A DNA stretch of 64,000 nucleotides from Escherichia phage vB_EcoM_FT. Both the position numbers and the translations under genes were made by a program. Each line of letters starts with the position of its first letter. The first letter of the stretch is position 1. The stretch lies in the sequence record MT682710.1. The stretch is one strand, 5' to 3'. This document shows positions 1 to 64,000 of the stretch, one piece after another. The notes beneath the pieces are model-generated. The model saw nothing but the letters and a program-made list of their open reading frames with translations. It was not told where the DNA came from and did not search any database.

Positions 1-60
1 AACCCGCCAGTAAAATGCCACCAGATACTAATGCAGCGCTTGTGATACCAATGAATGGAC

Positions 61-1389
61 TCATTTGATTTCCTCTAAATCTTTGGTGTATTCTGTAACT
101 ACATCAGTAGTTTTCCAATATTCGTTTTCTTCTTTTTTGGCTTTAGCTTCTTCAGCAAGTTTCTTTGCTTCGTCGGAAGTCATATGAAAAATGTTCATTC
201 CAACTAGTTTATCAACATAAGAAGAATACATATCAATTTTAGAAAGTTCTTCGGTCAGTTCTTTGCGAGTTTTACCTTGTACAACAATTTCACCTGAAAT
301 TACTTTCTTAATGAAATGTGCCTTGGCAAAAGCTAAACGAAATGCTGATTCAGTTTCTTTGATTTTGTTATCAATTCGTTTTTGGACATAAGTTTTACGA
401 ACTTCAACGAAGTCTTTGATTAAATCAACTACATTATCGTAAACTTGCAGCTTTCCTTTCTCATTAATGACGGTAATATTCTGGGAACGACGCTCAATCA
501 ACCCGAAGTCTTTCATAATTTTTGCATGGCGTTCTTCTTCATTATCGCTCAAAGAGTATTCTTTTCGGAATTTAACTTTGAAGCCAAAGCCATGCTCACC
601 ACAAGCATCATCCCATGTAATGAAGCCTTTATCTTCAAGCGGGTCTAAGATTTTACTCACATAAGTTTCACGATCATACTTATATGGAATCTCAGTGATA
701 TGCATTTGAGTTCGTGAAGTAAACTTATATGTTCCACGAATTTCATATTGCCCATCAATTTCAACGACTTCACCACGAAATTCTGGGAATTCTACCTTCG
801 GTTTAGTTACTTTCTTTCCTTGAAGAGCTTGCAGTACAGCTTTCTTGACAGAAGAAACACTATGAGGAAGAATGTAAGTTGCATAACCAGTTGCAATACC
901 GGAAACGCCATTAAGAAGAACAGTAGGAATAATAGGCAAATAGAAAGCAGGCGGAATGTGTTCTTTATCTTGATGTACTGGAGCATATTCAGTATCTTTA
1001 TATACGTTATAGAAATTTTTACTTACACGAGCAAAAATATAACGACTTGCTGCTGCCTTTTGGACAGTACGAGAACCAAAGTTTCCTTGACCGTCTAACA
1101 GAGGAAAGTTATTATTCCAAGTGTTAGCCATCAAAGCACCTGCGTCTTGCGCAGAGTTTTCACCATGATGATATCCAAGGTCCGCTACACCGCCTGCGAT
1201 AGAAGCGAGTTTGTGAAACTTATCTTTATTTCCTCGTGCCAAATCAAGAGCTCGAGCAATAACAAATCGTTGAACTGGCTTAAATCCGTCAATCATATTT
1301 GGAATGGCACGATTTTCAACCGTGTACATAGCATAAGCCAATGCTTCATTATCAATGATACTTTTTAAATCACGATTATTCAGTTGCAT
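61..1389 (-). CDS. 52: DNA topoisomerase II medium subunit (gp52)
   Basis: 442-aa ORF recognised as T-even gp52 (GyrA/ParC-like); same length as T4 gp52. Confidence 0.9.
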   Translation of the reverse strand: MQLNNRDLKSIIDNEALAYAMYTVENRAIPNMIDGFKPVQRFVIARALDLARGNKDKFHKLASIAGGVADLGYHHGENSAQDAGALMANTWNNNFPLLDGQGNFGSRTVQKAAASRYIFARVSKNFYNVYKDTEYAPVHQDKEHIPPAFYLPIIPTVLLNGVSGIATGYATYILPHSVSSVKKAVLQALQGKKVTKPKVEFPEFRGEVVEIDGQYEIRGTYKFTSRTQMHITEIPYKYDRETYVSKILDPLEDKGFITWDDACGEHGFGFKVKFRKEYSLSDNEEERHAKIMKDFGLIERRSQNITVINEKGKLQVYDNVVDLIKDFVEVRKTYVQKRIDNKIKETESAFRLAFAKAHFIKKVISGEIVVQGKTRKELTEELSKIDMYSSYVDKLVGMNIFHMTSDEAKKLAEEAKAKKEENEYWKTTDVVTEYTKDLEEIK

Positions 1390-1526
1390 AAATTTACCAT
1401 ACTAGTGAATGTAGTGCCATAATAACATCAGAAATGAAAAGCACGACTTGAATTAATCCGAACATTATTCCGTAATATAATGCTATCAATAAAATAGCAA
1501 GGGCTAATGAATAGCCCAAGATTTTC

Positions 1527-1685
1527 TTAATCATTAGTAGATAACAACACAAATGTTAAATATGCACACATACCCTGAGCTAAAGCTTGCGAAAACACAC
1601 TGCTGGCATCAATACAGATAGTTAAAACACATGCTACTATCCAACAAATAAATGAAATAACTCCTAATAATTTTGCGATATTCAT
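1527..1685 (-). CDS. small hydrophobic membrane protein (about 52 aa), position of T4 ac/52.1
   Basis: hand-translated ORF MNIAKLLGVISFICWIVACVL...; followed by hairpin gggcta..tagccc; too short for ORF track. Confidence 0.3.
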   Translation of the reverse strand: MNIAKLLGVISFICWIVACVLTICIDASSVFSQALAQGMCAYLTFVLLSTND

Positions 1686-1772
1686 ATTTTCCTCACTGGC
1701 GTCCGAAGACGCCTTTAGTTTTAAGATTATTACGATAAAACTGCATCACGTGTTCGTTGTGGAAATTACTCA

Positions 1773-2231
1773 TTAATATGCCTGCAAAACGAATTTAAAA
1801 TTATCAGCCAACATACGGTTCATTTCTTCAAGTGTTTGATACTCAGAATGATGATTACGAGTAAACGCTAAAGCTAACTGTCCTTTTCCAAATCCCGTCG
1901 TCAGAGGTTTCATCTTAGAAGCAGGCAGATAAAATACTGTGTATACCATATTGTTATTTGCAATAGTACGTGCAAGCTGAGACCGACGTTGACGAATATG
2001 ACTTAGAACTGCACTGAATCCTTGCTTAGAACGCTGATTACCTACATAAAATCGTGCAGACACACATGGATTACTAAATGGACGACCATCTAATTTACTT
2101 ACTAAAAAGTAAAATCCAGGTTTAGATAAAATATCTTTATGCGGAGTTCCCAAAAACCACTCACCACCCTTGATTGTACCAATAACAGTTGCGCCTGCAT
2201 TGTTCAGATCAGTAACAGTCATGTATTTCAT
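1773..2231 (-). CDS. ndd: nucleoid disruption protein Ndd
   Basis: 152-aa [36 protein letters not shown] recognised as T4 Ndd; correct position between 52 and denB. Confidence 0.85.
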
Positions 2232-2290
2232 TTTAATTTCCTCTAATTATTTTCTACTCCAAGGCCGCATGAATACACGCGGCCATTAAA

Positions 2291-2506
2291 TTAATCGTCA
2301 CAGTCGACGCTCAATTCCCAAAACTCTTCTACAGTATAAGTTTCAGTATCATTTTCAATACAGAAACGTTCATTACTGTTATTTACTAAAGTAGCGTTAA
2401 CTGTCATTTTCTCGCTGGTGCTCTTAAGAGGCGAAATACGAATTAACTGATCACCGTTATCTAAACAAAAAATTTCACCAACTTTTACATCTTTAAAGAT
2501 TTTCAT
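2291..2506 (-). CDS. hypothetical protein (ndd.1 position)
   Basis: 71-aa ORF, minus strand, compact packing. Confidence 0.5.
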   Translation of the reverse strand: MKIFKDVKVGEIFCLDNGDQLIRISPLKSTSEKMTVNATLVNNSNERFCIENDTETYTVEEFWELSVDCDD

Positions 2507-2825
2507 AATTCACCTCAAGGAGTATAAAATCCGAATGCAGTTGTTGACCATCCCATCCAATATGGAAAATTTGCACCAATGTAAAACATAAGAATATAAA
2601 ACCAACCGCTCAACAAATTCATCATTTTACACCATTCCAAATTGTTTCAACTACGGATTTTAAGCCATTTTGATGAATATCCATTCCGACTACCGCCATC
2701 AAATAGATTCCAACTACAACTGAACCTAAGGCAAAAATCAGCATAAAAATGAATAAAGCCGGAAAATATTATCGAAAAACCATTCAATAAATGTAAAAGC
2801 ACTGCGTTTACGCTTCATATTTTCC

Positions 2826-2939
2826 TCACATAAATCCAAAGTAAACGTTTAATACATCAATCATTAAAACGATTGGGAATATACTCAAAACTATTAGTAT
2901 TATAACTACATTCCATATAGCTTTAACAATCTTTTTCAT
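2826..2939 (-). CDS. small hydrophobic protein (37 aa)
   Basis: internal ATG of track ORF 2826..3074 preceded by GGAGG and an early promoter; the longer track ORF would start inside the promoter. Confidence 0.35.
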   Translation of the reverse strand: MKKIVKAIWNVVIILIVLSIFPIVLMIDVLNVYFGFM

Positions 2940-2967
2940 TTTCTGTTCCTCCGTAGTTGATAGGGTA

Positions 2968-2997
2968 ATAGTACCACGGAAGAACAGTCTTGTAAAC
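2968..2997 (-). promoter_or_regulatory. early sigma70-type promoter (GTTTAC-N18-TACTAT)
   Basis: read on minus strand; followed by conserved leader with GGAGG. Confidence 0.55.
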
Positions 2998-3182
2998 AAC
3001 TTTTTTAAAAATATTCGTAATAAATGTGAATACCAACTACTACCGCTGAAACCTGTGCAACCCACCACGCACAAGCAATAAGTACAGAATTCATAATTTT
3101 CATAATAACCTCATTACAAAAGTAAATGTTAAACAAATTACTGGAATACTAATTAACCAAACAAAACACCACCATAGTGAAC

Positions 3183-3446
3183 TCATAGCTCAATCTCAGC
3201 GATTTTCATTTCATTACTATTAATAGCCGCTTTAAGACTATCTGAAAGAATTACATTCCAATGGTCATTCATATGACCACTAACTAAGCGTGTAATTTCT
3301 TCGGGAGTTGAAAAATAAGGCGTATCAGACTCCCAATGCGATAATCCTAAGCGAGTATAAATCATACCTTCATCATCGCTAGAATATTCAACTGACACAA
3401 ACTCATCAGTTATTTTATGTTTAGCGTAATAAAATTTAAATTTCAT
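3183..3446 (-). CDS. hypothetical protein
   Basis: 87-aa ORF with GGAGG RBS and dedicated early promoter copy upstream. Confidence 0.55.
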   Translation of the reverse strand: MKFKFYYAKHKITDEFVSVEYSSDDEGMIYTRLGLSHWESDTPYFSTPEEITRLVSGHMNDHWNVILSDSLKAAINSNEMKIAEIEL

Positions 3447-3474
3447 TTTCCGCTCCTCCGTAGTTGATAGTTGT

Positions 3475-3504
3475 ATAGTACCACAGTATGCTTTGGTTGT
3501 AAAC
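3475..3504 (-). promoter_or_regulatory. early sigma70-type promoter (GTTTAC-N18-TACTAT)
   Basis: upstream A/T-rich UP-like tract ttttcacaaa; leader caactatcaactacggagga. Confidence 0.6.
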
Positions 3505-3520
3505 AGTTTTGTGAAAATTT

Positions 3521-4078
3521 TTAAATGGAAAGATACCAGCCGTTGTAATTGCTTTTTCTTACAACCTTACGAAGGTCTTCTCTATCACCGATGAACTTCG
3601 GAGTGTACTGGATGACACCTGGATGAATTTCTTTAGTGTTGAATATAATTATACAGTCAGCGACTTGATGATTTAGAATGGGCCCTAGATTTATTCCAGA
3701 ACCATATGGATACTCTCCGCTGCATCCCGTTGTTACCGAAATCCAACGCGAGTCAGTTTGATGTGTCTTAACTTCTACACGGAGCCCACAGTATTTTGGA
3801 TGTGCCAAAACATCCCATGCATATGTGTACGGATCATCGACATCTTCTTGACCTTTGTTAACATATCCACTCAACCAATCTGCTACCACATACTCGGCAT
3901 ACACAGCAATACGGCATCTTTCGATAACTTCTGCCTTATCCTGATTTGGGTTTTGTTTTAAAGAGTATCTTGCAGTATCAGCAATTTTGGCCTTCATTTC
4001 ACTAGTCAAGTCACTGTTAGATAGTGTAAATGACGGAATCTGAAATAGTCTCTGCAAACCCGGATTCGTTTTCTGCAT
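3521..4078 (-). CDS. denB: endonuclease IV (DenB)
   Basis: 185-aa ORF recognised as T4 DenB; conserved position next to rIIB. Confidence 0.85.
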   Translation of the reverse strand: MQKTNPGLQRLFQIPSFTLSNSDLTSEMKAKIADTARYSLKQNPNQDKAEVIERCRIAVYAEYVVADWLSGYVNKGQEDVDDPYTYAWDVLAHPKYCGLRVEVKTHQTDSRWISVTTGCSGEYPYGSGINLGPILNHQVADCIIIFNTKEIHPGVIQYTPKFIGDREDLRKVVRKSNYNGWYLSI

Positions 4079-4122
4079 TTAAACTTTCCTTTATGTCGGA
4101 ATCATAATTTCTCTTAAAACAA

Positions 4123-4138
4123 AAGGGCCGAAGCCCTT
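4123..4138 (-). terminator. GC stem-loop with UUCG-type tetraloop on transcript (intercistronic hairpin/terminator)
   Basis: aagggccgaagccctt; T-run follows on minus strand. Confidence 0.55.
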
Positions 4139-4141
4139 ATT

Positions 4142-4336
4142 TTATTTGAATTGTGCAATTCTTTTCTCTAGACATTCAGCATAAGATTTCATTGAGATGA
4201 ATTGTGAAAGCAGCAGTTCTTGCTCAACTGCACTAACCGTTAGAAACTTTGTGCTTTCTAAAAATTTGCTCAGTGCATTAATTTTGAGCATTAATTGATC
4301 GTATTCTTCTTTTACTCGTGCTTGATAACCTAACAT
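4142..4336 (-). CDS. hypothetical protein
   Basis: 64-aa ORF flanked on both sides by gggccgaagccc hairpins. Confidence 0.45.
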   Translation of the reverse strand: MLGYQARVKEEYDQLMLKINALSKFLESTKFLTVSAVEQELLLSQFISMKSYAECLEKRIAQFK

Positions 4337-4350
4337 AATTTTCCTTAGTT

Positions 4351-4366
4351 AAGGGCCGAAGCCCTT
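4351..4366 (-). terminator. GC stem-loop with UUCG-type tetraloop
   Basis: aagggccgaagccctt between rIIB and upstream ORF. Confidence 0.5.
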
Positions 4367-5303
4367 ATTTAAATTGCTCAGTAACGTCTTCAACTACTTC
4401 GTATTGGCAGGTACGCATTTTAGCATCGTTGTAATCAATCGGAATTGATACTACATCACGCGGATGTACTTTAACTTTTACAACTCGGCTAGTTGAACTA
4501 CCAAAGTGACGAATATAAGATTTAGAACACACATGCAGACCACGAGAACAAGTTTGTGTATCATCGTCATTCACACGAGTACGTGGCATTTTAACTACTT
4601 TACCAGGACTGTTATCAAAGGTGTTTGAGTGACAGTCAAAGTAATTGCTGCGAACTACTTTCCAAGCATAGAAGTAACCATCTTCTGTAATTTCAATATC
4701 GTTTGCTACCAAGAAATCAAAGAGTCGAGATACCGCTTTCTGGCTTGGGTTTTCCAGCAGATTTTCCAAGAACGGAAAATAAAATTCAAAGTTTTCGCCT
4801 TTTTCCATCGAGTCAAGAATACGATCAACCAAACCAGACCGCAATTCAATATTTTGATAGAATAAGCTTCCACCTTCAATTCGAACATCGCCGGAAATAT
4901 ATTTTTCAACAGCGCGACGAACATTAATTTTTTGTGCCGCTTCTTCTAACTTATCTGCTACGAGCAGATTAAGAATTTCCTGGAAGTTTGAATGTGTATT
5001 AGGAGTTGCGTTATAAGTTACACCGTCAACAGTAATTGAAATGAATTTTTTAGAAGCATTCCAAATAATGTCAGATTTAGCAACTGGAGCAATAATTGCA
5101 TCGCTATTAACTTTAACTGTAATATCACCGCTAATAGTAACTTTAGAGCGTTTAGCTTCTTCAGCATTTTTCAAAACACGACGGATTGTGTCAACCGATA
5201 CACCTTGCCAATCAGCCAATTCCTGTTGGGTGTAATTACCACTTGAATACAATTTAACAATTTCAGCTTGTTCGTTTTTGGTCAGGCATTTAATATTGTA
5301 CAT
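4365..5303 (-). CDS. rIIB: rIIB membrane-associated protein
   Basis: 312-aa ORF recognised as T4 rIIB, same length. Confidence 0.95.
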   Translation of the reverse strand: MYNIKCLTKNEQAEIVKLYSSGNYTQQELADWQGVSVDTIRRVLKNAEEAKRSKVTISGDITVKVNSDAIIAPVAKSDIIWNASKKFISITVDGVTYNATPNTHSNFQEILNLLVADKLEEAAQKINVRRAVEKYISGDVRIEGGSLFYQNIELRSGLVDRILDSMEKGENFEFYFPFLENLLENPSQKAVSRLFDFLVANDIEITEDGYFYAWKVVRSNYFDCHSNTFDNSPGKVVKMPRTRVNDDDTQTCSRGLHVCSKSYIRHFGSSTSRVVKVKVHPRDVVSIPIDYNDAKMRTCQYEVVEDVTEQFK

Positions 5304-5314
5304 AATTTTCCTTA

Positions 5315-7492
5315 TTAGGCCGCAAGGGCCTTCATAGTTTTAGCGATTTGGGAAACTTCATCATCACTTAAAGAGTTGCGATAACCGATGAAGTCGGAAA
5401 CAATACGGAATTTCTTGGTAAACTCAGCAACCATTTTATCACTGTTTTTTGAAGCATTATTTGATAATACATCAAAAAGATTAGTTACTGTCCAGATGTC
5501 ATGACCGATGGTATCTTTTCCACCATTAAAATATACACCGCGCAATGAACTAACTATATTAGCGAGTCGTGTATATTCTTCAGAAACTTCATCTGTACTG
5601 AAGTACTTCATCATAAAATCTAGTTCAGGATACTTGATAATTTTATCAATATATCGTTGAGCTGAACTTGAATAACCTACATACTTATCATAATCTACAT
5701 CATCAAAAGCATCTACATATAAATCACGCAAAGCTTCAAAAATACATTGGCACTGACCGAGCTCTTTTACCTTTTTCTGCAAAAGCGGACGAATAACATA
5801 AAATTCATTAATGCCAATAAGATTAGCCATACGAATCAAAATATTCATAGATGGATGACAAAGTGATGTAGTACCATCCATAGAGAAAATATCAGAACGA
5901 TGCATATACGCTACATAACCAGTAATTTCATCTGCTTCTGACGTAAGTGTAAATAGTTCCTCTTTTTCCCATCGCCCATCTTTAATTTCAAATTTAAATG
6001 CTGTAGCAGCTTTAGGACGAGGAGCTTTACTTTTAACTACCTTTGGAATATAGCTTTTAACCAAAGCTTCAATTTCTGACAAATAATGAATGTTAACTTC
6101 ATCACTTTCAAACATTGCCATAATATCAGGTAGTAAATCAATCTGCGATTCTACTTCCGGATTAATAAACAGAAGACGCTCATTGTGATGAATATTTAAA
6201 GTGTTATTAAATTCACTATCATCTAACGCATGTGCTAATCCACGGACAATATTAACACGATTTTTAATATTATCAATAACGATATTAATTTTTGCTGTAT
6301 TAATACCAAACAGACGATAACTTGATGCAACAGCTGAAGTTTCATGACTTTGCTTAATGCGTTTCAGTCGAGGGTCAAGATTTACTTCATACACAACCCC
6401 TGCATTGCATAACTTACTGTCAGGTTCAAACATGCTCTGCATCTTCTTATATGACAGATTTTTAGTCGTGAATTTGACTGAATTACTAATCATATAATCT
6501 CGAGCAGAATACCCCATCTTCATCAATTCACGATATGTGTGACGAGGAGACGTAGATTCTTTAAATCGTTTTACATCTTCATTAAATGCCTTTTCACTGA
6601 GTTCTTTAACACGCTCAATAATATTTTTACGAGTACGATCGTCTAATGAAAGAGCTTCGCGTGATGGAGCAATATCAAGCGAACCCATTGGAAATTTAAT
6701 GTAATTCACTTCATTGCGAATGCTTAACCAGTTACGGTCTCTAATAACACCATCGATAGGATAAACGATACCGCCGTAGATAGCATATAATCCACCACGA
6801 TCAGGCCAGTATCTTTCTGGATTTACACCGTAATAGTCATCAAAATCCGGAAAATAATCAATTTCGCGGTCAAGACCATTAATGATAGCCAAATCTTTGA
6901 ATGGTCGCATGATATAAGAAACTTCATAAGCAAAGTTTCTAAAGTCTTTTTCTTCAACTGGAACTACGATTTCAATACCAGTTTTATCATCTGGACCCAT
7001 TTCTTTTACGAATGTAGGTTTAATTTGTGGACCATCGCCATCCATGTAAGCTACATAACCACGAATTTCACCTTTATGGTATGAAGTAATACTAAACGTA
7101 TCAGTATAACTAAACGGAGATTTAGAACCTAAACCAAATCCACCAATGAAATCATTAGATTCAGCCTTAGATGAACTGAAGTATGAATTATACAGCCCAG
7201 GAGAATTATCATCACCCTGAATATCAAAATCGCTCATACCCGGACCAAAATCTCGGCAAACAAATCGCGGATCTAATCGTCCTGGAACTTGAATGATAAA
7301 TTTTTCAGGATTTCCATTGAGAGCATGGGCATCAATCATGTTGGTAATCAATTCACGGACTACTGCACGAATCTTGTTTGTATACAAATCAGATGACAGA
7401 ATTTTAAATACTTTAGGAGATGCTGTGATGCTAAATGCTTTTGATTTAGAACCATTACCAAGAATTGTTTCTTTTTCAGTGGTGATAATCAT
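5315..7492 (-). CDS. rIIA: rIIA membrane-associated protein
   Basis: 725-aa ORF recognised as T4 rIIA, same length. Confidence 0.95.
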
Positions 7493-7502
7493 AATTTCCT
7501 CA

Positions 7503-7706
7503 TTAATTTATATTACGCTTAATAACTTCAGCAACTTCTAGTAGTTCATCTTTAGTTGCGGTGTCGGATTGAATTTTATCTCTAATATCCTTAAAGCGGT
7601 TTTTAAATTCTTCGGCTTCTCCCATATCGAAAAAGCGTTGAATGATTCTATATTCTCGATGAACTGCTTTATCAAAAAGTTCTAAATTTACTTTATATGA
7701 TTTCAT
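7503..7706 (-). CDS. hypothetical protein (rIIA.1 position)
   Basis: 67-aa ORF immediately upstream of rIIA. Confidence 0.55.
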
Positions 7707-7731
7707 TCCAATATCCTCATTTGCCCAATTA

Positions 7732-7761
7732 ATTATACCACATCCTTGTGGTAAAGTAAAC
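7732..7761 (-). promoter_or_regulatory. early promoter upstream of rIIA.1/rIIA (GTTTAC-N18-TATAAT)
   Basis: -35 overlaps gene 39 stop codon. Confidence 0.55.
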
Positions 7762-9578
7762 TACTGGCTCATCCATTCTTTACGAAGGTCAGCATTATCT
7801 CCCATGAGCATTTCAAAAAGCTCTTTCCAGTTCTCAGGAAGTTTAACAACATCATATACTGGGTTTTGAATCATCTCACGATATTCAGATTTTTCCAAAG
7901 AGCCAAGTCCCTTAATATAACGGATGCTATGTTTAGGTAGAGCATCTTTAGCACTCTCATATTCAGCGACTGTATAAAACCATTCTTGTTTTTTACCGAC
8001 CTGAGCGATGATTACAGGAGTTTTGACAAAACGAATTCGTCCTTGCTCAAACAATTCTGGCCAATTACTAAAAAATCCGAGCAGAGAAGGATAAATGCTT
8101 CCTAGACCATCATGGTCAGCATCAGTCATAATAGCAATATTATGATAATTCAAGTTTTCAGCTTTTTCACCAAGAACTAATCCAGTGATTGCGCAAATAT
8201 CAAATAGTTCTTTGTTTTTAAGCATATCAGCATATGACATACCCCAACTGTTGAGAACTTTACCACGTAATGGATAACCACCATGAAGTTCTTTATCACG
8301 AACATCAATAAGATATCCGATAGCCGAATCACCCTCAGTCAAGAAAAGAGTAGTGTCAGCATCTTTACCACAAAGATTCGCTTTGATATGTTTATGAACC
8401 TTAGCTTTAGAAGCCTTTTTAGCTGCTTTAGTTTCTGCTGCTTTTTCTGCCGCCAATTTACGAGCTAATGCTGCTTCAATAATCGGCATTAAAATTGCTT
8501 CATTATTCAAAATAGCACGTGAAATCTTTTTAGCATCAAGTTGAATATGACTACGGATTTCACCAAATGGAGAAGTCAAACGCTCTTTAGTTTGAGAATC
8601 AAATCGCATGTTTTTCATATCACGAACAAACATAACGATAGTCAAACATTCTTTAACGCGTGCTTTAGTTACATCAATTTTGAACTTGCGTTTGATTTGT
8701 GGAATAAGGTCTTCACAAATATCATCCATAACACAGTCAATGTGATGGCCACCATTCTTAGTGTGAATGTTATTCACATAAGTTAATTGACGAAAACCGT
8801 CGGGTGAACGACCAACCGCAATAGAACAATTTTCTTGTTCTTGAACGATAGCATGTTCATCATACTGTCGTGCATATTTCTTAAAATTGCCCTGAACCTT
8901 TTTACCATTAAAGGTAAATTGAATATCAGGATAAACTACTGCAAGTGTCTGGAGACGATCTAGTGTAATGTCAAGATAAACTTGGGACAGTTCATTAGTT
9001 TCAAATGACATAAAATCAGGAATGAAAGTAACACGTGTTCCTTTCCATTTTCCAGGAATAGTTTCCCATGATTTATTTTCCATGCCATTTGAACAACGAA
9101 CTACAATATTATTTTGACCGTCGCCAGTTTCACCGACAAACATCACAGAAAAAATGTTTGTCAAACTAGAACCAACACCGTTCATACCGCCAGTGACGCG
9201 TTCTTTATCATCACCGAAGTTACCACCTGCTTTTGGAATAGTCCATGCAGCAACAGGACCAGGAATTTCTTCACCTGTAGGTGTTTTAACCATCGCCTGT
9301 GGAATACCACGACCGTTATCTTCAACTGTTACTTGATTGTTTTTAATAGTAACATTAATTTTATTTGCGAATTTAAACTTAGTACGAATACCTTCATCTA
9401 CTGAGTTATCGATAATTTCATCAATAAGCTTAACAAGACCAGGTACATACTGAACACTTTCCCATTTACCAAACAGAAAGCGCTCATGCATTTCATTAGC
9501 AGAAGAGCCAATATACATGCCGCTACGCTTTTTGATATGTTCAATATCGCTCAGAATTTTAATTTCATTCTTAATCAT
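7761..9578 (-). CDS. 39: DNA topoisomerase II large subunit, uninterrupted (covers T4 gp39 plus gp60)
   Basis: 605 codons from ATG at 9578; GyrB-like ATPase N-terminus MIKNEIKILSDIEHIKKRSGMYIGS; single continuous frame. Confidence 0.9.
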   Translation of the reverse strand: MIKNEIKILSDIEHIKKRSGMYIGSSANEMHERFLFGKWESVQYVPGLVKLIDEIIDNSVDEGIRTKFKFANKINVTIKNNQVTVEDNGRGIPQAMVKTPTGEEIPGPVAAWTIPKAGGNFGDDKERVTGGMNGVGSSLTNIFSVMFVGETGDGQNNIVVRCSNGMENKSWETIPGKWKGTRVTFIPDFMSFETNELSQVYLDITLDRLQTLAVVYPDIQFTFNGKKVQGNFKKYARQYDEHAIVQEQENCSIAVGRSPDGFRQLTYVNNIHTKNGGHHIDCVMDDICEDLIPQIKRKFKIDVTKARVKECLTIVMFVRDMKNMRFDSQTKERLTSPFGEIRSHIQLDAKKISRAILNNEAILMPIIEAALARKLAAEKAAETKAAKKASKAKVHKHIKANLCGKDADTTLFLTEGDSAIGYLIDVRDKELHGGYPLRGKVLNSWGMSYADMLKNKELFDICAITGLVLGEKAENLNYHNIAIMTDADHDGLGSIYPSLLGFFSNWPELFEQGRIRFVKTPVIIAQVGKKQEWFYTVAEYESAKDALPKHSIRYIKGLGSLEKSEYREMIQNPVYDVVKLPENWKELFEMLMGDNADLRKEWMSQ

Positions 9579-9600
9579 CACTTATCCTCGTTTGGTTTCG

Positions 9601-9647
9601 GGAATATTATACTCCAATAATCATAAAGCTAAAGGCCCGAAGGCCTT
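9601..9647 (-). promoter_or_regulatory. candidate middle (MotA-type) promoter upstream of gene 39
   Basis: minus strand aGCTTTA box about 12 nt before TATAAT, directly after hairpin 9631..9647. Confidence 0.4.
9631..9647 (-). terminator. GC stem-loop with UUCG-type tetraloop
   Basis: aaaggcccgaaggccttt. Confidence 0.5.
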
Positions 9648-9917
9648 TTATTTAAAACGAATAGTCGAATCCTTGAAGAATAGACCAGAACATACTGTTC
9701 CTTCTACTTTCTGCCCAGTAGGTCCAATAGCACGAAATCCAGTATGCTGGAAATCATTTTCAGAGCAACCAAACCAATTGTATCCAGTGATTTCAATATT
9801 AGTAAAACCACTTGAAGACAAAACTTTGGTTGCATTATCAGCATCAGTACATCCTACTAAAGATACTGCTAATACTAATGCTGCAATAGAACGATTAATA
9901 TATTTCATAATTTTCAC
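9648..9917 (-). CDS. putative lipoprotein
   Basis: 89-aa ORF with signal peptide and lipobox LVGC. Confidence 0.5.
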   Translation of the reverse strand: MKIMKYINRSIAALVLAVSLVGCTDADNATKVLSSSGFTNIEITGYNWFGCSENDFQHTGFRAIGPTGQKVEGTVCSGLFFKDSTIRFK

Positions 9918-10285
9918 TTAAATTTAATGGCTTGAAGAAGACTAATAATTCTCAAACGGCTTCTTTCATCTTTAACTGTAAAAGAAAGAGGGTCGCCAGA
10001 TTTCATAGTAATAGTGCATTCAAAATCAAAATCTTCTGTGACTTCTTCGAAGAAGTCAAATTCTTCATCATAAATTAGAACATTACTCTGAAAACTGTGA
10101 AGAATTTTTCCATCATTTCCAGATGCTGTACCAATCATTGTAACATTATTACCTTTCATATCTTCAACGATAAATTCGTTTGTCAATATTACAGCATTAA
10201 TAGAACCATTCCTATAAATAGCAGAAAATAGATATTTCTTTTCTTCACCTTCGCGAATACGATACTTCTTACCGATTTTAAACAT
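9914..10285 (-). CDS. hypothetical protein
   Basis: 123-aa ORF, overlapping coupling with neighbours. Confidence 0.5.
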   Translation of the reverse strand: MFKIGKKYRIREGEEKKYLFSAIYRNGSINAVILTNEFIVEDMKGNNVTMIGTASGNDGKILHSFQSNVLIYDEEFDFFEEVTEDFDFECTITMKSGDPLSFTVKDERSRLRIISLLQAIKFK

Positions 10286-10287
10286 AA

Positions 10288-10464
10288 TTATCCCTTAAGT
10301 AAGTCGTAAAATCCACCATTCACATGCTTAGGGGCAGAGACTAACCGAATAGCAATCCGATGACAATCAGGACATACATCAGTATCTCTTTCAGAAATTT
10401 TCTTGATTTTTTCGTATTCTTTTGCGCAGTCTTTGGATTGACATTTATAATCATAAAGCGGCAT
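10288..10464 (-). CDS. FmdB-like zinc-ribbon protein (58 aa)
   Basis: hand-translated MPLYDYKCQSKDCAKEYEKIKKISERDTDVCPDCH...; CxxC-x17-CxxC; fills the gap exactly between flanking ORFs. Confidence 0.5.
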   Translation of the reverse strand: MPLYDYKCQSKDCAKEYEKIKKISERDTDVCPDCHRIAIRLVSAPKHVNGGFYDLLKG

Positions 10465-10466
10465 AA

Positions 10467-10898
10467 TTATTCCTTAAAGTGAGCTTTCAACATCTGATAC
10501 AAGGACCATGCCTGTTCATTATTTTCAATAGTAACTTTCATGATCGGGAATTCAGATGGTTCAGTTACTGGTGCAGGGTCTTCCTGCTCTTCAGCAGCCT
10601 GATATGGATTTTCCACTTCATTAAAGAACCCAGCTTCGTTAGTAGAGAGCCAGATAAAGTTTTCGTCAAGGATATCACCACCGGCACAACGTTTGAGTAC
10701 ACCTATGGATGTCATAATTTTAGTAGGACGCCCAAGATAATCAGCATCTAAAATTTTAAAAGGTTCCATACCTAAACGCCGCGCATAGATTCCGTTATCA
10801 GTATGGTCTTTAATAAAATTTTCTTGAGCTTGTTTATTTTTAAATTGATACCATTTATTAACTTCAAATTTAATAGCCATTAATAAATTTCCTTCCAA
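10467..10898 (-). CDS. hypothetical protein (goF/comC-alpha position)
   Basis: 143-aa ORF; positional inference only. Confidence 0.45.
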
Positions 10899-11095
10899 TA
10901 AGTTGTGCCATTTTCAGTAATTTCACGAAATACACCATAAATTGGTTGTTTATCACCGACTTTCTCATACACATAAACAGAAGTCAAGTGAGTAAACTTG
11001 CTAGTATGTTCCTTTTGAACTACTACCAAATTTGGATCAAATAATACATCTTCAAATTCATCATTAGTGCAGTTCTGAACAATTTTACGTTTCAT
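10880..11095 (-). CDS. hypothetical protein (cef position)
   Basis: 71-aa ORF; positional inference only. Confidence 0.4.
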
Positions 11096-11266
11096 TACAA
11101 TTTCCTCATTAATTAAACATTGGAGCGATGCGTTTCAGAAGAGTATCAGCACCTTTAGCGAATTTCCATTTTATTCTCCAAGTTGTTTTCTGTATCAGTA
11201 GTTGATATTGATATAGTACCATAATCAACTACTGATGTATATAGTTTTATGAAAAAATTTTAAACT

Positions 11267-11755
11267 TTATGCATAGAGAGCATTGCTATAGTGTTTAATC
11301 CAACTTTCAGGAATGACTTTGTATGTTCCTAAAAATACCACATTGTACAGCTTAACACCATCTTCTACCCATTGATCGGTAATGTATCCACACATAGCAC
11401 GAGTATAAACAACCCTTCCATCGTCTTTGATAAAGTTAAATTCACAAGGAGCAACGAACTTGATAGCTTGACCGAGTTTCCACTTAAAGTCTACACCTAC
11501 ATGCGAAGTATCAATCGTTTCAATTCCTTTAGCGGGAACAGCTTTCAAAAACGCAGATTCAAGAAATTTCGCGCGAACATAACCAAACTGAGGTTTAGAC
11601 TTTCCATCTTTAGGAATGATACGCACTTTTACTTCAGAATCTTCATCTTTAACGCCGTGTTTAAGCTGAATGCTTACAATTTCGACCAATTTTCCTGCTG
11701 CTTTAGAACGGGATTTATCAGACACACGAGCAATTTCACCAATATTAATAATCAT
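11267..11755 (-). CDS. motB: MotB-like protein
   Basis: 162-aa ORF recognised as T4 MotB; same length and position. Confidence 0.75.
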   Translation of the reverse strand: MIINIGEIARVSDKSRSKAAGKLVEIVSIQLKHGVKDEDSEVKVRIIPKDGKSKPQFGYVRAKFLESAFLKAVPAKGIETIDTSHVGVDFKWKLGQAIKFVAPCEFNFIKDDGRVVYTRAMCGYITDQWVEDGVKLYNVVFLGTYKVIPESWIKHYSNALYA

Positions 11756-11831
11756 AGTTATCTCTCACTTGTTAAAAAGATTTTATACTCCACAGGACCA
11801 TTATACTCTGGTCCCAAGAGTTTGTAAACTA

Positions 11832-12374
11832 TTAATTCAAAATAGCTACCACTGCACTACGAGGTACTACGCTAAAATCACCCGCATGAACAACGTTCAG
11901 AAGTTCAACACCATCTTCAATCCATTGGTCTGTTACCCAACCACAGACCGAAATAAATGGGGTCTTAATAGCTACCGCATGAGTCAAAAGGTCAGTAGGA
12001 TCAACTTCTTTGAAGAGGATAAGCTCTGCTTCAAAGACTATAGTTTTAATTACTTCATCATTATCTAAACGGTGTACTCGAATCACGTAAGCTTTATTCT
12101 TATCATACCAGTTACTTTTTGAAAAACTTTTAACCACAAACTCGCCTTCACCAAAAGCATTAGTCAATGCTTTATAACCCAAATTTAGTTCAGTAGTTTT
12201 AATTTCAGTTTCAACCAGTTTGTAGGTTTTGCCAATTTCGATGGTCCGAGCAGTCATAAATGTTTCCTTAATTTCTAATGGTTTAACAAGAGTGCCGTAC
12301 ATGCTTGCTATATCCATATCAAACGGTTTAGCTACCGGATTTGGTATGTATTCAGGATTATAATTAAATTTCAT
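11832..12374 (-). CDS. MotB paralog (motB.1 position)
   Basis: 180-aa ORF; C-terminus CGWVTDQWIEDGVELLNVVHAG parallels MotB CGYITDQWVEDGVKLYNVVFLG. Confidence 0.55.
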   Translation of the reverse strand: MKFNYNPEYIPNPVAKPFDMDIASMYGTLVKPLEIKETFMTARTIEIGKTYKLVETEIKTTELNLGYKALTNAFGEGEFVVKSFSKSNWYDKNKAYVIRVHRLDNDEVIKTIVFEAELILFKEVDPTDLLTHAVAIKTPFISVCGWVTDQWIEDGVELLNVVHAGDFSVVPRSAVVAILN

Positions 12375-12376
12375 AA

Positions 12377-12877
12377 TTATCTCATTTCAATAAAATCTAC
12401 GAGTTCAGCATGCGATTTGCGGAACATTACTTGGTGCCCACCAATGATAACTTCATCTTCAGGAACTTCGTATACAGCGAGATAAAATCCTTTAGAAGAT
12501 AATTCTTCCCGCTCTTCTCGCGTGAACCATCTCATCATATCATATTCGCTAGCGAAAGCAAAATGATAAAGACCTATAAACCATCCTGGAATATGATATT
12601 CTACTCCAACATAATCTTTCTTGAACTTAGTATTAATTACTTTATTAGCGTTTTTAACTAATAGTTTATCTTCGTGTGGTAAAGGAATTCTTTTATTATT
12701 ATCGCTATGATGCATAAAATTAGGTCTGTCATAACCTACGTGTAATAACCACTCTTCGCTCCATGAATCTATTATACTCCTGTATGGCGTTATTTGAACA
12801 CAAAGATTTCGACGTATTGTTATAGCATCTTCATAATCAAGAATACTAAACGATGATTCAACGCGATAAATTTTCAT
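12377..12877 (-). CDS. hypothetical protein (motB.2 position)
   Basis: start moved to internal ATG (MKIYRVESS) with GAGGA RBS because an early promoter lies inside the longer track ORF. Confidence 0.5.
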   Translation of the reverse strand: MKIYRVESSFSILDYEDAITIRRNLCVQITPYRSIIDSWSEEWLLHVGYDRPNFMHHSDNNKRIPLPHEDKLLVKNANKVINTKFKKDYVGVEYHIPGWFIGLYHFAFASEYDMMRWFTREEREELSSKGFYLAVYEVPEDEVIIGGHQVMFRKSHAELVDFIEMR

Positions 12878-12904
12878 TTTATTATCCTCAGTAGCTATGA
12901 TGTT

Positions 12905-12934
12905 ATAATACCACAACTAACCGAGGAAGTAAAC
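12905..12934 (-). promoter_or_regulatory. early promoter (GTTTAC-N18-TATTAT)
   Basis: lies just downstream of dexA stop. Confidence 0.5.
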
Positions 12935-12940
12935 AACTTT

Positions 12941-13624
12941 TTATCGTTTTGTTGGAAGAGACAGAGGATCGCACTCTTCCTCTGACGGGGCATCTTCAAG
13001 ACCCATAGCATATCGCAAAGCATACTTCATCATCAGGATGTCTTTCGCACAGTCATGAATAGAATCATGTGCAACGAATCCATCTAAGGTTCCCTTTGGA
13101 AGAGGACATGTGGTCATATCACGAACAAGCAGAAGTGCTTCAATTCTGGTACGAATATCACGCTGATTCCAGAATTTACAAGGTTCTAACTTAAATGTAT
13201 CAAGCTCATTCTCGGAAACGCCGTTAAGACGTTGAATATCGCGAATGAGATCGACTAAAATTGGAAAATCAAACGACATTCCACGGCACCAACCTTGAGA
13301 TTTCCAAGGATCGATGTTATGTGCATTGATGTAATCATTAAATTTTGCAATACCATCGATAGTGCTTACATCTTCATCTGATGGTGCAATATTTTTTCTA
13401 GCTTCAGGTGATTGATTTTTCCACCATTCGATAGTGCTTTTAGTAAAAAGACGATGTCCTTTTTGGCTTTTTAAATCAAACTTGATTTTAATGCCACGTG
13501 AAACTAATTCATCAAATGTTTCAACGACTTCTGGATTAGGGTCAAAAGCAATTACAGCCAAATCAATAACAGCTGCTTTTTCACCACTTCCCATTGTTTC
13601 AAAATCTATAATAAAATCAAACAT
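12941..13624 (-). CDS. dexA: exonuclease A (DexA), DnaQ-like 3'-5' exonuclease
   Basis: 227-aa ORF recognised as T4 DexA; DFETMG exonuclease motif. Confidence 0.9.
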   Translation of the reverse strand: MFDFIIDFETMGSGEKAAVIDLAVIAFDPNPEVVETFDELVSRGIKIKFDLKSQKGHRLFTKSTIEWWKNQSPEARKNIAPSDEDVSTIDGIAKFNDYINAHNIDPWKSQGWCRGMSFDFPILVDLIRDIQRLNGVSENELDTFKLEPCKFWNQRDIRTRIEALLLVRDMTTCPLPKGTLDGFVAHDSIHDCAKDILMMKYALRYAMGLEDAPSEEECDPLSLPTKR

Positions 13625-13881
13625 TAAATTTTCCTTGCTAAATCGCGAATTTGACCTACAGTATAGTCTTGAATATAAACTTTATTAATAGGCTCATCAA
13701 TAAATTTTGCCATAGATTCAATATCTTTTTGTATTTCTTCAAGACTGTATACTATCTTTAAAGCTTTTTCGCGAATAGTAATATTTTCAGGACCCTGATT
13801 TTCTTGAATGACAGCTTTAACATTTGTCATAAGAGATTTAAACTGGTACCAACTTAATTCAATCATTAATAATCGCCTCAT
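13624..13881 (-). CDS. hypothetical protein (dexA.1 position)
   Basis: 85-aa ORF; paralogous to next ORF. Confidence 0.5.
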   Translation of the reverse strand: MRRLLMIELSWYQFKSLMTNVKAVIQENQGPENITIREKALKIVYSLEEIQKDIESMAKFIDEPINKVYIQDYTVGQIRDLARKI

Positions 13882-14119
13882 AAAGATAGCTAATTTCGCC
13901 TAAAACGTAATCATTGATTGTAACAGTTTTCACTTCACCACAAAAGAATTCTAACGCAATTAAATCTCGTTCAATTTCTTCTAATTGAAGCATCAACTTA
14001 CTAGATTCAATTTTTACAGTTTCACGATTTTTACCATGAGCAATTTCATAAATTTCGCTCACTTTATCTTGAAGCAGATAAAACTGATCTTTAGTTATTT
14101 CCACGAATAGCTTCCTCAA
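13859..14119 (-). CDS. hypothetical protein (dexA.2 position)
   Basis: 86-aa ORF; shares pattern with 13624..13881. Confidence 0.5.
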   Translation of the reverse strand: MRKLFVEITKDQFYLLQDKVSEIYEIAHGKNRETVKIESSKLMLQLEEIERDLIALEFFCGEVKTVTINDYVLGEISYLYEAIIND

Positions 14120-14125
14120 ATTTAA

Positions 14126-15445
14126 TCATACATAAAATACATCATAACGACCACGGGTAACACCAACATAAAGAAGTTGTTGAGCTAATTCAGCATCTGC
14201 ATAATGAATACAAGGCGTATAAATGAAAGCACGGTCTACGGACATACCCTGAGCTTTATGGAATGTTGATGCAGGAAGTGCTTTCACTTTACTAAACTGT
14301 GATTTAGCATCCCAAAAATCACTCCACGGGGCTTTTCCGCCTTTATTCCAATTTTTATAAGTTTCTGCCGTTTTACCTAAAAATAAATTAAACTTATATA
14401 GCTCTTCATCAGATGAAATTATTTTAATCTTTTCACGATAATATTCATCATCGCCGTAAGTTTCTACTGTTAAATCCCAATGACGAATTAAGTATTCTCC
14501 AGAAACACCACGAGCTTTAACAAAGGTTGATGTATACTCTGCTTCTATAATACGAACTAATTGTCCGTTATTAAAAATAATTTCTGACACAGGCTTTCCA
14601 TCAATTTTATATGTTTTAATTAATGGTTCCTGCATTACAATAATTTCACCGACAATAAAATCTTTATCAGTTTCAAAAATCTTTTTGCGAATAATGCTAT
14701 TTAACTTGTCAACAGATTTATTCGTAAATGCCATTACGCGATTTTCAAACAAATCATCTAATGATTTTACGATTGAAAAATAATTTACCATAAAATCGCG
14801 TAAAGCGGTATCACCAGTAAATCCACGTACTCCATGCCCGTCAACAACTTTATCATAAATCCACTTACCGTTGCGAACATCAGTAGCTACATCAATAATA
14901 GGAGCATTACTGCGTTTAACTTCAGTGAGTTCACACTGATAAAAATCTTTATGTGTAAAGAATGGACTGATATAAGCGGTGTTTTCTCCTGGGTCAACAG
15001 GTCTAATTTGCTTATTATCGCCTATTCCAATTATAGTACACCACGGCGGGATAGTTGAAAGCAGAATTTTGAATAGCTTTCTATCATACATTGACACTTC
15101 GTCGCAGATTAATACCCTGCATTTAGCTAAATCCGGTACTTCCTTCTGTTCAAAAAGAACGTTTTCTTCATATGTTACCGGGTTAATTTTAAGAATACTG
15201 TGAATAGTACTCGCTTCTTTCCCCGACAGTTTTGAAAGAATCTTTTTAGCTGCATGTGTAGGAGCTGCCAAAATGATACCAGTTTCACCCGTAGATATTA
15301 AAGCTTCAATGATGAACTTAGTAAGAGTAGTCTTACCGGTACCAGCAGGTCCATTAATAGTTACATGATGTTTCTTTTCTTTAATAGCCTTCATAACAAT
15401 GTTAAAGGCATTTTTCTGGCCTTCGGTCAAATCATCAAATGTCAT
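14126..15445 (-). CDS. dda: Dda DNA helicase (SF1B)
   Basis: 439-aa ORF; Walker A GPAGTGKT; recognised as T4 Dda. Confidence 0.95.
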   Translation of the reverse strand: MTFDDLTEGQKNAFNIVMKAIKEKKHHVTINGPAGTGKTTLTKFIIEALISTGETGIILAAPTHAAKKILSKLSGKEASTIHSILKINPVTYEENVLFEQKEVPDLAKCRVLICDEVSMYDRKLFKILLSTIPPWCTIIGIGDNKQIRPVDPGENTAYISPFFTHKDFYQCELTEVKRSNAPIIDVATDVRNGKWIYDKVVDGHGVRGFTGDTALRDFMVNYFSIVKSLDDLFENRVMAFTNKSVDKLNSIIRKKIFETDKDFIVGEIIVMQEPLIKTYKIDGKPVSEIIFNNGQLVRIIEAEYTSTFVKARGVSGEYLIRHWDLTVETYGDDEYYREKIKIISSDEELYKFNLFLGKTAETYKNWNKGGKAPWSDFWDAKSQFSKVKALPASTFHKAQGMSVDRAFIYTPCIHYADAELAQQLLYVGVTRGRYDVFYV

Positions 15446-15753
15446 CGTAAATTCCCTGCAATTGGAATACTAACAATACGCCCAGTATCTAGAATTCGCT
15501 GATATAATCTTTGTGTGTCTACATCAGGCTTAACATGTTTAACTTCTATTTTATTAAACCAAAATTTACGTGGAGTCTCAACTAATCTTGGAATTCCCTT
15601 GCCTAAAGCTAGTTGATACTGCTCTTTAAGAGTAGTAAATACTTTATCAGCAATATTCCATTCAAAAAATACAGCAGGACGATGTTCATCAAGTGGAACT
15701 GGCGTTGTAAATCCGTCTTTGTCTCGGTAAACTATCGCATATACATAAACCAT
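15442..15753 (-). CDS. hypothetical protein (dda.1 position)
   Basis: 103-aa ORF overlapping dda start. Confidence 0.55.
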   Translation of the reverse strand: MVYVYAIVYRDKDGFTTPVPLDEHRPAVFFEWNIADKVFTTLKEQYQLALGKGIPRLVETPRKFWFNKIEVKHVKPDVDTQRLYQRILDTGRIVSIPIAGNLR

Positions 15754-15754
15754 A

Positions 15755-16501
15755 TTATCCTCGGATAAGTTTAAAAATTGAACAATTTAGCGGGTATCCT
15801 CTTTTTAATTTGAGTTTATCAATAAATGACAAGTTTTGAAACCGCTCTACACCTTGAATAATTTTATCACACATATCATATTGCATTTCTGCTTCTGACA
15901 ACTTTTTCACAGTTTTCCAATCCGAGCCTTTAAGAAGAACGTTCAGTTTAACAACTTCAGCGCCTTCTGCTATGCGAGAACCATCAATACGAGCTTTAAG
16001 TGCTATAATCATCAGCTTAATGTCAGAGGTCTGTTTTGATTTAGAAAGCTGAGAAATGTGCTCAATTCGGTTTTCACGTTTTTTCTGTATAGCTTTAATT
16101 TGATTATAAGTCTTTTTGATTTTAGCCCATTTCTTTTCATCTAAATTTAGTTTATGAACTTTTTTCGCAGATGAACGACCAATTCGCAAAGCAAACAAAT
16201 CACGCTTTTCAATCAACTCTTCTAAAGTATAATCAGAACGAAATGTATTATACTTTTTCTTTACTGCAATAACATTCCCTTTAATGTATCCAACGTTATT
16301 ATCAAAACGTTCTAATGATAATTTCTCTCCTTCAATACGATTATCAAAAGGTTCTCCCGAGTAAGCACAAACTTTCTGATCTAAAATGTTCTTAATGTAA
16401 TTGAAGTCTAAGTTAAAATCTTTAGAACGTCTTTTTGCAGATGCCTGGGTATGCTCTAGACGACGTTTAATTTTACGAATTTGATTATTAGACAGTTTCA
16501 T
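15755..16501 (-). CDS. srd: Srd-like protein (sigma factor-related decoy)
   Basis: 248-aa ORF between dda.1 and modA as in T4. Confidence 0.6.
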   Translation of the reverse strand: MKLSNNQIRKIKRRLEHTQASAKRRSKDFNLDFNYIKNILDQKVCAYSGEPFDNRIEGEKLSLERFDNNVGYIKGNVIAVKKKYNTFRSDYTLEELIEKRDLFALRIGRSSAKKVHKLNLDEKKWAKIKKTYNQIKAIQKKRENRIEHISQLSKSKQTSDIKLMIIALKARIDGSRIAEGAEVVKLNVLLKGSDWKTVKKLSEAEMQYDMCDKIIQGVERFQNLSFIDKLKLKRGYPLNCSIFKLIRG

Positions 16502-16624
16502 ATTTTTCTCACATCTTACGGACGGTTAACTACTTATACTATAACATTTTTACCTTAACTTGTAAACAACTTTATGTAAAAATGCTTTAAAACTTTCATG
16601 GTATAATGAATCTAAGTCCTTCCA

Positions 16625-17227
16625 TTATAGATTAAATCCTTCAAAATCAAGAGTATAGATAGTGTATGTTGAATACTTTTTGTACTCATATCTATCTGCA
16701 ATTCTAAATACACTTCCAGCTGGTATCATTACTTCTTGTTCATCTGAAACTAATTCCATATTACGATAACGATGACTATCCGGAAACTTAAAGTTTGGAT
16801 TGTATTCTTTACAGCGTAGAGCTTTTATAGCATACTCCTGGAAATTGAATACCATAGGAGCTTTGAATTCAAAAATAACCTGTGTGTTATACTCTAAACC
16901 GGAAGCAAAATGTAGAGCTATATTTTTATCATATGAAGCTGATACTACTTTATCAAATGTAATAATATCAATTCCTTGATTTAACACTTGCTTAGTCTCG
17001 ACTGGAACACCTCTCCAAAGAGGTTTATCGTTTGGAACCAAACGAGATTTGATTATTTCATTTAACCAAGTATGGTCATCTGGCTTATTGGTAATACAAT
17101 GAATTAAAAGTTCAATTTCAGATAAATTAAACCCTTCAGAAAGCAATTCTTCACGAATAGAAGCACGCACCGATGCATCCATTGATTTTATTTTAAAATC
17201 TTTTAGTTGCATTACTGAGTATTTCAT
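16625..17227 (-). CDS. modA: ADP-ribosyltransferase ModA
   Basis: 200-aa ORF; R72 (LWRG), SAS, EQEVMIP motif; T4 ModA length. Confidence 0.85.
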   Translation of the reverse strand: MKYSVMQLKDFKIKSMDASVRASIREELLSEGFNLSEIELLIHCITNKPDDHTWLNEIIKSRLVPNDKPLWRGVPVETKQVLNQGIDIITFDKVVSASYDKNIALHFASGLEYNTQVIFEFKAPMVFNFQEYAIKALRCKEYNPNFKFPDSHRYRNMELVSDEQEVMIPAGSVFRIADRYEYKKYSTYTIYTLDFEGFNL

Positions 17228-17847
17228 TCAACTACCTCAATATCATAAACTTTAAATGTTCCAAATGAATCGTGTAATTTTTCTTTTGAAATAGAAGTTA
17301 TTCTATACTTTCCAATTGGAATCATCCATTCTTGTTCACGCACAATCATCATTAAGTTATCAGTACGCTCTGAATCTAATCCATCAGTATCTTCATACGT
17401 GTACTTAAACTCAGTATTAGGAGAAGAAAGTATAATATCGCTGATATGGTCAGAATAATTAAAAGCTTTATTAGTTTTTAAGCGAAGTATTATTTTAGTA
17501 AAATATTCAGCGTAAGAAAAAGAACATGCTGTGAGCAAACTAGTAGTAAATGAATCTACCCTGTTCGTTGAAAACACTTCTCCAACTTGTAAATCTTTAA
17601 TAAGTTCTTCTGTTGATTTTGATATACCACGATATAACTGATAAGGTGATTTAGTTAAATGCTTTTTAATGATTTTATTCAATTGCCGATGAAGAGCTTC
17701 ATTCTTTTTAGCTTCCATACATTGCCAAAGAACAGACTGCTCAAAGTCAGTAAATTTTTCACAGACCTTTTTATACATATCATATTGAAAATCAACGCTT
17801 TCAGCTTTTATAGATAACTGTTCAACATCTGCAAGATTAATAATCAT
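17224..17847 (-). CDS. modB: ADP-ribosyltransferase ModB
   Basis: 207-aa ORF; LYRG, FSTN, REQEWMIP motif; T4 ModB length. Confidence 0.85.
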   Translation of the reverse strand: MIINLADVEQLSIKAESVDFQYDMYKKVCEKFTDFEQSVLWQCMEAKKNEALHRQLNKIIKKHLTKSPYQLYRGISKSTEELIKDLQVGEVFSTNRVDSFTTSLLTACSFSYAEYFTKIILRLKTNKAFNYSDHISDIILSSPNTEFKYTYEDTDGLDSERTDNLMMIVREQEWMIPIGKYRITSISKEKLHDSFGTFKVYDIEVVE

Positions 17848-17873
17848 GATAGCCTCCGTATACTTCAGAAGCT

Positions 17874-17903
17874 ATCATATCATCGTTAGAAAGGAAAGTA
17901 AAC
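17874..17903 (-). promoter_or_regulatory. early promoter upstream of modB (GTTTAC, weaker -10)
   Basis: GTTTAC with A-rich upstream tract. Confidence 0.4.
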
Positions 17904-17914
17904 AACTTTTTGAA

Positions 17915-18097
17915 TTATTTTGCCCAGGGAGCCCAGGGCGGAGGGTCAAGATGGTATGAAGCTAGTTCTTCTAGAAGAGCATCTGGGGCTTCAATTCCAT
18001 AATTCTGTAATACTATACGGTACTCTTTCTTATAATCACTAGAATCATTCTGGATATTCGTAGAATGATTATCTTCTAACATCTCAAATAAATCCAT
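17915..18097 (-). CDS. hypothetical protein
   Basis: 60-aa ORF. Confidence 0.45.
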   Translation of the reverse strand: MDLFEMLEDNHSTNIQNDSSDYKKEYRIVLQNYGIEAPDALLEELASYHLDPPPWAPWAK

Positions 18098-18105
18098 ATT
18101 AATTC

Positions 18106-18576
18106 CTAGCGATAAAAACCAAAATGACGATTAGCTTCAGCAATCTTTCTTTCTTCTTCGGACATTCTCCAGCGTAGTCCAACATCAAAATGAGCCCAGA
18201 CCATCCTAACAAATGCATTTATATCTTTAATATCTTCAATAATGAATGTTTTACTTTTAGAAGGTTGACTCGCTAATTTAACTTTATCGTCTTCAAACAT
18301 GTCAAAAAGACCATATTCATGAGCTCTTTTATAGCCTTTAATAGTTAAAGCTTCAGAAGAAGAAAACGGTGAATCAGTATTCTGCAAAATATCTTCAGTA
18401 TGCTTTATAATTAGAATAACATTTTCTGGATATTTTCTTTCTTTTATATCTTTAATTAAAATATCCGGATTTTCTGCTAAAGGAATAATTAATGAACATT
18501 TTTTATCAAGTGTATTTACTGATTTACCTTCTTTGGACATAAATTCTATTGAATAGTGTTTTGCTACTTCAATCAT
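18106..18576 (-). CDS. hypothetical protein
   Basis: 156-aa ORF. Confidence 0.55.
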
Positions 18577-18729
18577 GTGATTTCCTTTTGCCTACTAATG
18601 GACCATCAGGAATTTTGTTTTCCTGAATGTATTTCTCATTTTCTTCCATCATTTTACTGCCAATTTTAAGAAGCAAATCCATTGCTTCATTTGCTTTAGC
18701 TTTAGCCTCTTCTAACGTCATATCTCTGT

Positions 18730-18933
18730 TCATGATTTATCCCCATAGATGTCTCTCATTAATTTAAGCGCTGAGCGTTCTAATTTCTTTTCTTTCTCAG
18801 CTTTAATCATAGATTTCATCCATTCTTCTGATTCGTTCTGCATTTCTTTATTTGCTTGTTCAACCCAACCGTCATCAATATACATTGAGTTTGGTCTATT
18901 GAACCATTCAAGCATTTTCTTCAGAACTTTCAT
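18730..18933 (-). CDS. hypothetical protein (srh position)
   Basis: 67-aa ORF. Confidence 0.45.
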
Positions 18934-19393
18934 TTATTTTACCTAAAACAACAGTAGGAGCATCATCAAATTCATGAATTTTTAGCAAATTTGGGTTTAA
19001 ATTATTCCATACATAATAAATAAAGTATGATAAAGCATCTTCACTCGCAATTATAAATTTATTTCCTTCATTTATTTTCCAGTCATATACTGAATCGTAC
19101 GAATAAAAAGATAAAGGATTACCATTATATTGTTCTGCGCTAACATTAATGTATTCGGATTTAGTAAATGCTTCAATTGCTCTAAACGGACTATTTGGCA
19201 CAGTTTCAATAATTCCGATCTTTTTAAGTTTTATTTCAACATCTTCTGGAACTGGCATTGAAACGAAATTTTCTACGAGATACATAGGGTTACAATAACC
19301 CTTATCAATCACTACGGCTACAGTAATTGGAACATCTTTAGCAAACGACATGCTATTACTGCTAATATACATTTCAAACAAAATCGCTTCCAT
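18908..19393 (-). CDS. Mrh-like protein (161 aa)
   Basis: ATG at 19393 (MEAILFEMY) gives 161 aa, the size I recall for T4 Mrh; position before soc. Confidence 0.45.
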
Positions 19394-19401
19394 AATTTTC
19401 C

Positions 19402-19734
19402 TCAATCGCAAGATGTAGATGAACAACCAGAATCACAAGAATTTCCGCATGAATCACCTGCCCATACATGAACAGGGACATTTGTATCATATGAATCAGA
19501 ACTAGACTGTGTATTAGATGATGTAGTAGGTACTGACCAGCGCCAAGGATTTTTATAATATTCTTGGGCTTCTTCATAAGTCATAGTAACTGCTTCTACT
19601 GTTCCATCTCCCATATAAACATATTCAACTACAGTTAAAGGGAGGTAGTCATTTGAAATAGGAACTACACCTTCTCCGGGAGTTGTAGAGAAAAAATCCG
19701 TAAAGAAACTTTTAAACCAATTAAAGATAAACAT
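19402..19734 (-). CDS. hypothetical Ser/Cys-rich protein
   Basis: 110-aa ORF. Confidence 0.5.
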
Positions 19735-19940
19735 TACAAAAAGCCTCTCTTGAATTCGACTTGCTTTTCGCCATAATCATATCGAATCTCTGCATTAAAT
19801 TCGACAGAACCATCTGCGTACATCATAAATGAATGCACAACAACTTCTGTAGACCATGGCTGTAGTTCATATTTCTTCATTACATGTCGTGAAATGATAA
19901 TATCTAAATCTTCATTTGGTTTAATCCAGCGATTTAACAT
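19734..19940 (-). CDS. hypothetical protein
   Basis: 68-aa ORF downstream of promoter 19967..19996. Confidence 0.5.
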   Translation of the reverse strand: MLNRWIKPNEDLDIIISRHVMKKYELQPWSTEVVVHSFMMYADGSVEFNAEIRYDYGEKQVEFKRGFL

Positions 19941-19966
19941 AGTGCTCTCCTCTATAAGATAATTCT

Positions 19967-19996
19967 ATTATACCATACTCATTTTGGAAAGTAAAC
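19967..19996 (-). promoter_or_regulatory. early promoter (GTTTAC-N18-TATAAT) paired with hairpin
   Basis: immediately downstream of soc terminator hairpin. Confidence 0.55.
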
Positions 19997-20010
19997 CATT
20001 TAAATGAAAA

Positions 20011-20030
20011 AGGACTCCCGAAGGAGTCCT
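20011..20030 (-). terminator. GC stem-loop with UUCG-type tetraloop downstream of soc
   Basis: aggactcccgaaggagtcct. Confidence 0.55.
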
Positions 20031-20035
20031 TGAAT

Positions 20036-20281
20036 TTATTCACCAGTTACTTTCCACAAATCTTCATTTGCAGCAATCCATTCAGTACGTTGATTTTCTT
20101 CATATACTGTAGAATATGCTGCTTTTTCTGAAGGGAATGTCTGATAATGAGCACCAGAAATTTTGTGAACGTCAGAATAAAGAGGGAAAGCTACAGAAAT
20201 TTCCTTTCCTTCAATTTTCTTATTTCCATCTAATTTCTGCTCAAATGTTTTGATATTAACATAACCGCGAGTACTAGCCAT
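20036..20281 (-). CDS. soc: small outer capsid protein Soc
   Basis: 81-aa ORF MASTRGYVNIKTFEQKLDGNKKIEGKEISVAFPLY recognised as T4 Soc. Confidence 0.9.
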   Translation of the reverse strand: MASTRGYVNIKTFEQKLDGNKKIEGKEISVAFPLYSDVHKISGAHYQTFPSEKAAYSTVYEENQRTEWIAANEDLWKVTGE

Positions 20282-20297
20282 GTAATTCTCCTTTTAT

Positions 20298-20507
20298 TTA
20301 AATTACATGATTATTTATAATAAATTCTCGCGGAACGTTAAAATACCCAATTTTAGTTAATATAACAACATCGCCGTTAATAATTACCGGAGAATAATCT
20401 TCTGGAGCATTAAATTTCCAATGGGCTCTAATATTATATCCATCAGAACCAAATGCTCGACTAGCCGGTCTCCCGGCTTTTTGCCATGCATAAAAATCAA
20501 ATTTCAT
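20298..20507 (-). CDS. hypothetical protein (soc.1 position)
   Basis: 69-aa ORF. Confidence 0.5.
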   Translation of the reverse strand: MKFDFYAWQKAGRPASRAFGSDGYNIRAHWKFNAPEDYSPVIINGDVVILTKIGYFNVPREFIINNHVI

Positions 20508-20701
20508 TTTGAATGCTCTATAATTAATTTTAAAGCTTCTTCACTGACAAAAATTTCGTCAGGACCTTCTATAACTTCAACCATATGAAGTTGATTAGTT
20601 AAGAGCTCACACACGAGCTCTTTGTTATAATCTTTAAATAGCTGGTCAATACGTTTCTTATGGGCTTTCTTGAGCTGGCGTTTATTTAAACTAGCCATCA
20701 A
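20504..20701 (-). CDS. hypothetical protein (soc.2 position)
   Basis: 65-aa ORF. Confidence 0.5.
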   Translation of the reverse strand: MMASLNKRQLKKAHKKRIDQLFKDYNKELVCELLTNQLHMVEVIEGPDEIFVSEEALKLIIEHSK

Positions 20702-21216
20702 TAACCTCGGTCTTGACGAGCGAAGTTTTCAGCATTTTTCAGATAATAAAGTTTAAAGATTTCTTCAGCCGACATTCCAAGAGCAATAAATTTATTCATG
20801 AAAAAGTGAAATTGATCAATCAGTTCAAATTTAATTTCAAGCTGATCTTCGGGAGATAAATCTTGAATTTTCTTGGATTGCATTTCAGAATAACGTTTCT
20901 TCCAAGGTTTCCATACAGCAGAAGCTTCTTTTTCACCATTACTCATACCACCAAGAGAAGTATATAGCTCGCGAGTTTCATCTGCGATATAATCGTCTTG
21001 GTTTCGCAACCAAGCAAGAACTTCTCCTGCAGTTTCAAGTGAATCAGGATGACGATTTGTTTCTGGCTTATCATTAGCCAAACGAATCTGTAAATGCCGC
21101 TGCATGTCAAGCATAACCTGCAATGGGTCAATACTGTGCATAATATACTCAGCATATGCACGATTTGCTTTATCAACACCTTCGATCAAATGAGCACATT
21201 CATTAAAGTGAGCCAT
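20698..21216 (-). CDS. 56: dCTP pyrophosphatase (gp56)
   Basis: ATG at 21216 (MAHFNECAHLIEGVDK) gives about 172 aa; recognised as T4 gp56. Confidence 0.85.
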   Translation of the reverse strand: MAHFNECAHLIEGVDKANRAYAEYIMHSIDPLQVMLDMQRHLQIRLANDKPETNRHPDSLETAGEVLAWLRNQDDYIADETRELYTSLGGMSNGEKEASAVWKPWKKRYSEMQSKKIQDLSPEDQLEIKFELIDQFHFFMNKFIALGMSAEEIFKLYYLKNAENFARQDRGY

Positions 21217-21276
21217 TATTTTTCCTTTCAATTCATTAATAAGTTAAATAATTATATCATTTGAGTATGTAAGCAA

Positions 21277-22616
<1,340 letters not shown>

Positions 22617-22641
22617 TATATCATCCTCAGCAATTTATTTT

Positions 22642-22671
22642 ATAATACCATAACAAGCTGAGAAAGTAAAC
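22642..22671 (-). promoter_or_regulatory. early promoter driving the 186-aa ORF and dam
   Basis: GTTTAC-N18-TATTAT on minus strand followed by GAGG RBS. Confidence 0.55.
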
Positions 22672-22706
22672 AAATTTGTGATAAATATTAATTTAAAGGA
22701 GGACAT

Positions 22707-22907
22707 ATGGTACAAAAATTAATGGCACTTGTTAATGCCATAAAAGGTAATAAAAAACGTATAGCTTTTACTATTTCTGCTATGGTAGGAATTTTACTCT
22801 GGAACTTTATTTTATCACCAATTGCAATTGCGCATGGTGTTAATATTCCAGTAGTTACTCTTGATACATTCGTAGATCTAGCATTTGCTTTAGTTGGGTT
22901 AATTTAA
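22707..22907 (+). CDS. small hydrophobic membrane protein (66 aa), plus strand
   Basis: AAGGAGG 4 nt before ATG; exactly fills the gap between gene 61 and the 186-aa ORF; two hydrophobic segments. Confidence 0.45.
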   Translation: MVQKLMALVNAIKGNKKRIAFTISAMVGILLWNFILSPIAIAHGVNIPVVTLDTFVDLAFALVGLI

Positions 22908-23932
22908 ATCTTGGCATATTTAGATAGCCGCATTTTAGCCATCAACCCCTGGGCAATATTATTTTTCATATATTCCATAATTTGTTCAGGGGTTGCACCT
23001 TCCTTTCTAATCATATCATTAACATCTTTTGATTTCCAGGGAGATTTATCCCAAAACATAACCCTTTCTCCTGCATCAACTAATTTAGTCATTCGTTTAA
23101 TAGTGTCAGGGTGACGAGGTTCATTATCTAAAACCCACACTCGTCTATCTTTAAATGGAACAACTTCTAGGTCTAATTGACCACCCGTAATAGCTATACC
23201 ATTTTCAATAAAAAGTGAATCTATAGGTCCTTCTAGAACATATACATCACCATCTTTAACTCGTTCGACTCCATAGATTTTTGTTGCTTCAGGATAAGCT
23301 TTGATAGTGATATATTTTTGGGGAGCATCTTTCTTTAATGCACGTCCTTGAAACGACTCAGCTTTTCCATTAGCATTATAAATTGGAATAACAAGACGAG
23401 GCTCAGAAATTTCCTTTTTATATGTTCCCGGTGCTATGCTATTAACCAATTTAGGCCATTCAGTTGTAAACCAAAGATATTTCCATTTATCCTTTGGAAT
23501 ACAACGAGCTTTTACATATTTTATAATTGGATGGTCTTCCGCCAATTTATCTAATCTGATGCATGACGGAAGAGATTTAATTATTTTCTTCTCAGGTTGT
23601 TTAGGAAGTTCTTTAGGTTTTTCTACTGGACGACTTTTACCTTTTTCTTTTCTTATTTCAAAGATATACTCACGATATAAATCAGGTTCAAACTCCTTTA
23701 AATATATTCCGATTGGTGCATGATAGTTACAGTTATAACAATGAATATTTCCTTCATTATTATCGCCATAATACCATCCACGGGCTTTATTTTGATCGGT
23801 TTTTGAATCTCCACAAACGGGACATCTAAACCGTAATTTAAAAGTTGAACTATTATTTACTTGTGCGAATTTAGGTAAATGAGCCAATGCACGGTATGCA
23901 AACTCATTATCAATCCAAGGTATTGATGACAT
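22904..23932 (-). CDS. 61: DNA primase (gp61)
   Basis: 342-aa ORF; zinc-ribbon CPVCGDS...CYNC; recognised as T4 gp61. Confidence 0.95.
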   Translation of the reverse strand: MSSIPWIDNEFAYRALAHLPKFAQVNNSSTFKLRFRCPVCGDSKTDQNKARGWYYGDNNEGNIHCYNCNYHAPIGIYLKEFEPDLYREYIFEIRKEKGKSRPVEKPKELPKQPEKKIIKSLPSCIRLDKLAEDHPIIKYVKARCIPKDKWKYLWFTTEWPKLVNSIAPGTYKKEISEPRLVIPIYNANGKAESFQGRALKKDAPQKYITIKAYPEATKIYGVERVKDGDVYVLEGPIDSLFIENGIAITGGQLDLEVVPFKDRRVWVLDNEPRHPDTIKRMTKLVDAGERVMFWDKSPWKSKDVNDMIRKEGATPEQIMEYMKNNIAQGLMAKMRLSKYAKI

Positions 23933-23934
23933 TT

Positions 23935-24099
23935 TTACTCTTCTTTTTCTTTAGATTCCTCTTTTTTCTTTTTAGGAATCTGTTCAGGACCTTTATTTAC
24001 TACAGCACCTGACGTTGTTCCAGTGGAGATATTTTCAGGATTACCACCTGAATCTCCAGCTACCATATCTTCTTTAATAAATTCTTTATATGTTTTCAT
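23935..24099 (-). CDS. hypothetical Lys/Glu-rich small protein (61.1 position)
   Basis: hand-translated 54-aa ORF MKTYKEFIKEDMVAGDSGG...; coordinates approximate. Confidence 0.4.
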   Translation of the reverse strand: MKTYKEFIKEDMVAGDSGGNPENISTGTTSGAVVNKGPEQIPKKKKEESKEKEE

Positions 24100-24100
24100 A

Positions 24101-24727
24101 TTAACCTCTATTCATAAAAGCATTAAAAATTTGGTCATCAATAGAAACATCTACTTTAGACTGTTTTTCTGATGGTAATTCATATCCACATATTACAATT
24201 TTGTGATCAATATCAAAATACACAGAAGCAATATGATTAATGATGTTTTCAGTAAAGTCTAAATCAACATCAATATCTTTTTGACCACAGCCCAAAGGAT
24301 AAATAATGCGAGTAATTCGATTATCTTTAACAAAGATTCCACCGACATACTCTGTGCTGCGTTTAAAGTCTACACGCCAACGAAATGAAAAATATTCAGG
24401 CTCTTTATGAGCTCTGCTCATAGGACACAACGAGTAACTAGAATAAGAGATGTCAAATCCTACGCCTTCAATATGAGCCAAAGTATCATGATTAAACCAA
24501 TTATAATCGTACGCCAAATCCATTAGATTATAATATGTAAAAGGCACCGGATTAACGTCATTAATCACAAGCATGTAATTAGCAACTGCTATAATTTCAT
24601 TGTTTTTAACGAATACAAACCGTGATTGATGCGAATGACCTGGACCCGCGTTTTCACGATTAATGATATAACACTGGGCACCTTTATATTTGTATGTATC
24701 TTTGCACTTGTGCATTTGATAGAGCAT
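24101..24727 (-). CDS. hypothetical protein at 61.2 position (possible AdfA-like anti-DarT factor)
   Basis: 208-aa ORF; positional equivalence to T4 61.2 only. Confidence 0.5.
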   Translation of the reverse strand: MLYQMHKCKDTYKYKGAQCYIINRENAGPGHSHQSRFVFVKNNEIIAVANYMLVINDVNPVPFTYYNLMDLAYDYNWFNHDTLAHIEGVGFDISYSSYSLCPMSRAHKEPEYFSFRWRVDFKRSTEYVGGIFVKDNRITRIIYPLGCGQKDIDVDLDFTENIINHIASVYFDIDHKIVICGYELPSEKQSKVDVSIDDQIFNAFMNRG

Positions 24728-25020
24728 TATTCACCTACCACTTCAGCGATGATATTTTTATTATTAAAGTTTTTATCGCAATACAGAACATAATTATACT
24801 GCATTACACCACCAGACTTAAGCTGTTTTTGCACTTCAGCTTTCATTTCGGGGCGATCGCGCTCAACGATATTCATAATATCTGCTTCAATTTGAGTTTC
24901 AACTTCAGTCTGATCAGCAGTCATAGACCATTCGCACAAATCTTTATCATAACCTGCCATAGCAGGCTGAGCAGCACAAGAAGCTAAAGCAAAAATTGTA
25001 GCAAAGATAAATTTTTTCAT
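24727..25020 (-). CDS. sp: Spackle (periplasmic superinfection-exclusion protein)
   Basis: ATG at 25020 gives 97 aa with signal peptide MKKFIFATIFALASCAAQPAMA and GAGGAG RBS. Confidence 0.8.
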   Translation of the reverse strand: MKKFIFATIFALASCAAQPAMAGYDKDLCEWSMTADQTEVETQIEADIMNIVERDRPEMKAEVQKQLKSGGVMQYNYVLYCDKNFNNKNIIAEVVGE

Positions 25021-25081
25021 GATTAATCTCCTCAGTAGTTTATGTTTATATAGTATCTCAATTTCCAATAAAAGTAAACAG

Positions 25082-25381
25082 TTATTTTAAAACTTTTGCA
25101 TAATCACATGTTACAAACTGTTTCTCTAGCTTAACGATCTTACGAAAATACCTTTTACACTGACGAATCTGTCGCTTCGTAGGACGTACAGCAAACTTAA
25201 TAAATTCCACTCGACCAAATGGAGGACTTTCTTCTGCTGGAATATCTAGCACCAATTCCCACGTATCTGCAATAAGTGCTTTGAATTGCGTATTTTTCCT
25301 GACGTTATACGGAGTAGGTTTAAATAAAACAATATGCATATTATCCTCGGCAATCCACTTCACACACTTTCTTGTCATCAA
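25082..25381 (-). CDS. hypothetical basic protein (61.4 position; possible TifA-like)
   Basis: 99-aa ORF between sp and dmd. Confidence 0.45.
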   Translation of the reverse strand: MMTRKCVKWIAEDNMHIVLFKPTPYNVRKNTQFKALIADTWELVLDIPAEESPPFGRVEFIKFAVRPTKRQIRQCKRYFRKIVKLEKQFVTCDYAKVLK

Positions 25382-25523
25382 TGAAAGCTTTAACTAATGC
25401 TTTATTAACTTCAGCATATTGAGTAGTAGCCCATTGAACGTCATCTTTCATCATTGTGGTTTCTTTAGTAAACATGCTTTCATTCTTAAACCACCCCATA
25501 AAAACTACCTTTACCAATTCCAT
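25341..25523 (-). CDS. dmd: Dmd antitoxin (inhibitor of RnlA/LsoA)
   Basis: 60-aa ORF immediately downstream of gene 41, as in T4. Confidence 0.75.
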   Translation of the reverse strand: MELVKVVFMGWFKNESMFTKETTMMKDDVQWATTQYAEVNKALVKAFIDDKKVCEVDCRG

Positions 25524-25552
25524 AACAATCTCCTCATTTAACCAACAAGACT

Positions 25553-25582
25553 ACTATACCATAGTCTTGTCAGCTTGTAAAC
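25553..25582 (-). promoter_or_regulatory. early promoter upstream of dmd (GTTTAC-N18-TATAGT)
   Basis: -35 abuts gene 41 stop. Confidence 0.5.
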
Positions 25583-27009
25583 TAAAATTTTAATTCATTT
25601 GCCAAAGCATCTAACTGAGCTCGAGTCGATTCGTTTCTTTGATAGCGATTCTGCTCAGCCTGAATCTGCTGTGAACCTGCTACTTCGTTCACTTCAGTTG
25701 GAGTAGAATCTTGTTCAATTTCTACCCATTTCTGATTTCCTTTTTGAACACCCATCAAAAACTTATTCCATTTATTCTTATCACCATATCGTGATTTGAT
25801 TTGCTTAATGAGTTGTTGTTCAGCAGCTGCTAACTCCTCGGTTTCAATGACCGCAAGCATAAAATCAGCTGTTGCTGGAAGACCAGCAGATTCTGCAATA
25901 TCGCTCATGTTAACATCAGAAGAATCCCAAGCCTGTTTACCAACCTGTGCTGCAGTCCAAAGAACAGTTTCAGTTTCAACAGCCAGAGCACGCAATTCTT
26001 CTGCGATGGCTTTAACAGTTGTGTAACTATTTTCTGAATAAACTCTAATGCGGCAAGATTTACAAATACCTAGATAGTCAACAATAATGATTGTTGGAAC
26101 AAAATTCTTCTTGAGCTTTAATTCATTTAAAAGCGACCGAAATGTATTAGCATCTGCTCCACCAGTAGGATACTGTTTAACGATTAAACGACCGAGAGTA
26201 GATTTCTCACGCCATTTTTCCATTTTTCCTTTATACTCAGCGTAAGAAATATGCCCATCATCAATGTCATCAAGAGAAACATCAAGCATATTAGCATCAA
26301 TACGCTTAGCACAGACTTCTTCTGCCATTTCCATGGAAATGTAAAGAACATTATGTCCGAGCTGCAAATAATCTGCTGCCAATGAACACAGACCTAATGA
26401 CTTACCAACGTTAACGCCAGCCATTAAAACGTTCAGTGTTCCAGTTTCAGCTCCGCCTTTCGTAATTTTGTTTAGAATTCTGAGTTTAAACGGAACTTTA
26501 CGAGCTTTATTCATATAAGATAGCCAGCGTGCTTCGTAGTCATCCATCCAATCATGACCAACGTAACTATCAAATGAAATTGATAATGCTTGGCGCATGA
26601 TGTCAGGAATAGCACCTACATCTGGCATTTTCTTATTTCGTTTTTCCGGAGGAAGCTCAGCATTAGTTTGAATTTCGATTATTTTAGACGTAGCATTAAA
26701 CATCGCCCTTTGCTGAACATATTTTTCTGTTTCTTTTATTAACCAACTGTGGTCTTCCGGAGAATCAGCCAGTTTTGAAATAAGTGTTTTTACACCAGAA
26801 TATTCTGTTTCAGTAAATGAACTATTTTCTAATGCAACATTTAACGCATTAATAGATGGAACGCTATGATACTCATTGACATGAGATTTAATTAATTTGA
26901 ATGTATTTTTAGCTGGACCACTTTCAAAATATTCTGAATCCATATATGGCCAAACTTTTGAAAAATAAGCTTGATCAAATATAAGATGAGAAAGAATAAT
27001 TTCTACCAC
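25582..27009 (-). CDS. 41: replicative DNA helicase (gp41), DnaB-like
   Basis: 475-aa ORF; Walker A GVNVGKS; recognised as T4 gp41. Confidence 0.95.
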   Translation of the reverse strand: MVEIILSHLIFDQAYFSKVWPYMDSEYFESGPAKNTFKLIKSHVNEYHSVPSINALNVALENSSFTETEYSGVKTLISKLADSPEDHSWLIKETEKYVQQRAMFNATSKIIEIQTNAELPPEKRNKKMPDVGAIPDIMRQALSISFDSYVGHDWMDDYEARWLSYMNKARKVPFKLRILNKITKGGAETGTLNVLMAGVNVGKSLGLCSLAADYLQLGHNVLYISMEMAEEVCAKRIDANMLDVSLDDIDDGHISYAEYKGKMEKWREKSTLGRLIVKQYPTGGADANTFRSLLNELKLKKNFVPTIIIVDYLGICKSCRIRVYSENSYTTVKAIAEELRALAVETETVLWTAAQVGKQAWDSSDVNMSDIAESAGLPATADFMLAVIETEELAAAEQQLIKQIKSRYGDKNKWNKFLMGVQKGNQKWVEIEQDSTPTEVNEVAGSQQIQAEQNRYQRNESTRAQLDALANELKF

Positions 27010-27018
27010 ACTTACTCC

Positions 27019-27381
27019 TTAAAAGAATTTAAACTTTTTCTTTGACCTTTTATTAAATGCATCTTGCAGTTGCATTGTAATACATTTTTCTACATGAGGA
27101 GCTAACTCAGCTTTTCTTTCTTGGTCAAGAACAGCAAAGTCCATTACAACCTTTCCATCAACCCAATCTAATTTTGTCACATACACAATGTGTGTAGAAC
27201 CATCTTCTAGTTTAATGACAATCTCCTGGATAACATTTTCCATGGCAGATTTAATTATCTTAAGAGATTCATTAAAAAGACGTTCTTTTCTTTCTTCTTC
27301 CCCCTCCGAAGAGGGGGATTCATCGATAATTTCTAGATCTAAGTCTAAATCATCTTTATTCATTAAATTCTTCCATATCAC
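27019..27381 (-). CDS. 40: head vertex assembly chaperone (gp40)
   Basis: 120-aa acidic ORF between uvsX and 41. Confidence 0.65.
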   Translation of the reverse strand: MIWKNLMNKDDLDLDLEIIDESPSSEGEEERKERLFNESLKIIKSAMENVIQEIVIKLEDGSTHIVYVTKLDWVDGKVVMDFAVLDQERKAELAPHVEKCITMQLQDAFNKRSKKKFKFF

Positions 27382-28537
27382 TTAACTGCTCGAGGTCAGT
27401 TTCTAAATCAGCAGCTGATTTACTTTTACTTTCTAGAGATTTAAATTTTTCAACCTTTGAGTTAATCAATTCATCAACTTCAGCTTCAACAATTTCATTA
27501 CTATCAATAGCACCTAACTGATAAGCACGTTTAATAGCATCTCGGAATGGTTGATGCTTAAATAAAGGACCCCAGAATGTAGTGCAGTTGGTATCTTTTG
27601 CACGCCAAGATTTTTCTTCGCGAATCATCTCGCCGGTTTCTTCATCAAGAAATTCACGAGCATACCAGCCATTTTTAGGTTTTACCACGAATCCTAATTC
27701 TAGAGCCATATCTAACAATCCAGAATAAGGATCGATACCACCGTCAAATTTAACATCAATAAAGAATTTACTTTTTTCTTTAACGGTACGAGATTTTTCT
27801 ACATTTAGAACAAATTGATACCCCTGAAGATCAGAACCATCTTTAATCTGGCGCTTACCGATAATGAATACAGTATCAGCCGAATACATTACGCCTGTAC
27901 CACCTGTCATCACGGTTTTACTAAACATTTCAATTGTTTCAATTGTGTGGTTAACCGCAACACATGGAATGTTTTTAATACTAAAATAAGGAGTAACAAT
28001 ACGGAATAATGACTTCAGTGATTTAGCACGAGTCATATCTGCCACAGATTTTTCATTCAAGGCATCTTCCGTTTCTTTCTTAGAAGCCATATTACCGATT
28101 GAGTCGATGAATACAATAACTTTTTCACCGCGCTCAATAGCTTCAAGCTGATTCACCATATCAATTTTCAGCTGTTCAACTGACTGGATTGGTGTATGAA
28201 TTACACGTTCCGGATCAACTCCCATGGATCGCAAATAAGCTGGAGTAATACCAAATTCGCTATCATAGAATAAACAAACCGCATCAGGATATTTGTTCAA
28301 ATACGCCGCAACCATAGTCAAAGACATATTTGATTTAAAGTGTTTAGAAGGACCTGCAAAAATGGTTAAACCAGACTGCATTCCACCATCAATCGCACCA
28401 GAAATAGCGATATTGAGCATTGGGATTTTTGTACGGATTACATCCTTTTCATTAAAGAATTTAGATGTAGTCAGCTCAGCAGTCATTTTAGAAGTGGAAG
28501 CTTTAATCAAACGGGATTTTAAATCTGCAATAGACAT
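27356..28537 (-). CDS. uvsX: UvsX recombinase (RecA-like)
   Basis: 393-aa ORF; Walker A GPSKHFKS; recognised as T-even UvsX. Confidence 0.95.
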   Translation of the reverse strand: MSIADLKSRLIKASTSKMTAELTTSKFFNEKDVIRTKIPMLNIAISGAIDGGMQSGLTIFAGPSKHFKSNMSLTMVAAYLNKYPDAVCLFYDSEFGITPAYLRSMGVDPERVIHTPIQSVEQLKIDMVNQLEAIERGEKVIVFIDSIGNMASKKETEDALNEKSVADMTRAKSLKSLFRIVTPYFSIKNIPCVAVNHTIETIEMFSKTVMTGGTGVMYSADTVFIIGKRQIKDGSDLQGYQFVLNVEKSRTVKEKSKFFIDVKFDGGIDPYSGLLDMALELGFVVKPKNGWYAREFLDEETGEMIREEKSWRAKDTNCTTFWGPLFKHQPFRDAIKRAYQLGAIDSNEIVEAEVDELINSKVEKFKSLESKSKSAADLETDLEQLSDMEEFNE

Positions 28538-28614
28538 TCATTTTTTCCATAGGCATCATTATATTTTCCTCACTGGTTAAAGATAGAGTAATTATAACAC
28601 AATAAATTTAGGCA

Positions 28615-29463
28615 TTAATCAACTGCTATTGGATGAATAGCATTAAACTTATGAAATGCTTCTGATTTTTCTTTACGCGAAACACACATGCGAAGAACCT
28701 TTAATGGCTCATCTTCTTCACCCAACGATTTTCGTTTTTCAATATTAGAAGTTTTCCAACGAGCTTGCTCTGGAAACTCTCTATTGATTTGTTCAAGCGC
28801 TCTATTATGTTTAGAATTACTACGAATTGAACTACACCCACCGGGAGCGTGTGATTTTCCAGATACAACTAGATATTTGAACAAGGCCAAATGCGGATAA
28901 CCTTGATTAATTAAATTGAGAAATGCATACATATCTTCACATAAATCAATTTTTCCATACCCAATTTGTTCTGTCGTAAGTTTTCCGAGGTCATACCATG
29001 TATTCGTGAATCCATATGAGTTTTCACGATAATTACCCCAAGATGAAGTAATTTTAAAAATTGGTAGACGAGCATGACCGTGATAATACCCGCAATCCAT
29101 AGCATCTTCAACGTATTGAATCAATTCGTAGAATTGTTCACGGGTTAATTGATTAATTTTATCTACGCGCCGTTTATCGTCTCTCTTTCGTATTGAACTC
29201 ATACGAATAGTAGTATCATCATCAATCATCCAGATTCGTTGACCTGCATACATATCAGTAATTGCTTTACGAGTACCTGCAATTCCATTAACATCATCAG
29301 GAATAGTTACAATTTTAGCTCTAGACCCATAAGCATCATAATAAGCTTTTTCTTCGTGTTCACGCACTACAATATGTGGTTCATAATCAGTCGGAAACAT
29401 ATCAAGGGCAGAAACTGCCCCTACACGTTGATAGCTTGGAATTACGAATTGAATCATTTCCAC
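28615..29463 (-). CDS. GT-A fold glycosyltransferase at the beta-gt locus (candidate beta-glucosyl-HMC-alpha-glucosyltransferase)
   Basis: 282-aa ORF with DxD motif (WMIDDDT); occupies T4 beta-gt position but does not resemble the T4 beta-gt sequence as I recall it. Confidence 0.6.
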   Translation of the reverse strand: MEMIQFVIPSYQRVGAVSALDMFPTDYEPHIVVREHEEKAYYDAYGSRAKIVTIPDDVNGIAGTRKAITDMYAGQRIWMIDDDTTIRMSSIRKRDDKRRVDKINQLTREQFYELIQYVEDAMDCGYYHGHARLPIFKITSSWGNYRENSYGFTNTWYDLGKLTTEQIGYGKIDLCEDMYAFLNLINQGYPHLALFKYLVVSGKSHAPGGCSSIRSNSKHNRALEQINREFPEQARWKTSNIEKRKSLGEEDEPLKVLRMCVSRKEKSEAFHKFNAIHPIAVD

Positions 29464-30194
29464 TCACCGTTATAATCTTTTTTCACAATATGAGTTTCGC
29501 CAGTATTCCACCAATGATCAACCAAGTAAAAATGACGAGAATATACATGAAGACTTCCAACATTCCATATAATAGAACCTGCTTTATACTGACGAGTTGA
29601 ATCGCCTGCATTCAAATCAGATACTAATTTATCTAATACGTATTTTTGCCATGCATAATCATTACGGAATCCGAAGACCACGTCATTTGAGCGCATGCTT
29701 ACTACTGCATTGACTTTCTTATCACGAATCAGGTACTGTACTGTATTCGTACACATGAAATCTGACATACCATCTTTATTGTAGTCAAATTGCATGGATG
29801 GACGAGTATAAATCATGATACCACGTCGAGAATCAGGATTTTGACCAAGTTCAGCTAAACACATATCATACTGAGCATAGTTATCTTCTGACCAGATAGC
29901 CCAACCATAATTCGAGTTAATTTCGCCTTTAGAAGATGCTACCTGCTGCCAAATCTTCGGTGTTTCACCTGGAATATCTTTAACAAACAAGCTCTTAGAT
30001 TTATACCATTCAAGTTCACGCTGAATGTATTCATCATTAAGAGCGCCAAAAATAAACGGTTCATCTGCTACAAATGATGCGCCAATAATTTCAATAGTTT
30101 TAACACCAGTTTTATCAATTACGAAATCTTTTTCCTTTAATGCAAGACCCAAATCAAGACGGATTTCTTCAACTGTCATAGAGTCACTAATCAT
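29454..30194 (-). CDS. 42: dCMP hydroxymethylase (gp42)
   Basis: 246-aa ORF; thymidylate-synthase-like; T4 gp42 length. Confidence 0.9.
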   Translation of the reverse strand: MISDSMTVEEIRLDLGLALKEKDFVIDKTGVKTIEIIGASFVADEPFIFGALNDEYIQRELEWYKSKSLFVKDIPGETPKIWQQVASSKGEINSNYGWAIWSEDNYAQYDMCLAELGQNPDSRRGIMIYTRPSMQFDYNKDGMSDFMCTNTVQYLIRDKKVNAVVSMRSNDVVFGFRNDYAWQKYVLDKLVSDLNAGDSTRQYKAGSIIWNVGSLHVYSRHFYLVDHWWNTGETHIVKKDYNGEWK

Positions 30195-30347
30195 TTAAAC
30201 CTCAATTGATACATTCATATTTAACTTGTAACAGTAATAAACCCCAACCTAAAATAATAGTTGGAATCATAAGAGGAACCGTTACACTATAGTATATACT
30301 TATTATAATCATCAAGATTAAAAGCAATGCTGTTATAATTTTGCTTT

Positions 30348-30599
30348 TCATTCCTTCTCTCTGATGATAATTACCTGATTTGGCTGTGCAGACTTTTTAG
30401 TTTCACCCGCAATTGACCAAATAAATGTAATAAACCAACCAATAATTGACCAGTTAAACAGTAAAGATGTGAAAAAGATTCCTACTGTCGATTTTGACCC
30501 ACGCATCAAGGCGATAAACCATGGAAGCATGTATATAATAATAGCCAACACACCTGAAACTAAAACCATAAAAATTGAACCTGCTACTAAAGTTTCCAT
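30348..30599 (-). CDS. imm: immunity protein Imm (superinfection exclusion)
   Basis: 83-aa two-TM ORF at T4 imm position. Confidence 0.8.
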   Translation of the reverse strand: METLVAGSIFMVLVSGVLAIIIYMLPWFIALMRGSKSTVGIFFTSLLFNWSIIGWFITFIWSIAGETKKSAQPNQVIIIREKE

Positions 30600-30606
30600 G
30601 TTTTCC

Positions 30607-30987
30607 TCACTTAGTCAAATTTTTTACACATGAATTATAAGAATTCACTACATACTCCATCGGAGCATTTTTACCAGTACGCCATTGGTAATTATTAGCC
30701 CAATTAGCCCAAAGCTCGGCGCAGTAGTTTTCAATTTTTTCTTCGCGTGTAATTACATCCGAATTACGATATGCTTGAGCAGATTCATCTGGACGAATAG
30801 CTTCGTCAAAATTCGCCTGCATTTGTTCGACTGTTTGCTTTGGAGCTTCTTTATAACACTTGACATTAGGATTATAAAATTTGCTTGAACAGTTTACAAT
30901 TTTTCCTACATCAGACTGATTTACTACCGGTCCTTGAGCTACACAACCAGTAAGACCTAATGCAATAACCAAAATAGCGATTTTCAT
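30607..30987 (-). CDS. putative lipoprotein (imm.1 position)
   Basis: 126-aa ORF with lipobox LTGC. Confidence 0.5.
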   Translation of the reverse strand: MKIAILVIALGLTGCVAQGPVVNQSDVGKIVNCSSKFYNPNVKCYKEAPKQTVEQMQANFDEAIRPDESAQAYRNSDVITREEKIENYCAELWANWANNYQWRTGKNAPMEYVVNSYNSCVKNLTK

Positions 30988-30997
30988 AATAATTTCC

Positions 30998-31234
30998 TCA
31001 AATGCAAGTAGTAATTACTCCAGTAGTGCTTATGCAGGTATTACCCATTTGCACACCTAAAGATCCATTTGTATTCACATGAAGATTATCATCAATTTTT
31101 GTTGATATTTTACCATTAGTGTGAATAACGGTGCTAGATTCAATCACAGGTTGAGTATCATTTTCAACACTAACAAATGGAACTGCTGCTAATGCAACTA
31201 AACAAACTGCTAAGCATCCCATAACAATTTTCAT
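30998..31234 (-). CDS. small secreted protein
   Basis: ATG at 31234 (MKIVMGCLAV) with GGAG RBS and early promoter upstream; N-terminal signal-like segment. Confidence 0.5.
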   Translation of the reverse strand: MKIVMGCLAVCLVALAAVPFVSVENDTQPVIESSTVIHTNGKISTKIDDNLHVNTNGSLGVQMGNTCISTTGVITTCI

Positions 31235-31269
31235 TTTATTCTCCAAATCCGTATTAGTTGATAGTTGTA

Positions 31270-31299
31270 TAGTACCATGGAAGAACAGTCTTGTAAACA
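31270..31299 (-). promoter_or_regulatory. early promoter (GTTTAC-N18-TACTAT), repeat-family copy
   Basis: shares about 50-bp core with copies at 3451, 55961, 58141. Confidence 0.55.
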
Positions 31300-31385
31300 G
31301 TTTTGTGAAAATTTTTTAGGGAATTCTAAAGGTCCAGAATCATCTGTTTTTCATAAGTATAGATTTATATTACTTGTATGAAAAA

Positions 31386-31401
31386 GGGACCCGGAGGTCC
31401 C
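31386..31401 (-). terminator. GC stem-loop downstream of gene 43
   Basis: gggacccggaggtccc. Confidence 0.5.
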
Positions 31402-31414
31402 TAGATTTATTCTA

Positions 31415-34111
31415 TCAGCCAAACAGGAAGTCTAACGAAGCTTTTTCTTCATAGTCCATACCAGCCGATTCACACATGCCTGCAAGCGGTTTAACAAACG
31501 ATTTTTGGAACAAAGTTGAGTAGTCAATCCAAGACAGTACGTCAGAACGAATTTCTTTTGGAAGTTCTGTACCCGACGGCCAAGCAATGCATTTGTCACC
31601 AAATGGATTTCCTTCACGCAATGGAAGAACCATTACTTTATTTCCATCCAAAATTGGAGCTACACCTAAACCGCTAACAGCTCGACGATAAGTTAGCACA
31701 CCACGAATATGGAACGGACATTTAAATCCTGGCCAACCTTTATCATCATATTTCGCTATATCGTTCGCAGTTTTTACTTCAGCAATAACTTTATAGTCAA
31801 GTTGACGATATTCTTTCTCGAAGTTCTTGTAATATTCTTGGACAGACTCTTCACCTTCCTGAAGAATACGACGAATACTTTCTTCGAGAGCTTCTTGGAC
31901 CGCTTTAGGCGTTGAACTCTGCTGAGTTTCCATACCCATGATTTTTAGATGTGGTTCAGCAAAACGCTTATCTTCCATATCATAAACGTTCAGAGCATAA
32001 CGCTTTTTCGCTTTCCAAAATCCACCAACGCCCTTTGAACCAAGTGGAGGGCAAGAAATAGCTTCACGGTCCATATGCATCAGATGCTCGCGGTTATTCA
32101 TATAATCACATAACTCACGATATGCAACATCAATCATAGGTTCCATCTTTTTCTTACCGAACTGATTCATGAATTCAACTAAATCGTTCTGCTCTTTGAA
32201 TCGGTCAAGACCAACTTTTTCAATAACTTTATCTACACAAACATATACCGAATCAGTATCACCTGCTGCAATGAAATCTTCGCCATTAGTTCCGCATACT
32301 TTATTCAGATATTCATTAATTTTACGAGCAATCCACTGAATACCAACTTGGCCGAAAATTGTGATAGCAGTAGCATTTCGCAAATCATAGTAACGGAAAT
32401 GAATATTACCAAGAGCACCATAAAGACTGTTAATAAGAATTTTACGGTTCAGCTGATTTGTGTTAGCAAGTGTAGCTGCTTTTTCACATTCCTCAATCAG
32501 ACTATTGAGAACAGATTCGGTGTAATTCGATAGTTCATTTAAGAAATCATCACTGAACTTAACATATCGTTCAACTTCTGGTTTAGTTGAACAGGACCCT
32601 GCGCCTTTCATAATAATCTTTTTAATAGCTTCGGCATTCATTTCTTCAGCGAACATTTTCTTTTTCCAATCTTTACGCTGGAAAAATACTTTAGCGATTT
32701 CCTTTGGAATGATACCTTCTTGATGCTTATCATACATCCATCCATTCGGAGAACAAGAATATTCATCGCTCGGTTTAGGAGCTGTTCCTGCGATATATTC
32801 ATGAATTGGATGAACTTTAAACTGTCCACGAATAGTCTCAGGACTAATGTTAACCTGACGAATAATGCTCGGATACAGAGACGTCAAGTCAAAACTCATA
32901 ATATATCGACGAGCAATTGGTTTAGGTTCAAATACAAATGCACCCGGAAAACTTTGTTTAACGTGCGAACCTTGTTGAGGAATAACCTTATGTTCACCTT
33001 TCAATGAGTTAAAAATAATAGCATCCCAAGTTTTAATAGGACTCATTACACCGGAAAAAGGCATTTTAGCGTAATAAGACATACTTAAAACTAGATCGAT
33101 AAACCCGCGAATTTTATCAATTGCTTGAACTGATTCTACGTCAATGATGTTATAACTAATGTATCGTTGATGATTAGTCTCACGAAGTTTATTAATAGGA
33201 CCGTCGTATGGTAATTTACCTTTTTTGGTTTCATGTTGAGCAACTGATTCCAAAGAGAATGACGGCAAATTAGTAAATGCGAATTTCTTATACAAATCTA
33301 AATAATCAAGAATAGATACGCCATCAATAGAATAAATTTCTTTGCTACCGTACACATTTTGAATTAGTTTAGATTTTACTCGACCGATTGGAGAGAAACG
33401 TTTCATACTGCGTTCACCGAGAACCATTTTAACGCGATTCATGATATACGGAACGTCAAATCCCTCAATATTCCAACCAGTAAAAATAGCAGGTCGTTTC
33501 TGTTCCCAAAGATTGATATATTCCATGAGCATATCACGCTCATTATCGAATGGCATATAAATTACTCGGTCAAGAATTTCTTGAGGAACTTCATCACCAC
33601 CTTCACAGTCAAGCTTAGCAGCTAACTTTGCATCCCATTTTGATACTGAACCGTACATTGAATTCAACAAATCAAAGACGTAAAAACGATCGTCAATTGA
33701 ATCATAATGAGTGATAGCATCAATTTCATATTCAGCTTTCATTGGGTCAGGAAATTTATCACCAGTAACCTCAATGTCACAGTTAGCTACACGAACAAAT
33801 TTTCGGTCATAAACAATTTCTGAACCATATGTATCACTGATATAAGCGAGTTTAAAATCGTTCATACCGAGAGCTTCGAGACCGATGTCTTCCATTCGTT
33901 TCATCCAATCTCGAGCATCTTTCATTGATGGAAATTTTTGAGGAGCGCAGTTTTTACCATAGATGTCTTTGTACTTTGACTCTTCCTTACAATGCCTAAA
34001 CATAGTTGGAAGATATTCTACTTCACGAGTACGTTCCTTTCCATTTTCATCAATATAACGTTCAACAATATTATTTCCGACTGTTTCAATAGAGATATAA
34101 AATTCTTTCAT
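31415..34111 (-). CDS. 43: DNA polymerase (gp43), family B
   Basis: 898-aa ORF; exonuclease and polymerase motifs (DTDS, YGDTDS-like); T4 gp43 length. Confidence 0.97.
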   Translation of the reverse strand: MKEFYISIETVGNNIVERYIDENGKERTREVEYLPTMFRHCKEESKYKDIYGKNCAPQKFPSMKDARDWMKRMEDIGLEALGMNDFKLAYISDTYGSEIVYDRKFVRVANCDIEVTGDKFPDPMKAEYEIDAITHYDSIDDRFYVFDLLNSMYGSVSKWDAKLAAKLDCEGGDEVPQEILDRVIYMPFDNERDMLMEYINLWEQKRPAIFTGWNIEGFDVPYIMNRVKMVLGERSMKRFSPIGRVKSKLIQNVYGSKEIYSIDGVSILDYLDLYKKFAFTNLPSFSLESVAQHETKKGKLPYDGPINKLRETNHQRYISYNIIDVESVQAIDKIRGFIDLVLSMSYYAKMPFSGVMSPIKTWDAIIFNSLKGEHKVIPQQGSHVKQSFPGAFVFEPKPIARRYIMSFDLTSLYPSIIRQVNISPETIRGQFKVHPIHEYIAGTAPKPSDEYSCSPNGWMYDKHQEGIIPKEIAKVFFQRKDWKKKMFAEEMNAEAIKKIIMKGAGSCSTKPEVERYVKFSDDFLNELSNYTESVLNSLIEECEKAATLANTNQLNRKILINSLYGALGNIHFRYYDLRNATAITIFGQVGIQWIARKINEYLNKVCGTNGEDFIAAGDTDSVYVCVDKVIEKVGLDRFKEQNDLVEFMNQFGKKKMEPMIDVAYRELCDYMNNREHLMHMDREAISCPPLGSKGVGGFWKAKKRYALNVYDMEDKRFAEPHLKIMGMETQQSSTPKAVQEALEESIRRILQEGEESVQEYYKNFEKEYRQLDYKVIAEVKTANDIAKYDDKGWPGFKCPFHIRGVLTYRRAVSGLGVAPILDGNKVMVLPLREGNPFGDKCIAWPSGTELPKEIRSDVLSWIDYSTLFQKSFVKPLAGMCESAGMDYEEKASLDFLFG

Positions 34112-34170
34112 AGATATTCCTTAGTTTATAGCCCGAGTTATTAGGCTCTTGATATATTATACTCCAAATA

Positions 34171-34186
34171 AGGGGCCGAAGCCCCT
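34171..34186 (-). terminator. GC stem-loop with UUCG-type tetraloop
   Basis: aggggccgaagcccct. Confidence 0.5.
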
Positions 34187-34189
34187 TGC

Positions 34190-34453
34190 TTAAATTAGTA
34201 CTATTTGTCGGTGAAAAATTGTCATTCCATCTGCATTAATTGACTTAACGACTGCGGTAAAGTGTTTTTGTTCTGGATGAATTAATTTTTGAAATTCTAC
34301 CTGAAATTTTAGTTGAAGGTTTTCTGGTAAATCAAAAAGTGTTTCTGTTGCAGAAAGATTATATTTTTCTTTAAGAGACGCCATGTATTCTTGCGGAGTT
34401 ATAGCAGTCATATTAATTACCAATCGTATATTTAGGAACGAGCTTCCATTCAT
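34190..34453 (-). CDS. hypothetical protein
   Basis: 87-aa track ORF overlapping regA 3' end; possibly shorter from internal Met. Confidence 0.3.
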   Translation of the reverse strand: MNGSSFLNIRLVINMTAITPQEYMASLKEKYNLSATETLFDLPENLQLKFQVEFQKLIHPEQKHFTAVVKSINADGMTIFHRQIVLI

Positions 34454-34781
34454 GTTTTTGTTTAAAAGAAATAACTCGGAAGTTATTAGTTAAATCTTTC
34501 ATAAAAGTTCTTTGACCAGGAACGATTTCAATCAGTCCCCAATCTTCTAACAGCCATGCAATCGAATCACGACGAACTTCATCTTCTTCTGTCATTTCAA
34601 CTTGGCGACCATCCATACGAAGCATTTCTTTAAAATGAACGATATAGTATAGTCCTTTTTTCTGAAGAATATGACAGGACTGATACAGAACTTTATCTTT
34701 ATTATTAGCAATTCCCATACGAGTCAAAGTTTCTTTTACTTTCAGAAAATCTTCAGGTTTTTTAAGAGTAATTTCAATCAT
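34413..34781 (-). CDS. regA: translational repressor RegA
   Basis: 122-aa ORF recognised as T4 RegA. Confidence 0.9.
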   Translation of the reverse strand: MIEITLKKPEDFLKVKETLTRMGIANNKDKVLYQSCHILQKKGLYYIVHFKEMLRMDGRQVEMTEEDEVRRDSIAWLLEDWGLIEIVPGQRTFMKDLTNNFRVISFKQKHEWKLVPKYTIGN

Positions 34782-34782
34782 T

Positions 34783-35346
34783 TTACCATTCCAATGCTAG
34801 TTTTTTGAGTTGTTTCTGTTCTTTTACGTTCTTAGTCACTTCTTTCAAAAAATCATCCGTGACTAAACCTTTTAGTTCTTTTAATACTAAAGGAAGTTTT
34901 CCATTTTTAGTAAGAATTGATTTATAGTTAATTGCATCATTTGTATTAACTTGATACCGTTTAGCAAGTAACTTAATAATCAATACTTCGGTGGAATCTT
35001 CAACCAGTTTTGCCCATTTACCATATCTTTTACCACGAGGAACTGCAGCCATCAGATAATTAAAATGAGCTTCATCACTTAAACCTGATCCAATTAAATT
35101 CATAGCATATACAGCTGGCATGCATTCAGGAAATTGTGATAATGCATTCTCAACCATGTATTTTGAATAATCTTTTTGAGCAATAGAGCATTTAGTTTTA
35201 TTATTAATAGCTCCAATTATTTCAAAAAATTCATTTTCAGCTTTTTCTTTAAAAGAATCAGCAGCGGATTGGACAGCTGTCCAATCTTTTGAATACCAAG
35301 CAACTTGATGCTCGTTTAATTGAATATCATCTTCAAATAAGCTCAT
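34783..35346 (-). CDS. 62: clamp loader small subunit (gp62)
   Basis: ATG at 35346 ([20 protein letters not shown]) gives 187 aa. Confidence 0.9.
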
Positions 35347-35347
35347 A

Positions 35348-36307
35348 TCACTTCCACTGCATTTCACATGCTAACTGAATGAAAAGATAAGCTAGATGCA
35401 ATTCCGTATTAGCTGCAATACCATGATACTGATTATTTTCGCCGACAATTTCGTACATACGAATAATACTTTGCGGAGTTACGCGTGTATAGATTTCTTC
35501 GGCAAGTTTACCCACGAACCACGAATAATCAGCTGCATATTTTGGTGCTAAAGCTCTGAGTTGTTTAACATCTTTATTTTTGAGAGACTCAAGAACATCA
35601 TCAATAGCACCACGATCGTTAGTAACCAGTGATAAAATACCAGCATCCAAAACACCTTTAGATGAATAACTATCGAGCTCGCCAATAGTTTTACGAAAAT
35701 CAGGAAAATTCTTTTTAACCAAAGCTGCTACAACTTTCATATCAGCTATAGCAATTCCTTCATGCTTACAGATTTCAGTCAATCGACGAATCATCTGCTT
35801 CATCATTTCAATTTTATCTTCATCGGTCGGTTGACCGAATGTAATAACTCGGCAGCGTGACTGAAGCGGTTTAATAATACCATCAATATTGTTAGCAGTA
35901 ATAATAATACTACAGTTTGAACTATAAGCTTCCATAAATGAACGAAGATGTCGCTGAGACTCTGCTAGCCCTGAACGGTCAAATTCATCAATAACGATTA
36001 CTTTTTGACGACCATCAAATGAAGCGGCGCTGGCAAAATTAGTCAAAGGACCGCGAACGAAATCAATTTTACAGTCTGATCCATTCACAAACATCATATC
36101 AGCATTTACATCATGACACAATGCTTTTGCTACAGTTGTTTTACCTGTTCCTGGAGAAGGAGAATGAAGAATAATATGTGGAATCTTACCTTTACTTGTA
36201 ATAGATTTAAAGGTTTCTTTATCAAAGGCGGGAAGAATACATTCATCGATAGTAGATGGACGATATTTCTGTTCAAGAATGTGTTCTTTTTCATTTACGG
36301 TAATCAT
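35348..36307 (-). CDS. 44: clamp loader large subunit (gp44), AAA+
   Basis: ATG at 36307 with GAGGAA RBS gives 319 aa; Walker A GTGKT. Confidence 0.95.
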
Positions 36308-36341
36308 AATTTCCTCATTCAAGTTTTAGTGTAAATTATAA

Positions 36342-36355
36342 AGGGCCGAAGCCCT
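36342..36355 (-). terminator. GC stem-loop with UUCG-type tetraloop between 45 and 44
   Basis: agggccgaagccct. Confidence 0.5.
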
Positions 36356-36358
36356 CTA

Positions 36359-37045
36359 TTAAAAATCGTGGGTAGAATCAGCTTCAAGAGCTACTACATA
36401 ATTCGCGTGTTCACCTTCAAATTTAGCAGCACCTTGTTTACCTTTTGCCCAGAGCAGAAGTTTATAATTTCCTGGTTGCATTTTCATATTTGCCATATTG
36501 ATAATGAAATTAAATGTATTTTCACCATCATAATCACCAAGAGTCAAAGAATATTTAACACGGGTCAGAGCAGAATCTTCTACTTTATTAAAACCGTTAA
36601 TTACGATTTTACCTTCTTTTACCGTGATAGCAATTGTATCAATTTGCAGACCACGAGATACACGCAACAGTTGTTGAAGGTCTTCAGCTTTAATTTCAGT
36701 AACAACAGATGCTACCGGGAATGGAATTGGTTTATTAGGAGCAACTACTGTACTCGGATCGGCTGCTGGCCAAAAAATTGTTGAGCGGGCATCAGCAATT
36801 TTAATATTTCCATCTTCTGACTGGGAAATTTCTGCATCATCATTAACTAGAGACAGAATACCGAGAAAACCGTTCAAATCGTAAATTGCTACATCAAAAT
36901 CAATAACGTCAGAAATATTTGCTTCCGCGTAAGTTGTACCATTAACTGCGCGAGTCATAATAAATTGACCGGATTTAAGCATAATACCAGAGTTAATAGT
37001 AGCGAAATTTTTGAGCAGAGCAGTAGTATCTTTAGACAGTTTCAT
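36359..37045 (-). CDS. 45: sliding clamp (gp45)
   Basis: 228-aa ORF recognised as T4 gp45. Confidence 0.95.
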   Translation of the reverse strand: MKLSKDTTALLKNFATINSGIMLKSGQFIMTRAVNGTTYAEANISDVIDFDVAIYDLNGFLGILSLVNDDAEISQSEDGNIKIADARSTIFWPAADPSTVVAPNKPIPFPVASVVTEIKAEDLQQLLRVSRGLQIDTIAITVKEGKIVINGFNKVEDSALTRVKYSLTLGDYDGENTFNFIINMANMKMQPGNYKLLLWAKGKQGAAKFEGEHANYVVALEADSTHDF

Positions 37046-37100
37046 GTAATTTCCTTCAATTCAAATGAGATTTAATTTTATAACTAATTTAATAAAGCAA

Positions 37101-37490
37101 TTAACGATTAAAATCAGCCGCAATTGTTTCCGCAACAATTTGAGCAGCAACAATTAGACGTTCATCTGCATTACCGCAATAATCATCTTCAAGACGTTCA
37201 CCACATGAAGTCATAATAAATTTAGCACCGGCGTTTAGGGATTCTGTAGTATGTTTGCGCATTAGTTCAATCCATTTATTACTTACTTCACGATCGATAG
37301 CTTCATAATACGCATGACGAGCAGGTGCAGATTTAATTTTGTTCTGAATAACTTCCATTGCGTTATCAGAAAGAGACAAAACCCATGCTCGACGAATTTT
37401 ATTTTGGTTTTGTGGATTTGATTCAGAACGCACGTGTTTTGGCTGAATATCTTTTACATCAACGTTATAATTCACAGTAATTTTAGTCAT
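37101..37490 (-). CDS. rpbA: RNA polymerase-binding protein RpbA
   Basis: 129-aa ORF directly upstream of gene 45 as in T4. Confidence 0.75.
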
Positions 37491-37499
37491 AATACACCT

Positions 37500-37688
37500 T
37501 TAGTCATAATAATCAGTAACAGTCCAAGCTTCATTTCTATTGGACATTATTTTTGTATATTCTGCTTTAAATGCATTCCTAAGCATAGATTCAGTAACTA
37601 TATGCTCTTCATTAGAAAAATTATTTCTCAGAATATATCGTTTTATTTCAGGAATAGTTAATAGATGCTGTCCAGTTGAATATTCCAT
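37500..37688 (-). CDS. hypothetical protein (45.2 position)
   Basis: 62-aa ORF. Confidence 0.5.
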   Translation of the reverse strand: MEYSTGQHLLTIPEIKRYILRNNFSNEEHIVTESMLRNAFKAEYTKIMSNRNEAWTVTDYYD

Positions 37689-37689
37689 G

Positions 37690-37740
37690 TTTTTCCTCCA
37701 TAGAGATTATACTCTAATAAATTAAAGCATAATCTCTTAT
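37690..37740 (-). promoter_or_regulatory. candidate middle (MotA-type) promoter
   Basis: minus strand ATGCTTTA then about 11-12 nt then TATAAT upstream of 37500..37688. Confidence 0.4.
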
Positions 37741-37743
37741 AAA

Positions 37744-39426
37744 TTAAACCATTACAGTAAATCGACCAACTTTCTTCATTTGAAGATGCTGACCGTATGC
37801 TTGTGGGTCATGGTCTCTATGCGAAATAACAAAAACATTAGTATTTTTTAAACTATCTAAAATAGTTGAAATAGCTTTTACACCTTCAACGTCGGTCGCT
37901 GAATCAAAAACTTCATCAAGAATTAGTGTGTTTATTTTAACACCTGAAACTTTTTCAGCAATATCACGCCAAGTAAATAAAAGAGCAATATCAATTCGTG
38001 CTTTTTCACCTTGACTGAATGAAGCATAACTAAAATCTTCACGACCACGGGATTTAATTGTCTCATTAAATTCTTCATCTAATGTAAACACATAATCCGC
38101 TTCCATTATTTTAAGATAATAGTTAATCTGCTTATTAAATAATGGAATGTACTTTTTAATAATAGCACCTTTAATACCAGAATCTTTGAGCATATCAGTC
38201 AAAATTCCTCGGTGGTATTTTTCCATTACTAAATTAGTTTTTGTCTTAACAATTTTATCAAGTTCTTCTTGAAGCAGTGCTATTTCATCAGCATGGTCAA
38301 TAAACTCAGAAGATGCTTTTTCTATAGCCGCTTTAACTTTTTTAGCTTTATCTACTGCTGCGATCAGAGATTGCTTTTTATTGCGAATATCATTTGCCAA
38401 CGACTGCTGAGTTTTAATATTATCTCGGTATTCATCAACAAGAACTTTTAAATTATCACGATGTGTTGAAAGCTGTTCAAACGAATGCGTGCATTCAGAA
38501 ACTTTATCTTTAATTTTAGAAACAACTTTATCACCGGAACTCAATTGTGACAAACAGGTTGGACATAATCCACCTTCGTGATACATATTAATGACTTTAT
38601 TATACGAGTCAATTTTTGATTTAATTAAAACTGCTTCTTGACCGATTTTATTAAATGCATCAGTCGGGTCTTCATCTAAAACAATATTAACTAATCTTTC
38701 ATTAGCTTCTTCTATTTCCGATTTTAGCGTTCTAGCTTCTTTTGCCAAATCATCATACATATTTTGCAGACGAGTAAGGTTGTCACCAGTTAATTTTTTC
38801 TGGCGTTCAACATTATCATTATATATTTTAATTTGTTGGATAATACTATCTTTTTTAACATCAAGCACTTGGTTTTGTGAATTTAATTCACGTATTAGTG
38901 CTTTATTAAGCTTATCCATTTCAGCTAATGTTCCTACCTCAAGCAGGTCTTCCACAAGCTTTCTTCGTGCAGGGGTCGACAAACCCATGAAAGGGGTATA
39001 CCCTGCTGTACCAAGGACAACAATCTGCTTGAAACTGGCATATGACATTCCGATAAGCTGTTCAAATTCTGCTTGGAAATCTTTACTGCTGGCAGATTCA
39101 TTAAGACGTGTACCGTTAACGGTGATTTCAAAAACGTTCGGTTTTTGTCCTCTTTTGATATAGTACTTTTTCTCATCATATTCCATCCACAGTTCAACTA
39201 AAAGTTCTTTCTTATTTGTGCTGTTTATTAATTGACCTTTCTTTACATCACGAAATGGCTTGCCAAAAAGCCCAAATGTGATGGCTTCTAACATAGTAGA
39301 CTTACCACCGCCATTTCGGCCAGTAATAAGAGTTTTTTGAACCTTATCTAATTGAATGTCAATCCCATTTTGACCAACTGACATTATATTTTTATATTTT
39401 ACTCTATTAAGTTTAAAATTCTTCAC
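37744..39426 (-). CDS. 46: recombination endonuclease subunit gp46 (Rad50/SbcC-like)
   Basis: 560-aa ORF; Walker A GRNGGGKS; central coiled coil. Confidence 0.95.
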   Translation of the reverse strand: MKNFKLNRVKYKNIMSVGQNGIDIQLDKVQKTLITGRNGGGKSTMLEAITFGLFGKPFRDVKKGQLINSTNKKELLVELWMEYDEKKYYIKRGQKPNVFEITVNGTRLNESASSKDFQAEFEQLIGMSYASFKQIVVLGTAGYTPFMGLSTPARRKLVEDLLEVGTLAEMDKLNKALIRELNSQNQVLDVKKDSIIQQIKIYNDNVERQKKLTGDNLTRLQNMYDDLAKEARTLKSEIEEANERLVNIVLDEDPTDAFNKIGQEAVLIKSKIDSYNKVINMYHEGGLCPTCLSQLSSGDKVVSKIKDKVSECTHSFEQLSTHRDNLKVLVDEYRDNIKTQQSLANDIRNKKQSLIAAVDKAKKVKAAIEKASSEFIDHADEIALLQEELDKIVKTKTNLVMEKYHRGILTDMLKDSGIKGAIIKKYIPLFNKQINYYLKIMEADYVFTLDEEFNETIKSRGREDFSYASFSQGEKARIDIALLFTWRDIAEKVSGVKINTLILDEVFDSATDVEGVKAISTILDSLKNTNVFVISHRDHDPQAYGQHLQMKKVGRFTVMV

Positions 39427-39686
39427 AAAAGATTCCTTTTAATGTATCTTTTAGACCATTCTATCATATCATCATAATCTAAAAAGTATTCATCAAATTC
39501 AGCCATGCAAACAACACCTTGTGCTGCTTTTGATGTGATATAAATTATTCCAACATATCTAGAATCTTCTTCGGTATAATCAATATTTGCTATGAATTCA
39601 TCATTAATGTCAAATGTCGAAAACTTCACAGTATGCATCCTTAATACAAGATACAGCCATATCTCGTAATGATTTAGGCGTGTCAT
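39423..39686 (-). CDS. hypothetical protein (46.1/46.2 region)
   Basis: 87-aa ORF; overlaps next ORF in another frame, one of the two may be shorter. Confidence 0.4.
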   Translation of the reverse strand: MTRLNHYEIWLYLVLRMHTVKFSTFDINDEFIANIDYTEEDSRYVGIIYITSKAAQGVVCMAEFDEYFLDYDDMIEWSKRYIKRNLL

Positions 39687-39873
39687 TATCTAAAATGTTG
39701 AAGTTAAAAGATACAGCCCAGTCAGTGCAGACTGTAACCTTTTTAATACAATTATCTTCAACCTCTAGTGGTTCAAACCAATATTCAATAATTTCTTTAT
39801 GACCAATATCATCTTTTACTTCACATTCAAAATGCTGACTCATCACAACATTTTTAAATTCATCAAAAGTCAT
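39610..39873 (-). CDS. hypothetical protein (46.1/46.2 region)
   Basis: 87-aa ORF coupled to gene 47 stop. Confidence 0.45.
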   Translation of the reverse strand: MTFDEFKNVVMSQHFECEVKDDIGHKEIIEYWFEPLEVEDNCIKKVTVCTDWAVSFNFNILDNDTPKSLRDMAVSCIKDAYCEVFDI

Positions 39874-40889
39874 TGTGTTGCCTCTACATATAGCTGATTT
39901 GCATATTGAATAAGTGCTTCACGGTCAGAATCAGTGATGTCTGGAATTGCATTAATATACTCTTCCATCAACGTCTGAAGAGATTGAACTTCAACTTCTT
40001 CACTGTCATCTGACTCGACAGAGTTATCAATTTTTGACACAACTCGTAATGAATGCACAACTTTTTCTAGTTCAGATTCGAACTTCGTCAGATTTTTGTC
40101 TACCTCAGTTACTATAACACGTACTGATAGATTTGTAAAATCTTTATAGTCAATTTTTCCTTTAAATGGATAATGAATTCTACGATGCCAGGTAGTATTG
40201 TTTGGAATAAATTCCATTCGTTCTGTTTCTGTATCAAACATCCAGAACCCACGAGGGTCATTCTCGTCACCTGCAGTTAGTGTCCATGGTGTCCCAATAT
40301 ATCTGACGTTTGCAGCCTCAGAGATAGTATGGAAGTGACCAGACCACACCTCTTTATAAGTCTTAAGGAAATCAGGTTCAAGACCGTGAGATTTCATTCC
40401 TTTATAAAAATAAAATCCATTCAGTTCCCAGTGACCAACACAAAAAGAAGCAGATGAAGTTTTGATGTGCTCAAGAATTTCACCAGTATTTTCTTCGCAC
40501 ATCCAAGGAATTAAATCAATCAAACATCCGTCAAAATCTACTGTAGTAGGCTTATCATATACTTTAACATTAGGATATTTAGCCAAAAGCTCAGTAGAGG
40601 CATTTGGATGCATTACATTTTTGTAGTGAAGATCGTGATTTCCTACAATAGTATGTAATGTGATTCCAGCACCATCAAGCATTTGAACTATTTCACGGGC
40701 AAACTCCATAGTTTTATGCGTGATTGCTTTTCGCACATCAAAAATATCACCGTATTGAATCCAGGTAGTAATTCCATTTTTCTTAGAATATTCTATTGCT
40801 TGTTTAATTCCATCAATTTGAATACCGCGAATCCACTCATCATCAGCTTTAACGCCTAAATGCCAATCACCTAAATTTAAAATTTTCAT
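39870..40889 (-). CDS. 47: recombination endonuclease subunit gp47 (Mre11/SbcD-like)
   Basis: 339-aa ORF; phosphoesterase motifs DWH, GNHD. Confidence 0.95.
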   Translation of the reverse strand: MKILNLGDWHLGVKADDEWIRGIQIDGIKQAIEYSKKNGITTWIQYGDIFDVRKAITHKTMEFAREIVQMLDGAGITLHTIVGNHDLHYKNVMHPNASTELLAKYPNVKVYDKPTTVDFDGCLIDLIPWMCEENTGEILEHIKTSSASFCVGHWELNGFYFYKGMKSHGLEPDFLKTYKEVWSGHFHTISEAANVRYIGTPWTLTAGDENDPRGFWMFDTETERMEFIPNNTTWHRRIHYPFKGKIDYKDFTNLSVRVIVTEVDKNLTKFESELEKVVHSLRVVSKIDNSVESDDSEEVEVQSLQTLMEEYINAIPDITDSDREALIQYANQLYVEATQ

Positions 40890-41050
40890 ATATCAAGAAC
40901 CGTCATTGAAATGCAAAATAAAATTATTGAAATAAACCCATCTGGTGTGCTAAAGAACCCAATCCAACATGCTCTAGTGAAAAGATAAAGCGCGAGAAAA
41001 AGTATCACATATCCAAGAAATATCATTATATCAAACTCCGTATAAAGCTA

Positions 41051-41066
41051 AAGGGCCGAAGCCCTT
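41051..41066 (-). terminator. GC stem-loop with UUCG-type tetraloop downstream of a-gt
   Basis: aagggccgaagccctt followed by T-run on minus strand. Confidence 0.55.
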
Positions 41067-42268
41067 TATTTTGTAATAATGTCAAACTGTTCTTTAAAAC
41101 AGAAGCTTGAATCTTGGTGCTGATACAAAAATTCATATGCTTTTTCTCGCTCACGGTCATAAAGAGCTCGGTCAGATGACAATTCTTTAATACGCTCGAA
41201 TGTTGATTCCATGTCATTTTCATCAAACCAAATGATACCGCTATCATGTGAGGTCAAAGGAGTATTATCAACACGGAATTTTAAATTATCACCCGTTGAT
41301 TTCCAGAAAACAGGAATTGTACCGCAAGCACCTAATTCAAGATGAGTATATTCGAGTGAGCGTTGTAAGTATTTCTGGTTAAGTTTACTCAACTGATATC
41401 CAAAGCCAGATTTACTCATTCGTTCAAGCATTTCACTATTAATATAACAATCTAGGATTTGTGCCGGTTGATTCGGCGTGAGATTCATTTTATCGATCTC
41501 ACGATTACCGTAATATTCATACGGAATACCTTTTTCCTTAATTGCAATAAAAGCAGGGGAACGTTCAAGACCTTCCATTACAGTGGATTTACCAGCAGGT
41601 TTTAAGAATTTTTCATGAAAATCAAACATCTGATAAAAACCTTTCCATGTAGTCGTACGACCAATCCAACGGTTGATGTTCATGTTAATTTCAGAAACAT
41701 CTTTCCAATAAGTTGACCGAACCTTCGCAATATCCATAGGAGGCTGAAAGTTATATACTGTTGGTGCTTCTTCAATATCATCAAACAGAGAAACAGTTTC
41801 TGGATACCATTCTTTCATCAGAACTTTATTAAAATCACCATTATCAGAATGGCTAAAAATAACATCAGCTCGACGAACAGTTTCTTCTAATCCCAAATTT
41901 CGACGCAAAGAAAGAACAGAATGATCATGCTGATAAACTACAACACGAATAGAAGGTTTAATATTATCTAAAAGTTTTTTATAGTTATTAATCGTGGCTT
42001 CTTGAACGGAAGTAGCAGGAACAGAATTAATAATTAGAATATCACAATCATTTACCAGCTTAAGTGCTTTATCGTATTCTTTAGCTAAAATAACTGGAAT
42101 TGAAAATGATTTGTGGTCATGAGAACTTGTACGAGTAAATGATTTATCTTTAGCATAAACCAAAGTTACTTCATGACCATTTTTAATAAACCAATCACGC
42201 TGCTCAAGAGAAAATTTAGTTACACCGCAACCTTCAAGACCTCGAGCCATAAAAATACATACTTTCAT
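41066..42268 (-). CDS. a-gt: DNA alpha-glucosyltransferase
   Basis: 400-aa ORF recognised as T4 alpha-gt. Confidence 0.9.
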   Translation of the reverse strand: MKVCIFMARGLEGCGVTKFSLEQRDWFIKNGHEVTLVYAKDKSFTRTSSHDHKSFSIPVILAKEYDKALKLVNDCDILIINSVPATSVQEATINNYKKLLDNIKPSIRVVVYQHDHSVLSLRRNLGLEETVRRADVIFSHSDNGDFNKVLMKEWYPETVSLFDDIEEAPTVYNFQPPMDIAKVRSTYWKDVSEINMNINRWIGRTTTWKGFYQMFDFHEKFLKPAGKSTVMEGLERSPAFIAIKEKGIPYEYYGNREIDKMNLTPNQPAQILDCYINSEMLERMSKSGFGYQLSKLNQKYLQRSLEYTHLELGACGTIPVFWKSTGDNLKFRVDNTPLTSHDSGIIWFDENDMESTFERIKELSSDRALYDREREKAYEFLYQHQDSSFCFKEQFDIITK

Positions 42269-42320
42269 TTAATATCCTCTTTGTTTTGGTTTATTTTACC
42301 AAAAATTTATAAAGCAATAT

Positions 42321-42336
42321 AGGAGCCGAAGCTCCT
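42321..42336 (-). terminator. GC stem-loop with UUCG-type tetraloop
   Basis: aggagccgaagctcct. Confidence 0.5.
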
Positions 42337-42526
42337 ATCCGCATAATACGCCATACAGAGGCTCATTAGAACTTCTAAATTTTATGCGCTTATATGTTAT
42401 AGTTCCTTCTGCTTTAGCTTTATCGTAAGACTCTTGAAAGCGTCTCATCATTTCTACTTTAGAGGAACGAATTTTATTATAATCTATTTCAGAAGTCTGG
42501 TGTTCATCTTTCATAACTGCCACCAT
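42335..42526 (-). CDS. hypothetical protein
   Basis: 63-aa ORF. Confidence 0.45.
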   Translation of the reverse strand: MVAVMKDEHQTSEIDYNKIRSSKVEMMRRFQESYDKAKAEGTITYKRIKFRSSNEPLYGVLCG

Positions 42527-42717
42527 TTTTTAACTTGATAAGAATCAACCCACACTTTCATATTAGGGTCTGCTCTTACAATAGGAGGATTAACTTCTTT
42601 AATTGAACTATCATGGTATTCTTTTTCAGAAATTTTCACACAAAGATGACCATTCAAAGATTCAGTAAATCCTGCATTAATTTTAAGACGCTTGAATTTT
42701 ACGTGTGTAAGCATCAA
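42511..42717 (-). CDS. hypothetical protein
   Basis: 68-aa ORF. Confidence 0.45.
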   Translation of the reverse strand: MMLTHVKFKRLKINAGFTESLNGHLCVKISEKEYHDSSIKEVNPPIVRADPNMKVWVDSYQVKKWWQL

Positions 42718-43000
42718 TCATATCCTCAATCTGCGATCTAGTAGTCTTCCAAAGAATACTGATGAGTTCATCGTTATATGGCTGTTTTAGAATATCCCGA
42801 CTTTTCTTGATAGCATATTCGTATTGAGCAAAATTATTATTTTCAGCCGCAATCTGAGCGTGCTTATAAAGACGATTCAGTTCGCGTTTATTTTTAGACA
42901 ATAACTTATTTGCTTTTCTTTCTGCTTCAAGACGGTTCTTTTCTTCAATAGAAGAAATAAGCTTTTCCACTTCATCATTAATTTCGGGTTTATCAGTCAT
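42683..43000 (-). CDS. hypothetical protein
   Basis: 105-aa ORF. Confidence 0.5.
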   Translation of the reverse strand: MTDKPEINDEVEKLISSIEEKNRLEAERKANKLLSKNKRELNRLYKHAQIAAENNNFAQYEYAIKKSRDILKQPYNDELISILWKTTRSQIEDMIDAYTRKIQAS

Positions 43001-43001
43001 A

Positions 43002-43220
43002 TTATTTCTCTAATATAAAATAAAAATCATCATCTGTTAAATGATACCGATAGTTTAATTCTACACCATTAGATTTAAAAGCGGTATCATACGGATTTTC
43101 TGGATCAATATCAATGTCAAGAGCTAAAACTTCCCTGAGATACATTTTAAGTAAATAGGGAATAGCTTCAACTTCAGGTATTTCTTCCAAGAATCCGGAG
43201 AGGTTAATCGTTAGCCTCAT
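43002..43220 (-). CDS. hypothetical protein
   Basis: 72-aa ORF. Confidence 0.5.
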
Positions 43221-43761
43221 ATAAAAAATCCAAACTAGGAGAATCGTCTACAACACTTTTCTTTTCAGCCCCTGGTGTTCTATAGGTTGATTCTTCGTAA
43301 TGCGTCATTTTATCGTAGATGTCTTGAATAAAAGTTTCATCTACTAACGCAACCATATCGTCGTCACGACTGTCATAGACATTGTGAACGAAGTAACTAT
43401 ATTTCTTTGCAACTTCCTTACGTTCCTTTTTAATACGTTGGACGAATGCATTAAAACAAGCTTGAGTTATATATGCATGTGGGTTTTTATATTTCGTTTC
43501 ATCAAAATTATGAAGCCCCTTAATAGAAGCTTCTATACCATCTGCAATCATTTCTTGTTTCCAAGACTGGGTGTATCCTGAAAAGTTGAAACGTTTAGAT
43601 AAGCCTTCTGCAATAAGCATAATGGCTAATCCAATAGTATCATTTTGACGAACTACTTTATTTGGGTCTTTATTATTTGCTAATTCTGTTTTCCAATCAA
43701 TAATAGCTTGTAAAAGCTCTTTATTGTTTACGTAATTATATTTAGGCTTAGTTTCTGACAT
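43204..43761 (-). CDS. 55: late sigma factor gp55
   Basis: ATG at 43761 ([23 protein letters not shown]) gives 185 aa. Confidence 0.9.
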
Positions 43762-43839
43762 TTTCACCTCTTAGCTCAATTCATAGATCTATTATATCAT
43801 AATATTTGAAGATCTATCTTAAAGCACAGAGGATATCAG

Positions 43840-44109
43840 TTATCTAAGTAAACAGTATGCTTGGAATACTTTTTCCATCATCTTTTTAAATTCATGAATA
43901 TCTATATAATGACTAGTTAAATCAGCATGATATAAAAAGTCTAAAAACTTTTCATGTGTACTAACATATTCACTTTCATTTAATTCAGAAACATGACTTT
44001 CCCAATATCCAACACCAGTTTTATTTGGGAAAAATGAAATTTTCATGTATTGGTCAACATAGAAAATGCCATAATTTTCAATAGTAATAGAAATATTAAT
44101 AAATTTCAT
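43840..44109 (-). CDS. hypothetical protein
   Basis: 89-aa ORF. Confidence 0.5.
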   Translation of the reverse strand: MKFINISITIENYGIFYVDQYMKISFFPNKTGVGYWESHVSELNESEYVSTHEKFLDFLYHADLTSHYIDIHEFKKMMEKVFQAYCLLR

Positions 44110-44321
44110 ACATTCATCAACTTAGCCGCTTCAAGAGCTGCATCTAGTGAATCAAATTGGTCAACATATTCAATCAATTCGCCATAATTGGCATATAACC
44201 ACCATTGGCTAAATTCATACTCAAGGATGAATCCATTTCCTTCAATTTGAGTTAAACCATTGCCGTTTGTATTTACTTCATATCCGGCAAGACGCAAATC
44301 GTTAATAAGAGCTTCGTTCAT
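44106..44321 (-). CDS. hypothetical protein
   Basis: 71-aa ORF. Confidence 0.5.
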   Translation of the reverse strand: MNEALINDLRLAGYEVNTNGNGLTQIEGNGFILEYEFSQWWLYANYGELIEYVDQFDSLDAALEAAKLMNV

Positions 44322-44323
44322 AA

Positions 44324-44650
44324 TTATACCTTAGTAATTTTCAGGTCTGCAAATTTTTTCTTGCGTTGATTTTTCATGCGACGAATAGTTTTATCGGAAA
44401 TTTCATGCTTTTGATAAGCTTTAGATTCTACACCAAAAGCTTTAACATCAAATTCTGACAAGATATATTGAACCAACAATTCACGGACAGTATTGCGTCC
44501 AATCTTCTGATCATTCTGTTTCATCATCTGATGAAGCTCTTTTTCCCATTTATCCAAAATTTGAGGAGTTACAATATCGCCTTTTTCTAGCAAAGAAACT
44601 ACTTTATCATATGCGTAAGAATTAATGACGTTTTTAATTTGAATAGTCAT
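44324..44650 (-). CDS. hypothetical protein
   Basis: 108-aa ORF. Confidence 0.5.
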   Translation of the reverse strand: MTIQIKNVINSYAYDKVVSLLEKGDIVTPQILDKWEKELHQMMKQNDQKIGRNTVRELLVQYILSEFDVKAFGVESKAYQKHEISDKTIRRMKNQRKKKFADLKITKV

Positions 44651-44688
44651 ACATTATCCTCAATTACGTTAAAATTTTATTATCCAAA

Positions 44689-44704
44689 AAGGGCCGAAGC
44701 CCTT
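44689..44704 (-). terminator. GC stem-loop with UUCG-type tetraloop
   Basis: aagggccgaagccctt. Confidence 0.5.
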
Positions 44705-44903
44705 AGCTAAACTGTTTGGCGCCCTTCCAGCCTTCGTACATCATTGCGGCTGATATTAATATTGCTCCTGAGCAACTTGAATATTTGTGATTCCAAAACC
44801 AGTTCAGAAAAACTTCGTCATCAATACCTTGGGCTATCATATTTTCAATGAACTGACGACGAGCTTCAGCAATTCGCTGCGATAATTTAGATTCAGGATT
44901 CAT
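44703..44903 (-). CDS. hypothetical protein
   Basis: 66-aa ORF. Confidence 0.45.
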   Translation of the reverse strand: MNPESKLSQRIAEARRQFIENMIAQGIDDEVFLNWFWNHKYSSCSGAILISAAMMYEGWKGAKQFS

Positions 44904-45119
44904 TTAAATTTCCCAATTACCATTTTCATCAATAAATTTAATCCAGTCATTTACTGACCACTTAGTTGTATCACCTTTTGGAGTAACATTTAAAGTATAT
45001 AGCCCTTGCTTAAAAAGCATTCGTTTGATATTCATAATTTCCTCAGCTGTAACGATAACACTCGTTTGATTTACGTTTAGCAACTCGTTGAGAAGTATTA
45101 TAATCAAAATCATCGTCAA
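44904..45119 (-). CDS. hypothetical protein
   Basis: 71-aa ORF. Confidence 0.45.
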   Translation of the reverse strand: MTMILIIILLNELLNVNQTSVIVTAEEIMNIKRMLFKQGLYTLNVTPKGDTTKWSVNDWIKFIDENGNWEI

Positions 45120-45381
45120 TGTAAACTGATTTTTTCAACTTTCTTACTTCACCACGCAGTTGACGATTCAATTCATTCTTAACCTCTGAATCAACACCTC
45201 GCATACGTCGCCATTTATCTGAACGAAAAATGTTTTCAACCATATCTTTATGACTTACACCATCAGGAGCTTTACGCTTTCCGAAATAGTCATAATCACG
45301 TACTTTTAAATCTTTACGACGATACGTTTTACCCATGGAGTTTAATTTCCTTAGCAACTGAACTAAATACAGCACGGTCAC
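45043..45381 (-). CDS. hypothetical basic protein
   Basis: 112-aa track ORF; true start may be internal (MGKTYRRKD). Confidence 0.4.
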   Translation of the reverse strand: MTVLYLVQLLRKLNSMGKTYRRKDLKVRDYDYFGKRKAPDGVSHKDMVENIFRSDKWRRMRGVDSEVKNELNRQLRGEVRKLKKSVYIDDDFDYNTSQRVAKRKSNECYRYS

Positions 45382-45511
45382 AAATCATCTGTTTATGTAA
45401 CTTAAGTATAAGATAATAAACTTCAAAACCGTTTACATAAGTAACACGAACAACATTACCATTAATAAAATAATATTGTCCCCTTTTAATTTCTTTATCA
45501 ACCACAACCAT
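45329..45511 (-). CDS. hypothetical protein
   Basis: 60-aa ORF behind promoter 45542..45571. Confidence 0.45.
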   Translation of the reverse strand: MVVVDKEIKRGQYYFINGNVVRVTYVNGFEVYYLILKLHKQMICDRAVFSSVAKEIKLHG

Positions 45512-45541
45512 ATCAAATCCTCAAAGGCAATTCATATGTCA

Positions 45542-45571
45542 ATAATACCACAGTTTGAACTTGTTGTAAAC
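45542..45571 (-). promoter_or_regulatory. early promoter (GTTTAC-N18-TATTAT) paired with hairpin
   Basis: downstream of nrdH-proximal hairpin 45653..45665. Confidence 0.5.
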
Positions 45572-45669
45572 AACTTTGTGAAAAATATTTTAGGGAATGA
45601 CAAGAAGGGAACGATAGCTTAGAATGGTAATATACAGAATGTAAGAAAGAAAGGCCCAGAGGGCCCATC

Positions 45670-45978
45670 TTAGTCTTCTATGATATCTCTATCATATCCA
45701 AGTGAAATGAGAGTTTCTTTGAAGTGTTTAATGTTCTTTTGTCTGGAATCATTAATGAAAATGACTGGATAACGAATGTTAAGAGATGTGAATCCAGCGC
45801 GTTTAGCAAGAGATACAATCAGTTGACGATCATACTCAATCTTACCGTTATTTGTAATAACTTTATAGAAAGTAAAAGGAGCATTGAGCTCCTTTAGAAG
45901 TTTTGTAACTGATTGACATCCAGGACAACGACCTACTTCATCTGGAATTCCATAGACTTCAATCTTATTTTGTTTCAC
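45670..45978 (-). CDS. nrdH: NrdH glutaredoxin-like protein
   Basis: 102-aa ORF with CPGC redox motif next to nrdG/nrdD. Confidence 0.75.
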   Translation of the reverse strand: MKQNKIEVYGIPDEVGRCPGCQSVTKLLKELNAPFTFYKVITNNGKIEYDRQLIVSLAKRAGFTSLNIRYPVIFINDSRQKNIKHFKETLISLGYDRDIIED

Positions 45979-45980
45979 AA

Positions 45981-46193
45981 CTATTCCTTACTAAGAGCAG
46001 CATTCAGCTTGTTAGTAATTTTATCCAGACGCTCATTGAACTCACTAGAAGATAAGCCCTTTTCTGGAGAAATCAAACTAATCACGAAAAATATAGCAAT
46101 AAAAGGAATAAGGAAAATAGCTCCAACTGCCATAAACAGAAAGAATGTTACAGTTGTAAGAAAATCAGCTAAACCTTTACGAAATTTATACAT
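45981..46193 (-). CDS. small membrane protein
   Basis: 70-aa ORF with one TM helix. Confidence 0.45.
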   Translation of the reverse strand: MYKFRKGLADFLTTVTFFLFMAVGAIFLIPFIAIFFVISLISPEKGLSSSEFNERLDKITNKLNAALSKE

Positions 46194-46308
46194 ATTTTAC
46201 CCTTAATTGATTAACCAAGCATTGATAAGCACTAAACTATATTGGGAATAAAATTCTGGACCAAAATGAAAAATCATATCATTTATAGTATCCATAATGT
46301 AATTCAAT

Positions 46309-46779
46309 TTAATCATGTTTCCACACCCCATCGGTATTTGACCAAAGCCGCTGATTATCTGATCCTCGCCACAGCTTTTTAGTCGGAAGATTTTTCTCAT
46401 ACTTCCCATCAATAATAACATCAACATATTTAAGCATTTCTAGCTGTTTAATATCTTCAAACTTATATCCTGTCCACAACCAAATGCTTTTATTGGGATA
46501 AAGATTTTTTACTGTTTGAACAATGCAATGAATAACATCTCGGTTATCAGGATAGAGAGGGTCTCCTCCAGTTATAGTTAATCCTTCTATATAATCATTA
46601 TTCAAACATTCAATTAATTGCTCTAGTGTCTCTCCAGTGAATGGAATACCATTTCTAGCATTCCATGTTGATTTATTATAACACCCTTCGCATTTATGCA
46701 AACAACCCGTAACGAAAAGAACGACCCTGCACCCAGGGCCATTCACAAAATCACAGGGATAAAATCTATCGTAATTCAT
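46309..46779 (-). CDS. nrdG: anaerobic ribonucleotide reductase activating protein NrdG
   Basis: 156-aa ORF; cysteine cluster CLHKCEGC; coupled to nrdD. Confidence 0.9.
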   Translation of the reverse strand: MNYDRFYPCDFVNGPGCRVVLFVTGCLHKCEGCYNKSTWNARNGIPFTGETLEQLIECLNNDYIEGLTITGGDPLYPDNRDVIHCIVQTVKNLYPNKSIWLWTGYKFEDIKQLEMLKYVDVIIDGKYEKNLPTKKLWRGSDNQRLWSNTDGVWKHD

Positions 46780-48593
46780 TGGTGTTTAACCCTATGCATG
46801 ATTTCTTTATTTTTACCGAGATTAAATCCGCGTTCATTCGGATTTCCCAAATAACCACATGTTCTTCTTATTGTGTTCATCTTTTTAGGATCAGTTTCTC
46901 CACAGATAGAACAAACAAATCCGTTTTCAGTAGGAGTCATTTCATGGGTACTTCCGCATGTAAAACACTTATCTACTGGCATATTAACACCAAAATAATC
47001 TAAATGCTGTGCAGCATAATCCCACACGGCCTCAAGACCTTTTAAGTTATTTTTCATATCAGGAAGTTCAACATAAGAAATGTGACCACCTGTCGCAATG
47101 AAATGATATGGTGCTTCACGAGAAATCTTTTCAAACGGAGTAATATTTTCTTCTACTGAAACATGGAAACTGTTAGTGTACCAACCTTTATCGGTAACAT
47201 CCTTTACACTTCCATATTTTTCGGTATCAAGTTTACAGAAGCGATAACAAAGGTTTTCAGCAGGAGTAGAATACAAGCTAAAAGCAAAACCAGTTCTTTC
47301 AGTCCACTGCTTAAGACGAGCATTCATTTTAGTTAAAATTTCTTGTCCAATATCACGACCGACAAGAATATTCAATTCGTGAATACCAATGTATCCTAGG
47401 GACACTGAACTTCTACCGTTTTTAAATAACTCAATTATGTCGTCATCAGGTTTAAGACGAACCCCGAATGCACCTTCTTGGTAAAGAATAGGAGCAACAG
47501 TTGCTTTAACTCCTTTTAAGGAACTAATTCTACACATCAAAGCTTCAAAACATAAATCCATTCGTTCATTGAATAATTCAACAAATTTCTGTTCATTGAA
47601 CTGTGTTCCAATATAAGAATCTAACGCAATACGAGGAAGATTCAGTGTTACAACACCAAGATTATTACGTCCATCAAGAATTTCATTACCAGTCGAATCT
47701 TTCCATACGCTCAAGAAACTACGGCAGCCCATTGGAGAAACAGGAACAGATGAACCAGTGATAGCTTTATTGTTCTTAGCTGAAATAATATCAGGATACA
47801 TTCTTTTGCTTGCGCACTCTAAAGCAAGCTGTTTAATATCATAGTTCGGATCGTCTTTATAAAGATTAACACCTTCTTCAACGAACATAACAAGTTTAGG
47901 GAAAATAGGAGTTATCCCATCACGACCAAGACCTTTAATACGATTTTTCAGAATTGCTTTCTGAATCATTCGTTCAGTCCAGTCAGTTCCCGTACCAAAT
48001 GTAATTGTTACAAAAGGCGTTTGTCCGTTTGAACTAAAGAGAGTGTTTACTTCATATTCATAAGCTTGAAATGCATCGTATACGTCTTTTTCTGTTTTAG
48101 ATTGAGCATAATTCAACGCATCAGCGATTTGCCATTTTTCTGCATCCTCAATATGTTTTGCATATGTGCGTTTAACATAAGGAGAAAGTACTTTATCTAC
48201 ATTCGCAAAAGTCGTTCCGCCATATTGATGGGAAGCAACCTGTGCAGTAATTTGTGCCATAATTGCAGTAGCAACGCCAATTGATTTAGGAGTTTCAATC
48301 TGCGCATTACCGAGCTTAAATCCGTTCTCAAGCATTCCTTTTAAATCTACTAAACAGCAATTAGTAAATGGAAGAGCAGGGGAATAATCAATATCATGGA
48401 AATGAATAATTCCGCTTTCATGCGCTTTCATAATAAAAGACGGGACCATATTTTTGGCAATGTGTTTAGACACAATACCAGCCATAAGGTCCCGTTGAGT
48501 TGGAAAAACACGAGAATCTTTATTAGCATTCTCGTTCAAAAGGTCTTTATTGGTTTTATGAATCAATCCTTCAATTTCTTTTTCAATTGTCAT
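46776..48593 (-). CDS. nrdD: anaerobic ribonucleoside-triphosphate reductase NrdD, uninterrupted
   Basis: 605-aa continuous ORF; C-terminal zinc ribbon CFTCGS...CSICG and glycyl-radical region. Confidence 0.95.
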   Translation of the reverse strand: MTIEKEIEGLIHKTNKDLLNENANKDSRVFPTQRDLMAGIVSKHIAKNMVPSFIMKAHESGIIHFHDIDYSPALPFTNCCLVDLKGMLENGFKLGNAQIETPKSIGVATAIMAQITAQVASHQYGGTTFANVDKVLSPYVKRTYAKHIEDAEKWQIADALNYAQSKTEKDVYDAFQAYEYEVNTLFSSNGQTPFVTITFGTGTDWTERMIQKAILKNRIKGLGRDGITPIFPKLVMFVEEGVNLYKDDPNYDIKQLALECASKRMYPDIISAKNNKAITGSSVPVSPMGCRSFLSVWKDSTGNEILDGRNNLGVVTLNLPRIALDSYIGTQFNEQKFVELFNERMDLCFEALMCRISSLKGVKATVAPILYQEGAFGVRLKPDDDIIELFKNGRSSVSLGYIGIHELNILVGRDIGQEILTKMNARLKQWTERTGFAFSLYSTPAENLCYRFCKLDTEKYGSVKDVTDKGWYTNSFHVSVEENITPFEKISREAPYHFIATGGHISYVELPDMKNNLKGLEAVWDYAAQHLDYFGVNMPVDKCFTCGSTHEMTPTENGFVCSICGETDPKKMNTIRRTCGYLGNPNERGFNLGKNKEIMHRVKHQ

Positions 48594-49063
48594 TTTAAAC
48601 TCTTTCTAAGCTGCTTCTTGAATGAAGCTATTAACTGTGTTTTTGTGTCAGATTCATTATATTCAAATCCTCTTTGAAGCATCTCGGCCATCATTTCCTC
48701 TTTTCCTAAACGAGAAAATTCCTTTGATTTATCTCCAACAAAGTTAGGGTGAATATTATTTTGGGTGTAATCGGATTTTAAATAAGTAAGTAAATTTTCT
48801 AACCATTCAAGATAATCAACACCCTGTCCCTTTAAGCCAGAACGATTAAATTTATGCTTCATTTGACCTTCTGCGGCATTGCATAGATTACAAAGCAATC
48901 CACGTACCTTTCCTGCTTTTGGTCCATTTAATTCATGGTCATGGTCGAGGTGATTAGCTTGAACATCAGGATTTAGTTCTCGTTGGCAAATTAAGCATTT
49001 ACCATTTTGTGCATCATAAAATTTCTGTTTTTCTTCTTTATATAATTTGCCAGTCAATAACAT
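48590..49063 (-). CDS. 49: endonuclease VII (gp49), Holliday junction resolvase
   Basis: 157-aa ORF recognised as T4 gp49; CLIC...HDHE motif. Confidence 0.9.
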   Translation of the reverse strand: MLLTGKLYKEEKQKFYDAQNGKCLICQRELNPDVQANHLDHDHELNGPKAGKVRGLLCNLCNAAEGQMKHKFNRSGLKGQGVDYLEWLENLLTYLKSDYTQNNIHPNFVGDKSKEFSRLGKEEMMAEMLQRGFEYNESDTKTQLIASFKKQLRKSLK

Positions 49064-49234
49064 AATAAACCCTTACCTTAAATAGATAAGGGTATTTATT
49101 ATTTTCAAGTATTGTAAAACATTTGATTCAATCGCTTATATTGCCGAATCTTTTGGTCAGAAAAAGAAATTTGAGTTTCAAGCCATTCAATGTATTCTGC
49201 GGCAGCTTGCATCAGGTTACCTTCATAGCCATCG

Positions 49235-49609
49235 TTATTTTTTTTGTGCAGCTAATTTAGCTAATGCGTATGAAATACGTTCACCTTGAAAATCGGCTTT
49301 AGGCTTCTGAACAACTTGATTAGTTCGCTCTACAACTTCTTCAATTTCGCCATTTTCAATGGATTCAGTATTCCACAAGCACCAATACGTAATTGGCTTA
49401 TCATAGATGTTAATAATCTTTCCGTCGGAAAGTTCAATTTCAATAATTCCAGTATCAGGCTCTATATCATCTTCACATTCTTTTGCAAGTTCACGAACTT
49501 TAAAGACAGTACCTGCACTAAGTTCCGGCCAGTAATTACACAGCCCTGTATCAGCACGATTAATTCTAAACCACTTATCTACTGTAATCATGTCCCATCT
49601 CCATATCAA
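49235..49609 (-). CDS. hypothetical protein (49.1/pin region)
   Basis: 124-aa ORF. Confidence 0.5.
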   Translation of the reverse strand: MIWRWDMITVDKWFRINRADTGLCNYWPELSAGTVFKVRELAKECEDDIEPDTGIIEIELSDGKIINIYDKPITYWCLWNTESIENGEIEEVVERTNQVVQKPKADFQGERISYALAKLAAQKK

Positions 49610-49713
49610 TTAAGTCATTTATCGTTGGTTCATTATATACTGTTTCTTCATCAGTGTAAACCGGTTCTTCCGGCTCTGGCTCTACAGTTTCCCATCTAGC
49701 CGCCCACCAAGGT

Positions 49714-49923
49714 TTAACCCCGAAGCTTATTAAGTTCTTCATAATCAATCCAGGATTCTAGTCCTGATGGCAAATCAGATTCAATTTCCCAAAGAAGCTC
49801 TTCAATTTTCTGAAGACGATCTAGTTCTTCGGCTGGAATAGTAACCATTGACGGAGTTCTTGATACACTAATATCGTAAATCATATTTACCCCAGTTTGA
49901 CCATACAATCGCCATATTTCCAT
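49714..49923 (-). CDS. hypothetical protein
   Basis: 69-aa ORF. Confidence 0.45.
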   Translation of the reverse strand: MEIWRLYGQTGVNMIYDISVSRTPSMVTIPAEELDRLQKIEELLWEIESDLPSGLESWIDYEELNKLRG

Positions 49924-50102
49924 TTAGAAATAGACTTTTCACCGTTAGAATAATAAACTTCGAGTTTAGCACGATTATTTTTAATTTGAATAACCTTTGC
50001 TGTCATCAAAGTTCCATACCCATAATAAACTGCAACCTCATCACCTACATATACCGCGCTTCCGCGGTAGTCATGGATATAATCAGTTCCTTCGAGCATC
50101 AT
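49887..50102 (-). CDS. hypothetical protein
   Basis: 71-aa ORF coupled to nrdC. Confidence 0.45.
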   Translation of the reverse strand: MMLEGTDYIHDYRGSAVYVGDEVAVYYGYGTLMTAKVIQIKNNRAKLEVYYSNGEKSISKWKYGDCMVKLG

Positions 50103-50362
50103 TTAAAGTATTCCCGCAATTGGTCAAATCCACCAATATGACTTCCATCAGGAGCAAATACTTGTGGCATTGTCAAACCAATTTGAGTATCACGACCTAG
50201 TTTAGTCAGAAGCTCAGCGATTTTCTCATCATCAAAAACACCTTTTTCCGGCATAATGTTGATAAATTCAAACGGTTGTTTCTTCACAGTCAAGAGACGT
50301 TTTGCATTATCGCAATACACACATTTATGGATGTTGCTATCATAACCATATACTTTAAACAT
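50099..50362 (-). CDS. nrdC: thioredoxin/glutaredoxin NrdC
   Basis: 87-aa ORF MFKVYGYDSNIHKCVYCDNAKRLL recognised as T4 NrdC. Confidence 0.9.
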   Translation of the reverse strand: MFKVYGYDSNIHKCVYCDNAKRLLTVKKQPFEFINIMPEKGVFDDEKIAELLTKLGRDTQIGLTMPQVFAPDGSHIGGFDQLREYFK

Positions 50363-50363
50363 A

Positions 50364-50606
50364 TTATTCCTTAATTCCTAGTACTTGTTTAAAAGTCTCG
50401 TCGTAATCAAGACTTTGGCCCGTTTGTTCTTTATGTTTGTATATAATATCACTTACTTCTGATAGCATATTTTTATATGAACGAGTTAAAGCAGATTTAA
50501 GCACGCTGTATCTATCAGGAAATTTACCGTGTTCATTATAATAAGCTATTGCTAATTCACGGACTGCCTTTTCAGCAGTCTCCATATATTCTTTACGCTT
50601 GGTCAT
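50364..50606 (-). CDS. hypothetical protein
   Basis: 80-aa ORF. Confidence 0.5.
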
Positions 50607-50608
50607 TT

Positions 50609-50998
50609 TTAATCCAAAATATTATTAGGCATTGGTTGAACACTCGCAAGTTCTTTAAAGAACTCAGTAGAGTCAGGTAATTTAACCATTTCCGGAGCAT
50701 GCTTACTAAATTTATGTTTGCAATGACGGCATTTATATTCAAGTTCCGGTTTACGCCAGTTAATCAATTGAACTTGTTCAGTACCGCATTCAGGACAATT
50801 AGGAACGTTTTTAGAAGCCCTTTCGCGACGTTCAACCATAACCATAATAGCATCCCAGGCTGGAGGTTTAAAATCTAAATCATCACAACCATGAATCTTT
50901 CCGCGCATTTCCAGATCGTCTTCTTCACCAGCCATAATAATTTTAATTAGACTGGAATTACTTGAAGCTGCAATATCTTCTAATAGACGCTTTTTCAT
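50609..50998 (-). CDS. zinc-ribbon protein
   Basis: 129-aa ORF with CPECG-x18-CRHC motif. Confidence 0.55.
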
Positions 50999-51924
50999 TT
51001 CAATACCTCAATAGCATTACGTAAACCATTTGCTTTTGCATTAAGAGCTTTTAACAATTTAGTGTGTTCGGCAATCTGAGCTTCAACTTCAACTAGTCGA
51101 GATTTGAGGTATTCACGTTCTTCGCTCAAGTTATCAATCTTTTCTACTTTAGGCTCTTTTACAACTGTCTTATATGTATTAGGGTTCTTCAGTTTAATTA
51201 AAATGCGTGAACTGTATAACATTGAACCATTATCTTCGGTTTCGTCATACATTTCTACTACGTCCATGATTTTTAACATCATGCGGAGTTTATAAGATAA
51301 CGAACGAATAGTTTTGTTGTGCTTATTAATTTCTCTAGAGTTCATGGTGCCGAGATTACGTGAGTAATAATAAGGAACCTGGATATTAATTAATACTGAT
51401 GAACCACCTGGCTTGTGTGTTACTTCATCAGCAATAACCCAATCCTTAACATGAACTGTATTTGTACGGTCATCGCCCGCGGTAAATAGTTTGCGAGCAT
51501 GCTTAAAAAGCATATTCACTTGGTCATTGAATTGACAAGCAAATTTATCAGCAAATTTAGTTTCAGGAATGGTAGATAACCAATCAGCCAAATGAGTCTT
51601 TTTAACATCGTTAACAATAGTAAATTCAACCAAATCAGTTATAGATGTCTCAGATTTAATAAAGCTCGGCTTCATAAAGTTTTTAATGTTATCGCGAGCT
51701 ACAGTAGAAGATAACATACGAGAACGTTTAAACCATTGAAGCAAATTGCCCAACGAATGAGAATAAGCGTTTTGAGTATCTTTACAGATATGATTTTCCT
51801 GGCCAACATATTGAAGGAAATCACGAAGAATATTATTGATTACTGCCCTGTGTCCGATCTGATAATTACGGTGTTTAGTAATAAGACTGTCAAAATAATC
51901 AATATAATGTTTACGAGTTTTCAT
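50995..51924 (-). CDS. coiled-coil protein, paralog family member A
   Basis: 309-aa ORF; N-terminal MKTRK; C-terminal coiled coil; internal LRMMLKIMDVVEMY block. Confidence 0.6.
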   Translation of the reverse strand: MKTRKHYIDYFDSLITKHRNYQIGHRAVINNILRDFLQYVGQENHICKDTQNAYSHSLGNLLQWFKRSRMLSSTVARDNIKNFMKPSFIKSETSITDLVEFTIVNDVKKTHLADWLSTIPETKFADKFACQFNDQVNMLFKHARKLFTAGDDRTNTVHVKDWVIADEVTHKPGGSSVLINIQVPYYYSRNLGTMNSREINKHNKTIRSLSYKLRMMLKIMDVVEMYDETEDNGSMLYSSRILIKLKNPNTYKTVVKEPKVEKIDNLSEEREYLKSRLVEVEAQIAEHTKLLKALNAKANGLRNAIEVLK

Positions 51925-51976
51925 GTTCTTCTCACTTGGTTAATGATTTATACTCCGAGCCATCCTTGGCTTTAAA

Positions 51977-52978
51977 TTACTTAATTAACTGTAAAGCTTG
52001 TTCCAGACGATCAAGACGATTAACAGATTCTTCCCAAATCCTTTTAGCCTGCTCATATTCTTTCTGCGCTTTATTAGAAATTTCTAGAACTTCTTTATAA
52101 GCTTTTTCTAGTGCAATAACTTCTGGACGAATTTCTACCGGTTCAGGTGAATCGTCAAGACATTCCATTAGTTCCTCAAGGGTAGTTTCTTCTTTAGGAG
52201 TATTCACAATTTCATCACATTTTTGTTGGTAAATTTCTTTATCAGTAGGTGAATAAGCACATTTCACTTCACGAAGACTAATTACAATTTTATATCCTTC
52301 CCAACCGCATATATTCTTAAAAGGATAAGTATGAATATTTTCTACTGTTTCCATACAAAGTAATGCGGTCTCTAATTGACGAGTTATAGTGCTAGCAATT
52401 GAGAAAAATTTATTAATATTCTTTTGGTTAGTTTCTGGTGTAAAAAATCCATAATTCACAAAAATAGATACTTTATTTTTATCAAGTTCATATTCTTTTA
52501 CGATAATCATATCAGAAGCCAAAGGATGAATTTGACGATAATCGCCATAACATAATTTAGAAGCTGATTTTAGAATTTGTCCTTTGAAAAGTCTGAAATT
52601 ACTAATCCAACGACGAGTAAAAATATTCTCAGGGTCTTCTTTATTATTAAGATGATAAGAATTAACATCACCGAACCAATTATATCCTACTACATCTTTA
52701 GTTCGTTTAATTTCTTTCCCAAAATTACCAAGAATATCCCGATTAACCAAATATGAAAGAAGACGAGACTCTTTAAAGGTTTTCTTGATAAGATCTTTAT
52801 CTACACGACTAGAAATTTTACGAATTTCATGAATAAATTTAGTAGAAGAAACAATACTTGCATCAACACTATTGAGCCATTGATTGATAATAGAAAGAAC
52901 GATATTTTGACCAAACATCGGTATAGCTTTATCATCAATAACGCTATTGAATGATTTGATATATTCGTTACGAGTCAT
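51977..52978 (-). CDS. coiled-coil protein, paralog family member B
   Basis: ATG at 52978 (MTRNEYIKSF) with GAGGAG RBS; longer track ORF would start inside promoter 53007..53036; C-terminal coiled coil. Confidence 0.6.
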   Translation of the reverse strand: MTRNEYIKSFNSVIDDKAIPMFGQNIVLSIINQWLNSVDASIVSSTKFIHEIRKISSRVDKDLIKKTFKESRLLSYLVNRDILGNFGKEIKRTKDVVGYNWFGDVNSYHLNNKEDPENIFTRRWISNFRLFKGQILKSASKLCYGDYRQIHPLASDMIIVKEYELDKNKVSIFVNYGFFTPETNQKNINKFFSIASTITRQLETALLCMETVENIHTYPFKNICGWEGYKIVISLREVKCAYSPTDKEIYQQKCDEIVNTPKEETTLEELMECLDDSPEPVEIRPEVIALEKAYKEVLEISNKAQKEYEQAKRIWEESVNRLDRLEQALQLIK

Positions 52979-53006
52979 ATTAATCTCCTCAGTAGAAAGT
53001 AAGAAC

Positions 53007-53036
53007 ATTATACCACATCCTTGTGGCAAAGTAAAC
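53007..53036 (-). promoter_or_regulatory. early promoter (GTTTAC-N18-TATAAT)
   Basis: near-identical to promoter at 7732..7761 (ccacatccttgtgg spacer). Confidence 0.55.
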
Positions 53037-54058
53037 TAGTTCAGTGCATTTAGTGCATTGTTCAGTTTAGAACGTTGCTTTGTCAGATTTTGAACCCTTG
53101 ACTGAGCTTGTTCTAACGCCTTTTCAGCTTCTAGCACTTCATTGGTCGCTTTAACGAGTTCATCATCTACTGCCTTAAGAGACTTCTCAATCGCATCCGC
53201 GTGCCATTTTTCAACAGGTTTAAGACTCGGATTTTCAACAGGAAGAAAATTCACTTTATTGAATTTCCATGCATCTTTATTACCTGAACTATACATCCAA
53301 AATTTAGGATCGTTTGATAAGTAATTGGATAAATTTAAGTTATCTTGTACTTCTTGCTTTTTCTCTTGCGGGACTTCGTCCTTTCTCAAAAATTCATATT
53401 TAAATGAAACGATCATATCAAGTTCATATGATGTTGTATCTAACTTAAATCGTTCAAAACGAGGTAAAATCTTAGATTGAACAGCAGCAACAACATCCAT
53501 ATACTTAAATGCTTCTGTCAACTGTGATTTAAGGCATTCACAAATTGAAAGAGAATTTTTTGTATTAGGTTTAAAGCTAATTCGTGCAGTTCTATTATTT
53601 TCTTTTAACGGTCTTACTTCCATCTGAAGAGTATAACCATCAAATTTCAGGTTCTTTAAGTTAATATCAGAACCTTTTAATCGACTAGCAGTAGACAAAA
53701 TTTGCTTTAATTGTTTACGGAATAGAGCAATAAATCTCCATTCAAGACGATAATGATTTGGATTGAAAAATCCAGATGATAAATCGACCTTACTCTGACC
53801 AACGCCTTGAACAAATAGAGGATTTTTATAATCAATAGTTTTACAGAAATCGGTGAGCTGCTCACGAGCAGTCATTTGTGTAATATATCCTGCTTCGCTA
53901 AAATTACGCACCCATTCGCTGCTGTTCAAATGTTTAAAGGCATGAATGGAACAATTAACTTTACCAAGGTCTAAATTATTTTCGCACAAAAATGTCATAG
54001 CATCACGAGTATAACTGGCATTACGAACCATATCTTCAATTTGAGAACGAGTTTTCAT
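53036..54058 (-). CDS. coiled-coil protein, paralog family member C
   Basis: 340-aa ORF; N-terminal MKTRSQ; FKYMDVVAAV block; C-terminal coiled coil. Confidence 0.6.
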   Translation of the reverse strand: MKTRSQIEDMVRNASYTRDAMTFLCENNLDLGKVNCSIHAFKHLNSSEWVRNFSEAGYITQMTAREQLTDFCKTIDYKNPLFVQGVGQSKVDLSSGFFNPNHYRLEWRFIALFRKQLKQILSTASRLKGSDINLKNLKFDGYTLQMEVRPLKENNRTARISFKPNTKNSLSICECLKSQLTEAFKYMDVVAAVQSKILPRFERFKLDTTSYELDMIVSFKYEFLRKDEVPQEKKQEVQDNLNLSNYLSNDPKFWMYSSGNKDAWKFNKVNFLPVENPSLKPVEKWHADAIEKSLKAVDDELVKATNEVLEAEKALEQAQSRVQNLTKQRSKLNNALNALN

Positions 54059-54066
54059 AGTGTTCC

Positions 54067-54969
54067 TTAAGATTTAAGTAAATCAACAATTTTAATTAAC
54101 TTTTCACGCTCAGATTTAGCTTTACTACTCAATCCAGATAGTCTGAAAATTTCATCATCATATTGCTGAATAGAAATATTTAGCTCTTCAATCTGCTTAT
54201 TAAAATAAGCAATTTGTTCAGAATGTTTTTCATTACTGCGAACTGGTACAGGTTTTGTAGGTAATTTAGATGAACTGGATTCATCCGGGCGATAAATTAA
54301 AATGCAATTTGAACCAATCGGACATTTAGCACCAGACACATATTCTAATGTTCCAGCTTCTTTTAAAATTTCAAAAGCTAAACAGAGATGATGACCCATA
54401 TTGGCATAATCTGTAGAGTGAGCTCTGACGTAATAATCATCTCCACGAGTGCTAAATTTAAAGCATTTAAGGTCTTCTGTATTATTGGTCTTAAAAATCA
54501 TTTGTTTATCTAGACCTTTAGCTAATCGAGCACCTAATGCTAATAATCGTCGTTGATTTTCCCACAAATCTGCGATCATTTGGTCAAATGATAATTTCGG
54601 CATTAGTCGACCATAAAGGTCGTATCCTTTATTATAATTGCGAAGGATTTCACTCGCATTAATACGAGACAATGCTCCAATTTTATTAAGGGCTTTCATA
54701 ATGCGATTAGATAAACCCATTCCAGACCCGTTTGTTCGCTGCAAATGTTTTTCTAATCCAAATCCAATATCAACTTTAAATTTATCTAAAATTTCAGCAT
54801 GAACATCTCTGTCAATAACATTCAAATCCAAAGTTGGGTTAAATCTATGAAAAAATTTATCTGGCTCTCCACGACGAAGTACAGTCCATTCATTTAATTT
54901 TTTATTAACTAAAGATTTAATTACTGCATTGACATTATTAATTACTACTGACATATTTTCCTCACTCAA
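54067..54969 (-). CDS. coiled-coil protein, possible divergent family member D
   Basis: 300-aa ORF with C-terminal coiled coil; weaker similarity to A-C. Confidence 0.55.
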   Translation of the reverse strand: MSEENMSVVINNVNAVIKSLVNKKLNEWTVLRRGEPDKFFHRFNPTLDLNVIDRDVHAEILDKFKVDIGFGLEKHLQRTNGSGMGLSNRIMKALNKIGALSRINASEILRNYNKGYDLYGRLMPKLSFDQMIADLWENQRRLLALGARLAKGLDKQMIFKTNNTEDLKCFKFSTRGDDYYVRAHSTDYANMGHHLCLAFEILKEAGTLEYVSGAKCPIGSNCILIYRPDESSSSKLPTKPVPVRSNEKHSEQIAYFNKQIEELNISIQQYDDEIFRLSGLSSKAKSEREKLIKIVDLLKS

Positions 54970-55376
54970 TTTTCAATTTTAATTTTACTAAATACGCAGA
55001 ATATGATGGAAAAGACTATATAAGCACCACACACAGATTGAACTAATACCATTCCAAAGAACCAAACAATATTATCAAACAATGTCTGTTTTACGTCGAA
55101 AGGACGTAAACTTACAGTAATATTATCACCTTTTTCTATTGAAGAATACATCTCTGGGGAAATATATTCGCTAAATCTATAACCGTCTTTGAGTTCATAT
55201 ACGGCAATAAACGATAAACTAGACCCTTTTCCTTGTGTTCCTGTAATGGTATTAACTACAGTAACATCATAATCTTTATAATGCATATAATCATTAATTG
55301 CGTAATAACCATATGCAACTACTACACATAAACAACATATCAATAAATTCAATCTTTTAATTATCAACTGTTTCAT
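54966..55376 (-). CDS. membrane protein (two TM helices)
   Basis: 136-aa ORF coupled to upstream gene. Confidence 0.5.
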   Translation of the reverse strand: MKQLIIKRLNLLICCLCVVVAYGYYAINDYMHYKDYDVTVVNTITGTQGKGSSLSFIAVYELKDGYRFSEYISPEMYSSIEKGDNITVSLRPFDVKQTLFDNIVWFFGMVLVQSVCGAYIVFSIIFCVFSKIKIEN

Positions 55377-55431
55377 AATAATCTCAATTAAAAGGGCTTA
55401 GAACCATTATACCATCCTTGGTATAAAGCGG

Positions 55432-55959
55432 TTATGCGAGTACCGTCTTTAACCGTTCTTCAAACTTCCGAAGAGTATTTTGGCGTTCAGCTCTTTGCTT
55501 TTTGTAAGTTTCAATACGCTCTGAAATGAGAGTGTATCGTTCATTTACTGATTCTTTCATAAAATCAGGAATTTCACGAGAAGCTTTAATCTCGTCAAAT
55601 TTATCAATAACAGCTTGCTCTTCAGCAATTAAGTTATCATACATTAAAATATCTTTCTTGATGAACTCAATATCTTCTTGAGTTACACGAGATAATTTAG
55701 ATGCTTTATCCTTTTTGTACTGTTCGTTAGTATCACGAGACCAGTGCAATGTACGATTTTTATTCGTATTCTTGTAAATTTCTACAATACCAATCTCATC
55801 GATAATAACGATCCAATTCCAACGAGATTTGTAAATTTGTCCTCCGTCAACCGTGATTTCACCTCCGATTGAGATGTCATTAAAGAACTTGCTTTGTGCT
55901 TCTGATTTAAATTTACCATCGTTGTAATTTACCAGGTTGAAAATATCTTTAGCGTTCAT
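55432..55959 (-). CDS. hypothetical protein with C-terminal coiled coil
   Basis: 175-aa ORF behind promoter/leader cassette 55961..56017. Confidence 0.55.
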   Translation of the reverse strand: MNAKDIFNLVNYNDGKFKSEAQSKFFNDISIGGEITVDGGQIYKSRWNWIVIIDEIGIVEIYKNTNKNRTLHWSRDTNEQYKKDKASKLSRVTQEDIEFIKKDILMYDNLIAEEQAVIDKFDEIKASREIPDFMKESVNERYTLISERIETYKKQRAERQNTLRKFEERLKTVLA

Positions 55960-55987
55960 TTTGTGTTCCTCCGTAGTTGATAGTTGT

Positions 55988-56017
55988 ATAGTACCACAAA
56001 GGAACAGTCTTGTAAAC
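55988..56017 (-). promoter_or_regulatory. early promoter (GTTTAC-N18-TACTAT), repeat-family copy
   Basis: with conserved leader ending in GGAGGAAC. Confidence 0.55.
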
Positions 56018-56019
56018 CG

Positions 56020-56334
56020 CTAAAAGAAACTTCTTTCACAATTTTTTCCACTGAACCACGCGCTCACCGCTTTCTTAGTCTCAGGAGCAGTGTTATCCAT
56101 AAACCATTCAAAAGCAGCCTTTTTATGATTCTGGAGGGCTTCTCGGGCTTTAATCTGCTCACGGTCTATTAACACTAACATATGAGCCTTTCTTGTCACC
56201 AAGGGCTTCTTATGATTCTTGGAGTATTCCCAGTCATTTGTCCAACGCATTGTCGTTGCGAACTGATGAACCGCGTCTTTAATTTTAGTTTCGTAAATTT
56301 CACGAGCCTTTGAGTATAACATCACTACCTCCAT
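56020..56334 (-). CDS. hypothetical protein
   Basis: 104-aa ORF. Confidence 0.5.
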   Translation of the reverse strand: MEVVMLYSKAREIYETKIKDAVHQFATTMRWTNDWEYSKNHKKPLVTRKAHMLVLIDREQIKAREALQNHKKAAFEWFMDNTAPETKKAVSAWFSGKNCERSFF

Positions 56335-56424
56335 TTACCAGTTTAATTCTAGTCATCTTTTTGATGGCAGTCCATATAATCTATTTCTGAACTGCCTTTT
56401 TGTCTTAGAAGGCCTCTTATGAAT

Positions 56425-57393
56425 TTATTTCAGAAGAGTAACCTCAGCGATTTCTTGCCAACCATTTTTGTCGGTCATAATAAAGTCAGCAAGATAAAGT
56501 GCAGTACGCAGTGAAACATTGCGTAAACGGTTAACATTGACTTTCATCCATGATAATGCTTTATAAGTTTCTTCATCAGAAAGACCGCGCTTTTGCATCA
56601 TGTCGGTTGAAAGAATAACATCTTCAACCCTGACCATAATTTCTTCATTAGTGTGAACACCCAAATCTAAATAAACTGAGCGGGACACTAATGCTTGTAA
56701 ATGTGGAGCAAGTTTAGTACCACGGTCTAATTCGCGGTCAATGTCAACGTTTGTGATAAAAACAATCGTTCCTTTAAATTCAAACTCACGCTCAATGCCT
56801 TTTTCTTCTAAGTAAGAAGATGCAGTGCTCCAGCAGACTTTACGGGTCTCTCCGGTGTCCAGAGCGGCTTTTAGAAGATTAAGAATGTCCATATCAGAGA
56901 AAACATCCACATCATCAATCAAAAGGACAGAATTCTCTTCACGATTATTCCAGAGCTGTTCATAAAGACCAATACCAGAGATTTTACCGTTAATGCTTTT
57001 ATATTCAATGTATCCATTATCATTTGCTTTATTCAAAGCTTTATCTAAAGAATACGTTTTACCAATACCCGCCGCACCAGAGATAATTAATGAACGAATG
57101 TTTCCGTTAATAATACCATTCGTCATCATTCCCATAACATTAAATCTTTTATTAATGCGGGTTTTCATATCTTCATATGATTCTTTAACTTCTTCAACTT
57201 TTACACCATCATATGAAATGTCTGATTTGTAAACCCAAACACCGCGACGTTTACCGTCAATTTCAACAAAAACTTTACCATCTCCTTGTGCATCTACCGG
57301 AGCATTATCTGGGAACCATTCACCTAAGAGCTCAAAAGTTCCAGAGATTTCTTTACCGAAGTAGATACCCTTATTGATAGTTACAGTTTTCAT
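56425..57393 (-). CDS. AAA+/P-loop ATPase
   Basis: 322-aa ORF; Walker A GAAGIGKT, Walker B LLIDDVD; about 100-aa N-terminal extra domain. Confidence 0.7.
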   Translation of the reverse strand: MKTVTINKGIYFGKEISGTFELLGEWFPDNAPVDAQGDGKVFVEIDGKRRGVWVYKSDISYDGVKVEEVKESYEDMKTRINKRFNVMGMMTNGIINGNIRSLIISGAAGIGKTYSLDKALNKANDNGYIEYKSINGKISGIGLYEQLWNNREENSVLLIDDVDVFSDMDILNLLKAALDTGETRKVCWSTASSYLEEKGIEREFEFKGTIVFITNVDIDRELDRGTKLAPHLQALVSRSVYLDLGVHTNEEIMVRVEDVILSTDMMQKRGLSDEETYKALSWMKVNVNRLRNVSLRTALYLADFIMTDKNGWQEIAEVTLLK

Positions 57394-57450
57394 TTTATTC
57401 TCCTTTGATTTGATAGGACTACTATAACATAATCCTATCAGTTTGTATAC

Positions 57451-57651
57451 TTATTTTGACATTTCTTCGATGTCACGACGATACCCGTCACGAACTTCAC
57501 GAAGAGCTTCAAGGCCACACATAGGCTCGATACCAGTAATGTGAACTTGATTAATCTGATACTCTACATCTTCTAACTGAGCGAAAACATAACGACGTTC
57601 AGCTGCACAACCAGATTTAGCTTTACCGAAACGTTTATTCAAAGTAGTCAT
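57451..57651 (-). CDS. hypothetical protein
   Basis: 66-aa ORF behind promoter 57690..57719. Confidence 0.45.
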   Translation of the reverse strand: MTTLNKRFGKAKSGCAAERRYVFAQLEDVEYQINQVHITGIEPMCGLEALREVRDGYRRDIEEMSK

Positions 57652-57689
57652 TTTGTATCTCCAATTTACTCATTTGTTTTGATAGGTCT

Positions 57690-57719
57690 ATAGTATCAAC
57701 AACTACAGACCATGTAAAC
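57690..57719 (-). promoter_or_regulatory. early promoter (GTTTAC-N18-TACTAT)
   Basis: upstream of 57451..57651. Confidence 0.5.
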
Positions 57720-57722
57720 AAT

Positions 57723-57986
57723 TTATTTTAATTTTCGCCAAATTTTTACTGCTTCTCGCCTCGATACTTCTACGGCGCCAAGTTCTATAGCTTTTTGACG
57801 ACGACTTGCACGTAAGTCATAATGTTTAATGCGTTTATCTTGAAACCAAGAACGTTTCATTCCTATTGCTTCTGCCATTTCGTGAAGCTCTTCAATATCT
57901 CCATCAGTGAACATATGACAATTTTTAGTTGGATGACCGCGAAGTTTCCATCCATGATTCATTAAAACATCTACGTAAACTGTCAT
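57723..57986 (-). CDS. hypothetical protein
   Basis: 87-aa ORF; preceded by an untracked 49-aa ORF (about 57983..58132) with overlapping stop/start. Confidence 0.5.
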   Translation of the reverse strand: MTVYVDVLMNHGWKLRGHPTKNCHMFTDGDIEELHEMAEAIGMKRSWFQDKRIKHYDLRASRRQKAIELGAVEVSRREAVKIWRKLK

Positions 57987-58168
57987 TGATTCTTCTCCAA
58001 ATAAGTTTCGATAATTTTCTGGGCGAGATAAACCGCGTTATCTTCAGTTGCGTCTTCTAAGAAACTTTCAAAACACTCTGAAATTTCTTCTGTATCAATC
58101 AACTTTTTTACTTCAATTGGTGTAATTTTCATTTTGTTTTCCGTTTAAGTGTTTGTTTTGATAGTTGT

Positions 58169-58198
58169 ATAGTACCATAAAGCTTTATGCTTGTAAAC
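58169..58198 (-). promoter_or_regulatory. early promoter, downstream copy of the direct repeat flanking the ART-like ORF
   Basis: GTTTAC-N18-TACTAT; preceded by hairpin and repeat gtaaacaactttgtgaaaaatttttgaaataaaaa. Confidence 0.55.
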
Positions 58199-58254
58199 AA
58201 CTTTGTGAAAAATTTTTGAAATAAAAAGGGGACCTCTAGGGCCCCTTTATGCTT

Positions 58255-58755
58255 TTATTCCATTTCTATTATATGCATGCTCTTTTTGCTATCAAAATAT
58301 ATGTTTTTAACTGTTAACTCCGAATTAATTGGCAATAAAAACTCTCTTTCATAATCCACCATAGAAAGATTATCATAAAGCTTATTAAGCTTATCATCAT
58401 CAATCTGGCCAGATTCTTCAATTGCGATTAAATTTTCTAAAATTTCAATCATAGCAGTTGAATAGTCAAAAACGTTTGCATTTTTTAACACTATTAAAAC
58501 ATTAGTCATATAGCGTTCTGCTGCAAATGTTTCAGCTATATGGGATTCACTACTAAAGGAAGTTATTCTTTTAAATTTGATTCTCCTATTAACTTCAAAC
58601 TTATGAGATAGTACTTCCTCTATTGTAAGTCCTCTAAAAAGTACGTCTTTAATCTCAAGTTTGTCTTTAATGTAATCATTAACACGCTTATGATTAAAAT
58701 CATTAATTTTGTTGCCAAGGCATTTCATTAAAATATGCATTGTGTTTCTCTTCAA
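58255..58755 (-). CDS. putative mono-ADP-ribosyltransferase (ModA/ModB-like R-S-ExE signature)
   Basis: 166-aa ORF; LFRG (R41), SFS (66-68), EREFLLP (136-142), spacing nearly identical to ModA in this window; flanked by promoter-hairpin direct repeats. Confidence 0.5.
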   Translation of the reverse strand: MKRNTMHILMKCLGNKINDFNHKRVNDYIKDKLEIKDVLFRGLTIEEVLSHKFEVNRRIKFKRITSFSSESHIAETFAAERYMTNVLIVLKNANVFDYSTAMIEILENLIAIEESGQIDDDKLNKLYDNLSMVDYEREFLLPINSELTVKNIYFDSKKSMHIIEME

Positions 58756-58789
58756 TTTTTAAAGAACGATTAATTAACTACAAATATAT

Positions 58790-58818
58790 TATAATATGCT
58801 TTATGATAGAAGTAAACA
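58790..58818 (-). promoter_or_regulatory. early promoter, upstream copy of the direct repeat flanking the ART-like ORF
   Basis: GTTTAC present, -10 less clear; same about 35-bp repeat as at 58191..58225. Confidence 0.45.
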
Positions 58819-58848
58819 ACTTTGTGAAAAATTTTTGAAATAAAAAAA

Positions 58849-58864
58849 GGAGCCCGAAGGCTCC
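58849..58864 (-). terminator. GC stem-loop with UUCG-type tetraloop downstream of NTase gene
   Basis: ggagcccgaaggctcc then T-run on minus strand. Confidence 0.55.
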
Positions 58865-58867
58865 CTA

Positions 58868-59881
58868 TCATTTATAATAACTTCGGTGGTTTTCAAGATA
58901 GACCTTCTCAAGGAAGTCATCCCAGAAACTCATGTCTACTTTTTGTTGCATACCGTTCTTAGAAGCTTCAGTAGATGCTGCTTCTACTTGATCGACCACA
59001 TCTTCCAAAAACTCTTGAACTGTTTTAAATGGATGTTTACCCAACTTCACGTCGAGAATAAATGGAGCATCTTGAAGTGGATAAACCAAGTCACCAGTTT
59101 TGTAAATTTCCAATAGTTGGAGTCCACCACGGCAAGCATGACTCAAAGCTTTCCAGTCAATACCTTCATTGGCTTCGGCCTTACGAGCACGTTCACCATA
59201 TTCAGCATCTAATTTGTTCAGTGACTGCTTAAGCTCAATAAGAGAAAGCGTTGTCTGATATTTACGACCCAACACAGTGTAGAACGTTTGTGGGCCTGTT
59301 TTCTCATGATTATGGAACACCCATTCACAGAATTCGTTTTCTGGAAGACGATGCTTAATATCTTCAACTTTAGTACGACGCTGCTTAATAGAACCATCTT
59401 CTTGGTAATCAACCCATTGCTCAGGGATTTGATTAACTACTTTCAATACATCGCGTAATGCAGCCAAACGAGAACCCTTGACACCGTATTTAGAAGCTTG
59501 CTTGCGGACATATCCTAAATATGATTTCATGTTAGTCGTATAAAAACGAGAACGGTTGTCTTGAATAAACTTCCACACATCAGGCAAATCTGATTTAACC
59601 ACTAGTTCAGGTGGAGTGTGAAGCATATCCAATGCTACAGTTTCACCATCTGCTGCTAATTTAAAGAAATATTTAAGACTGTATAGTTCATGGTCAATAT
59701 CATCTTTAGTGTTTTTAGATGATGTGTTGTTAGTGTTTTTACTCATATGCTCTTTAACATTTCCAATAAGAATATCGCGAGCAGGAGGAACAAAGATTTC
59801 TTTAAAATCTACATCAGATTCTGGAGTAGAAGTTCCATAAAGATGACTACCAAAATAGCTTTTCATTACTGTTTTCATCAT
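58868..59881 (-). CDS. predicted nucleotidyltransferase (Pol-beta-like NTase fold)
   Basis: 337-aa ORF; N-terminal FGSHLYGTSTPESDVDF fits hG[GS]x9-13Dh[DE]h; start overlaps stop of upstream membrane ORF. Confidence 0.55.
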   Translation of the reverse strand: MMKTVMKSYFGSHLYGTSTPESDVDFKEIFVPPARDILIGNVKEHMSKNTNNTSSKNTKDDIDHELYSLKYFFKLAADGETVALDMLHTPPELVVKSDLPDVWKFIQDNRSRFYTTNMKSYLGYVRKQASKYGVKGSRLAALRDVLKVVNQIPEQWVDYQEDGSIKQRRTKVEDIKHRLPENEFCEWVFHNHEKTGPQTFYTVLGRKYQTTLSLIELKQSLNKLDAEYGERARKAEANEGIDWKALSHACRGGLQLLEIYKTGDLVYPLQDAPFILDVKLGKHPFKTVQEFLEDVVDQVEAASTEASKNGMQQKVDMSFWDDFLEKVYLENHRSYYK

Positions 59882-60339
59882 TCAGCCTTATATTCAATAA
59901 CTGGACATACTTTAGCTTTACGAGCTTTTAAAAATTCGACGATAATCGATTTCTTGGGTTGAATAGGAGGTAAACCTTTATACGCCCTATCAATATTTTC
60001 TGCGTGTAAAGCATAATCCTTTTTCCATTTATAATCTTTATATTTTTCACGCAAATGTGCAGGAATAACAAATGAACCAATAATAAGTAAAACAACCAAA
60101 AGCGCAAGTATAAATGCTGATGGAATAAGAGTCCATAAACTACCAAAAATAAGCCATTTCTGTATGATTTCTGCACAGATGATAGTTAGACCTACGAGTA
60201 TAGTACATCCGAAAAAAGAAACGAAAAATGTAGGAATGGCAATAGACCAAAAATATGCGCATAGTGTCTTAGGTCGTTTCCATTCATCATTAAACATTTT
60301 GAATAATTTATAGTGCCAAGAGTTTTCATTAATAATCAT
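59878..60339 (-). CDS. membrane protein (2-3 TM helices) coupled to the nucleotidyltransferase gene
   Basis: 153-aa hydrophobic ORF; 4-nt overlap with downstream NTase ORF. Confidence 0.55.
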   Translation of the reverse strand: MIINENSWHYKLFKMFNDEWKRPKTLCAYFWSIAIPTFFVSFFGCTILVGLTIICAEIIQKWLIFGSLWTLIPSAFILALLVVLLIIGSFVIPAHLREKYKDYKWKKDYALHAENIDRAYKGLPPIQPKKSIIVEFLKARKAKVCPVIEYKAE

Positions 60340-60341
60340 AA

Positions 60342-60863
60342 TTATCCTTTCATTGAAGGCGTAACAGTTGTTAAATACTTAATCATAGCTTCAGCTTCTG
60401 ATTTTGATAATGAAATTTCTCCATTGTTTTGACGAATAGAAATAAAATCCGGATGACGGTCACCACCAGCTTTTAAAACACACATATAAGTATCAGTTTC
60501 ATCTTCAATATTTGAAATGATTGAAGCAGTTCCACACGAATGTGGTTTTTGATAAATCAATACAGCTTTTCTTCCACCATTTGACTGTTCATAAACTTTT
60601 AATACATCAAACAAATCACTTCTTTTATCAATAGCTAAGATGTTGTTTTCATCTTCAATGTTAAATCCTTCGGATACTTCATAAAGTGTCACCCATAAAT
60701 CACCTATATCGATAGTAGCATTTTCCTTTCCATGACTTTCAAGAGCATGACAAATTTTCTTGATTTCGTCATAACTCATTTTAATAATATCATCTCCTTG
60801 AATAAGGAAGATGTCATTTTTAAATTCAACACGAATTAAACCACTTCCACTTGAAATAAACAT
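60342..60863 (-). CDS. hypothetical protein, tandem paralog 1
   Basis: 173-aa ORF; C-terminus ISLSKSEAEAMIKYLTTVTPSM parallels the next ORF. Confidence 0.55.
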   Translation of the reverse strand: MFISSGSGLIRVEFKNDIFLIQGDDIIKMSYDEIKKICHALESHGKENATIDIGDLWVTLYEVSEGFNIEDENNILAIDKRSDLFDVLKVYEQSNGGRKAVLIYQKPHSCGTASIISNIEDETDTYMCVLKAGGDRHPDFISIRQNNGEISLSKSEAEAMIKYLTTVTPSMKG

Positions 60864-60869
60864 ATTTCC

Positions 60870-61424
60870 TCACTTTGAAATCATAGTTGGAATGACAGAA
60901 TCAAGATAAGTCTTTAGCGCAATAGCTTCGTCTTTGGTAAATGTGACAATATGTGATCGAAAATCGTCAATTTGGCGAATAGTTAAGACATCTCCCTCTT
61001 CATAACATTTTGATACATTTAAAAGAGTTTCATCATTCTGATTGCAAGCGCTAGTAATAATAGCATTGCAATTTTTGAGCCATTTTAAACTATGTTTTCT
61101 TTCATTAGAATAATAAAAATATTTAATCTTAGCTATAAAACTATCCCAATGGATAACTGATAAACACATTGACTCACTTTGAATATTAAATCCTGGGCAT
61201 GAAGAATAAAAATGAATTTTGTGCTCATCATTGATGCTTACTATTTTATCAGTATAAGGATATTCAATTTGGGTTAAATGAATAATTTCACTAGGTGTAA
61301 AATATAGCATATCGTCTTCTTGCGTCAAACGATACATATTATTTACTTTTTCTATAGCCAATTCACCAAAAAGTGGACTAACTTCTAATACTAATCGTTT
61401 CATATTAATCCTTTTTATTGGCAC
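60870..61424 (-). CDS. hypothetical protein, tandem paralog 2
   Basis: 184-aa ORF; C-terminus VTFTKDEAIALKTYLDSVIPTM. Confidence 0.55.
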   Translation of the reverse strand: MPIKRINMKRLVLEVSPLFGELAIEKVNNMYRLTQEDDMLYFTPSEIIHLTQIEYPYTDKIVSINDEHKIHFYSSCPGFNIQSESMCLSVIHWDSFIAKIKYFYYSNERKHSLKWLKNCNAIITSACNQNDETLLNVSKCYEEGDVLTIRQIDDFRSHIVTFTKDEAIALKTYLDSVIPTMISK

Positions 61425-61683
61425 GAATTTGTTCTAAAATTTTAGAATATTCCTTTGTATCAGATTTACGTACAATTGATACACTATAAGGCATACTATC
61501 GGTGTCTTTTATAAAGCGTTCCAAATGACACTCTAACAAAATTTCTGGATTATAAATCGTGTACATCAAATTACCTGTTGCTCCACGATATTGGCAGATT
61601 TCTACTGATTGAACACCATTCCATAATTTTGTTAAAACTAAATCACCTACTTCTAATTTAGGAAAGCCCATGTTATTCACCAA
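61405..61683 (-). CDS. hypothetical protein
   Basis: 92-aa ORF. Confidence 0.5.
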   Translation of the reverse strand: MVNNMGFPKLEVGDLVLTKLWNGVQSVEICQYRGATGNLMYTIYNPEILLECHLERFIKDTDSMPYSVSIVRKSDTKEYSKILEQIRANKKD

Positions 61684-61858
61684 TTAAAGTTTCAATATAA
61701 GAATCAAGATTTACTTTAGCTTCTTCCATAAGAGTTTTGTATTTAATCTTGTTAGCATGTCCGGAGAAAGCTGATTCATCAATAATTGTTGATGTATGAA
61801 CAGCTTTACTATACGTCTCAATTAATTCTCTTAATTTAAAAGCCTGCTCACTTGTCAT
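61673..61858 (-). CDS. hypothetical protein
   Basis: 61-aa ORF. Confidence 0.45.
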   Translation of the reverse strand: MTSEQAFKLRELIETYSKAVHTSTIIDESAFSGHANKIKYKTLMEEAKVNLDSYIETLIGE

Positions 61859-61990
61859 TACATACTCCTTTGAATAATATCAATAATGTTGTTCACCAGA
61901 TTATAAGTAAACATTGGGTAATTATATTGAATCATCACATACACAACAAACAAAACTTTCATTCTCTTCTCCTTGGCAGTTGACAAGATT

Positions 61991-62020
61991 ACTATACCAT
62001 AACCTTGCCAACTTGTAAAC
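61991..62020 (-). promoter_or_regulatory. early promoter (GTTTAC-N18-TATAGT)
   Basis: followed by AAGGAG and a 34-codon mini-ORF. Confidence 0.5.
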
Positions 62021-62185
62021 CATTAAATGACGTTTTCAATAAAATTCTGAAGCTTTGTGTGAGCATCAACCATGATTTTCATTTCTTCTTTGGCGAAAGC
62101 TGTACCTCTTTCCCGAGCAGAATACTCATAGTCAGAAACTGCGTTAGCATATTCTTCAATTAGTTTCATTAAAAACATCTGCTTT

Positions 62186-62380
62186 TCAGTTTTCATTATT
62201 CCACCTAATCATTTCAAGATATTGAACTAACTTAGCTTTGGATTTATCCAAATCCTTTTTAGCTGCTTCTATACCGTCGTATGAATATCCTTCACAATGC
62301 TCAACTGCTAATTGATATGAATCTATTTCAATATCACGTGCTAATTTAATGATTTTTTCAAACTGTTCGCGTGTTAGCAT
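62186..62380 (-). CDS. hypothetical protein
   Basis: 64-aa ORF. Confidence 0.45.
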   Translation of the reverse strand: MLTREQFEKIIKLARDIEIDSYQLAVEHCEGYSYDGIEAAKKDLDKSKAKLVQYLEMIRWNNEN

Positions 62381-62382
62381 AC

Positions 62383-62622
62383 TTAAACTCTCGTATTATG
62401 ATCGATAATTTCATCAAGAAACATATCTAACGCTTCTACAGCATTATTAACTTTATCTTCAAGTTCTTCAATACTTTTATTTGCAATTCCTGACGAAAAC
62501 CAAGCAAAGTCACTAAGTTCCTCATCTGCTTTACGAATTAAAGCTACCAATTCCTTAATTTTATCCGCTTGTTCGATACTAATCATTATTCTACCACATA
62601 TGAAAGAGAGAATATTGCACAC
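62383..62622 (-). CDS. hypothetical protein
   Basis: 79-aa ORF. Confidence 0.45.
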
Positions 62623-62774
62623 GCCATGTGAGTTGCAACTTCATCACACATATTATAACGTTTCTTAAGAAGTTCTACAAGTTCTTCACTAGTAACTTCA
62701 TCCATGTCGACGAAAAAATCACCATTAATGATGACGTAGATATTTCCTTCTTGATTAAGTGCTTCAATTTTCAT
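62586..62774 (-). CDS. hypothetical protein (62 aa)
   Basis: ATG at 62774 with AGAGGAG RBS; longer track ORF would start inside promoter 62803..62832. Confidence 0.45.
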
Positions 62775-62802
62775 GATGTTCTCCTCTTTATCTGATAGTT
62801 GT

Positions 62803-62832
62803 ATAGTATCACAGCTCAAATGGAAAGTAAAC
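62803..62832 (-). promoter_or_regulatory. early promoter (GTTTAC-N18-TACTAT) paired with hairpin
   Basis: downstream of hairpin 62848..62865. Confidence 0.55.
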
Positions 62833-62847
62833 CGGTAAAATGAAAAA

Positions 62848-62865
62848 AGTCTCCCGAAGGAGACT
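62848..62865 (-). terminator. GC stem-loop with UUCG-type tetraloop downstream of rI.-1
   Basis: agtctcccgaaggagact. Confidence 0.55.
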
Positions 62866-62869
62866 AATG

Positions 62870-63256
62870 TTATTCGAGGGAAAGAAGATACTTACTCTGG
62901 TAAAACATTCCAGTAATATCATCTATCGTGCTTTGAATGGCTGGAGGCATTTCTTTGTAAATGCTGTTAGATTGGTCTAGTATGCGATCAATCATTTTAA
63001 CTGTATCAGTAGGAAGTTTACTGGCATCCGGAATTGACGGTGTGTATTTTCTACCAGAATACCCCAAATATTGCTCACCAAATTTATCAATCAAATCTGG
63101 CAACTCAGAGAAAATAAAATCGTATGCTTTGTGTCTAGCATAACTTTTAGTTTCAAAATGCGCAGAATGAAAATAAGCTTGCGCAGCCATTAATAAACCT
63201 AAGTATTCATCTGCCTTTGAAGGTTTTCCGCTTTGTGAAAAGTCGCTGAATTTCAT
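62870..63256 (-). CDS. hypothetical protein rI.-1
   Basis: 128-aa ORF immediately downstream of rI as in T4. Confidence 0.6.
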
Positions 63257-63546
63257 TCAGTCTCCAATTTAATGTTCATAATTCTAGCGTATGATTGTGC
63301 CATCTCCGCGCCTCGTTCTATACATTCAAAATCGGAAGAGCACGGGTCATTTTTATAAGTCGTTCGCATAAAACTATAGAACTGTTCAGATGATTCTACG
63401 CTTTTATTTTCAAAAAGCATATAAACGTGTCTAATACCAGATTCCATAAATTTATCAAAATGAGGATCGACATTCGCTTCAATTGGTGGAGATAAAGCAA
63501 ACGCTAATCCTAGCATGGCAAATAGTGCCGTTGCTTTTAAGGCCAT
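63253..63546 (-). CDS. rI: lysis inhibition regulator rI (periplasmic, signal-anchored)
   Basis: 97-aa ORF with N-terminal hydrophobic segment MALKATALFAMLGLAFALS; T4 rI size and position. Confidence 0.8.
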   Translation of the reverse strand: MALKATALFAMLGLAFALSPPIEANVDPHFDKFMESGIRHVYMLFENKSVESSEQFYSFMRTTYKNDPCSSDFECIERGAEMAQSYARIMNIKLETE

Positions 63547-63558
63547 AAAGGCCTCCTA

Positions 63559-63771
63559 TCATTTTTGTCCTGTATTTACTTTATGCCGATGCACGGCCTT
63601 AACTTTATCAAGGTATTTTTCAAAATTTCGCAATCTAGTATAGTCTGCCGGAGATTGGTTGAGTGATACTTCTCGACGCAAAGCTGAAATGATATTTCCA
63701 ACTTCCCTACGAATTTCATCTAATTGAAGCACAGTAAGATTGCGAAGTTGCTTTTCAGTTAATTGTAGCAT
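63559..63771 (-). CDS. hypothetical protein (rI.1 position)
   Basis: 70-aa ORF. Confidence 0.5.
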
Positions 63772-63813
63772 ATATACCCCTTTAGTTAGATAAACCTATT
63801 TATAACTTTTGCA

Positions 63814-64000
63814 CTAACCGAGCTTTTTAGTTAATTCATTCCAATGTTTTCTACACAAAGAAACATAAATTTCATCACCAATACAGATTTGATTACCTTC
63901 TTTAACTGGTGTTCCATCTTCCATTAATCGAGCTGTCATAATCGCTTTTTTACCACAATGACAAACTGCCTTTAGTTCAATAAGTTTATCTGCAATCGCT
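63814..64000 (-). CDS. tk: thymidine kinase, C-terminal part (gene continues beyond window end)
   Basis: hand-translated C-terminus with [13 protein letters not shown]...[18 protein letters not shown]-type zinc ribbon; stop near 63814. Confidence 0.6.

Follow-up and report, generated by a model that had tools for sequence, protein, structure and literature searches.

Early promoters of a T4-like coliphage form a repeat family that probably offers recombination patches between small genes

Early-promoter repeats on the minus strand

The DNA analysed here (the window) is a 64,000-nucleotide stretch of Escherichia phage vB_EcoM_FT (MT682710.1), and all of its genes are carried on the minus strand. 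It is 96–98% identical to Tequatrovirus genomes, colinear with T4 and, judged by its sequence, is the gp52 to rI/tk region of a Tequatrovirus (T4-like coliphage). Distributed through it are promoter-like repeats, and the genes downstream of these include motB, srd, modB, mrh.2, sp and dmd. A preliminary description had listed eight copies of a minus-strand repeat, all of which were found (−35 G at 2997, 3504, 31298, 56017, 58198, 45571, 58817 and 62832), but the family is about three times larger than that list. The motif GTTTAC-N15-19-TANNNT has 25 matches in the window compared with 4.25 ± 2.4 in shuffled sequences, none of 100 shuffles reaching 25, and when the spacer is exactly N18 (GTTTAC-N18-TAnnnT) there are 22 matches, 22 of 22 on the minus strand. 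A PWM scan yielded 25 minus-strand sites (the 22 exact sites and three variants with one mismatch), every one of them on the coding strand, with no site on the plus strand of the window and none in Markov nulls.

A copy comprises an A/T-rich UP element, also visible as an A/T tract upstream of the motif in the information-content profile, a −35 GTTTAC, a 17-bp spacer, a TGn extended −10 (17 of the 22 exact sites) with a TAnnnT −10, a conserved start region (cTATCAA), and a leader that often finishes in a GGAG(G) Shine–Dalgarno (SD) sequence. The spacer given previously as GTTTAC plus 18 bp needs a small correction, being the canonical 17-bp spacer if counted from TTTACx. Extended −10 or UP features are absent or weak at sites 45126, 49661, 7761 and 53036. 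The SD contains GGAG in 11 of 19 genes proximal to these promoters compared with 7 of 100 other genes (p=1.4e-6).

The same consensus (UP, GTTTAC, 17-bp spacer, TGn, TAnnnT), orientation and map positions characterize the early promoters (Pe) of T4, for which GTTTAC at −36 to −31 and an A-rich −40 to −44 region (PMC1524935) and UP, −35, TGn and −10 elements (reviewed by Hinton 2010, PMC2988021) have been published. T4 has 21 exact sites at positions orthologous to window sites. The comparison with primary mapping data covers Pe40.4 and Pe35.3, whose starts were mapped by primer extension to 41,225 and 35,662 (PMC6024815), exactly 7 nt past the −10 of the T4 counterparts of sites 45126 and 40140 in the window. 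The earlier reading of the repeats as promoters with leaders is thus borne out by their orthology to T4 early promoters, two of them with published start sites, and on orthology and anatomy both promoter activity and the terminator activity discussed below are predicted for this phage. Nothing of substance differs from T4, although some promoter cores are swapped, and extra copies stand here before genes absent from T4 (3504 in its present form, 22671, 57450, 57719 and 58817). T4 early promoters are reportedly treated by Wilkens and Rueger in 1996 and by Miller et al. in 2003.

Table 1. Predicted early promoters (Pe) and promoter–stem-loop units (PeSL) of the window, with stem-loops and associated genes. 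Simple Pe entries run from −35 to −10.
Feature	Position	Strand	Associated gene or remark
Pe	2968..2997	-	ndd.4 homolog; spacer shared with 31298, 56017; leader shared with 3504, 56017; T4 ortholog 166807
Pe	3475..3504	-	variable ORF 3183..3446, not in T4
Pe, stem-loop in spacer 7736-7753	7732..7761	-	rIIA.1 homolog; T4 ortholog 2458; spacer 94% identical to 53036
Variant Pe (−35 ATATAC)	11213..11242	-	upstream of small ORF and cef; 206-nt leader insertion in T2, Ozark
Pe, stem 11793-11816 across −10	11800..11829	-	motB; left end of T2 deletion in UP element
Pe	12905..12934	-	motB.2 homolog
Pe	16538..16567	-	srd
Pe	17874..17903	-	modB and modA
PeSL: hairpin 20010-20031, Pe (−35 G 19996)	19967..20031	-	mrh.2; dG −15.1, z −5.0
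Pe	22642..22671	-	variable ORF 22056..22616
Pe	25050..25079	-	sp; additional ORF within UP region in Ozark
Pe, class-B1 stem 25541-25574 (14-15 bp) across −10	25541..25582	-	dmd
PeSL: gp43 terminator-like hairpin 31385-31402, Pe (−35 G 31298)	31269..31402	-	variable ORF 30998..31234
Variant Pe (TTTTAC)	40111..40140	-	T4 Pe35.3 ortholog
Intragenic Pe	45097..45126	-	T4 Pe40.4 ortholog
PeSL: terminator-like hairpin 45652-45666, Pe (−35 G 45571)	45542..45666	-	55.6 homolog
Uncertain intragenic Pe, without A/T-rich UP	49632..49661	-	PWM 18.7, lowest of exact sites; kept in T4 at 47452
Pe, spacer stem-loop 53011-53028	53007..53036	-	nrdC.4 homolog
Pe	55988..56017	-	nrdC.8 homolog, conserved, not cargo
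Variant Pe (GTATAC), class-B1 stem	57411..57450	-	nrdC.10; downstream edge of cassette C
Pe, stem across −10	57685..57719	-	cassette C (ORF 57451..57651)
PeSL: terminator-like hairpin 58229-58245, Pe (−35 G 58198)	58169..58245	-	cassette B (ORFs 57983..58132, 57723..57986)
PeSL: nrdC.11 terminator-like hairpin 58847-58866, Pe (−35 G 58817)	58788..58866	-	cassette A (ORF 58255..58755)
Pe, class-B1 stem 61979-62012	61979..62020	-	mobD.2 region
PeSL: terminator-like hairpin 62848-62865, Pe (−35 G 62832)	62803..62865	-	mobD.5 homolog, conserved

Stem-loops and cargo genes

The six GC stem-loops that had been described as joined to promoter copies are all present (Table 1). Each follows the stop codon of the upstream gene, precedes a T-run and lies 14–87 nt upstream of a −35, and by this anatomy (GC stem and T-run past a stop codon) the six are putative terminators. 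Their coupling to promoters is non-random, as 6 of 14 minus-strand terminator-like hairpins have a promoter within 110 nt downstream of them, compared with an expected 0.62. Over 42 nt, the unit at 19967..20031 matches 62821-62862 at 88% identity. The stem census also includes four to five stems across the −10 and two in the spacer, while about 12 promoters are without a notable stem.

Composites that pair an early promoter with a stem-loop have been described as PeSLs (promoter-early stem-loops) in T4-type phages (Arbiol 2010, PMC2839356; Comeau 2014, PMC4122927). For T4/PST the published consensus reads TTTACW-N17-TAYWAT, the stem-loop lying immediately upstream of the promoter; Comeau 2014 gives this upstream placement for the PST stem-loops, and −10 and spacer stems have been described for RB49/phi1 (Arbiol 2010). 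Published PeSLs are linked to small ORFs being inserted, deleted or replaced and, as in the window, junctions fall within the elements; the ndd region is already an example. The PeSL concept covers the present finding, which is real but already known. In contrast to the PST elements of Comeau 2014, stems across the −10 or within the spacer also occur here in a T-even-type genome, and the nrdC.11/nrdC.10 junction carries a combinatorial array of three cassettes, a further difference from the published PeSLs.

Five ORFs downstream of promoter copies had been named as likely recent cargo. Three of them are variable, being found in 43, 320 (257 at at least 90% identity) and 368 (367 at at least 90%; ORF 3183..3446) of about 500–520 genus-level records. 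The other two are essentially universal, with ORF 55432..55959 (nrdC.8 homolog) in 672 records, 501 of them at at least 95% identity, and ORF 62586..62774 (mobD.5 homolog) in 500 records. Since these homologs are universal, a promoter copy alone is no mark of recent cargo, and conserved early genes, motB, modB, srd, dmd and sp among them, lie downstream of most of the 25 promoters. Cargo at an equivalent position can differ: the ORF in the gp43–imm.1 cassette is 78 aa long here, T2 and Ozark have one of 83 aa that is unrelated to it, and T4 has none. The ORF of cassette A is a Mod-like ADP-ribosyltransferase paralog.

Recombination junctions in related genomes

The nrdC.11/nrdC.10 junction (57.4–58.9 kb) is a hot-spot at which the cassettes are either all missing or present as C, B, A, A+B or A+B+C, and junctions in chimeric elements are seen there in Ozark, DalCa, Lutter, T2 and T4. 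T4, Lutter, Ozark and DalCa contain chimeric single PeSLs, the halves of which match two PeSLs that flank a cassette in the window. The Ozark junction falls exactly in GTTTAC (Pe 57685..57719), those of DalCa and Lutter in a 49–53 nt terminator/UP repeat, and those of cassette C and T4 imm.1 in a 14-nt SD–ATG microhomology. Other junctions inside cassettes lie at 30988-31228 (T4 and T2) and at 22675 and 22696, and deletions end 4 nt (T4) and 25 nt (DalCa and Ozark) upstream of the −35 of Pe 22671. The junctions coincide with homologous segments common to the flanking copies, with overlaps of 6–64 nt. Cassette C and both of its flanking promoters are 94–95% identical in 63 Mosigvirus-tier records, where they stand between unrelated genes.

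Breakpoints were counted against six relatives that are mutually related, so that the events are not fully independent, and 18 of the 49 not attributed to homing endonucleases lie in cassettes covering 5.5% of the DNA (p=5e-11). The excess persists against a gene-junction null (18 of 49 versus 20%, p=0.005), but without the 57.4–58.9 kb hot-spot the enrichment over that null is gone (10 of 41 versus 20%, p=0.30). Of the 29 indels that do not involve homing endonucleases, 13 lack a cassette at either end; another 15 events are of the homing-endonuclease or intron type. The proposal that the cassettes act as recombination points therefore stands in part: gain and loss junctions in relatives do lie inside cassettes, but about half of the indels occur without these promoters.

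Origin and possible function of the shared elements

Similarity among the copies exceeds a generic promoter consensus, with pairs at least 70% identical numbering 3 in the UP element (0.01 expected from column shuffling), 7 in the spacer (0.34) and 6 in the leader (0.02). The term near-identical is nonetheless an overstatement, since cassette identity is about 60–90% (61–87% over whole cassettes). The similarity is a mosaic in which copies pair with different partners from one segment (UP, spacer, leader) to another. The spacers include at least three families, unrelated to each other and 78–94% identical internally, and the leader caactatcaactacggagga is common to 2997, 3504 and 56017 and partly also to 31298, 58198 and 62832.

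In our view the repeats very probably represent the early promoters of this T4-like phage, in some cases combined into PeSL units, and offer patches for recombination. From the T4 literature, the unmodified host sigma70 RNA polymerase would fire them within seconds of infection, and the GGAG ribosome site, which is also a target of the RegB RNase (PMC3014915), would give a cassette 'fast on, fast off' expression. Six promoters form PeSL units with the hairpin of the previous gene, and these would insulate small transcription units from each other. The approximately 25 units of 50–100 bp, in the same orientation and 60–90% alike, could then serve as homology patches for the very active phage recombination machinery, and crossovers between units, or between SD–ATG repeats at their ends, would delete, insert or swap the enclosed genes and leave expression intact. 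For this phage we infer RegB cleavage as well as the pathway and direction of recombination.

A possible, if rather doubtful, alternative is that these elements are promoters only, their shared spacers and leaders being kept by selection for promoter and ribosome-site strength and the gain and loss of nearby genes being incidental, given that small accessory genes need a promoter and that indels may survive at gene boundaries alone. T4 early promoters do have further consensus regions beyond the canonical elements (PMC2988021), most copies have conserved genes downstream, and the loss of enrichment outside the hot-spot also fits. Paralog similarities, such as the one spacer of 2997, 31298 and 56017, are present in T4 too, which makes them old; selection for promoter strength, and not continuing exchange, could have preserved them. 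However, that the spacers form at least three unrelated families points to common descent or conversion and not to a single functional optimum. The chimeric PeSLs of the relatives also speak against promoters alone, as do cassette C, promoter-bounded in two genera, and the swapping of a promoter core between loci, the spacer of Pe 3504 being that of the T4 motA promoter (18 of 18) and unlike that of T4's orthologous promoter.

Morons of lambdoid phages are promoter–gene–terminator insertions and, as here, place small accessory genes with their own promoter and terminator between conserved genes. It seems improbable that the genes of the window likewise came from outside through illegitimate recombination, each bringing a promoter and a terminator of its own, with the promoters taking no part in the insertion. 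The low GC of cassette A (28.1%, 2nd percentile of same-size windows) and of ORF 22056..22616 (27.6%, 1st percentile) would suit such an origin, and each has its own promoter, cassette A being terminator-flanked on both sides. However, only these two of six cargos are low in GC (1st–2nd percentile) whereas four are typical, the flanking signals and cargo promoters belong to the resident repeat family and are not foreign, and the junctions fall in homologous segments of the flanking copies.

Very improbable is an integron-like system, in which a dedicated recombinase would recognise the hairpin or the promoter and move the cassettes: the conserved stem-loop has been raised as a possible protein target (Arbiol 2010, PMC2839356), and the 57.4–58.9 kb array resembles that of an integron (tandem, single-gene, in one orientation and in varying combinations), but instead of a fixed, attC-like crossover point in a conserved site the crossover varies by event (−35 hexamer, UP/terminator repeat, leader or SD–ATG), each cassette has its own promoter, hairpin sequences differ among copies, and many promoter-associated junctions are without a hairpin.

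The stems that span the −10 are 12–15 bp long (25541-25574, 61979-62012, 57411-57440 and relatives), are without a T-run, and each stands 8–12 nt ahead of a GGAG ribosome site such as RegB cleaves. Their pairing is kept via compensatory changes and uses G.U pairs, which are functional on the sense strand only. Only transcripts that read through from upstream promoters can form them. For a T-even-type genome, no account of this class or of its role seems to exist, the 2014 paper placing stem-loops upstream of the promoter. As a speculation that we regard as unlikely, though worth stating, they may be selected RNA elements and neither promoter features nor by-products, a RegB cut leaving the upstream message with a terminal hairpin that protects it against 3′ exonucleases and silencing the downstream gene. 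If so, the −10 stems would be a built-in device that uncouples the fates of neighbouring cassettes.

Identity of the promoter repeats

All of the promoter-leader copies listed in the preliminary description were found on the minus strand, and the family to which they belong is real and about three times larger than was listed there. The pattern GTTTAC-N15-19-TANNNT has 25 matches in the window compared with 4.25 ± 2.4 in dinucleotide-preserving shuffles, none of which reached 25, and with the spacer fixed at N18 there are 22 matches, 22 of 22 on the minus strand. A position weight matrix built from the N18 sites gave 25 sites, all of them on the minus strand, and had no hits in 20 Markov-chain nulls; the three sites it added are one-mismatch variants (see table). 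The signal separates from noise only with this T4-specific pattern, unlike the generic sigma70 consensus, for which a scan of positions 1-20000 was uninformative (83 matches compared with 86.7 in shuffles).

The copies had been called near-identical, which is too strong, identity across whole cassettes being 61-87%. Their likeness does extend beyond the generic promoter consensus, as judged against column shuffles that preserve this consensus: 3 pairs reach 70% identity in the UP tract, 7 in the spacer and 6 in the leader, where 0.01, 0.34 and 0.02 are expected. The similarity is mosaic. Copy 3504 (copies are numbered by the G of the −35 box) has the UP tract of 31298, the spacer of 45571 and the leader of 56017, one spacer is common to copies 2997, 31298 and 56017, and copies 58198 and 58817 are 91% identical over the 35 nt upstream of −35. 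T4 has these paralog similarities too, which makes them old, and they may be maintained in part by selection on promoter function.

By sequence, the repeats are identified as T4 early promoters, a subset of them being promoter-early stem-loop elements (PeSLs), a known feature. The T4 early consensus comprises GTTTAC at −36 to −31, an A-rich stretch at −40 to −44, TGn and the −10 box, and these exceptionally strong promoters capture host sigma70 RNA polymerase through UP, −35, TGn and −10 straight after infection, some being further stimulated by Alt ADP-ribosylation (PMC1524935, PMC2988021). The homologous T4 DNA has 21 exact matches, all on the same strand and in orthologous places, and the spacer is often the same. 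Promoters are not annotated in NC_000866 and AF158101, the T4 records, so orthology was established from sequence and published map units. By primer extension, T4 Pe40.4 transcripts start at map unit 41,225 and those of Pe35.3 at 35,662 (PMC6024815), in each case exactly the seventh base past the −10 box of T4 sites 41261 and 35698, whose orthologs in the window are 45126 and 40140, respectively.

The shared leader terminates in GGAG(G). Among 19 promoter-proximal genes, 11 have GGAG in their Shine-Dalgarno region, compared with 7 of 100 other genes (p=1.4e-6). The T4 endoribonuclease RegB targets GGAG in early ribosome-binding sites, inactivating early messages (PMC3014915). The GGAG leader and this targeting suggest that a cassette would constitute a complete early expression unit, with an optional terminator, a promoter, a start region and a strong, RegB-cleavable ribosome site. 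Several of the Shine-Dalgarno regions (ggagaataaaa, for example) fit GGAGRAYARAA, the strong RegB consensus.

The six GC stem-loops claimed to adjoin promoter copies all exist, each located after a stop codon and followed by a T-run. Six of the 14 minus-strand terminator-like hairpins have a promoter no more than 110 nt downstream, against 0.62 expected from random placement, and the count never reached six in 2000 random-placement simulations. An Rfam search of the whole window at the gathering threshold returned no families.

Coordinates of features in the window, and of cassette C copies in Mosigvirus
Feature	Position	Strand	Remarks
Promoter sites added by matrix	11242; 40140; 57450	minus	one-mismatch variants
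GC stem-loops	20010-20031; 31385-31402; 45652-45666; 58229-58245; 58847-58866; 62848-62865		after stop codon, then T-run
Shine-Dalgarno regions downstream of promoter copies (examples)	2945-2955; 3452-3462; 31238-31248; 57397-57407		
Window-specific insertions relative to T4	3216-3440; 22144-22674; 30988-31220; 57404-58125; 58246-58797		
Cassette A	ORF 58255..58755	minus	nrdC.11/nrdC.10 junction
Cassette B	ORFs 57983..58132, 57723..57986		nrdC.11/nrdC.10 junction
Cassette C	ORF 57451..57651		66 aa; nrdC.11/nrdC.10 junction
Cassette C copies in Mosigvirus	L010 2001-2336; L016 1501-1833		
T4 mobile-element and b-gt differences	7761-9581; 20320-20734; 28526-29471; 42260-42283; 46759-46779; 48056-48057; 59883-60844		
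Stems across −10	11793-11816; 25541-25574; 57411-57440; 57685-57711; 61979-62012		
Stems within spacer	7736-7753; 53011-53028		
GGGC-TTCG-GCCC hairpins	4123-4138; 4351-4366; ~9630-9645; 34171-34186; ~36341-36356; 41051-41066; 44689-44704		

Cassette junctions in related phages

The idea that such cassettes serve as recombination points is, almost word for word, the PeSL concept described in RB49/phi1, where promoter and terminator activity was shown for example elements and excised mini-circles joined within the elements were found (Arbiol et al. 2010, PMC2839356). The concept was later extended to the T4/PST pair with the consensus TTTACW-N17-TAYWAT, the ndd region serving as an example (Comeau et al. 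2014, PMC4122927). The preliminary reading was largely right, overreaching on near-identity and in treating promoter copies as signs of cargo. From the raw sequence it correctly recovered two textbook-level, already known facts about T4-type phages, namely strong stereotyped early promoters and promoter/terminator cassettes as linkers that shuffle small accessory genes. Its practical value lies in annotation, as the 25 sites delimit this phage's early transcription units.

Starting at gene 52 and passing through rIIB/rIIA, gene 43 and nrdD, the window (34% GC, with negative GC skew throughout and nearly all genes on the minus strand) remains colinear with T4 as far as the rI/tk region, and many Tequatrovirus coliphage genomes have 96-98% identity to its first and last 20 kb. 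The T4 mobile elements of this region (segF, segA, mobB, mobC, mobD and the nrdD intron) are missing, the topoisomerase large subunit is unsplit, with neither the gp60/mobA insertion nor the bypass, and a T2-type glucosyltransferase gene different from that of T4 replaces b-gt.

Five insertions absent from T4 adjoin a promoter copy, and cargo at equivalent cassettes of relatives differs rather than being identical everywhere. The clear case of a cassette hot-spot is the nrdC.11/nrdC.10 junction, which holds cargo units A, B and C, each with its own promoter, in the window. None of these is present in T4 or Lutter, and the junction contains C in Ozark, B in DalCa, A in T2 and A+B in ACG-C40; at least 80% of the A+B+C arrangement is matched in only 8 records. 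In T4 and Lutter, the single element is a chimera of the pair that surrounds cassette A in the window. The switch from the 58817 type to the 57719 type in Ozark falls inside the hexamer GTTTAC, for DalCa and Lutter the switch lies inside a 49-53 nt terminator/UP repeat common to 58198 and 58817, and a 14-nt SD-ATG repeat bounds cassette C. The gp43-imm.1 cassette has no cargo in T4, where the junction is a 14-nt ATG-proximal repeat, a 78-aa ORF in the window, and an unrelated 83-aa ORF in T2/Ozark that comes with another variant of the leader, identical to that of copy 56017 in the window.

The denB-ndd promoter (3475-3504) matches the T4 motA promoter (T4 163673) at 18 of 18 spacer positions, and the spacer of T4's orthologous denB-ndd promoter (T4 167086) differs from that of the window; we interpret 3475-3504 as a promoter-core swap between loci ~3.4 kb apart. 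Taken together with the promoter segments on either side (57388-57724), cassette C has at least 98% identity in Tequatrovirus and 94-95% identity in another 63 records, Mosigvirus TU01 and APCEc01 among them, compared with mostly 80-90% for orthologous genes of the two genera. The proteins flanking cassette C in Mosigvirus are unrelated to nrdC.9, nrdC.10 and nrdC.11. From these comparisons, cassette C is assigned as a transfer between genera.

Extent of the proposed recombination and nature of the cargo

Across six genomes there are 44 distinct indel or replacement events, 15 of which involve homing endonucleases or the nrdD intron and touch no promoter copy (0 of 15); among the remaining 29, one or both ends lie in a cassette for 16 and neither does for 13. 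Cassettes make up 5.5% of the window and contain 18 of the 49 distinct breakpoints (p=5e-11). A fairer null, under which only indels at gene junctions survive and 20% of those junctions have a cassette, gives p=0.005, and p=0.30 with the hot-spot left out. The cassettes may drive exchange themselves or may lie at places that tolerate it. The majority of promoter copies precede conserved early genes, and the alternative that the repeats are only promoters may account for the genome-wide pattern, although it leaves the chimeric elements, the promoter-core swap and a promoter-bounded cassette in two genera unexplained. A moron-like origin of the cargo fits in part, agreeing with the low GC of two cargos (28%) but not with the homologous junctions, and a site-specific, integron-like system is unlikely and was rejected because the crossover point changes from event to event.

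Five ORFs had been named as recent cargo. Three are indeed variable (368, 320 and 43 records), but two, the nrdC.8 homolog (672 records, 501 at ≥95% identity) and the mobD.5 homolog (500 records), are universal in the genus, and thus a promoter copy does not mark cargo. A Pfam search of cargo ORFs gave no matches for five. The cassette A ORF (GC 28%) occurs in only 43 phage records (~8% of related genomes), T2 among them. Its protein matches PHROG 832 (3.7e-24) and is distantly paralogous to ModA (E 5e-13) and ModB (E 1e-11), with 27-28% identity and the R, S-x-S and E-x-E motifs aligned, making it a candidate third Mod-like ADP-ribosyltransferase. The variable ORF 22056..22616 (minus strand, 186 aa, GC 27.6%), a neighbour of dam, resembles type II restriction enzymes in Pfam only weakly and below threshold (DpnII 0.0045, BanI 0.0093); it is absent from T4 and lost together with dam in DalCa and Ozark.

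Other hairpins and stems

A second dispersed repeat consists of near-identical GGGC-TTCG-GCCC hairpins (minus-strand reading), most followed by T-rich sequence. They show no coupling to early promoters, and one adjoins an indel boundary at 34193.

The preliminary description missed a second class of stems, embedded in the promoter itself. In some early promoters, stems of 12-15 bp span the −10 box. Those across a TATAGT −10 box have a fixed register, with 96.7% of cells paired in eight sequences from four paralog groups compared with 21-63% pairing in slid controls, and 5 of 15 pairs are changed on both sides among paralogs and orthologs, a count that is only suggestive, given how few and how closely connected the sequences are. 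The many G.U pairs in this class suggest a structure formed in sense-strand RNA or, possibly, in the non-template DNA strand. Stems spanning −10 cannot form in transcripts from their own promoter, and the pattern suggests sense-strand RNA structure confined to read-through transcripts. A GGAG ribosome site lies 8-12 nt downstream of each −10-spanning stem.

Follow-up and report, generated by a model that had tools for sequence, protein, structure and literature searches.

The question raised by this locus is which enzyme occupies the slot between uvsX and gene 42, where T4 carries segA and b-gt, and which sugar modification follows from it. The window that we analysed is a stretch of 64,000 nucleotides (64 kb of a ~168-kb genome) from Escherichia phage vB_EcoM_FT (MT682710.1). 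A sequence-only reading had placed a GT-A fold glycosyltransferase in this slot, in the T2/T6 arrangement in which a second enzyme adds glucose onto alpha-glucosyl-hmC; its statement that T4 carries segA and beta-gt there agrees with the T4 annotation. We consider the ORF, with a probability of about 0.96, to be an orthologue of the T2/T6-type ba-gt gene, the product of which makes gentiobiosyl-hmC.

The ORF listing of the window contains the reported ORF of 282 aa (28615..29463), a mechanical one on the minus strand with a GTG start at 29463, with uvsX (27356..28537, minus strand, 90% identical to T4 UvsX) and gene 42 (encoding dCMP hydroxymethylase, 29454..30194, minus strand) as its neighbours. 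Its 5' end reads GTG-GAA-ATG-A, with the ATG at 29457..29455 and a Shine-Dalgarno-like GGTGA ~7 nt 5' of that ATG. The CDS is annotated as 843 nt (280 aa) in the records of T2, BGP, EL, Geo, Solly, CP, TB37 and Some. In view of the ATGA junction with gene 42, the GGTGA element and the 843-nt CDS of the relatives, the product most likely has 280 aa (28615..29457), starting at the ATG rather than at the GTG. The ATGA overlap also implies translational coupling and co-transcription of ba-gt with the hydroxymethylase gene. The features of the locus are the following:

28615..29457, minus strand: ba-gt (ggt, TAGT), beta-glucosyl-HMC-alpha-glucosyltransferase CDS (280 aa plus stop), assigned by Pfam, PHROG, identity to T6/T2/BGP and GT-A fold
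29454..29457, minus strand: ATGA overlap of the ba-gt start with the gene 42 TGA stop (29456..29454), from the sequence and the ORF list
29454..30194, minus strand: gene 42, dCMP hydroxymethylase, makes the hm-dCMP precursor; 96% identical to T4 gp42
28526..29471, no strand: segment of 946 bp to which blastn aligned no T4 nucleotide sequence

A promoter and terminator scan of 28300..30500 returned no more sites than shuffled controls. The single terminator-like match in this interval is a G+C-rich hairpin (GGGGCAG-TTT-CTGCCC, 29403..29423, minus strand) in ba-gt codons 12-18, which is kept in all alleles examined; shuffled sequence also yields one such match. On the other side of gene 42, between that gene and imm, lies a very hydrophobic ORF of 49 aa (30202..30351, minus strand), which BGP and related records annotate. 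The same ORF exists in T4 (L001:7221-7373; 2/49 residues differ), in an unannotated 153-nt gap of NC_000866.

Nucleotide homology to T4 (blastn) runs through uvsX and breaks off at position 28525 of the window, 12 nt short of the 5' end of that gene; it starts again at 29472 within gene 42, 18 nt from the 3' end of the latter. The 946-bp segment stands in for the 1941-bp segA plus b-gt segment of T4. By tblastn no homologue of T4 segA or b-gt was found within the 64-kb window (best E 1.4 and 1.6), and the ba-gt protein has no detectable similarity to T4 beta-gt (BLASTP best E=4.1), which bears out the earlier impression that the two are dissimilar. The homing-endonuclease genes segA (beside b-gt in T4) and mobB (beside a-gt in T4) are both absent, a tblastn search of the 64-kb window with T4 MobB having given no match, and spacers of 77 nt (28538..28614) and 66 nt (42269..42334) are left at the two sites. 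Upstream of uvsX the spacer has one and the same sequence in Solly, T6, T2 and the window; it includes a TATAAT that follows TGCCTAAA, an element resembling a MotA box.

The identity of the ORF follows from its relatives. PHROG 842 ('beta-glucosyl-HMC-alpha-glucosyltransferase') matched it with E=1.4e-88 and tblastn detected a homologue in 688 of 50,697 phage records, which rules out a chance ORF. In 474 of these 688 records the homologue is at least 90% identical and adjoins the dCMP hydroxymethylase gene, a common label among the matches listed being beta-glucosyl-HMC-alpha-glucosyltransferase; ~200 further records (60-80% identity) belong to Klebsiella, Enterobacter and other T4-like phages. 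The protein is 97% identical to that of T2 and 96% to that of T6 over 280 aa, at the same locus, and it equals BGP_052 in 280/280 residues. The position between uvsX and 42 is shared with T2, T6, BGP, EL, Geo, Solly, CP, TB37 and Some. Over window positions 24000-44000 the nearest genome is that of Escherichia phage vB_Eco_BGP (98.2%); Geo and EL come next. Across window 10041-55653 the only large indel relative to BGP is a stretch of ~310 bp that BGP has in addition (BGP_060, 'Phage protein'; L004:14146-14456) at window position ~24100, in the gene 61.x region.

The one Pfam match of the ORF was to PF20691, TAGT (TET-associated glycosyltransferase), with 39.1 bits against a gathering cutoff of 27.5 and with ORF residues 5-209 aligned to positions 2-205 of the 205 in the profile; identity to distant TAGT members is 20-30%. 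No TET/JBP-like 5-methylpyrimidine dioxygenase is adjacent to the ORF, the neighbour being the thymidylate-synthase-family gp42. Membership by homology stands without an oxygenase, since ThyS-associated members of the family are known (bioRxiv 10.1101/2023.12.21.572611) and the name fits the founders only.

Two homologue searches provided 49 usable sequences, down to ~15-20% identity. A single-sequence AlphaFold model (pLDDT 43) was discarded and the 49-sequence alignment was used instead, giving a model with a pLDDT of 92.3 and a pTM of 0.90. The single Rossmann-like alpha/beta/alpha domain of this model matches solved GT-A structures; a GT-A fold, sister to GT2, had already been published for the T6 protein (PMC13216743). 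A sequence search of the PDB detected no solved structure of the ba-gt family. The motif WMIDDDT, from which the sequence-only reading had derived the GT-A assignment, corresponds to residues 76-82 (280-aa numbering). Its three aspartates, D79-D80-D81, come directly after strand 74-78 of the model and are, together with R11 and R63, invariant in all 49 family sequences. Three motifs of the protein can be placed on the DNA:

29215..29223, minus strand: DxD (DDD) motif, GAT GAT GAT, D79-D80-D81, putative metal/nucleotide-sugar binding site (sequence, alignment)
29425..29427, minus strand: R11 (CGT) in the N-terminal IPSYQR motif, counterpart of the GT2 'IPTYNR' nucleotide-binding motif; invariant in the family, with His in T2
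28933..28938, minus strand: 'ED' motif, GAA GAT, E174-D175, candidate catalytic base (alignment)

D175 does not vary among the 10 sequences of an alignment of closer homologues, and E174 hardly does. When the family profile was run against the PDB sequences, a single marginal match emerged, to the GT2 beta-1,3-glucosyltransferase AvpGT (9jma, E=0.09), in which IPSYxR is aligned to IPTYNR, R63 to Arg, DDD to DDD and eDyyF to EDWDF, the ED part weakly. The order R...DDD...EDY/F is the pattern of phage GT-A DNA glycosyltransferases (bioRxiv 10.1101/2023.12.21.572611). From the model and these motifs we infer that ba-gt would be a GT2-like inverting GT-A enzyme that depends on a divalent cation and uses an acidic catalytic base; inversion is suggested by the stereochemistry, as a UDP-alpha-Glc donor gives a beta(1->6) product. 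The ORF falls outside the GT-B family of T4 beta-glucosyltransferase on sequence similarity and on fold.

In T-even phages gp42 and dCTPase make hmC replace C in the phage DNA. Besides gene 42, the window contains two genes that act in the same pathway:

41066..42268, minus strand: alpha-gt, DNA alpha-glucosyltransferase (GT-B), makes the alpha-glucosyl-hmC acceptor; 395/400 residues identical to T4, Pfam AGT E=1.7e-258
20698..21216, minus strand: gene 56 homologue (dCTPase/dUTPase), keeps unmodified dCTP out of DNA; assigned by position, collinear with BGP_067 'dCTP pyrophosphatase'

The T4-like alpha-gt that had been pointed out is thus indeed there, on the minus strand, and it is identical to the alpha-gt of BGP. 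With alpha-gt present, beta-gt without a match in the 64-kb window, the same locus and 96-97% identity to the T2 and T6 proteins, the proposed T2/T6 arrangement holds. In the related Durham Tequatrovirus genomes, BGP among them, a DNA beta-GT gene was not found either (PMC13390438). After replication, alpha-gt attaches glucose from UDP-glucose to hmC through an alpha linkage. In the mechanism that we propose, ba-gt would then take another glucose from UDP-alpha-glucose and join it to the 6-OH of the first in beta(1->6) linkage, giving gentiobiosyl-hmC. In this enzyme, DDD (79-81) would bind the divalent cation together with the diphosphate of UDP, the nucleotide would be bound by R11 and R63, and E174/D175 would activate the acceptor hydroxyl as a base.

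The product has been determined in close relatives. [quoted passage not shown] As BGP has an identical ba-gt and an identical alpha-gt, the virion DNA of the present phage is expected, by analogy, to contain ~20% hmC, ~40% alpha-glucosyl-hmC, ~40% gentiobiosyl-hmC and no beta-glucosyl-hmC, probably in the same 1:2:2 ratio. The acceptor specificity that we assign rests on the T2, T6 and BGP data, because other TAGT members glycosylate hmC directly.

Those other members lend some interest to the view that the ORF is a functional substitute for T4 beta-gt, glucosylating bare hmC and not extending alpha-glucosyl-hmC: the locus is syntenic with that of beta-gt, and the wider TAGT / GT-A phage family contains enzymes that sugar 5hmC directly (bioRxiv 10.1101/2023.12.21.572611). 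However, BGP, with the same protein, lacks beta-glucosyl-hmC and has ~20% of bare hmC left (PMC13390438), and in T6 without ba-gt the alpha-glucosyl-hmC stays and only gentiobiosyl-hmC is lost (PMC11078745), the mutant DNA containing solely alpha-glucosyl-hmC (PMC11078745; delta-g-gt in PMC13160076). A direct hmC glucosyltransferase is therefore very improbable. Even smaller is the chance that the ORF is a decayed or inactive remnant. Laboratory T6 stocks with lesions in ba-gt do occur (an amber at codon 10 in MH550421 and DDD to DD in AP018814), from which it follows that loss of the gene is tolerated in the laboratory; the frame in the window, however, is intact, every family-invariant residue is present and the identical protein is found in a phage (BGP) that makes 40% gentiobiosyl-hmC (PMC13390438). 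The use of another sugar by the enzyme is ruled out by the BGP nucleoside data together with the T6 deletion data. The T2/T6-type ba-gt reading agrees with all of these measurements, and the gentiobiosyl product that had been predicted from the gene arrangement is the one measured in BGP and lost in the T6 deletion mutants.

The consequence for defence that had been anticipated, a changed sensitivity to modification-dependent systems, is documented and differs between systems. DNA with gentiobiosyl-hmC resists the Brig1 glycosylase in vitro, while DNA of T6 delta-ba-gt is a Brig1 substrate in vitro and the mutant phage is more Brig1-sensitive (PMC11078745). The BapA glucosidase deglucosylates T6 delta-g-gt DNA and not T6 DNA (PMC13160076). 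GmrSD, on the other hand, targets both glucosyl-hmC stereoisomers as well as the gentiobiosyl form (PMC13216743). Gentiobiosyl-hmC would thus provide a partial shield against defences that recognise alpha-glucosyl-hmC (Brig1 in vitro, BapA/Brig3), with persisting sensitivity to GmrSD-type enzymes. By setting the DNA sugar pattern, ba-gt determines the sensitivity to Brig1, BapA/Brig3 and GmrSD/BrxU-type enzymes, and this pattern also governs the response to CRISPR and restriction tools for phage engineering. The practical value of the assignment is predictive; the understanding of hypermodification gains nothing new from it.

Another point concerns the alleles of ba-gt and the DNA composition of the phages that carry them. 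Relative to the window allele, which is that of BGP, EL and Geo, the allele of Solly and TB37 differs at seven residues (V50I, I89M, K95R, R97C, I101V, S202A and H203Q), and CP and Some have the Solly/TB37 allele with 1-2 further changes. The DNA of Solly and TB37 consists for ~one third of hmC and for two thirds of gentiobiosyl-hmC, with a trace of alpha-glucosyl-hmC. For T2 the classic composition is 25:70:5, gentiobiosylation being 5% in T2 versus 72% in T6. The T2 allele differs from that of Solly/TB37 solely by R11H and P251S, and the 45 nt 5' of the ba-gt start are the same in the window, Solly and T2. Some has a T2-type alpha-gt allele and nonetheless shows full conversion. R11H is present in both T2 records (L003:7283-8125 and L006:3286-4128), at an arginine that is invariant in the 49 TAGT-family sequences. 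A search of 50,697 phage records for the His11 codon in its sequence context gave seven T2 records and SV76 only; in a sparse sample of IMG/VR contigs three had the Arg11 pattern and none the His11 pattern.

Since R11 is family-invariant and part of the GT2-type N-terminal nucleotide-binding motif, and since T2 otherwise has only P251S relative to Solly/TB37, R11H is a plausible cause of the low gentiobiosylation in T2. For the intermediate BGP-type phenotype the seven-residue difference is a candidate too, but a weaker one than R11H is for the phenotype of T2. It would make the window allele a partial-activity variant, its seven substitutions allowing the conversion of only about one in two alpha-glucosyl sites, which we regard as possible, though doubtful. 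It is in line with this that the allele of the 1:2:2 phages (BGP, EL, Geo) and that of the ~1:0:2 phages (Solly, TB37) are seven residues apart, with the 45 nt 5' of the gene, including the ribosome-binding site, identical in the window and Solly, and that residues 202-203 belong to a loop, probably flexible and modelled with low confidence, which directly precedes the conserved PGGCSxxR segment. Nevertheless, the correlation between allele and composition is confounded by phylogeny, as there are two clades only, and the BGP group differs elsewhere too, for instance in the presence of dam (PMC13390438). In addition, none of the seven positions is conserved in the family (49-sequence alignment), and differences in expression timing, UDP-glucose supply and the alpha-gt allele are entangled alternatives.

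The broader idea that the extent of gentiobiosylation in T-even phages is set largely by natural ba-gt alleles, in three states (full, window/BGP and T2 hypomorph), is put forward tentatively, with the odds against it. If true, the 'full' allele (Solly, TB37, T6-like) would leave ~two thirds of the cytosines gentiobiosylated, the window/BGP allele (V50, I89, K95, R97, I101, S202, H203) would give a mixed ~1:2:2 genome and the T2 R11H hypomorph would explain the difference of 5% versus 72% between T2 and T6. The window allele would then represent a tuned, bet-hedging modification state, beyond being 'the T6 enzyme'. The table of alleles and phenotypes offers no more than a modest starting point for studies of structure and function in an enzyme family without a solved structure.

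The two T6 records call for a separate remark. In AP018814 (L002:7135-7974) an in-frame 3-nt deletion reduces the invariant DDD to DD, and in MH550421 (L005:3138-3980) CAG has become TAG, the amber at codon 10, with the CDS annotated from a downstream start. Either these are sequencing errors or laboratory T6 stocks differ in their ba-gt status, a matter of importance to experiments that assume 72% gentiobiosylation.

We also noted two other loci in the window. An ORF of 186 aa (22056..22616, minus strand) abuts dam (21277..22056, minus strand), with one base shared between its stop and the dam ATG. PHROG 8706, a group of unknown function, includes this ORF, which matches BGP_065 at 100% identity and is probably the 'restriction enzyme-like' gene that was called exclusive to Geo, EL and BGP (PMC13390438). 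Contrary to such exclusivity, the ORF was found in 163 phage records, including T2 (99%). In Pfam it matches the restriction endonuclease DpnII weakly and below threshold (E=0.0045; 16.8 bits, cutoff 23). Its product may be a GATC-related nuclease that partners Dam. The other locus, an insertion of ~230 bp relative to T4 (window 30988..31220), lies between imm.1 and gene 43 and is shared by BGP, Solly, CP, TB37 and Some. Its ORF (30998..31246, minus strand) encodes 78-82 aa with a hydrophobic, signal-peptide-like N-terminus and has no Pfam match; T2 has an ORF of similar size, RB51ORF048, at this site.

When compared with known systems, ba-gt shares with T4 beta-gt the genomic slot, the UDP-glucose donor and the beta linkage (inverting), but T4 beta-gt has a GT-B fold (PDB 1JG7, as cited in PMC13216743) instead of the GT-A fold found here, uses bare hmC instead of alpha-glucosyl-hmC as its acceptor and is accompanied by the homing endonuclease gene segA. 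The cellular GT2-type inverting GT-A enzymes AvpGT (9jma), TarP (6h1j), RmlT (8bz4) and SpsA (1h7l) are 7-16% identical to ba-gt and act on lipid-linked glycans or teichoic acid, whereas the ba-gt acceptor is DNA. The PF20691 TAGT / GT-A DNA glycosyltransferases of Pyle et al. have the GT-A fold and the R...DDD...ED(Y/F) motifs in common with it. In the TET/5mYOX-associated pathways, however, 5hmC is made on the DNA by a methyltransferase and a TET-like oxygenase, unlike in the ba-gt phage, where hmC comes from the nucleotide pool (gp42), and most TET-associated members sugar the base hydroxymethyl directly, whereas the acceptor of ba-gt is the sugar on the base.

The closest systems are those of T2, T6 and BGP. 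The T2 and T6 genes were reportedly cloned by Winkler and Rueger in 1993, and the enzyme activity has been known since the early 1960s (Kuno & Lehman 1962, as cited in PMC13216743). The ba-gt genes of T2 and T6 (ggt, g-gt) resemble that of the window in length, uvsX-42 locus, ATGA junction, partner alpha-gt and absence of beta-gt. They differ from it by nine substitutions in T2 and eleven differences in T6 (AP018814), the window having R11, which T2 has not, and being free of the DDD to DD deletion and the amber codon of the two T6 records. The gene is an already characterised, ordinary gene of hundreds of T4-like phages that has been re-examined in several papers of 2024-2026. Nearest of all is BGP_052, 'glucosyl transferase', of vB_Eco_BGP (OZ035849.1; also in EL and Geo), a phage that is a distinct isolate but in which both this protein and alpha-gt are 100% identical to those of the window.

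Follow-up and report, generated by a model that had tools for sequence, protein, structure and literature searches.

Gene content and organization of the nrdC.3-nrdC.6 locus

The window, the whole stretch of 64,000 nucleotides of Escherichia phage vB_EcoM_FT (MT682710.1) that was analysed, matches 656 T4-like records, the best at 98.2% (megablast). The phage is a Tequatrovirus, and the locus under study comprises its nrdC.3-nrdC.4-nrdC.5-nrdC.6 block, with a gene order identical to that of T4. Four consecutive genes had been described here from the sequence in an earlier note, and they were identified as minus-strand open reading frames at 50995-51924, 51977-52978, 53036-54058 and 54067-54969. 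The genes are:

50995..51924, minus strand: nrdC.3, 309 aa, family member, hypervariable allele; phrog_1435
51977..52978, minus strand: nrdC.4, 333 aa, family member with the best structural model; phrog_1435
53036..54058, minus strand: nrdC.5, 340 aa, family member; DUF7235 (PF23882); orthologue of the T4 anti-Dsr1 protein
54067..54954, minus strand: nrdC.6, 295 aa, most divergent family member; phrog_2257

The first three protein sizes are those given previously, but the 300 aa proposed for nrdC.6 stems from an upstream TTG; the gene starts at the ATG at 54954, which is preceded by a GAGG ribosome-binding site and corresponds to the start of the annotated homologues. The start of nrdC.4 is the ATG at 52978, with a GAGGAG ribosome-binding site ahead of it. 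nrdC.6 and nrdC.5 are separated by 8 nt, with AAGGA overlapping the stop codon, and nrdC.5 is predicted to be translationally coupled to nrdC.6. The following promoter-like sites were located:

53007..53035, minus strand: putative sigma-70 / T4 early-type promoter before nrdC.4, with 10/12 consensus matches
55406..55429, minus strand: MotA-type middle-promoter-like site upstream of nrdC.7 (GCTT, N14, TATAAT)

An early promoter had already been proposed for one member of the array. The candidate at 53035..53007 is composed of TTTACT, 17 nt and TATAAT with an upstream TG, followed by the GAGGAG ribosome-binding site, and at this nrdC.5/nrdC.4 junction the record of phage SA21RB carries the annotation "T4 early promoter". 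The site at 55406..55429 is an annotated T4 middle promoter in SA21RB, and it likely also feeds nrdC.6 and nrdC.5, because the genes are tightly spaced. The neighbouring gene 49.2 (gp49.2), about 1 kb away from the array, encodes an OLD inhibitor in T6. The same interval in an Aeromonas relative holds NAMPT.

Homology of the four proteins

The four proteins arose by tandem duplication and divergence within a single family, as the description of the array as tandem diversified paralogues had anticipated. The family is restricted to the Straboviridae, the T4-like phages. Direct BLASTP comparison gives one significant pair among them, nrdC.3 and nrdC.4 (26% identity over 226 aa, E 4e-8), and Pfam and PHROGs split the four into three separate families. 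nrdC.3 and nrdC.4 are full-length profile matches to phrog_1435 (E 2.7e-116 and 1.1e-168, respectively), with PF26897 present in nrdC.4 homologues. nrdC.5 matches DUF7235 (PF23882) with 410.5 bits, at a cut-off of 30, over profile positions 1-307 of 307; this profile is unmatched by nrdC.3, nrdC.4 and nrdC.6. PF26899 is present in nrdC.6 homologues.

All four are linked through a bridging profile built from five members (Marfa, IME523, PEi20, Kosakonia 305 and PM2). The hhalign probability is 96.2% for nrdC.3/4 (P 2.5e-9), 97.9% for nrdC.5 (P 3.6e-13) and 97.0% for nrdC.6 (P 1.2e-10), with alignments colinear over 204-230 columns. After removal of the last 60 residues the P values are 4.8e-6 for nrdC.3/4, 8e-4 for nrdC.5, the weakest, and 4.9e-7 for nrdC.6. 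Marfa gp080 is matched by both the nrdC.3/4 HMM (4.8e-12) and the nrdC.5 HMM (8.7e-9). Using leave-family-out HMMs, nrdC.4 (6e-8), nrdC.3 (0.02) and nrdC.5 (0.01) were each the top non-training ORF among the 359 window ORFs; body-only leave-one-out HMMs recovered the same three and not nrdC.6 (E 0.53). The homology signal lies mainly in the protein body, and a single NrdC.3-6 superfamily is proposed here.

The AlphaFold2 model of nrdC.4 (pLDDT 83, pTM 0.67) matches JS10 nrdC.6 (Foldseek E 6.9e-5, prob 1.0, TM 0.36-0.41); a further Foldseek match is an nrdC.3-type protein (E 4.8e-8). Its Foldseek matches at E <= 1e-3, 19 in number and one of them an nrdC.6, are all Straboviridae proteins of ~155-375 aa, mostly 280-375. 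For nrdC.5 the model is of poor quality (pLDDT 51), with an order of secondary-structure elements colinear with the nrdC.4 model. The central domain and the shared motifs are:

52259..52723, minus strand: central alpha/beta domain of nrdC.4, aa 86-240
52532..52576, minus strand: family core motif in nrdC.4, ILKSASKLCYGDYRQ, aa 135-149, aligned across families (hhalign)
51463-51513 (nrdC.3), 53657-53701 (nrdC.5), 54487-54546 (nrdC.6), minus strand: core motif equivalents
52334..52375, minus strand: "conserved block" in nrdC.4, LETALLCMETVENI, from the nrdC.4/nrdC.5 profile alignment
51247-51288 (nrdC.3), 53480-53521 (nrdC.5), minus strand: equivalents of the "conserved block"

The "conserved block", pointed out in the earlier note, closes a long helix of the central domain, and an unbiased profile-profile alignment pairs nrdC.4 aa 202-215 with nrdC.5 aa 180-193 residue for residue. 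A shared basic N-terminus, M(K)TR, was found in nrdC.3, nrdC.4 and nrdC.5, and also in Marfa gp080 and Lazarus orf117, but not in nrdC.6, which possesses no MKTR N-terminus.

The 175-aa neighbour nrdC.8 (55432..55959), whose C-terminus is likewise a long helix, served as the negative control for array homology. It had been credited with a similar coiled coil; the analysis indicates that it is unrelated and carries no heptad signal. hhalign against every array family gives P 0.25-0.64, the C-terminal-module HMM gives E=20, and its dN/dS is 0.055, unlike the array genes; superfamily membership was ruled out by hhalign, the C-terminal HMM and the heptad score.

The C-terminal helix

The C-terminal segments were evaluated by a home-made and crude heptad score, compared with shuffles, and by structural models where available:

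50998..51114, minus strand: C-terminal helix/coiled coil of nrdC.3, aa 271-309; heptad score 0.88, reached by 1% of shuffles; dN/dS 0.15
51980..52126, minus strand: C-terminal helix of nrdC.4, aa 285-333; single AlphaFold2 helix 285-332; heptad score 0.79; dN/dS 0.07
53039..53218, minus strand: C-terminal helix of nrdC.5, aa 281-340; AlphaFold2 helix 281-339, pLDDT 69-91; heptad score 0.88, reached by 0% of shuffles
54070..54219, minus strand: C-terminal helix region of nrdC.6, aa 246-295, aligned to the bridging family C-terminus; dN/dS 0.02

The heptad-rich coiled coil proposed for all four proteins is borne out in nrdC.3, nrdC.4 and nrdC.5, where scores of 0.79-0.88 are reached by at most 1% of shuffles and the helices modelled for nrdC.4 and nrdC.5 are 48-59 residues long, but not in nrdC.6, whose score of 0.67 is borderline and not significant against shuffles. 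nrdC.6 nevertheless terminates in EREKLIKIVDLLKS, which fits the family ending (Q/E)RxKLxxA[hydrophobic]xxLK. In the family as a whole, the amphipathic C-terminal helix probably forms a coiled coil that makes the protein an oligomer, as judged from heptads and from a lone helix in a monomer model.

A constant C-terminal module joined to a variable remainder had also been proposed. The helix is indeed the most constrained part, but the resemblance is at motif level and does not amount to a separately provable domain: in leave-one-family-out searches with the module alone, three of four families were inseparable from generic coiled coils, the sole exception being nrdC.5 (E 0.0019).

Sequence variation and selection

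Substitution rates were estimated by NG86 over 10 Tequatrovirus genomes. The dN/dS of the array genes is 0.11-0.29, versus 0.007-0.06 for gp49, nrdC, nrdC.1, nrdC.8, nrdC.9 and nrdC.10. Gene-wide and regional values are 3-30 fold above those of the flanking genes and always below 1. The C-terminal helix is at 0.02-0.15 and the body of nrdC.3, nrdC.4 and nrdC.5 at 0.10-0.42, the highest regional value (0.42) being that of nrdC.3 aa 66-130. As no gene or region exceeds 1 in this set, the diversifying selection suspected earlier is not demonstrated, and an arms race is no more than suggested.

Individual genes differ. nrdC.4 has a dN/dS of 0.22. nrdC.3 (dN/dS 0.29, dS 0.61) is only 60% identical to T4 nrdC.3, against 96-100% for the flanking genes, and 75-79% identical to the Mosigvirus copies. 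Because a high dS (0.6) accompanies the 60% identity, this divergence reflects old alleles exchanged by recombination rather than fast local evolution. In nrdC.6 (0.11 gene-wide) the core-helix region aa 76-160, at 0.03, is as constrained as the C-terminal helix, and the block NQRRLLALGARLAxGxDKQMxFKT, the core-motif equivalent, is invariant. nrdC.6 is much more conserved than expected for a fast-moving effector, which counts against a counter-defence role.

Copy number and divergence were expected to vary among T4-like genomes, and they do so across genera, which carry 4, 3, 2 or 1 copies, or one intact gene with remnants. Natural deletions occur in ACG-C40 and the chimera P0119, T4 tolerates removal of an nrdC.1-6 block, and the array genes are dispensable on laboratory hosts. 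All four reading frames are intact in hundreds of genomes, and homologues keep the same locus across Straboviridae genera infecting different hosts.

Proposed function of the array

The 340-aa gene of the window sits between nrdC.6 and nrdC.4 as in T4, is 96.2% identical in amino acids to T4 nrdC.5 and matches DUF7235 over its full length, all of which identifies it, at the level of sequence and position, as the orthologue of T4 NrdC.5. T4 nrdC.5 alone, supplied by plasmid complementation, restores infection on cells carrying Dsr1, an NAD-depleting defence sirtuin (Srikant et al. 2022, PMC9391042). Others have also shown that the major capsid protein acts as the trigger of the Dsr1 TPR sensor. 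nrdC.5 is the only one of the four members with an experimental function, and the activity was shown with the T4 protein, not the vB_EcoM_FT allele; the anti-defence role guessed previously for the whole array is therefore substantiated for one member only.

The most likely function of the array, with a probability of roughly 0.6, is that of counter-defence paralogues acting by direct protein binding. All four proteins are predicted to share one architecture, in which an N-terminal helical bundle is followed by a central alpha/beta domain, then a flexible linker and finally the long amphipathic helix at the C-terminus. With their genes read from early and middle promoters, the proteins would accumulate ahead of the late structural proteins and block the host immune sensors by which these would be recognised. 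The variable N-terminal and central parts may form the surface for recognition, and the conserved C-terminal helix may be the module for oligomerisation. nrdC.5 would bind the Dsr1 sensor, as DSAD1 does that of DSR2, while nrdC.3, nrdC.4 and nrdC.6 may inhibit different defence systems or further variants of Dsr1/Avs7-type sensors. These three are paralogues of NrdC.5, but they are less than 25% identical to it and belong to other Pfam/PHROG families (PF26897, PF26899), so the same target should not be assumed.

The anti-DSR2 protein DSAD1 from SPbeta-like Bacillus phages offers a working analogy only. It inactivates DSR2, a NADase defence with a SIR2 domain, through binding to the sensor region in competition with the structural-protein trigger; however, host, phage family and target differ, DSR2 senses the tail tube and Dsr1 the capsid protein, and homology is not expected. 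The T-even anti-defence clusters (the dmd-tifA-adfA "anti-TA island", and gp49.2, anti-OLD, by nrdC) likewise consist of small genes that are early, non-essential and sited in plastic regions, where genes are lost or amplified under selection. They are unrelated single genes, in contrast to the array, in which duplication has produced up to four versions of a single scaffold.

It is unlikely, in our estimation, that only nrdC.5 acts in counter-defence and that the other three genes have drifted to other host-takeover roles or become near-functionless neutral cargo of a plastic region. Function has been shown for nrdC.5 alone, all four genes are deletable, and relaxed constraint would also raise dN/dS while leaving it below 1; moreover, Pfam (E 0.079) and NCBIfam (E 0.0013) give weak matches between the N-terminal helical region of nrdC.3 and tyrosine recombinases, at their DNA-binding N-terminal domain. 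However, every member has constrained segments (C-terminal helix 0.02-0.15, nrdC.6 core 0.03), which, together with the intact frames, argues for a selected function of all four, and retention of the locus across genera with different hosts points the same way.

A further alternative, which we regard as improbable, presents the proteins as structural-mimic decoys, the central domain having descended from or converged on a gpU-like tail-terminator / neck-protein fold. Early oligomeric paralogues would then saturate fold-recognising receptors (Dsr1/Avs7-type TPR sensors, Avs15 and similar ones) before the real structural proteins appear. The array proteins have no Pfam or PHROG match to terminator families and no PDB sequence match, hhalign against T4 gp13, gp14, gp15 and gp19 gives P 0.11-0.79, and there is no sequence similarity to the tail terminators (lambda gpU, T5 p142, SPP1 gp17-like, Mu, R-pyocin collar). 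Terminators are late essential virion genes, whereas the nrdC array has early- and middle-type promoter matches and forms a deletable block; terminators also lack the additional N-terminal bundle of helices and the coiled coil at the C-terminus that the array proteins carry.

That the four are unrelated neighbours, alike through coiled-coil or low-complexity composition, would accord with the single BLASTP pair, the three database families and the failing C-terminal module, but this very improbable reading is largely refuted by homology that survives loss of the last 60 residues, alignments colinear over 200-230 columns, recovery of left-out nrdC.3, nrdC.4 and nrdC.5 as top matches of body-only HMMs, the independent Foldseek tie of nrdC.4 to nrdC.6, and the silence of nrdC.8.

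If the decoy explanation were true, a building block of the virion would have become, in T4-like phages, an early-expressed, oligomeric and duplicated decoy scaffold, and the array would be the phage counterpart of the bacterial pattern-recognition repertoire. As their paralogue nrdC.5 is already known to disable Dsr1, nrdC.3, nrdC.4 and nrdC.6 are good candidates for undiscovered immune inhibitors.

Locus organization and gene calls

By its sequence, the source phage of the window is T4-like and belongs to the genus Tequatrovirus. A megablast search with the 3,975-bp array region matched 656 phage records, the best being Escherichia phage slur03 (98.2%). The gene order of T4 is kept (nrdD, gene 49, pin and the 49.x genes, nrdC, nrdC.1, nrdC.2, nrdC.3-nrdC.6, nrdC.7-nrdC.10), and the four genes of the array are therefore those named nrdC.3, nrdC.4, nrdC.5 and nrdC.6 in T4:

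50995-51924, minus strand: nrdC.3, 309 aa
51977-52978, minus strand: nrdC.4, 333 aa
53036-54058, minus strand: nrdC.5, 340 aa
start ATG at 54954, minus strand: nrdC.6, 295 aa

The earlier note described this locus largely correctly and erred in two points: the membership of nrdC.8, treated below, and the length of nrdC.6, given as 300 residues because an upstream TTG had been included. The ATG at 54954 is preceded by a GAGG ribosome-binding site and yields the length found in annotated homologues.

Several features of the neighbouring genes were also recorded. The nrdD gene (46776-48593) is one unbroken 605-aa open reading frame; the T4 record instead shows separate annotated fragments flanking a gene annotated as a homing endonuclease, and the insertion that breaks up T4 nrdD thus appears to be absent from this phage. 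The product of nrdC.10 (56425-57393) is a P-loop NTPase that weakly matches families of the STAND type and AAA families (nSTAND3, E 1.2e-4; AAA_16; AAA_22), and its conservation extends to Acinetobacter phages. Past nrdC.10 (57451-58755) lie reading frames of 66, 87 and 166 aa, absent from the T4 locus and present in the Tequatrovirus ACG-C40, where the annotation, compared by position and length only, names DUF4031 and a ModB-like RNA polymerase ADP-ribosylase.

Relationship of the four proteins

Direct BLASTP among all candidates gave a single significant pair, nrdC.3 and nrdC.4 (26% identity over 226 residues, E 4e-8), which also share one PHROG. In Pfam and PHROGs, nrdC.5 (DUF7235/PF23882, phrog_2351) and nrdC.6 (PF26899, phrog_2257) are filed apart. 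BLASTP being too insensitive, the comparison was shifted to profiles. A search of IMG/VR for loci related to nrdC.5 yielded five, to which GenBank records were added. Local hhalign of the nrdC.3/4 profile with the nrdC.5 profile gave 146-235 colinear columns at P of about 1e-5, and in this alignment the short conserved block pointed out earlier in the central domain of nrdC.4 (aa 202-215) fell upon its nrdC.5 copy (aa 180-193).

The decisive sequence evidence for paralogy of nrdC.3-nrdC.6 is supplied by homologues that other Tevenvirinae genera carry in single copy and that act as a bridge. These genes, found in Klebsiella phage Marfa, Enterobacter IME523, Edwardsiella PEi20, Kosakonia 305 and Pectobacterium PM2, lie directly upstream of nrdC.2, the position of nrdC.3 in the window. 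Marfa gp080 scores with the nrdC.3/4 HMM at E 4.8e-12 and with the nrdC.5 HMM at E 8.7e-9. A profile of the five bridging proteins aligned by hhalign with nrdC.3/4 (96.2% probability, P 2.5e-9), nrdC.5 (97.9%, P 3.6e-13) and nrdC.6 (97.0%, P 1.2e-10), over 204-230 columns each; with the last 60 residues removed, the P values were 4.8e-6, 8e-4 and 4.9e-7, respectively. The proposal that the four tandem genes are paralogous is thus borne out by the bridging profile for all three families, together with the BLASTP match of nrdC.3 to nrdC.4.

Further HMM searches recovered part of this relationship. In leave-one-family-out HMM searches with body-only profiles against all 359 window ORFs, the best non-training ORF was nrdC.4 (6e-8), nrdC.3 (0.02) or nrdC.5 (0.01), and nrdC.6 was not recovered. 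The nrdC.3/4 HMM, run against 1.84 billion representatives, gave nine matches, none of the nrdC.5 or nrdC.6 type; at the level of sequence this shows a narrow family, and the paralogy is beyond the reach of library-wide E-values.

The 175-aa product of nrdC.8, which the earlier note likened to the array, also ends in a long helix, yet nothing scored in the heptad, profile-profile or C-terminal HMM tests. It was rejected as a fifth member and serves as a built-in negative control; it evolves slowly (dN/dS 0.055).

Predicted structure and the C-terminal helix

The AlphaFold2 model of nrdC.4, based on a 32-sequence alignment, is good (pLDDT 83, pTM 0.67) and predicts the following elements in order:

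aa 3-84: six N-terminal helices
following these: three short strands
aa 119-140: long helix bearing the most conserved family motif, ILKSASKLCYGDYRQ
aa 158-174: hairpin
aa 185-208: second long helix, with the conserved block at its end
aa 212-235: second hairpin
thereafter: low-confidence linker with two short helices
aa 285-332: terminal helix of 48 residues

The nrdC.6 counterpart of the ILKSASKLCYGDYRQ motif reads NQRRLLALGARLAxGxDKQMxFKT. The nrdC.5 model, from a shallow alignment, is poor (pLDDT 51) and was used solely for the order of secondary-structure elements, which is that of nrdC.4; its terminal helix covers 59 residues (pLDDT 69-91). The matches of this nrdC.5 model in BFVD are read as hints. 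In the N-terminal helical part of nrdC.3, aa 30-86 (window 51667-51835) weakly match the SAM-like DNA-binding domain found at the N-terminus of tyrosine recombinases, with E 0.079 in Pfam and E 0.0013 in NCBIfam (PRK00283); each falls far short of its curated cut-off.

Foldseek comparison of the nrdC.4 model with viral predicted structures returned 19 matches at E <= 1e-3, all uncharacterised Straboviridae proteins, mostly of 280-375 aa, from phages of Yersinia, Pectobacterium, Enterobacter, Acinetobacter, Klebsiella, Erwinia and Serratia; JS10 nrdC.6 is among them (E 6.9e-5). Two matches from Acinetobacter phage Acj61 correspond by length to the adjoining p120 and p121, between nrdC and nrdC.10, and tandem copies at this locus therefore seem to recur in another subfamily, the link being structural and not one of sequence. 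For the Acinetobacter proteins (Lazarus orf117, Acj61 p120/p121) the sequence link to the enterobacterial families reaches at best P 8e-5 with a merged profile, and their probable membership comes mainly from Foldseek. The PDB sequence search found only designed helical repeats over the N-terminal helices, a match judged compositional.

The C-terminal helix was examined separately. Right-aligned C-termini share an ending, (Q/E)R-x-K-L-x-x-A-hydrophobic-x-x-L-K, and in nrdC.5, nrdC.6 and the bridging proteins also a helix start, P-V-E-x-x-H/Y. A crude heptad score exceeds shuffles for nrdC.3, nrdC.4 and nrdC.5, constraint within each protein is strongest in this helix (dN/dS 0.02-0.15), and an all-family C-terminal-module HMM matches exactly the four array genes. 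The constant C-terminal module described earlier thus stands as a common, constrained ending; its homology as a separate domain is unproven, since C-terminal leave-one-family-out profiles recovered nrdC.5 alone and failed for three of four families, with generic coiled-coil ORFs equalling nrdC.3, nrdC.4 and nrdC.6. It was accordingly downgraded to motif-level resemblance. The helix probably serves as a conserved oligomerisation helix.

Expression signals

Between nrdC.5 and nrdC.4 lies a consensus match to a T4 early-type promoter (TTTACT, 17 nt, TATAAT with TG). The early promoter claimed for one member is therefore a good predicted match ahead of nrdC.4, and the annotation of phage SA21RB agrees; that record also places an early promoter ahead of nrdC.8 and a middle promoter of the MotA type ahead of nrdC.7. 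The other promoter-like sites of the array are likewise predicted from consensus matches. The nrdC.6-nrdC.5 gap is 8 nt, and the ribosome-binding site overlaps the stop codon. The 10-mer CCAAGGATGG occurs exactly twice in the 64 kb, at 51960-51969 and 55412-55421 on the minus strand, each time just upstream of a TATAAT-like box, ahead of nrdC.3 and nrdC.7; a variant, CACAAGGATGTGG, lies within the nrdC.4 early promoter. The 10-mer may represent a spacer common to the promoters or a relic of duplication. As evidence of the latter, the spacer before nrdC.3 was set aside, only this 10-nt core being common with the nrdC.7 promoter region, which is too short.

Copy number and evolution

The copy number varies among T4-like genera: four in Tequatrovirus, three in Mosigvirus, Dhakavirus and Gaprivervirus, two in Acj61, and one in Marfavirus, Kanagawavirus, Mosugukvirus and Lazarusvirus. 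Rearrangements occur as well. In ACG-C40 (locus L006, 6805-7216) a deletion has left only 71 codons of nrdC.5 as a stub, fused to the tail of nrdC.3, and the rest of the array is gone; P0119, a protein from a metagenome, is a chimera of the form nrdC.5::nrdC.3 without nrdC.4, its junction at a short FN..VN microhomology; and in nrdC.6 of Shigella phage Sf25 (P0120, 378 aa) an internal segment of about 83 residues is duplicated in tandem.

The dN/dS ratio, computed over ten Tequatrovirus genomes, was 0.29 for nrdC.3, 0.22 for nrdC.4, 0.18 for nrdC.5 and 0.11 for nrdC.6, and 0.007-0.06 for gp49, nrdC, nrdC.1, nrdC.8, nrdC.9 and nrdC.10. It exceeded 1 in none of the genes and regions analysed, so positive selection is not shown, and the diversifying selection suggested earlier was not demonstrated.

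The nrdC.3 protein of this phage is only 60% identical to that of T4 and nearer to Mosigvirus copies (75-79%); nrdC.2 has 129 aa here and 104 aa in T4 (80% identity). Genes outside this segment are 90-100% identical to T4 (96-100% but for nrdC.7, 90%). The dS of nrdC.2 and nrdC.3 is 0.6-0.7 (nrdC.3, 0.61), compared with 0.09-0.22 outside. The stretch at 50609-51924 (nrdC.2 and nrdC.3) is a mosaic segment that, from its sequence, looks like allele replacement by recombination; the high dS of nrdC.3 points to recombination of old alleles and not to fast local change.

Function and genomic neighbourhood

The anti-defence role proposed earlier holds for one member by published experiment: an evolved clone of T4 carrying a compensatory deletion was unable to plate on E. 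coli ECOR17, and the T4 orthologue NrdC.5 was shown to have anti-Dsr1 activity (Srikant et al., eLife 2022, PMC9391042). The earlier interpretation is thus partly supported: paralogy and anti-defence hold up, the second through experiment on one member, and diversifying selection is undemonstrated. According to a 2026 preprint (PMC12803255), the major capsid protein of the phage triggers the TPR sensor that Dsr1 has in common with Avs7, and other Avs receptors sense tail terminator, tail tube and connector folds. The nrdC.1-6 genes formed a removable T4 fragment in a CRISPR genome-reduction study (PMC9825161).

The most likely mechanism, with a probability of about 0.6, is that the array supplies early-made, probably oligomeric proteins that would bind and silence host immune sensors ahead of the late structural proteins triggering them. 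Direct binding would be the mode of action, host immune sensors the probable targets of nrdC.3, nrdC.4 and nrdC.6, and the variable body and constant helix may divide the labour. An improbable alternative is that the central domain has a tail-terminator or neck-protein fold and that the proteins mimic virion components as early decoys for immune receptors. The terminator-like resemblance, absent from the literature searched, is suggestive but weak: unrelated alpha/beta proteins reach nearly equal scores, and no sequence signal links the family to the T4 neck and tail proteins gp13, gp14, gp15 and gp19 or to any PDB sequence. The nrdC.3-6 genes are moreover early and dispensable, and the one known target, Dsr1, senses capsid protein and not a terminator. 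With a weak fold resemblance, no sequence signal and early, dispensable genes, mimicry was therefore not kept as the explanation.

Gene 49.2 lies about 1 kb from the array; in T6 this gene inhibits the defence nuclease OLD (PMC13096335). In Aeromonas phage AS-gz (locus L009, 14205-15683) a nicotinamide phosphoribosyltransferase (NAMPT) gene lies between nrdC.11 and nrdD, the interval that holds the nrdC.3-6 array in T4-like coliphages. NAMPT is a gene of the NAD-rebuilding counter-defence type, and its presence fits a general slot for counter-defence cargo against NAD-depleting immunity.

Many GenBank and UniProt entries name nrdC.3, nrdC.4, nrdC.5, nrdC.6 and even nrdC.10/nrdC.11 "thioredoxin", and in a 2026 paper nrdC.8 is regarded as a nucleotide reductase. 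In Pfam and NCBIfam, none of the thioredoxin or reductase families matched nrdC.3-6 or nrdC.8, and the labels therefore seem to have been taken from the gene name. In Acinetobacter phages, Lazarus orf118 (L007, 16214-16798) and Acj61 p123 (L020, 19863-20438) adjoin family members and are annotated as "seryl-" or "histidyl-tRNA synthetase" at only about 190 aa; these labels may be a coiled-coil artefact, and the two proteins might be counterparts of nrdC.8.

Significance

The genes themselves and one function were already known; the family-level link and the Straboviridae-wide spread were not found in the literature searched. That literature, which did not include the T4 genome review of Miller et al. 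(2003), yielded no paper treating nrdC.3-6 as one family or commenting on its fold; the review may already mention the nrdC.3/nrdC.4 similarity.

Most T4 early genes lack a function, and phage counter-defence proteins are usually discovered singly. Placing NrdC.5 within a four-member family provides three immediately testable candidates, nrdC.3, nrdC.4 and nrdC.6, with further candidates among the many homologues in Klebsiella, Enterobacter, Acinetobacter, Serratia and Pectobacterium phages. These could serve as probes for cognate defence systems, as T4 deletions revealed Dsr1 in ECOR17, and the allele diversity of nrdC.3 together with natural deletions may help to explain host-range differences among near-identical therapeutic T4-like phages.

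Follow-up and report, generated by a model that had tools for sequence, protein, structure and literature searches.

The question raised by this locus is what is encoded by a short gene found downstream of nrdC.11 and upstream of nrdC.10 in Escherichia phage vB_EcoM_FT, and how that gene came to be there. The three ADP-ribosyltransferases of T4 (Alt, ModA and ModB) provide a textbook example of how a phage takes over its host; ModA (200 aa in T4) is the ADP-ribosyltransferase that acts on R265 of RNA polymerase alpha, and ModB (207 aa in T4) is an NAD-protein ADP-ribosyltransferase and RNAylating enzyme. The first-pass annotation of the window, by which we mean the whole 64-kb stretch of DNA that was analysed, had proposed that the gene encodes a third, N-terminally minimal ADP-ribosyltransferase (ART) of the Mod type with an R-S-ExE catalytic signature, and that it forms an accessory cassette bracketed by direct repeats and hairpins of the PeSL (promoter-early stem-loop) kind. 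The explanation we favor is that the gene specifies a functional third Mod-family R-S-ExE mono-ADP-ribosyltransferase carried on a recombining PeSL cassette, and we consider this highly probable. The coding features concerned are:

58255..58755, minus strand: the ART open reading frame in its 166-aa version, reading from a TTG at 58755.
58255..58740, minus strand: predicted gene for a third-paralogue Mod-family mono-ADP-ribosyltransferase, 161 aa, with an ATG start.
58748..58753, minus strand: Shine-Dalgarno-like GAAGAG, 7 nt 5' of the ATG at 58740, read from the sequence.
16625-17227, minus strand: ModA, with R72, S96 and E163/E165.
17224-17847, minus strand: ModB, with R73, S99 and E171/E173.

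The 166-aa reading frame reported earlier is a genuine one and lies on the minus strand, which had been left unstated, but its length has to be revised. We reject the TTG at 58755 as the start codon because it overlaps the GAAGAG element, whereas the ATG at 58740 lies 7 nt past that element and is the annotated start (of a 486-nt CDS) in the GenBank/RefSeq records inspected. The Shine-Dalgarno sequence reads GAGGAG in the aligned copies of Salmonella phage STML-198 and Citrobacter phage CF1, and the record for phage Moon has a ribosome binding site annotated at the equivalent position. This makes 161 aa the most likely length of the protein. In 166-aa numbering its motifs are LFRG at 39-42 (R41), SFS at 66-68 and EREFLLP at 136-142, exactly where the first-pass annotation had put them along with their ModA equivalents; in the 161-aa numbering used below they become R36, S61-x-S63 and E131-x-E133. 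The distance from R to S is 25 residues in the ART ORF, 24 in ModA and 26 in ModB, and that from S to E is 70, 67 and 72, respectively, so the spacings are as close to those of ModA as had been claimed. An RG...SxS/T...ExE pattern within those spacings arose in 9 of 20,000 residue shuffles of the ORF, and the idea of a chance motif in a non-gene is rejected on the homology, fold and dN/dS described below.

When the ART protein was compared by phmmer with all ORFs of the window, only ModB (5e-12) and ModA (7e-9) were matched, both over nearly the full length. By BLASTP the protein is 27% identical to ModB (E 4e-13) and 28% identical to ModA (E 1e-11), and since ModA and ModB are themselves 26% identical (E 1e-14), the protein is, by sequence comparison, a third paralogue that is about as distant from ModA and ModB as those are from each other. 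It also matches PHROG 832, 'RNA polymerase ADP-ribosylase', with an E value of 3.7e-24, and the Pfam family PF26816 (Mod_ADP_RT) is carried by an orthologue that is 95% identical (P0001) and by two metagenomic homologues that are 61% and 54% identical (P0002 and P0003). Our local scans of Pfam-A and NCBIfam gave no ART match for the ORF; they missed ModA and ModB as well, which makes this null result uninformative, and the local copies do not contain PF26816.

A word-indexed search for homologues returned three clusters, and family depth was instead taken from an exhaustive search of representatives with a Mod-family profile, which reached 101 representative clusters. In an alignment of 50 of these 101 representatives few columns are as well conserved as those of the motif: R36 and G37 never vary, and S61, E131 and E133 are each conserved to at least 90%. 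The homologues that are 54% and 61% identical also have an intact catalytic motif. R36 aligns with R73 of ModB, the mutation of which abolishes activity (PMC10468400). A neighbour-joining tree puts the ART protein and P0001-P0003 in a clade of their own, outside the ModA and ModB clades, with other short-N-terminus proteins as its sister. The description of the protein as N-terminally minimal is accurate, although the feature is not unique to it: 35 residues precede the catalytic Arg compared with 71-72 in ModA and ModB (family range 26-102), which makes this N-terminus the third shortest among the 50 family members.

The Mod-family profile also reaches MuF-fused phage proteins with PF03496 (ADPrib_exo_Tox) and PF01129 (ART) domains. 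Four proteins matched by it (P0036, P0047, P0050 and P0061) are large, up to 1814 aa, and contain several ART domains (PF03496, PF01129), and P0036 has a MuF domain in addition. The profile match to these large multi-ART proteins connects the small enzymes of the Mod family with polyvalent ART effectors that are virion-borne.

An AlphaFold2 model of the ART protein was obtained with a pLDDT of 94.7 and a pTM of 0.87. The model has the split beta-sheet core of the R-S-E (ARTC) fold, with the motif residues on strands 1, 2 and 5; R36 is at the end of the strand formed by residues 29-37, S61 is in strand 60-63 and E133 opens strand 133-136. The predicted structures of ModA and ModB homologues superpose on it at TM 0.79-0.88. 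We know of no solved structure for a member of the Mod family, so this comparison is one between predicted models; the family profile, run against the sequences in the PDB, gave chance-level matches only (E at least 0.2). The predicted fold is accordingly that of an R-S-E ADP-ribosyltransferase and not an unrelated one, and together with the nearly full-length similarity to ModB and ModA and the conserved motif columns it upholds the original assignment to the R-S-ExE family.

Going by what is established for R-S-E ARTs, R36 and the S61-x-S63 strand would hold NAD+, E133 would be the catalytic glutamate and E131 would predict arginine as the acceptor. A protein of the same fold and family could, however, carry out a chemistry other than plain protein ADP-ribosylation, such as RNAylation (the attachment of NAD-capped RNA to proteins), modification of a nucleic acid or small molecule, or NAD+ hydrolysis. 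The case for this is that ribosomal proteins S1 and L2 are RNAylated (PMC10468400) by ModB, which with ModA is closest to the ART protein, that some R-S-E ARTs (e.g. pierisin and ScARP) are established modifiers of DNA guanine and that the ART protein is much shorter at its N-terminus, a region with a part in target recognition in related ARTs. We nevertheless regard it as improbable given that E-x-E is the form known to be typical of arginine-specific protein ARTs, that the ART ORF falls outside the ModB clade and that it bears no sequence sign of RNA or DNA binding. The reading we prefer is that the enzyme ADP-ribosylates at least one host protein during takeover, and since its lineage is separate from those of ModA and ModB it would do so with a target set of its own. 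From the sequence, then, the gene product is most likely a mono-ADP-ribosyltransferase that is expressed early, is directed at arginine and has a host target of its own.

The window is that of a Tequatrovirus like ACG-C40 and SYGD1, to which 801 bp at the cassette are 99% identical, and the ART gene is present at full length, with 94-99.6% DNA identity, in 43 phage records. By comparison, nrdC.11 was matched in 749 records (499 of them at 90% identity or more), from which it follows that the ART gene is dispensable. Eleven copies were translated and ten are intact. The remaining copy, in Escherichia phage BW-1 (OR125554.1; L014, 401-885), is split by a 1-nt deletion into two annotated CDS, the mark of a true pseudogene or else of an A-run that was misread in sequencing.

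The small number of records, the frameshifted copy and a dN/dS of roughly 1 or more in the closest pairs (window, T2, ACG-C40 and Moon, which differ by only 1-3 synonymous changes) would all fit with a decaying or non-catalytic paralogue, that is, a pseudo-enzyme, a binding protein or a gene under loss that is passive in a hyperplastic region. This is very unlikely in our view. Between two orthologue subclades dN/dS is 0.13-0.21 and none of the motif residues vary, evidence at the sequence level that the gene is under purifying selection; furthermore, all in-frame copies examined, and the homologues at 54-61% identity as well, have intact catalytic residues, the fold is modelled with confidence, and the gene retains a consensus promoter, a Shine-Dalgarno sequence and a terminator of its own. 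A functional enzyme remains the explanation we favor.

The flanks of the gene consist of the following elements:

58847..58866, minus strand: upstream stem-loop with an 8-bp GC-rich stem and a UUCG loop, then a U-run (terminator scan).
58812..58846, no strand assigned: upstream copy of a 35-bp direct repeat (exact match).
58788..58817, minus strand: early promoter of the ART gene, GTTTAC-N18-TATAAT (TTTACT-17-TATAAT; scan, 10/12 matches).
58229..58245, minus strand: downstream stem-loop GGGGCC...GGUCCCC, then a U-run (terminator scan).
58193..58227, no strand assigned: downstream copy of the 35-bp direct repeat (exact match).
58169..58198, minus strand: early promoter for the gene that follows, GTTTAC-N18-TACTAT, its -10 preceded by TG (promoter scan).

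Read along the minus strand, the nrdC.11 stop codon is followed by a hairpin, an A/T-rich segment, a promoter, a leader with the Shine-Dalgarno sequence and the ART gene, after which come a second hairpin with its U-run, the same A/T-rich segment, GTTTAC-N18-TACTAT and the next gene. On both sides of the ORF, therefore, a stem-loop is directly followed by an early promoter, the arrangement that defines a PeSL. The upstream copy of the 35-bp repeat, TTTTTATTTCAAAAATTTTTCACAAAGTTGTTTAC in minus-strand reading, is made up of a T-run, the A/T-rich region and the -35 hexamer GTTTAC. Two exact copies are present in the window where none would be expected by chance, and no third copy was found in the 64 kb with 3 mismatches allowed. 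The first-pass annotation was right about the existence of the two repeats and placed them 1-2 nt away from their actual positions (58191..58225 for 58193-58227 and 58811..58845 for 58812-58846). When the hairpins are included the repeat (family D1) extends to 53 nt at 87% identity. An exact 29-mer of the repeat is absent from the 14 loci compared because these differ from it by 1-2 nt.

As had been described, each repeat is joined to a GC hairpin; both hairpins (58866-58847 and 58245-58229) are followed by T-runs on the minus strand. The upstream one, directly past the nrdC.11 stop, is terminator-like and is the stem-loop half of the upstream PeSL; its predicted RNA fold has an energy of -13.5 kcal/mol (z = -3.1), and it is the same in T4 and T2. 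Its downstream counterpart is terminator-like with respect to the ART gene and also provides the stem-loop half of the downstream PeSL; its fold of -12 kcal/mol has a z of only -1.6 and is indistinguishable from shuffles. This second hairpin is kept in T2 and CF1 and deleted in STML-198. Relative to CF1 and T2, STML-198 (L004, ~2990-3050) is without ~64 bp 3' of the ART gene, comprising the terminator hairpin and the -35 part of the downstream PeSL, whose -10 and leader remain. No Rfam family reached its gathering score anywhere in the 64-kb window.

The ART promoter, ~50 nt 5' of the ATG, matches the consensus for early promoters of the T4 type, and the -10 and leader of the downstream promoter, which here drive a 49-aa ORF, are the same as those driving nrdC.10 in T4 and T2. 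Both flanking promoters fit the consensus published for PeSLs of the T4 group, TTTACW-N17-TAYWAT (PMC4122927), and both are among the 18 GTTTAC-N18-TAYWAT sites of the window (from 2968 to 62832), all of which are on the minus strand and of which 0.07 would be expected. Taken as a whole, the 18 sites map the T4-type early promoters across the window. Several pairs have long spacers in common, among them 2968/31269/55988 and 7732/53007, where the spacers are identical and might likewise serve in recombination. There is also a near-consensus sigma-70 site, TTGATA-16-TATAAT (11/12 matches), on the minus strand at 58268-58295; it is inside the 3' end of the ART gene just upstream of the terminator hairpin and may have arisen by chance in A/T-rich DNA. 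The ART gene would be transcribed alone as infection begins, its T4 early promoter being of the sigma-70 type, and its transcript would end at the gene's own hairpin.

T2 has the ART gene and T4 does not. In T4, nrdC.11 and nrdC.10 are adjacent and separated by a single 114-bp spacer in which the upstream hairpin is followed by the shared A/T-rich -35 segment and then by the -10 and leader of the downstream PeSL. Close relatives are thus polymorphic for the presence of the cassette and the empty site holds one chimeric PeSL, which is exactly what a crossover between the two repeats would leave. A plausible scenario is that homologous recombination within the 35 bp shared by the two PeSL units deletes or inserts the ART unit. 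The PeSL model, together with mini-circle experiments, was put forward by Arbiol et al. 2010 (PMC2839356); recombination through mini-circles was demonstrated there only for RB49/phi1.

The DNA of the ART gene is 98.4% identical between the window and both STML-198 (Gelderlandvirus) and CF1 (Moonvirus), whereas nrdC.11 and nrdC.10 of these two phages are only 68-75% identical to those of the window in DNA and 67-78% in protein. The block of cross-genus identity runs from the -35 GTTTAC of the upstream promoter to the Shine-Dalgarno sequence of the next gene, and in the alignment the hairpins and sequence outside it are unrelated. A cassette so much better conserved than the genes on either side of it is a clear mark, in the sequences, of recent exchange among Tequatrovirus, Moonvirus and Gelderlandvirus, and recombination through the same 35 bp may have been the route by which the unit moved between these T4-like genera. 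The proposal that the gene is an accessory cassette is consequently well supported: it has PeSL flanks, an empty site in T4, near-identity across genera with diverged neighbours and a presence limited to 43 records that include T2 and not T4.

More distant homologues were also found. In a metagenomic T4-like contig (L006, 4001-4546; Logan ERR12726568), whose phage core proteins are 59-79% identical to those of the window, a 61% identical ART homologue is inserted between regA and the DNA polymerase gene 43, inside an otherwise conserved replication module, with a promoter-like sequence and a GC hairpin of its own. The start called for this homologue is probably 24 codons too early, as the extension covers the promoter-like sequence. 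The 54% identical homologue P0003 follows a homologue of nrdC.11 (RlaP) in a hairpin-promoter-gene-hairpin layout.

In the window, three further small genes separate the ART cassette from nrdC.10:

57983-58132, minus strand: 49-aa ORF.
57723-57986, minus strand: DUF4031 protein.
57451-57651, minus strand: 66-aa ORF.

All three are absent from T4 and T2, and ACG-C40 is without the 66-aa ORF only. Early-promoter matches at 57718-57690 and 57449-57421 belong to the last two of these three small-gene units, and a 26-nt repeat family (D2) occurs at the -10 and leader of each unit, which points to nested indels at the ART site.

The least probable alternative is that the cassette is immobile, an ancestral gene deleted in T4 and most relatives with repeat flanks that are ordinary neighbouring promoters: the gene is found downstream of nrdC.11 and upstream of nrdC.10 in 11 of 11 records with context examined, P0003 also follows an nrdC.11 homologue and in distant phages the divergence of the ART (54-61%) is similar to that of core genes, but this would leave unexplained the contrast across three genera between 98.4% identity in the ART and 68-75% in the flanking DNA, with a break exactly at the -35 box, the homologue at a different site (regA/43), and the fact that the two PeSLs resemble each other above any other site in the window, as expected after crossover.

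Our preferred reading, a mobile unit encoding a Mod-type enzyme, can be set beside several known systems. Like ModA and ModB, the ART protein belongs to PF26816 and PHROG 832, has R-S-ExE in the same register at nearly the same spacings, has a helical hairpin between the fourth strand and the ExE strand in its model, and is encoded by a small gene on the early-transcribed (minus) strand. Unlike them, it is without ~36 N-terminal residues, it is encoded ~40 kb away in the nrdC-mobD variable region rather than in the modA-modB tandem, and it is accessory (43 records) where modA and modB are near-universal. Its sequence identity to bacterial R-S-E toxins of the cholera-toxin-like (ARTC) group, namely Tre1 (Serratia), clostridial C3, Vis, VIP2/iota, ExoS and SpvB, is only 7-20%. 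Compared with these toxins it is a smaller protein with the helical insertion specific to Mod enzymes, and no partner for secretion, translocation or immunity goes with it. Precedent for the cassette comes from the PeSL cassettes described earlier (PMC2839356; Comeau et al. 2014, PMC4122927), with which it shares (i) a single variable ORF between stem-loop/early-promoter units; (ii) one chimeric PeSL at the empty site of a close relative, here T4; and (iii) a crossover zone in the A/T-rich -35 segment. It differs from most published PeSL cargo, which consists of ORFans, in having a predicted function, and from the published cases, which concern sister phages, in showing transfer between genera.

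Neither the identity of the gene as an ART nor PeSL shuffling is new. About half of the 43 records annotate the gene as an ADP-ribosylase, under labels that include 'RNA polymerase ADP-ribosylase', 'ModA', 'modB_2', 'NAD--protein ADP-ribosyltransferase' and 'ADP-ribosylase', and UniProt K4FJU3 is likewise annotated as of the ADP-ribosylase type; PeSL shuffling was published in 2010 and 2014 (PMC2839356, PMC4122927). A full-text search of the literature found no paper on a third Mod paralogue, its activity or its target. We see the ART as an uncharacterised member of a known enzyme family, a result that is solid but modestly novel, and current concepts are unchanged by its identity or by the flux of its cassette, both of which are open to standard T2/T4 genetics.

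The locus is nonetheless an unusually clean example of PeSL gene flux: the function of its cargo can be predicted, T4 has the exact empty site, and identity breaks off sharply at the -35 box. ModB recently revealed protein RNAylation, and T2 and ~40 other records contain, in the ART, a further separate Mod lineage that offers a natural comparison with the T4 enzymes, having the same fold and a shorter N-terminus. T2 and T4 form a natural knockout pair for the gene and provide a good experimental lead. One further possibility, which we consider rather unlikely, is that the ART targets a protein untouched by ModA and ModB, for example a host defence or stress-response protein. If this were so, the ART would be a horizontally traded counter-defence or host-range module, and it could account for some of the ways in which phages of the T2 and T4 types differ in phenotype on certain hosts.
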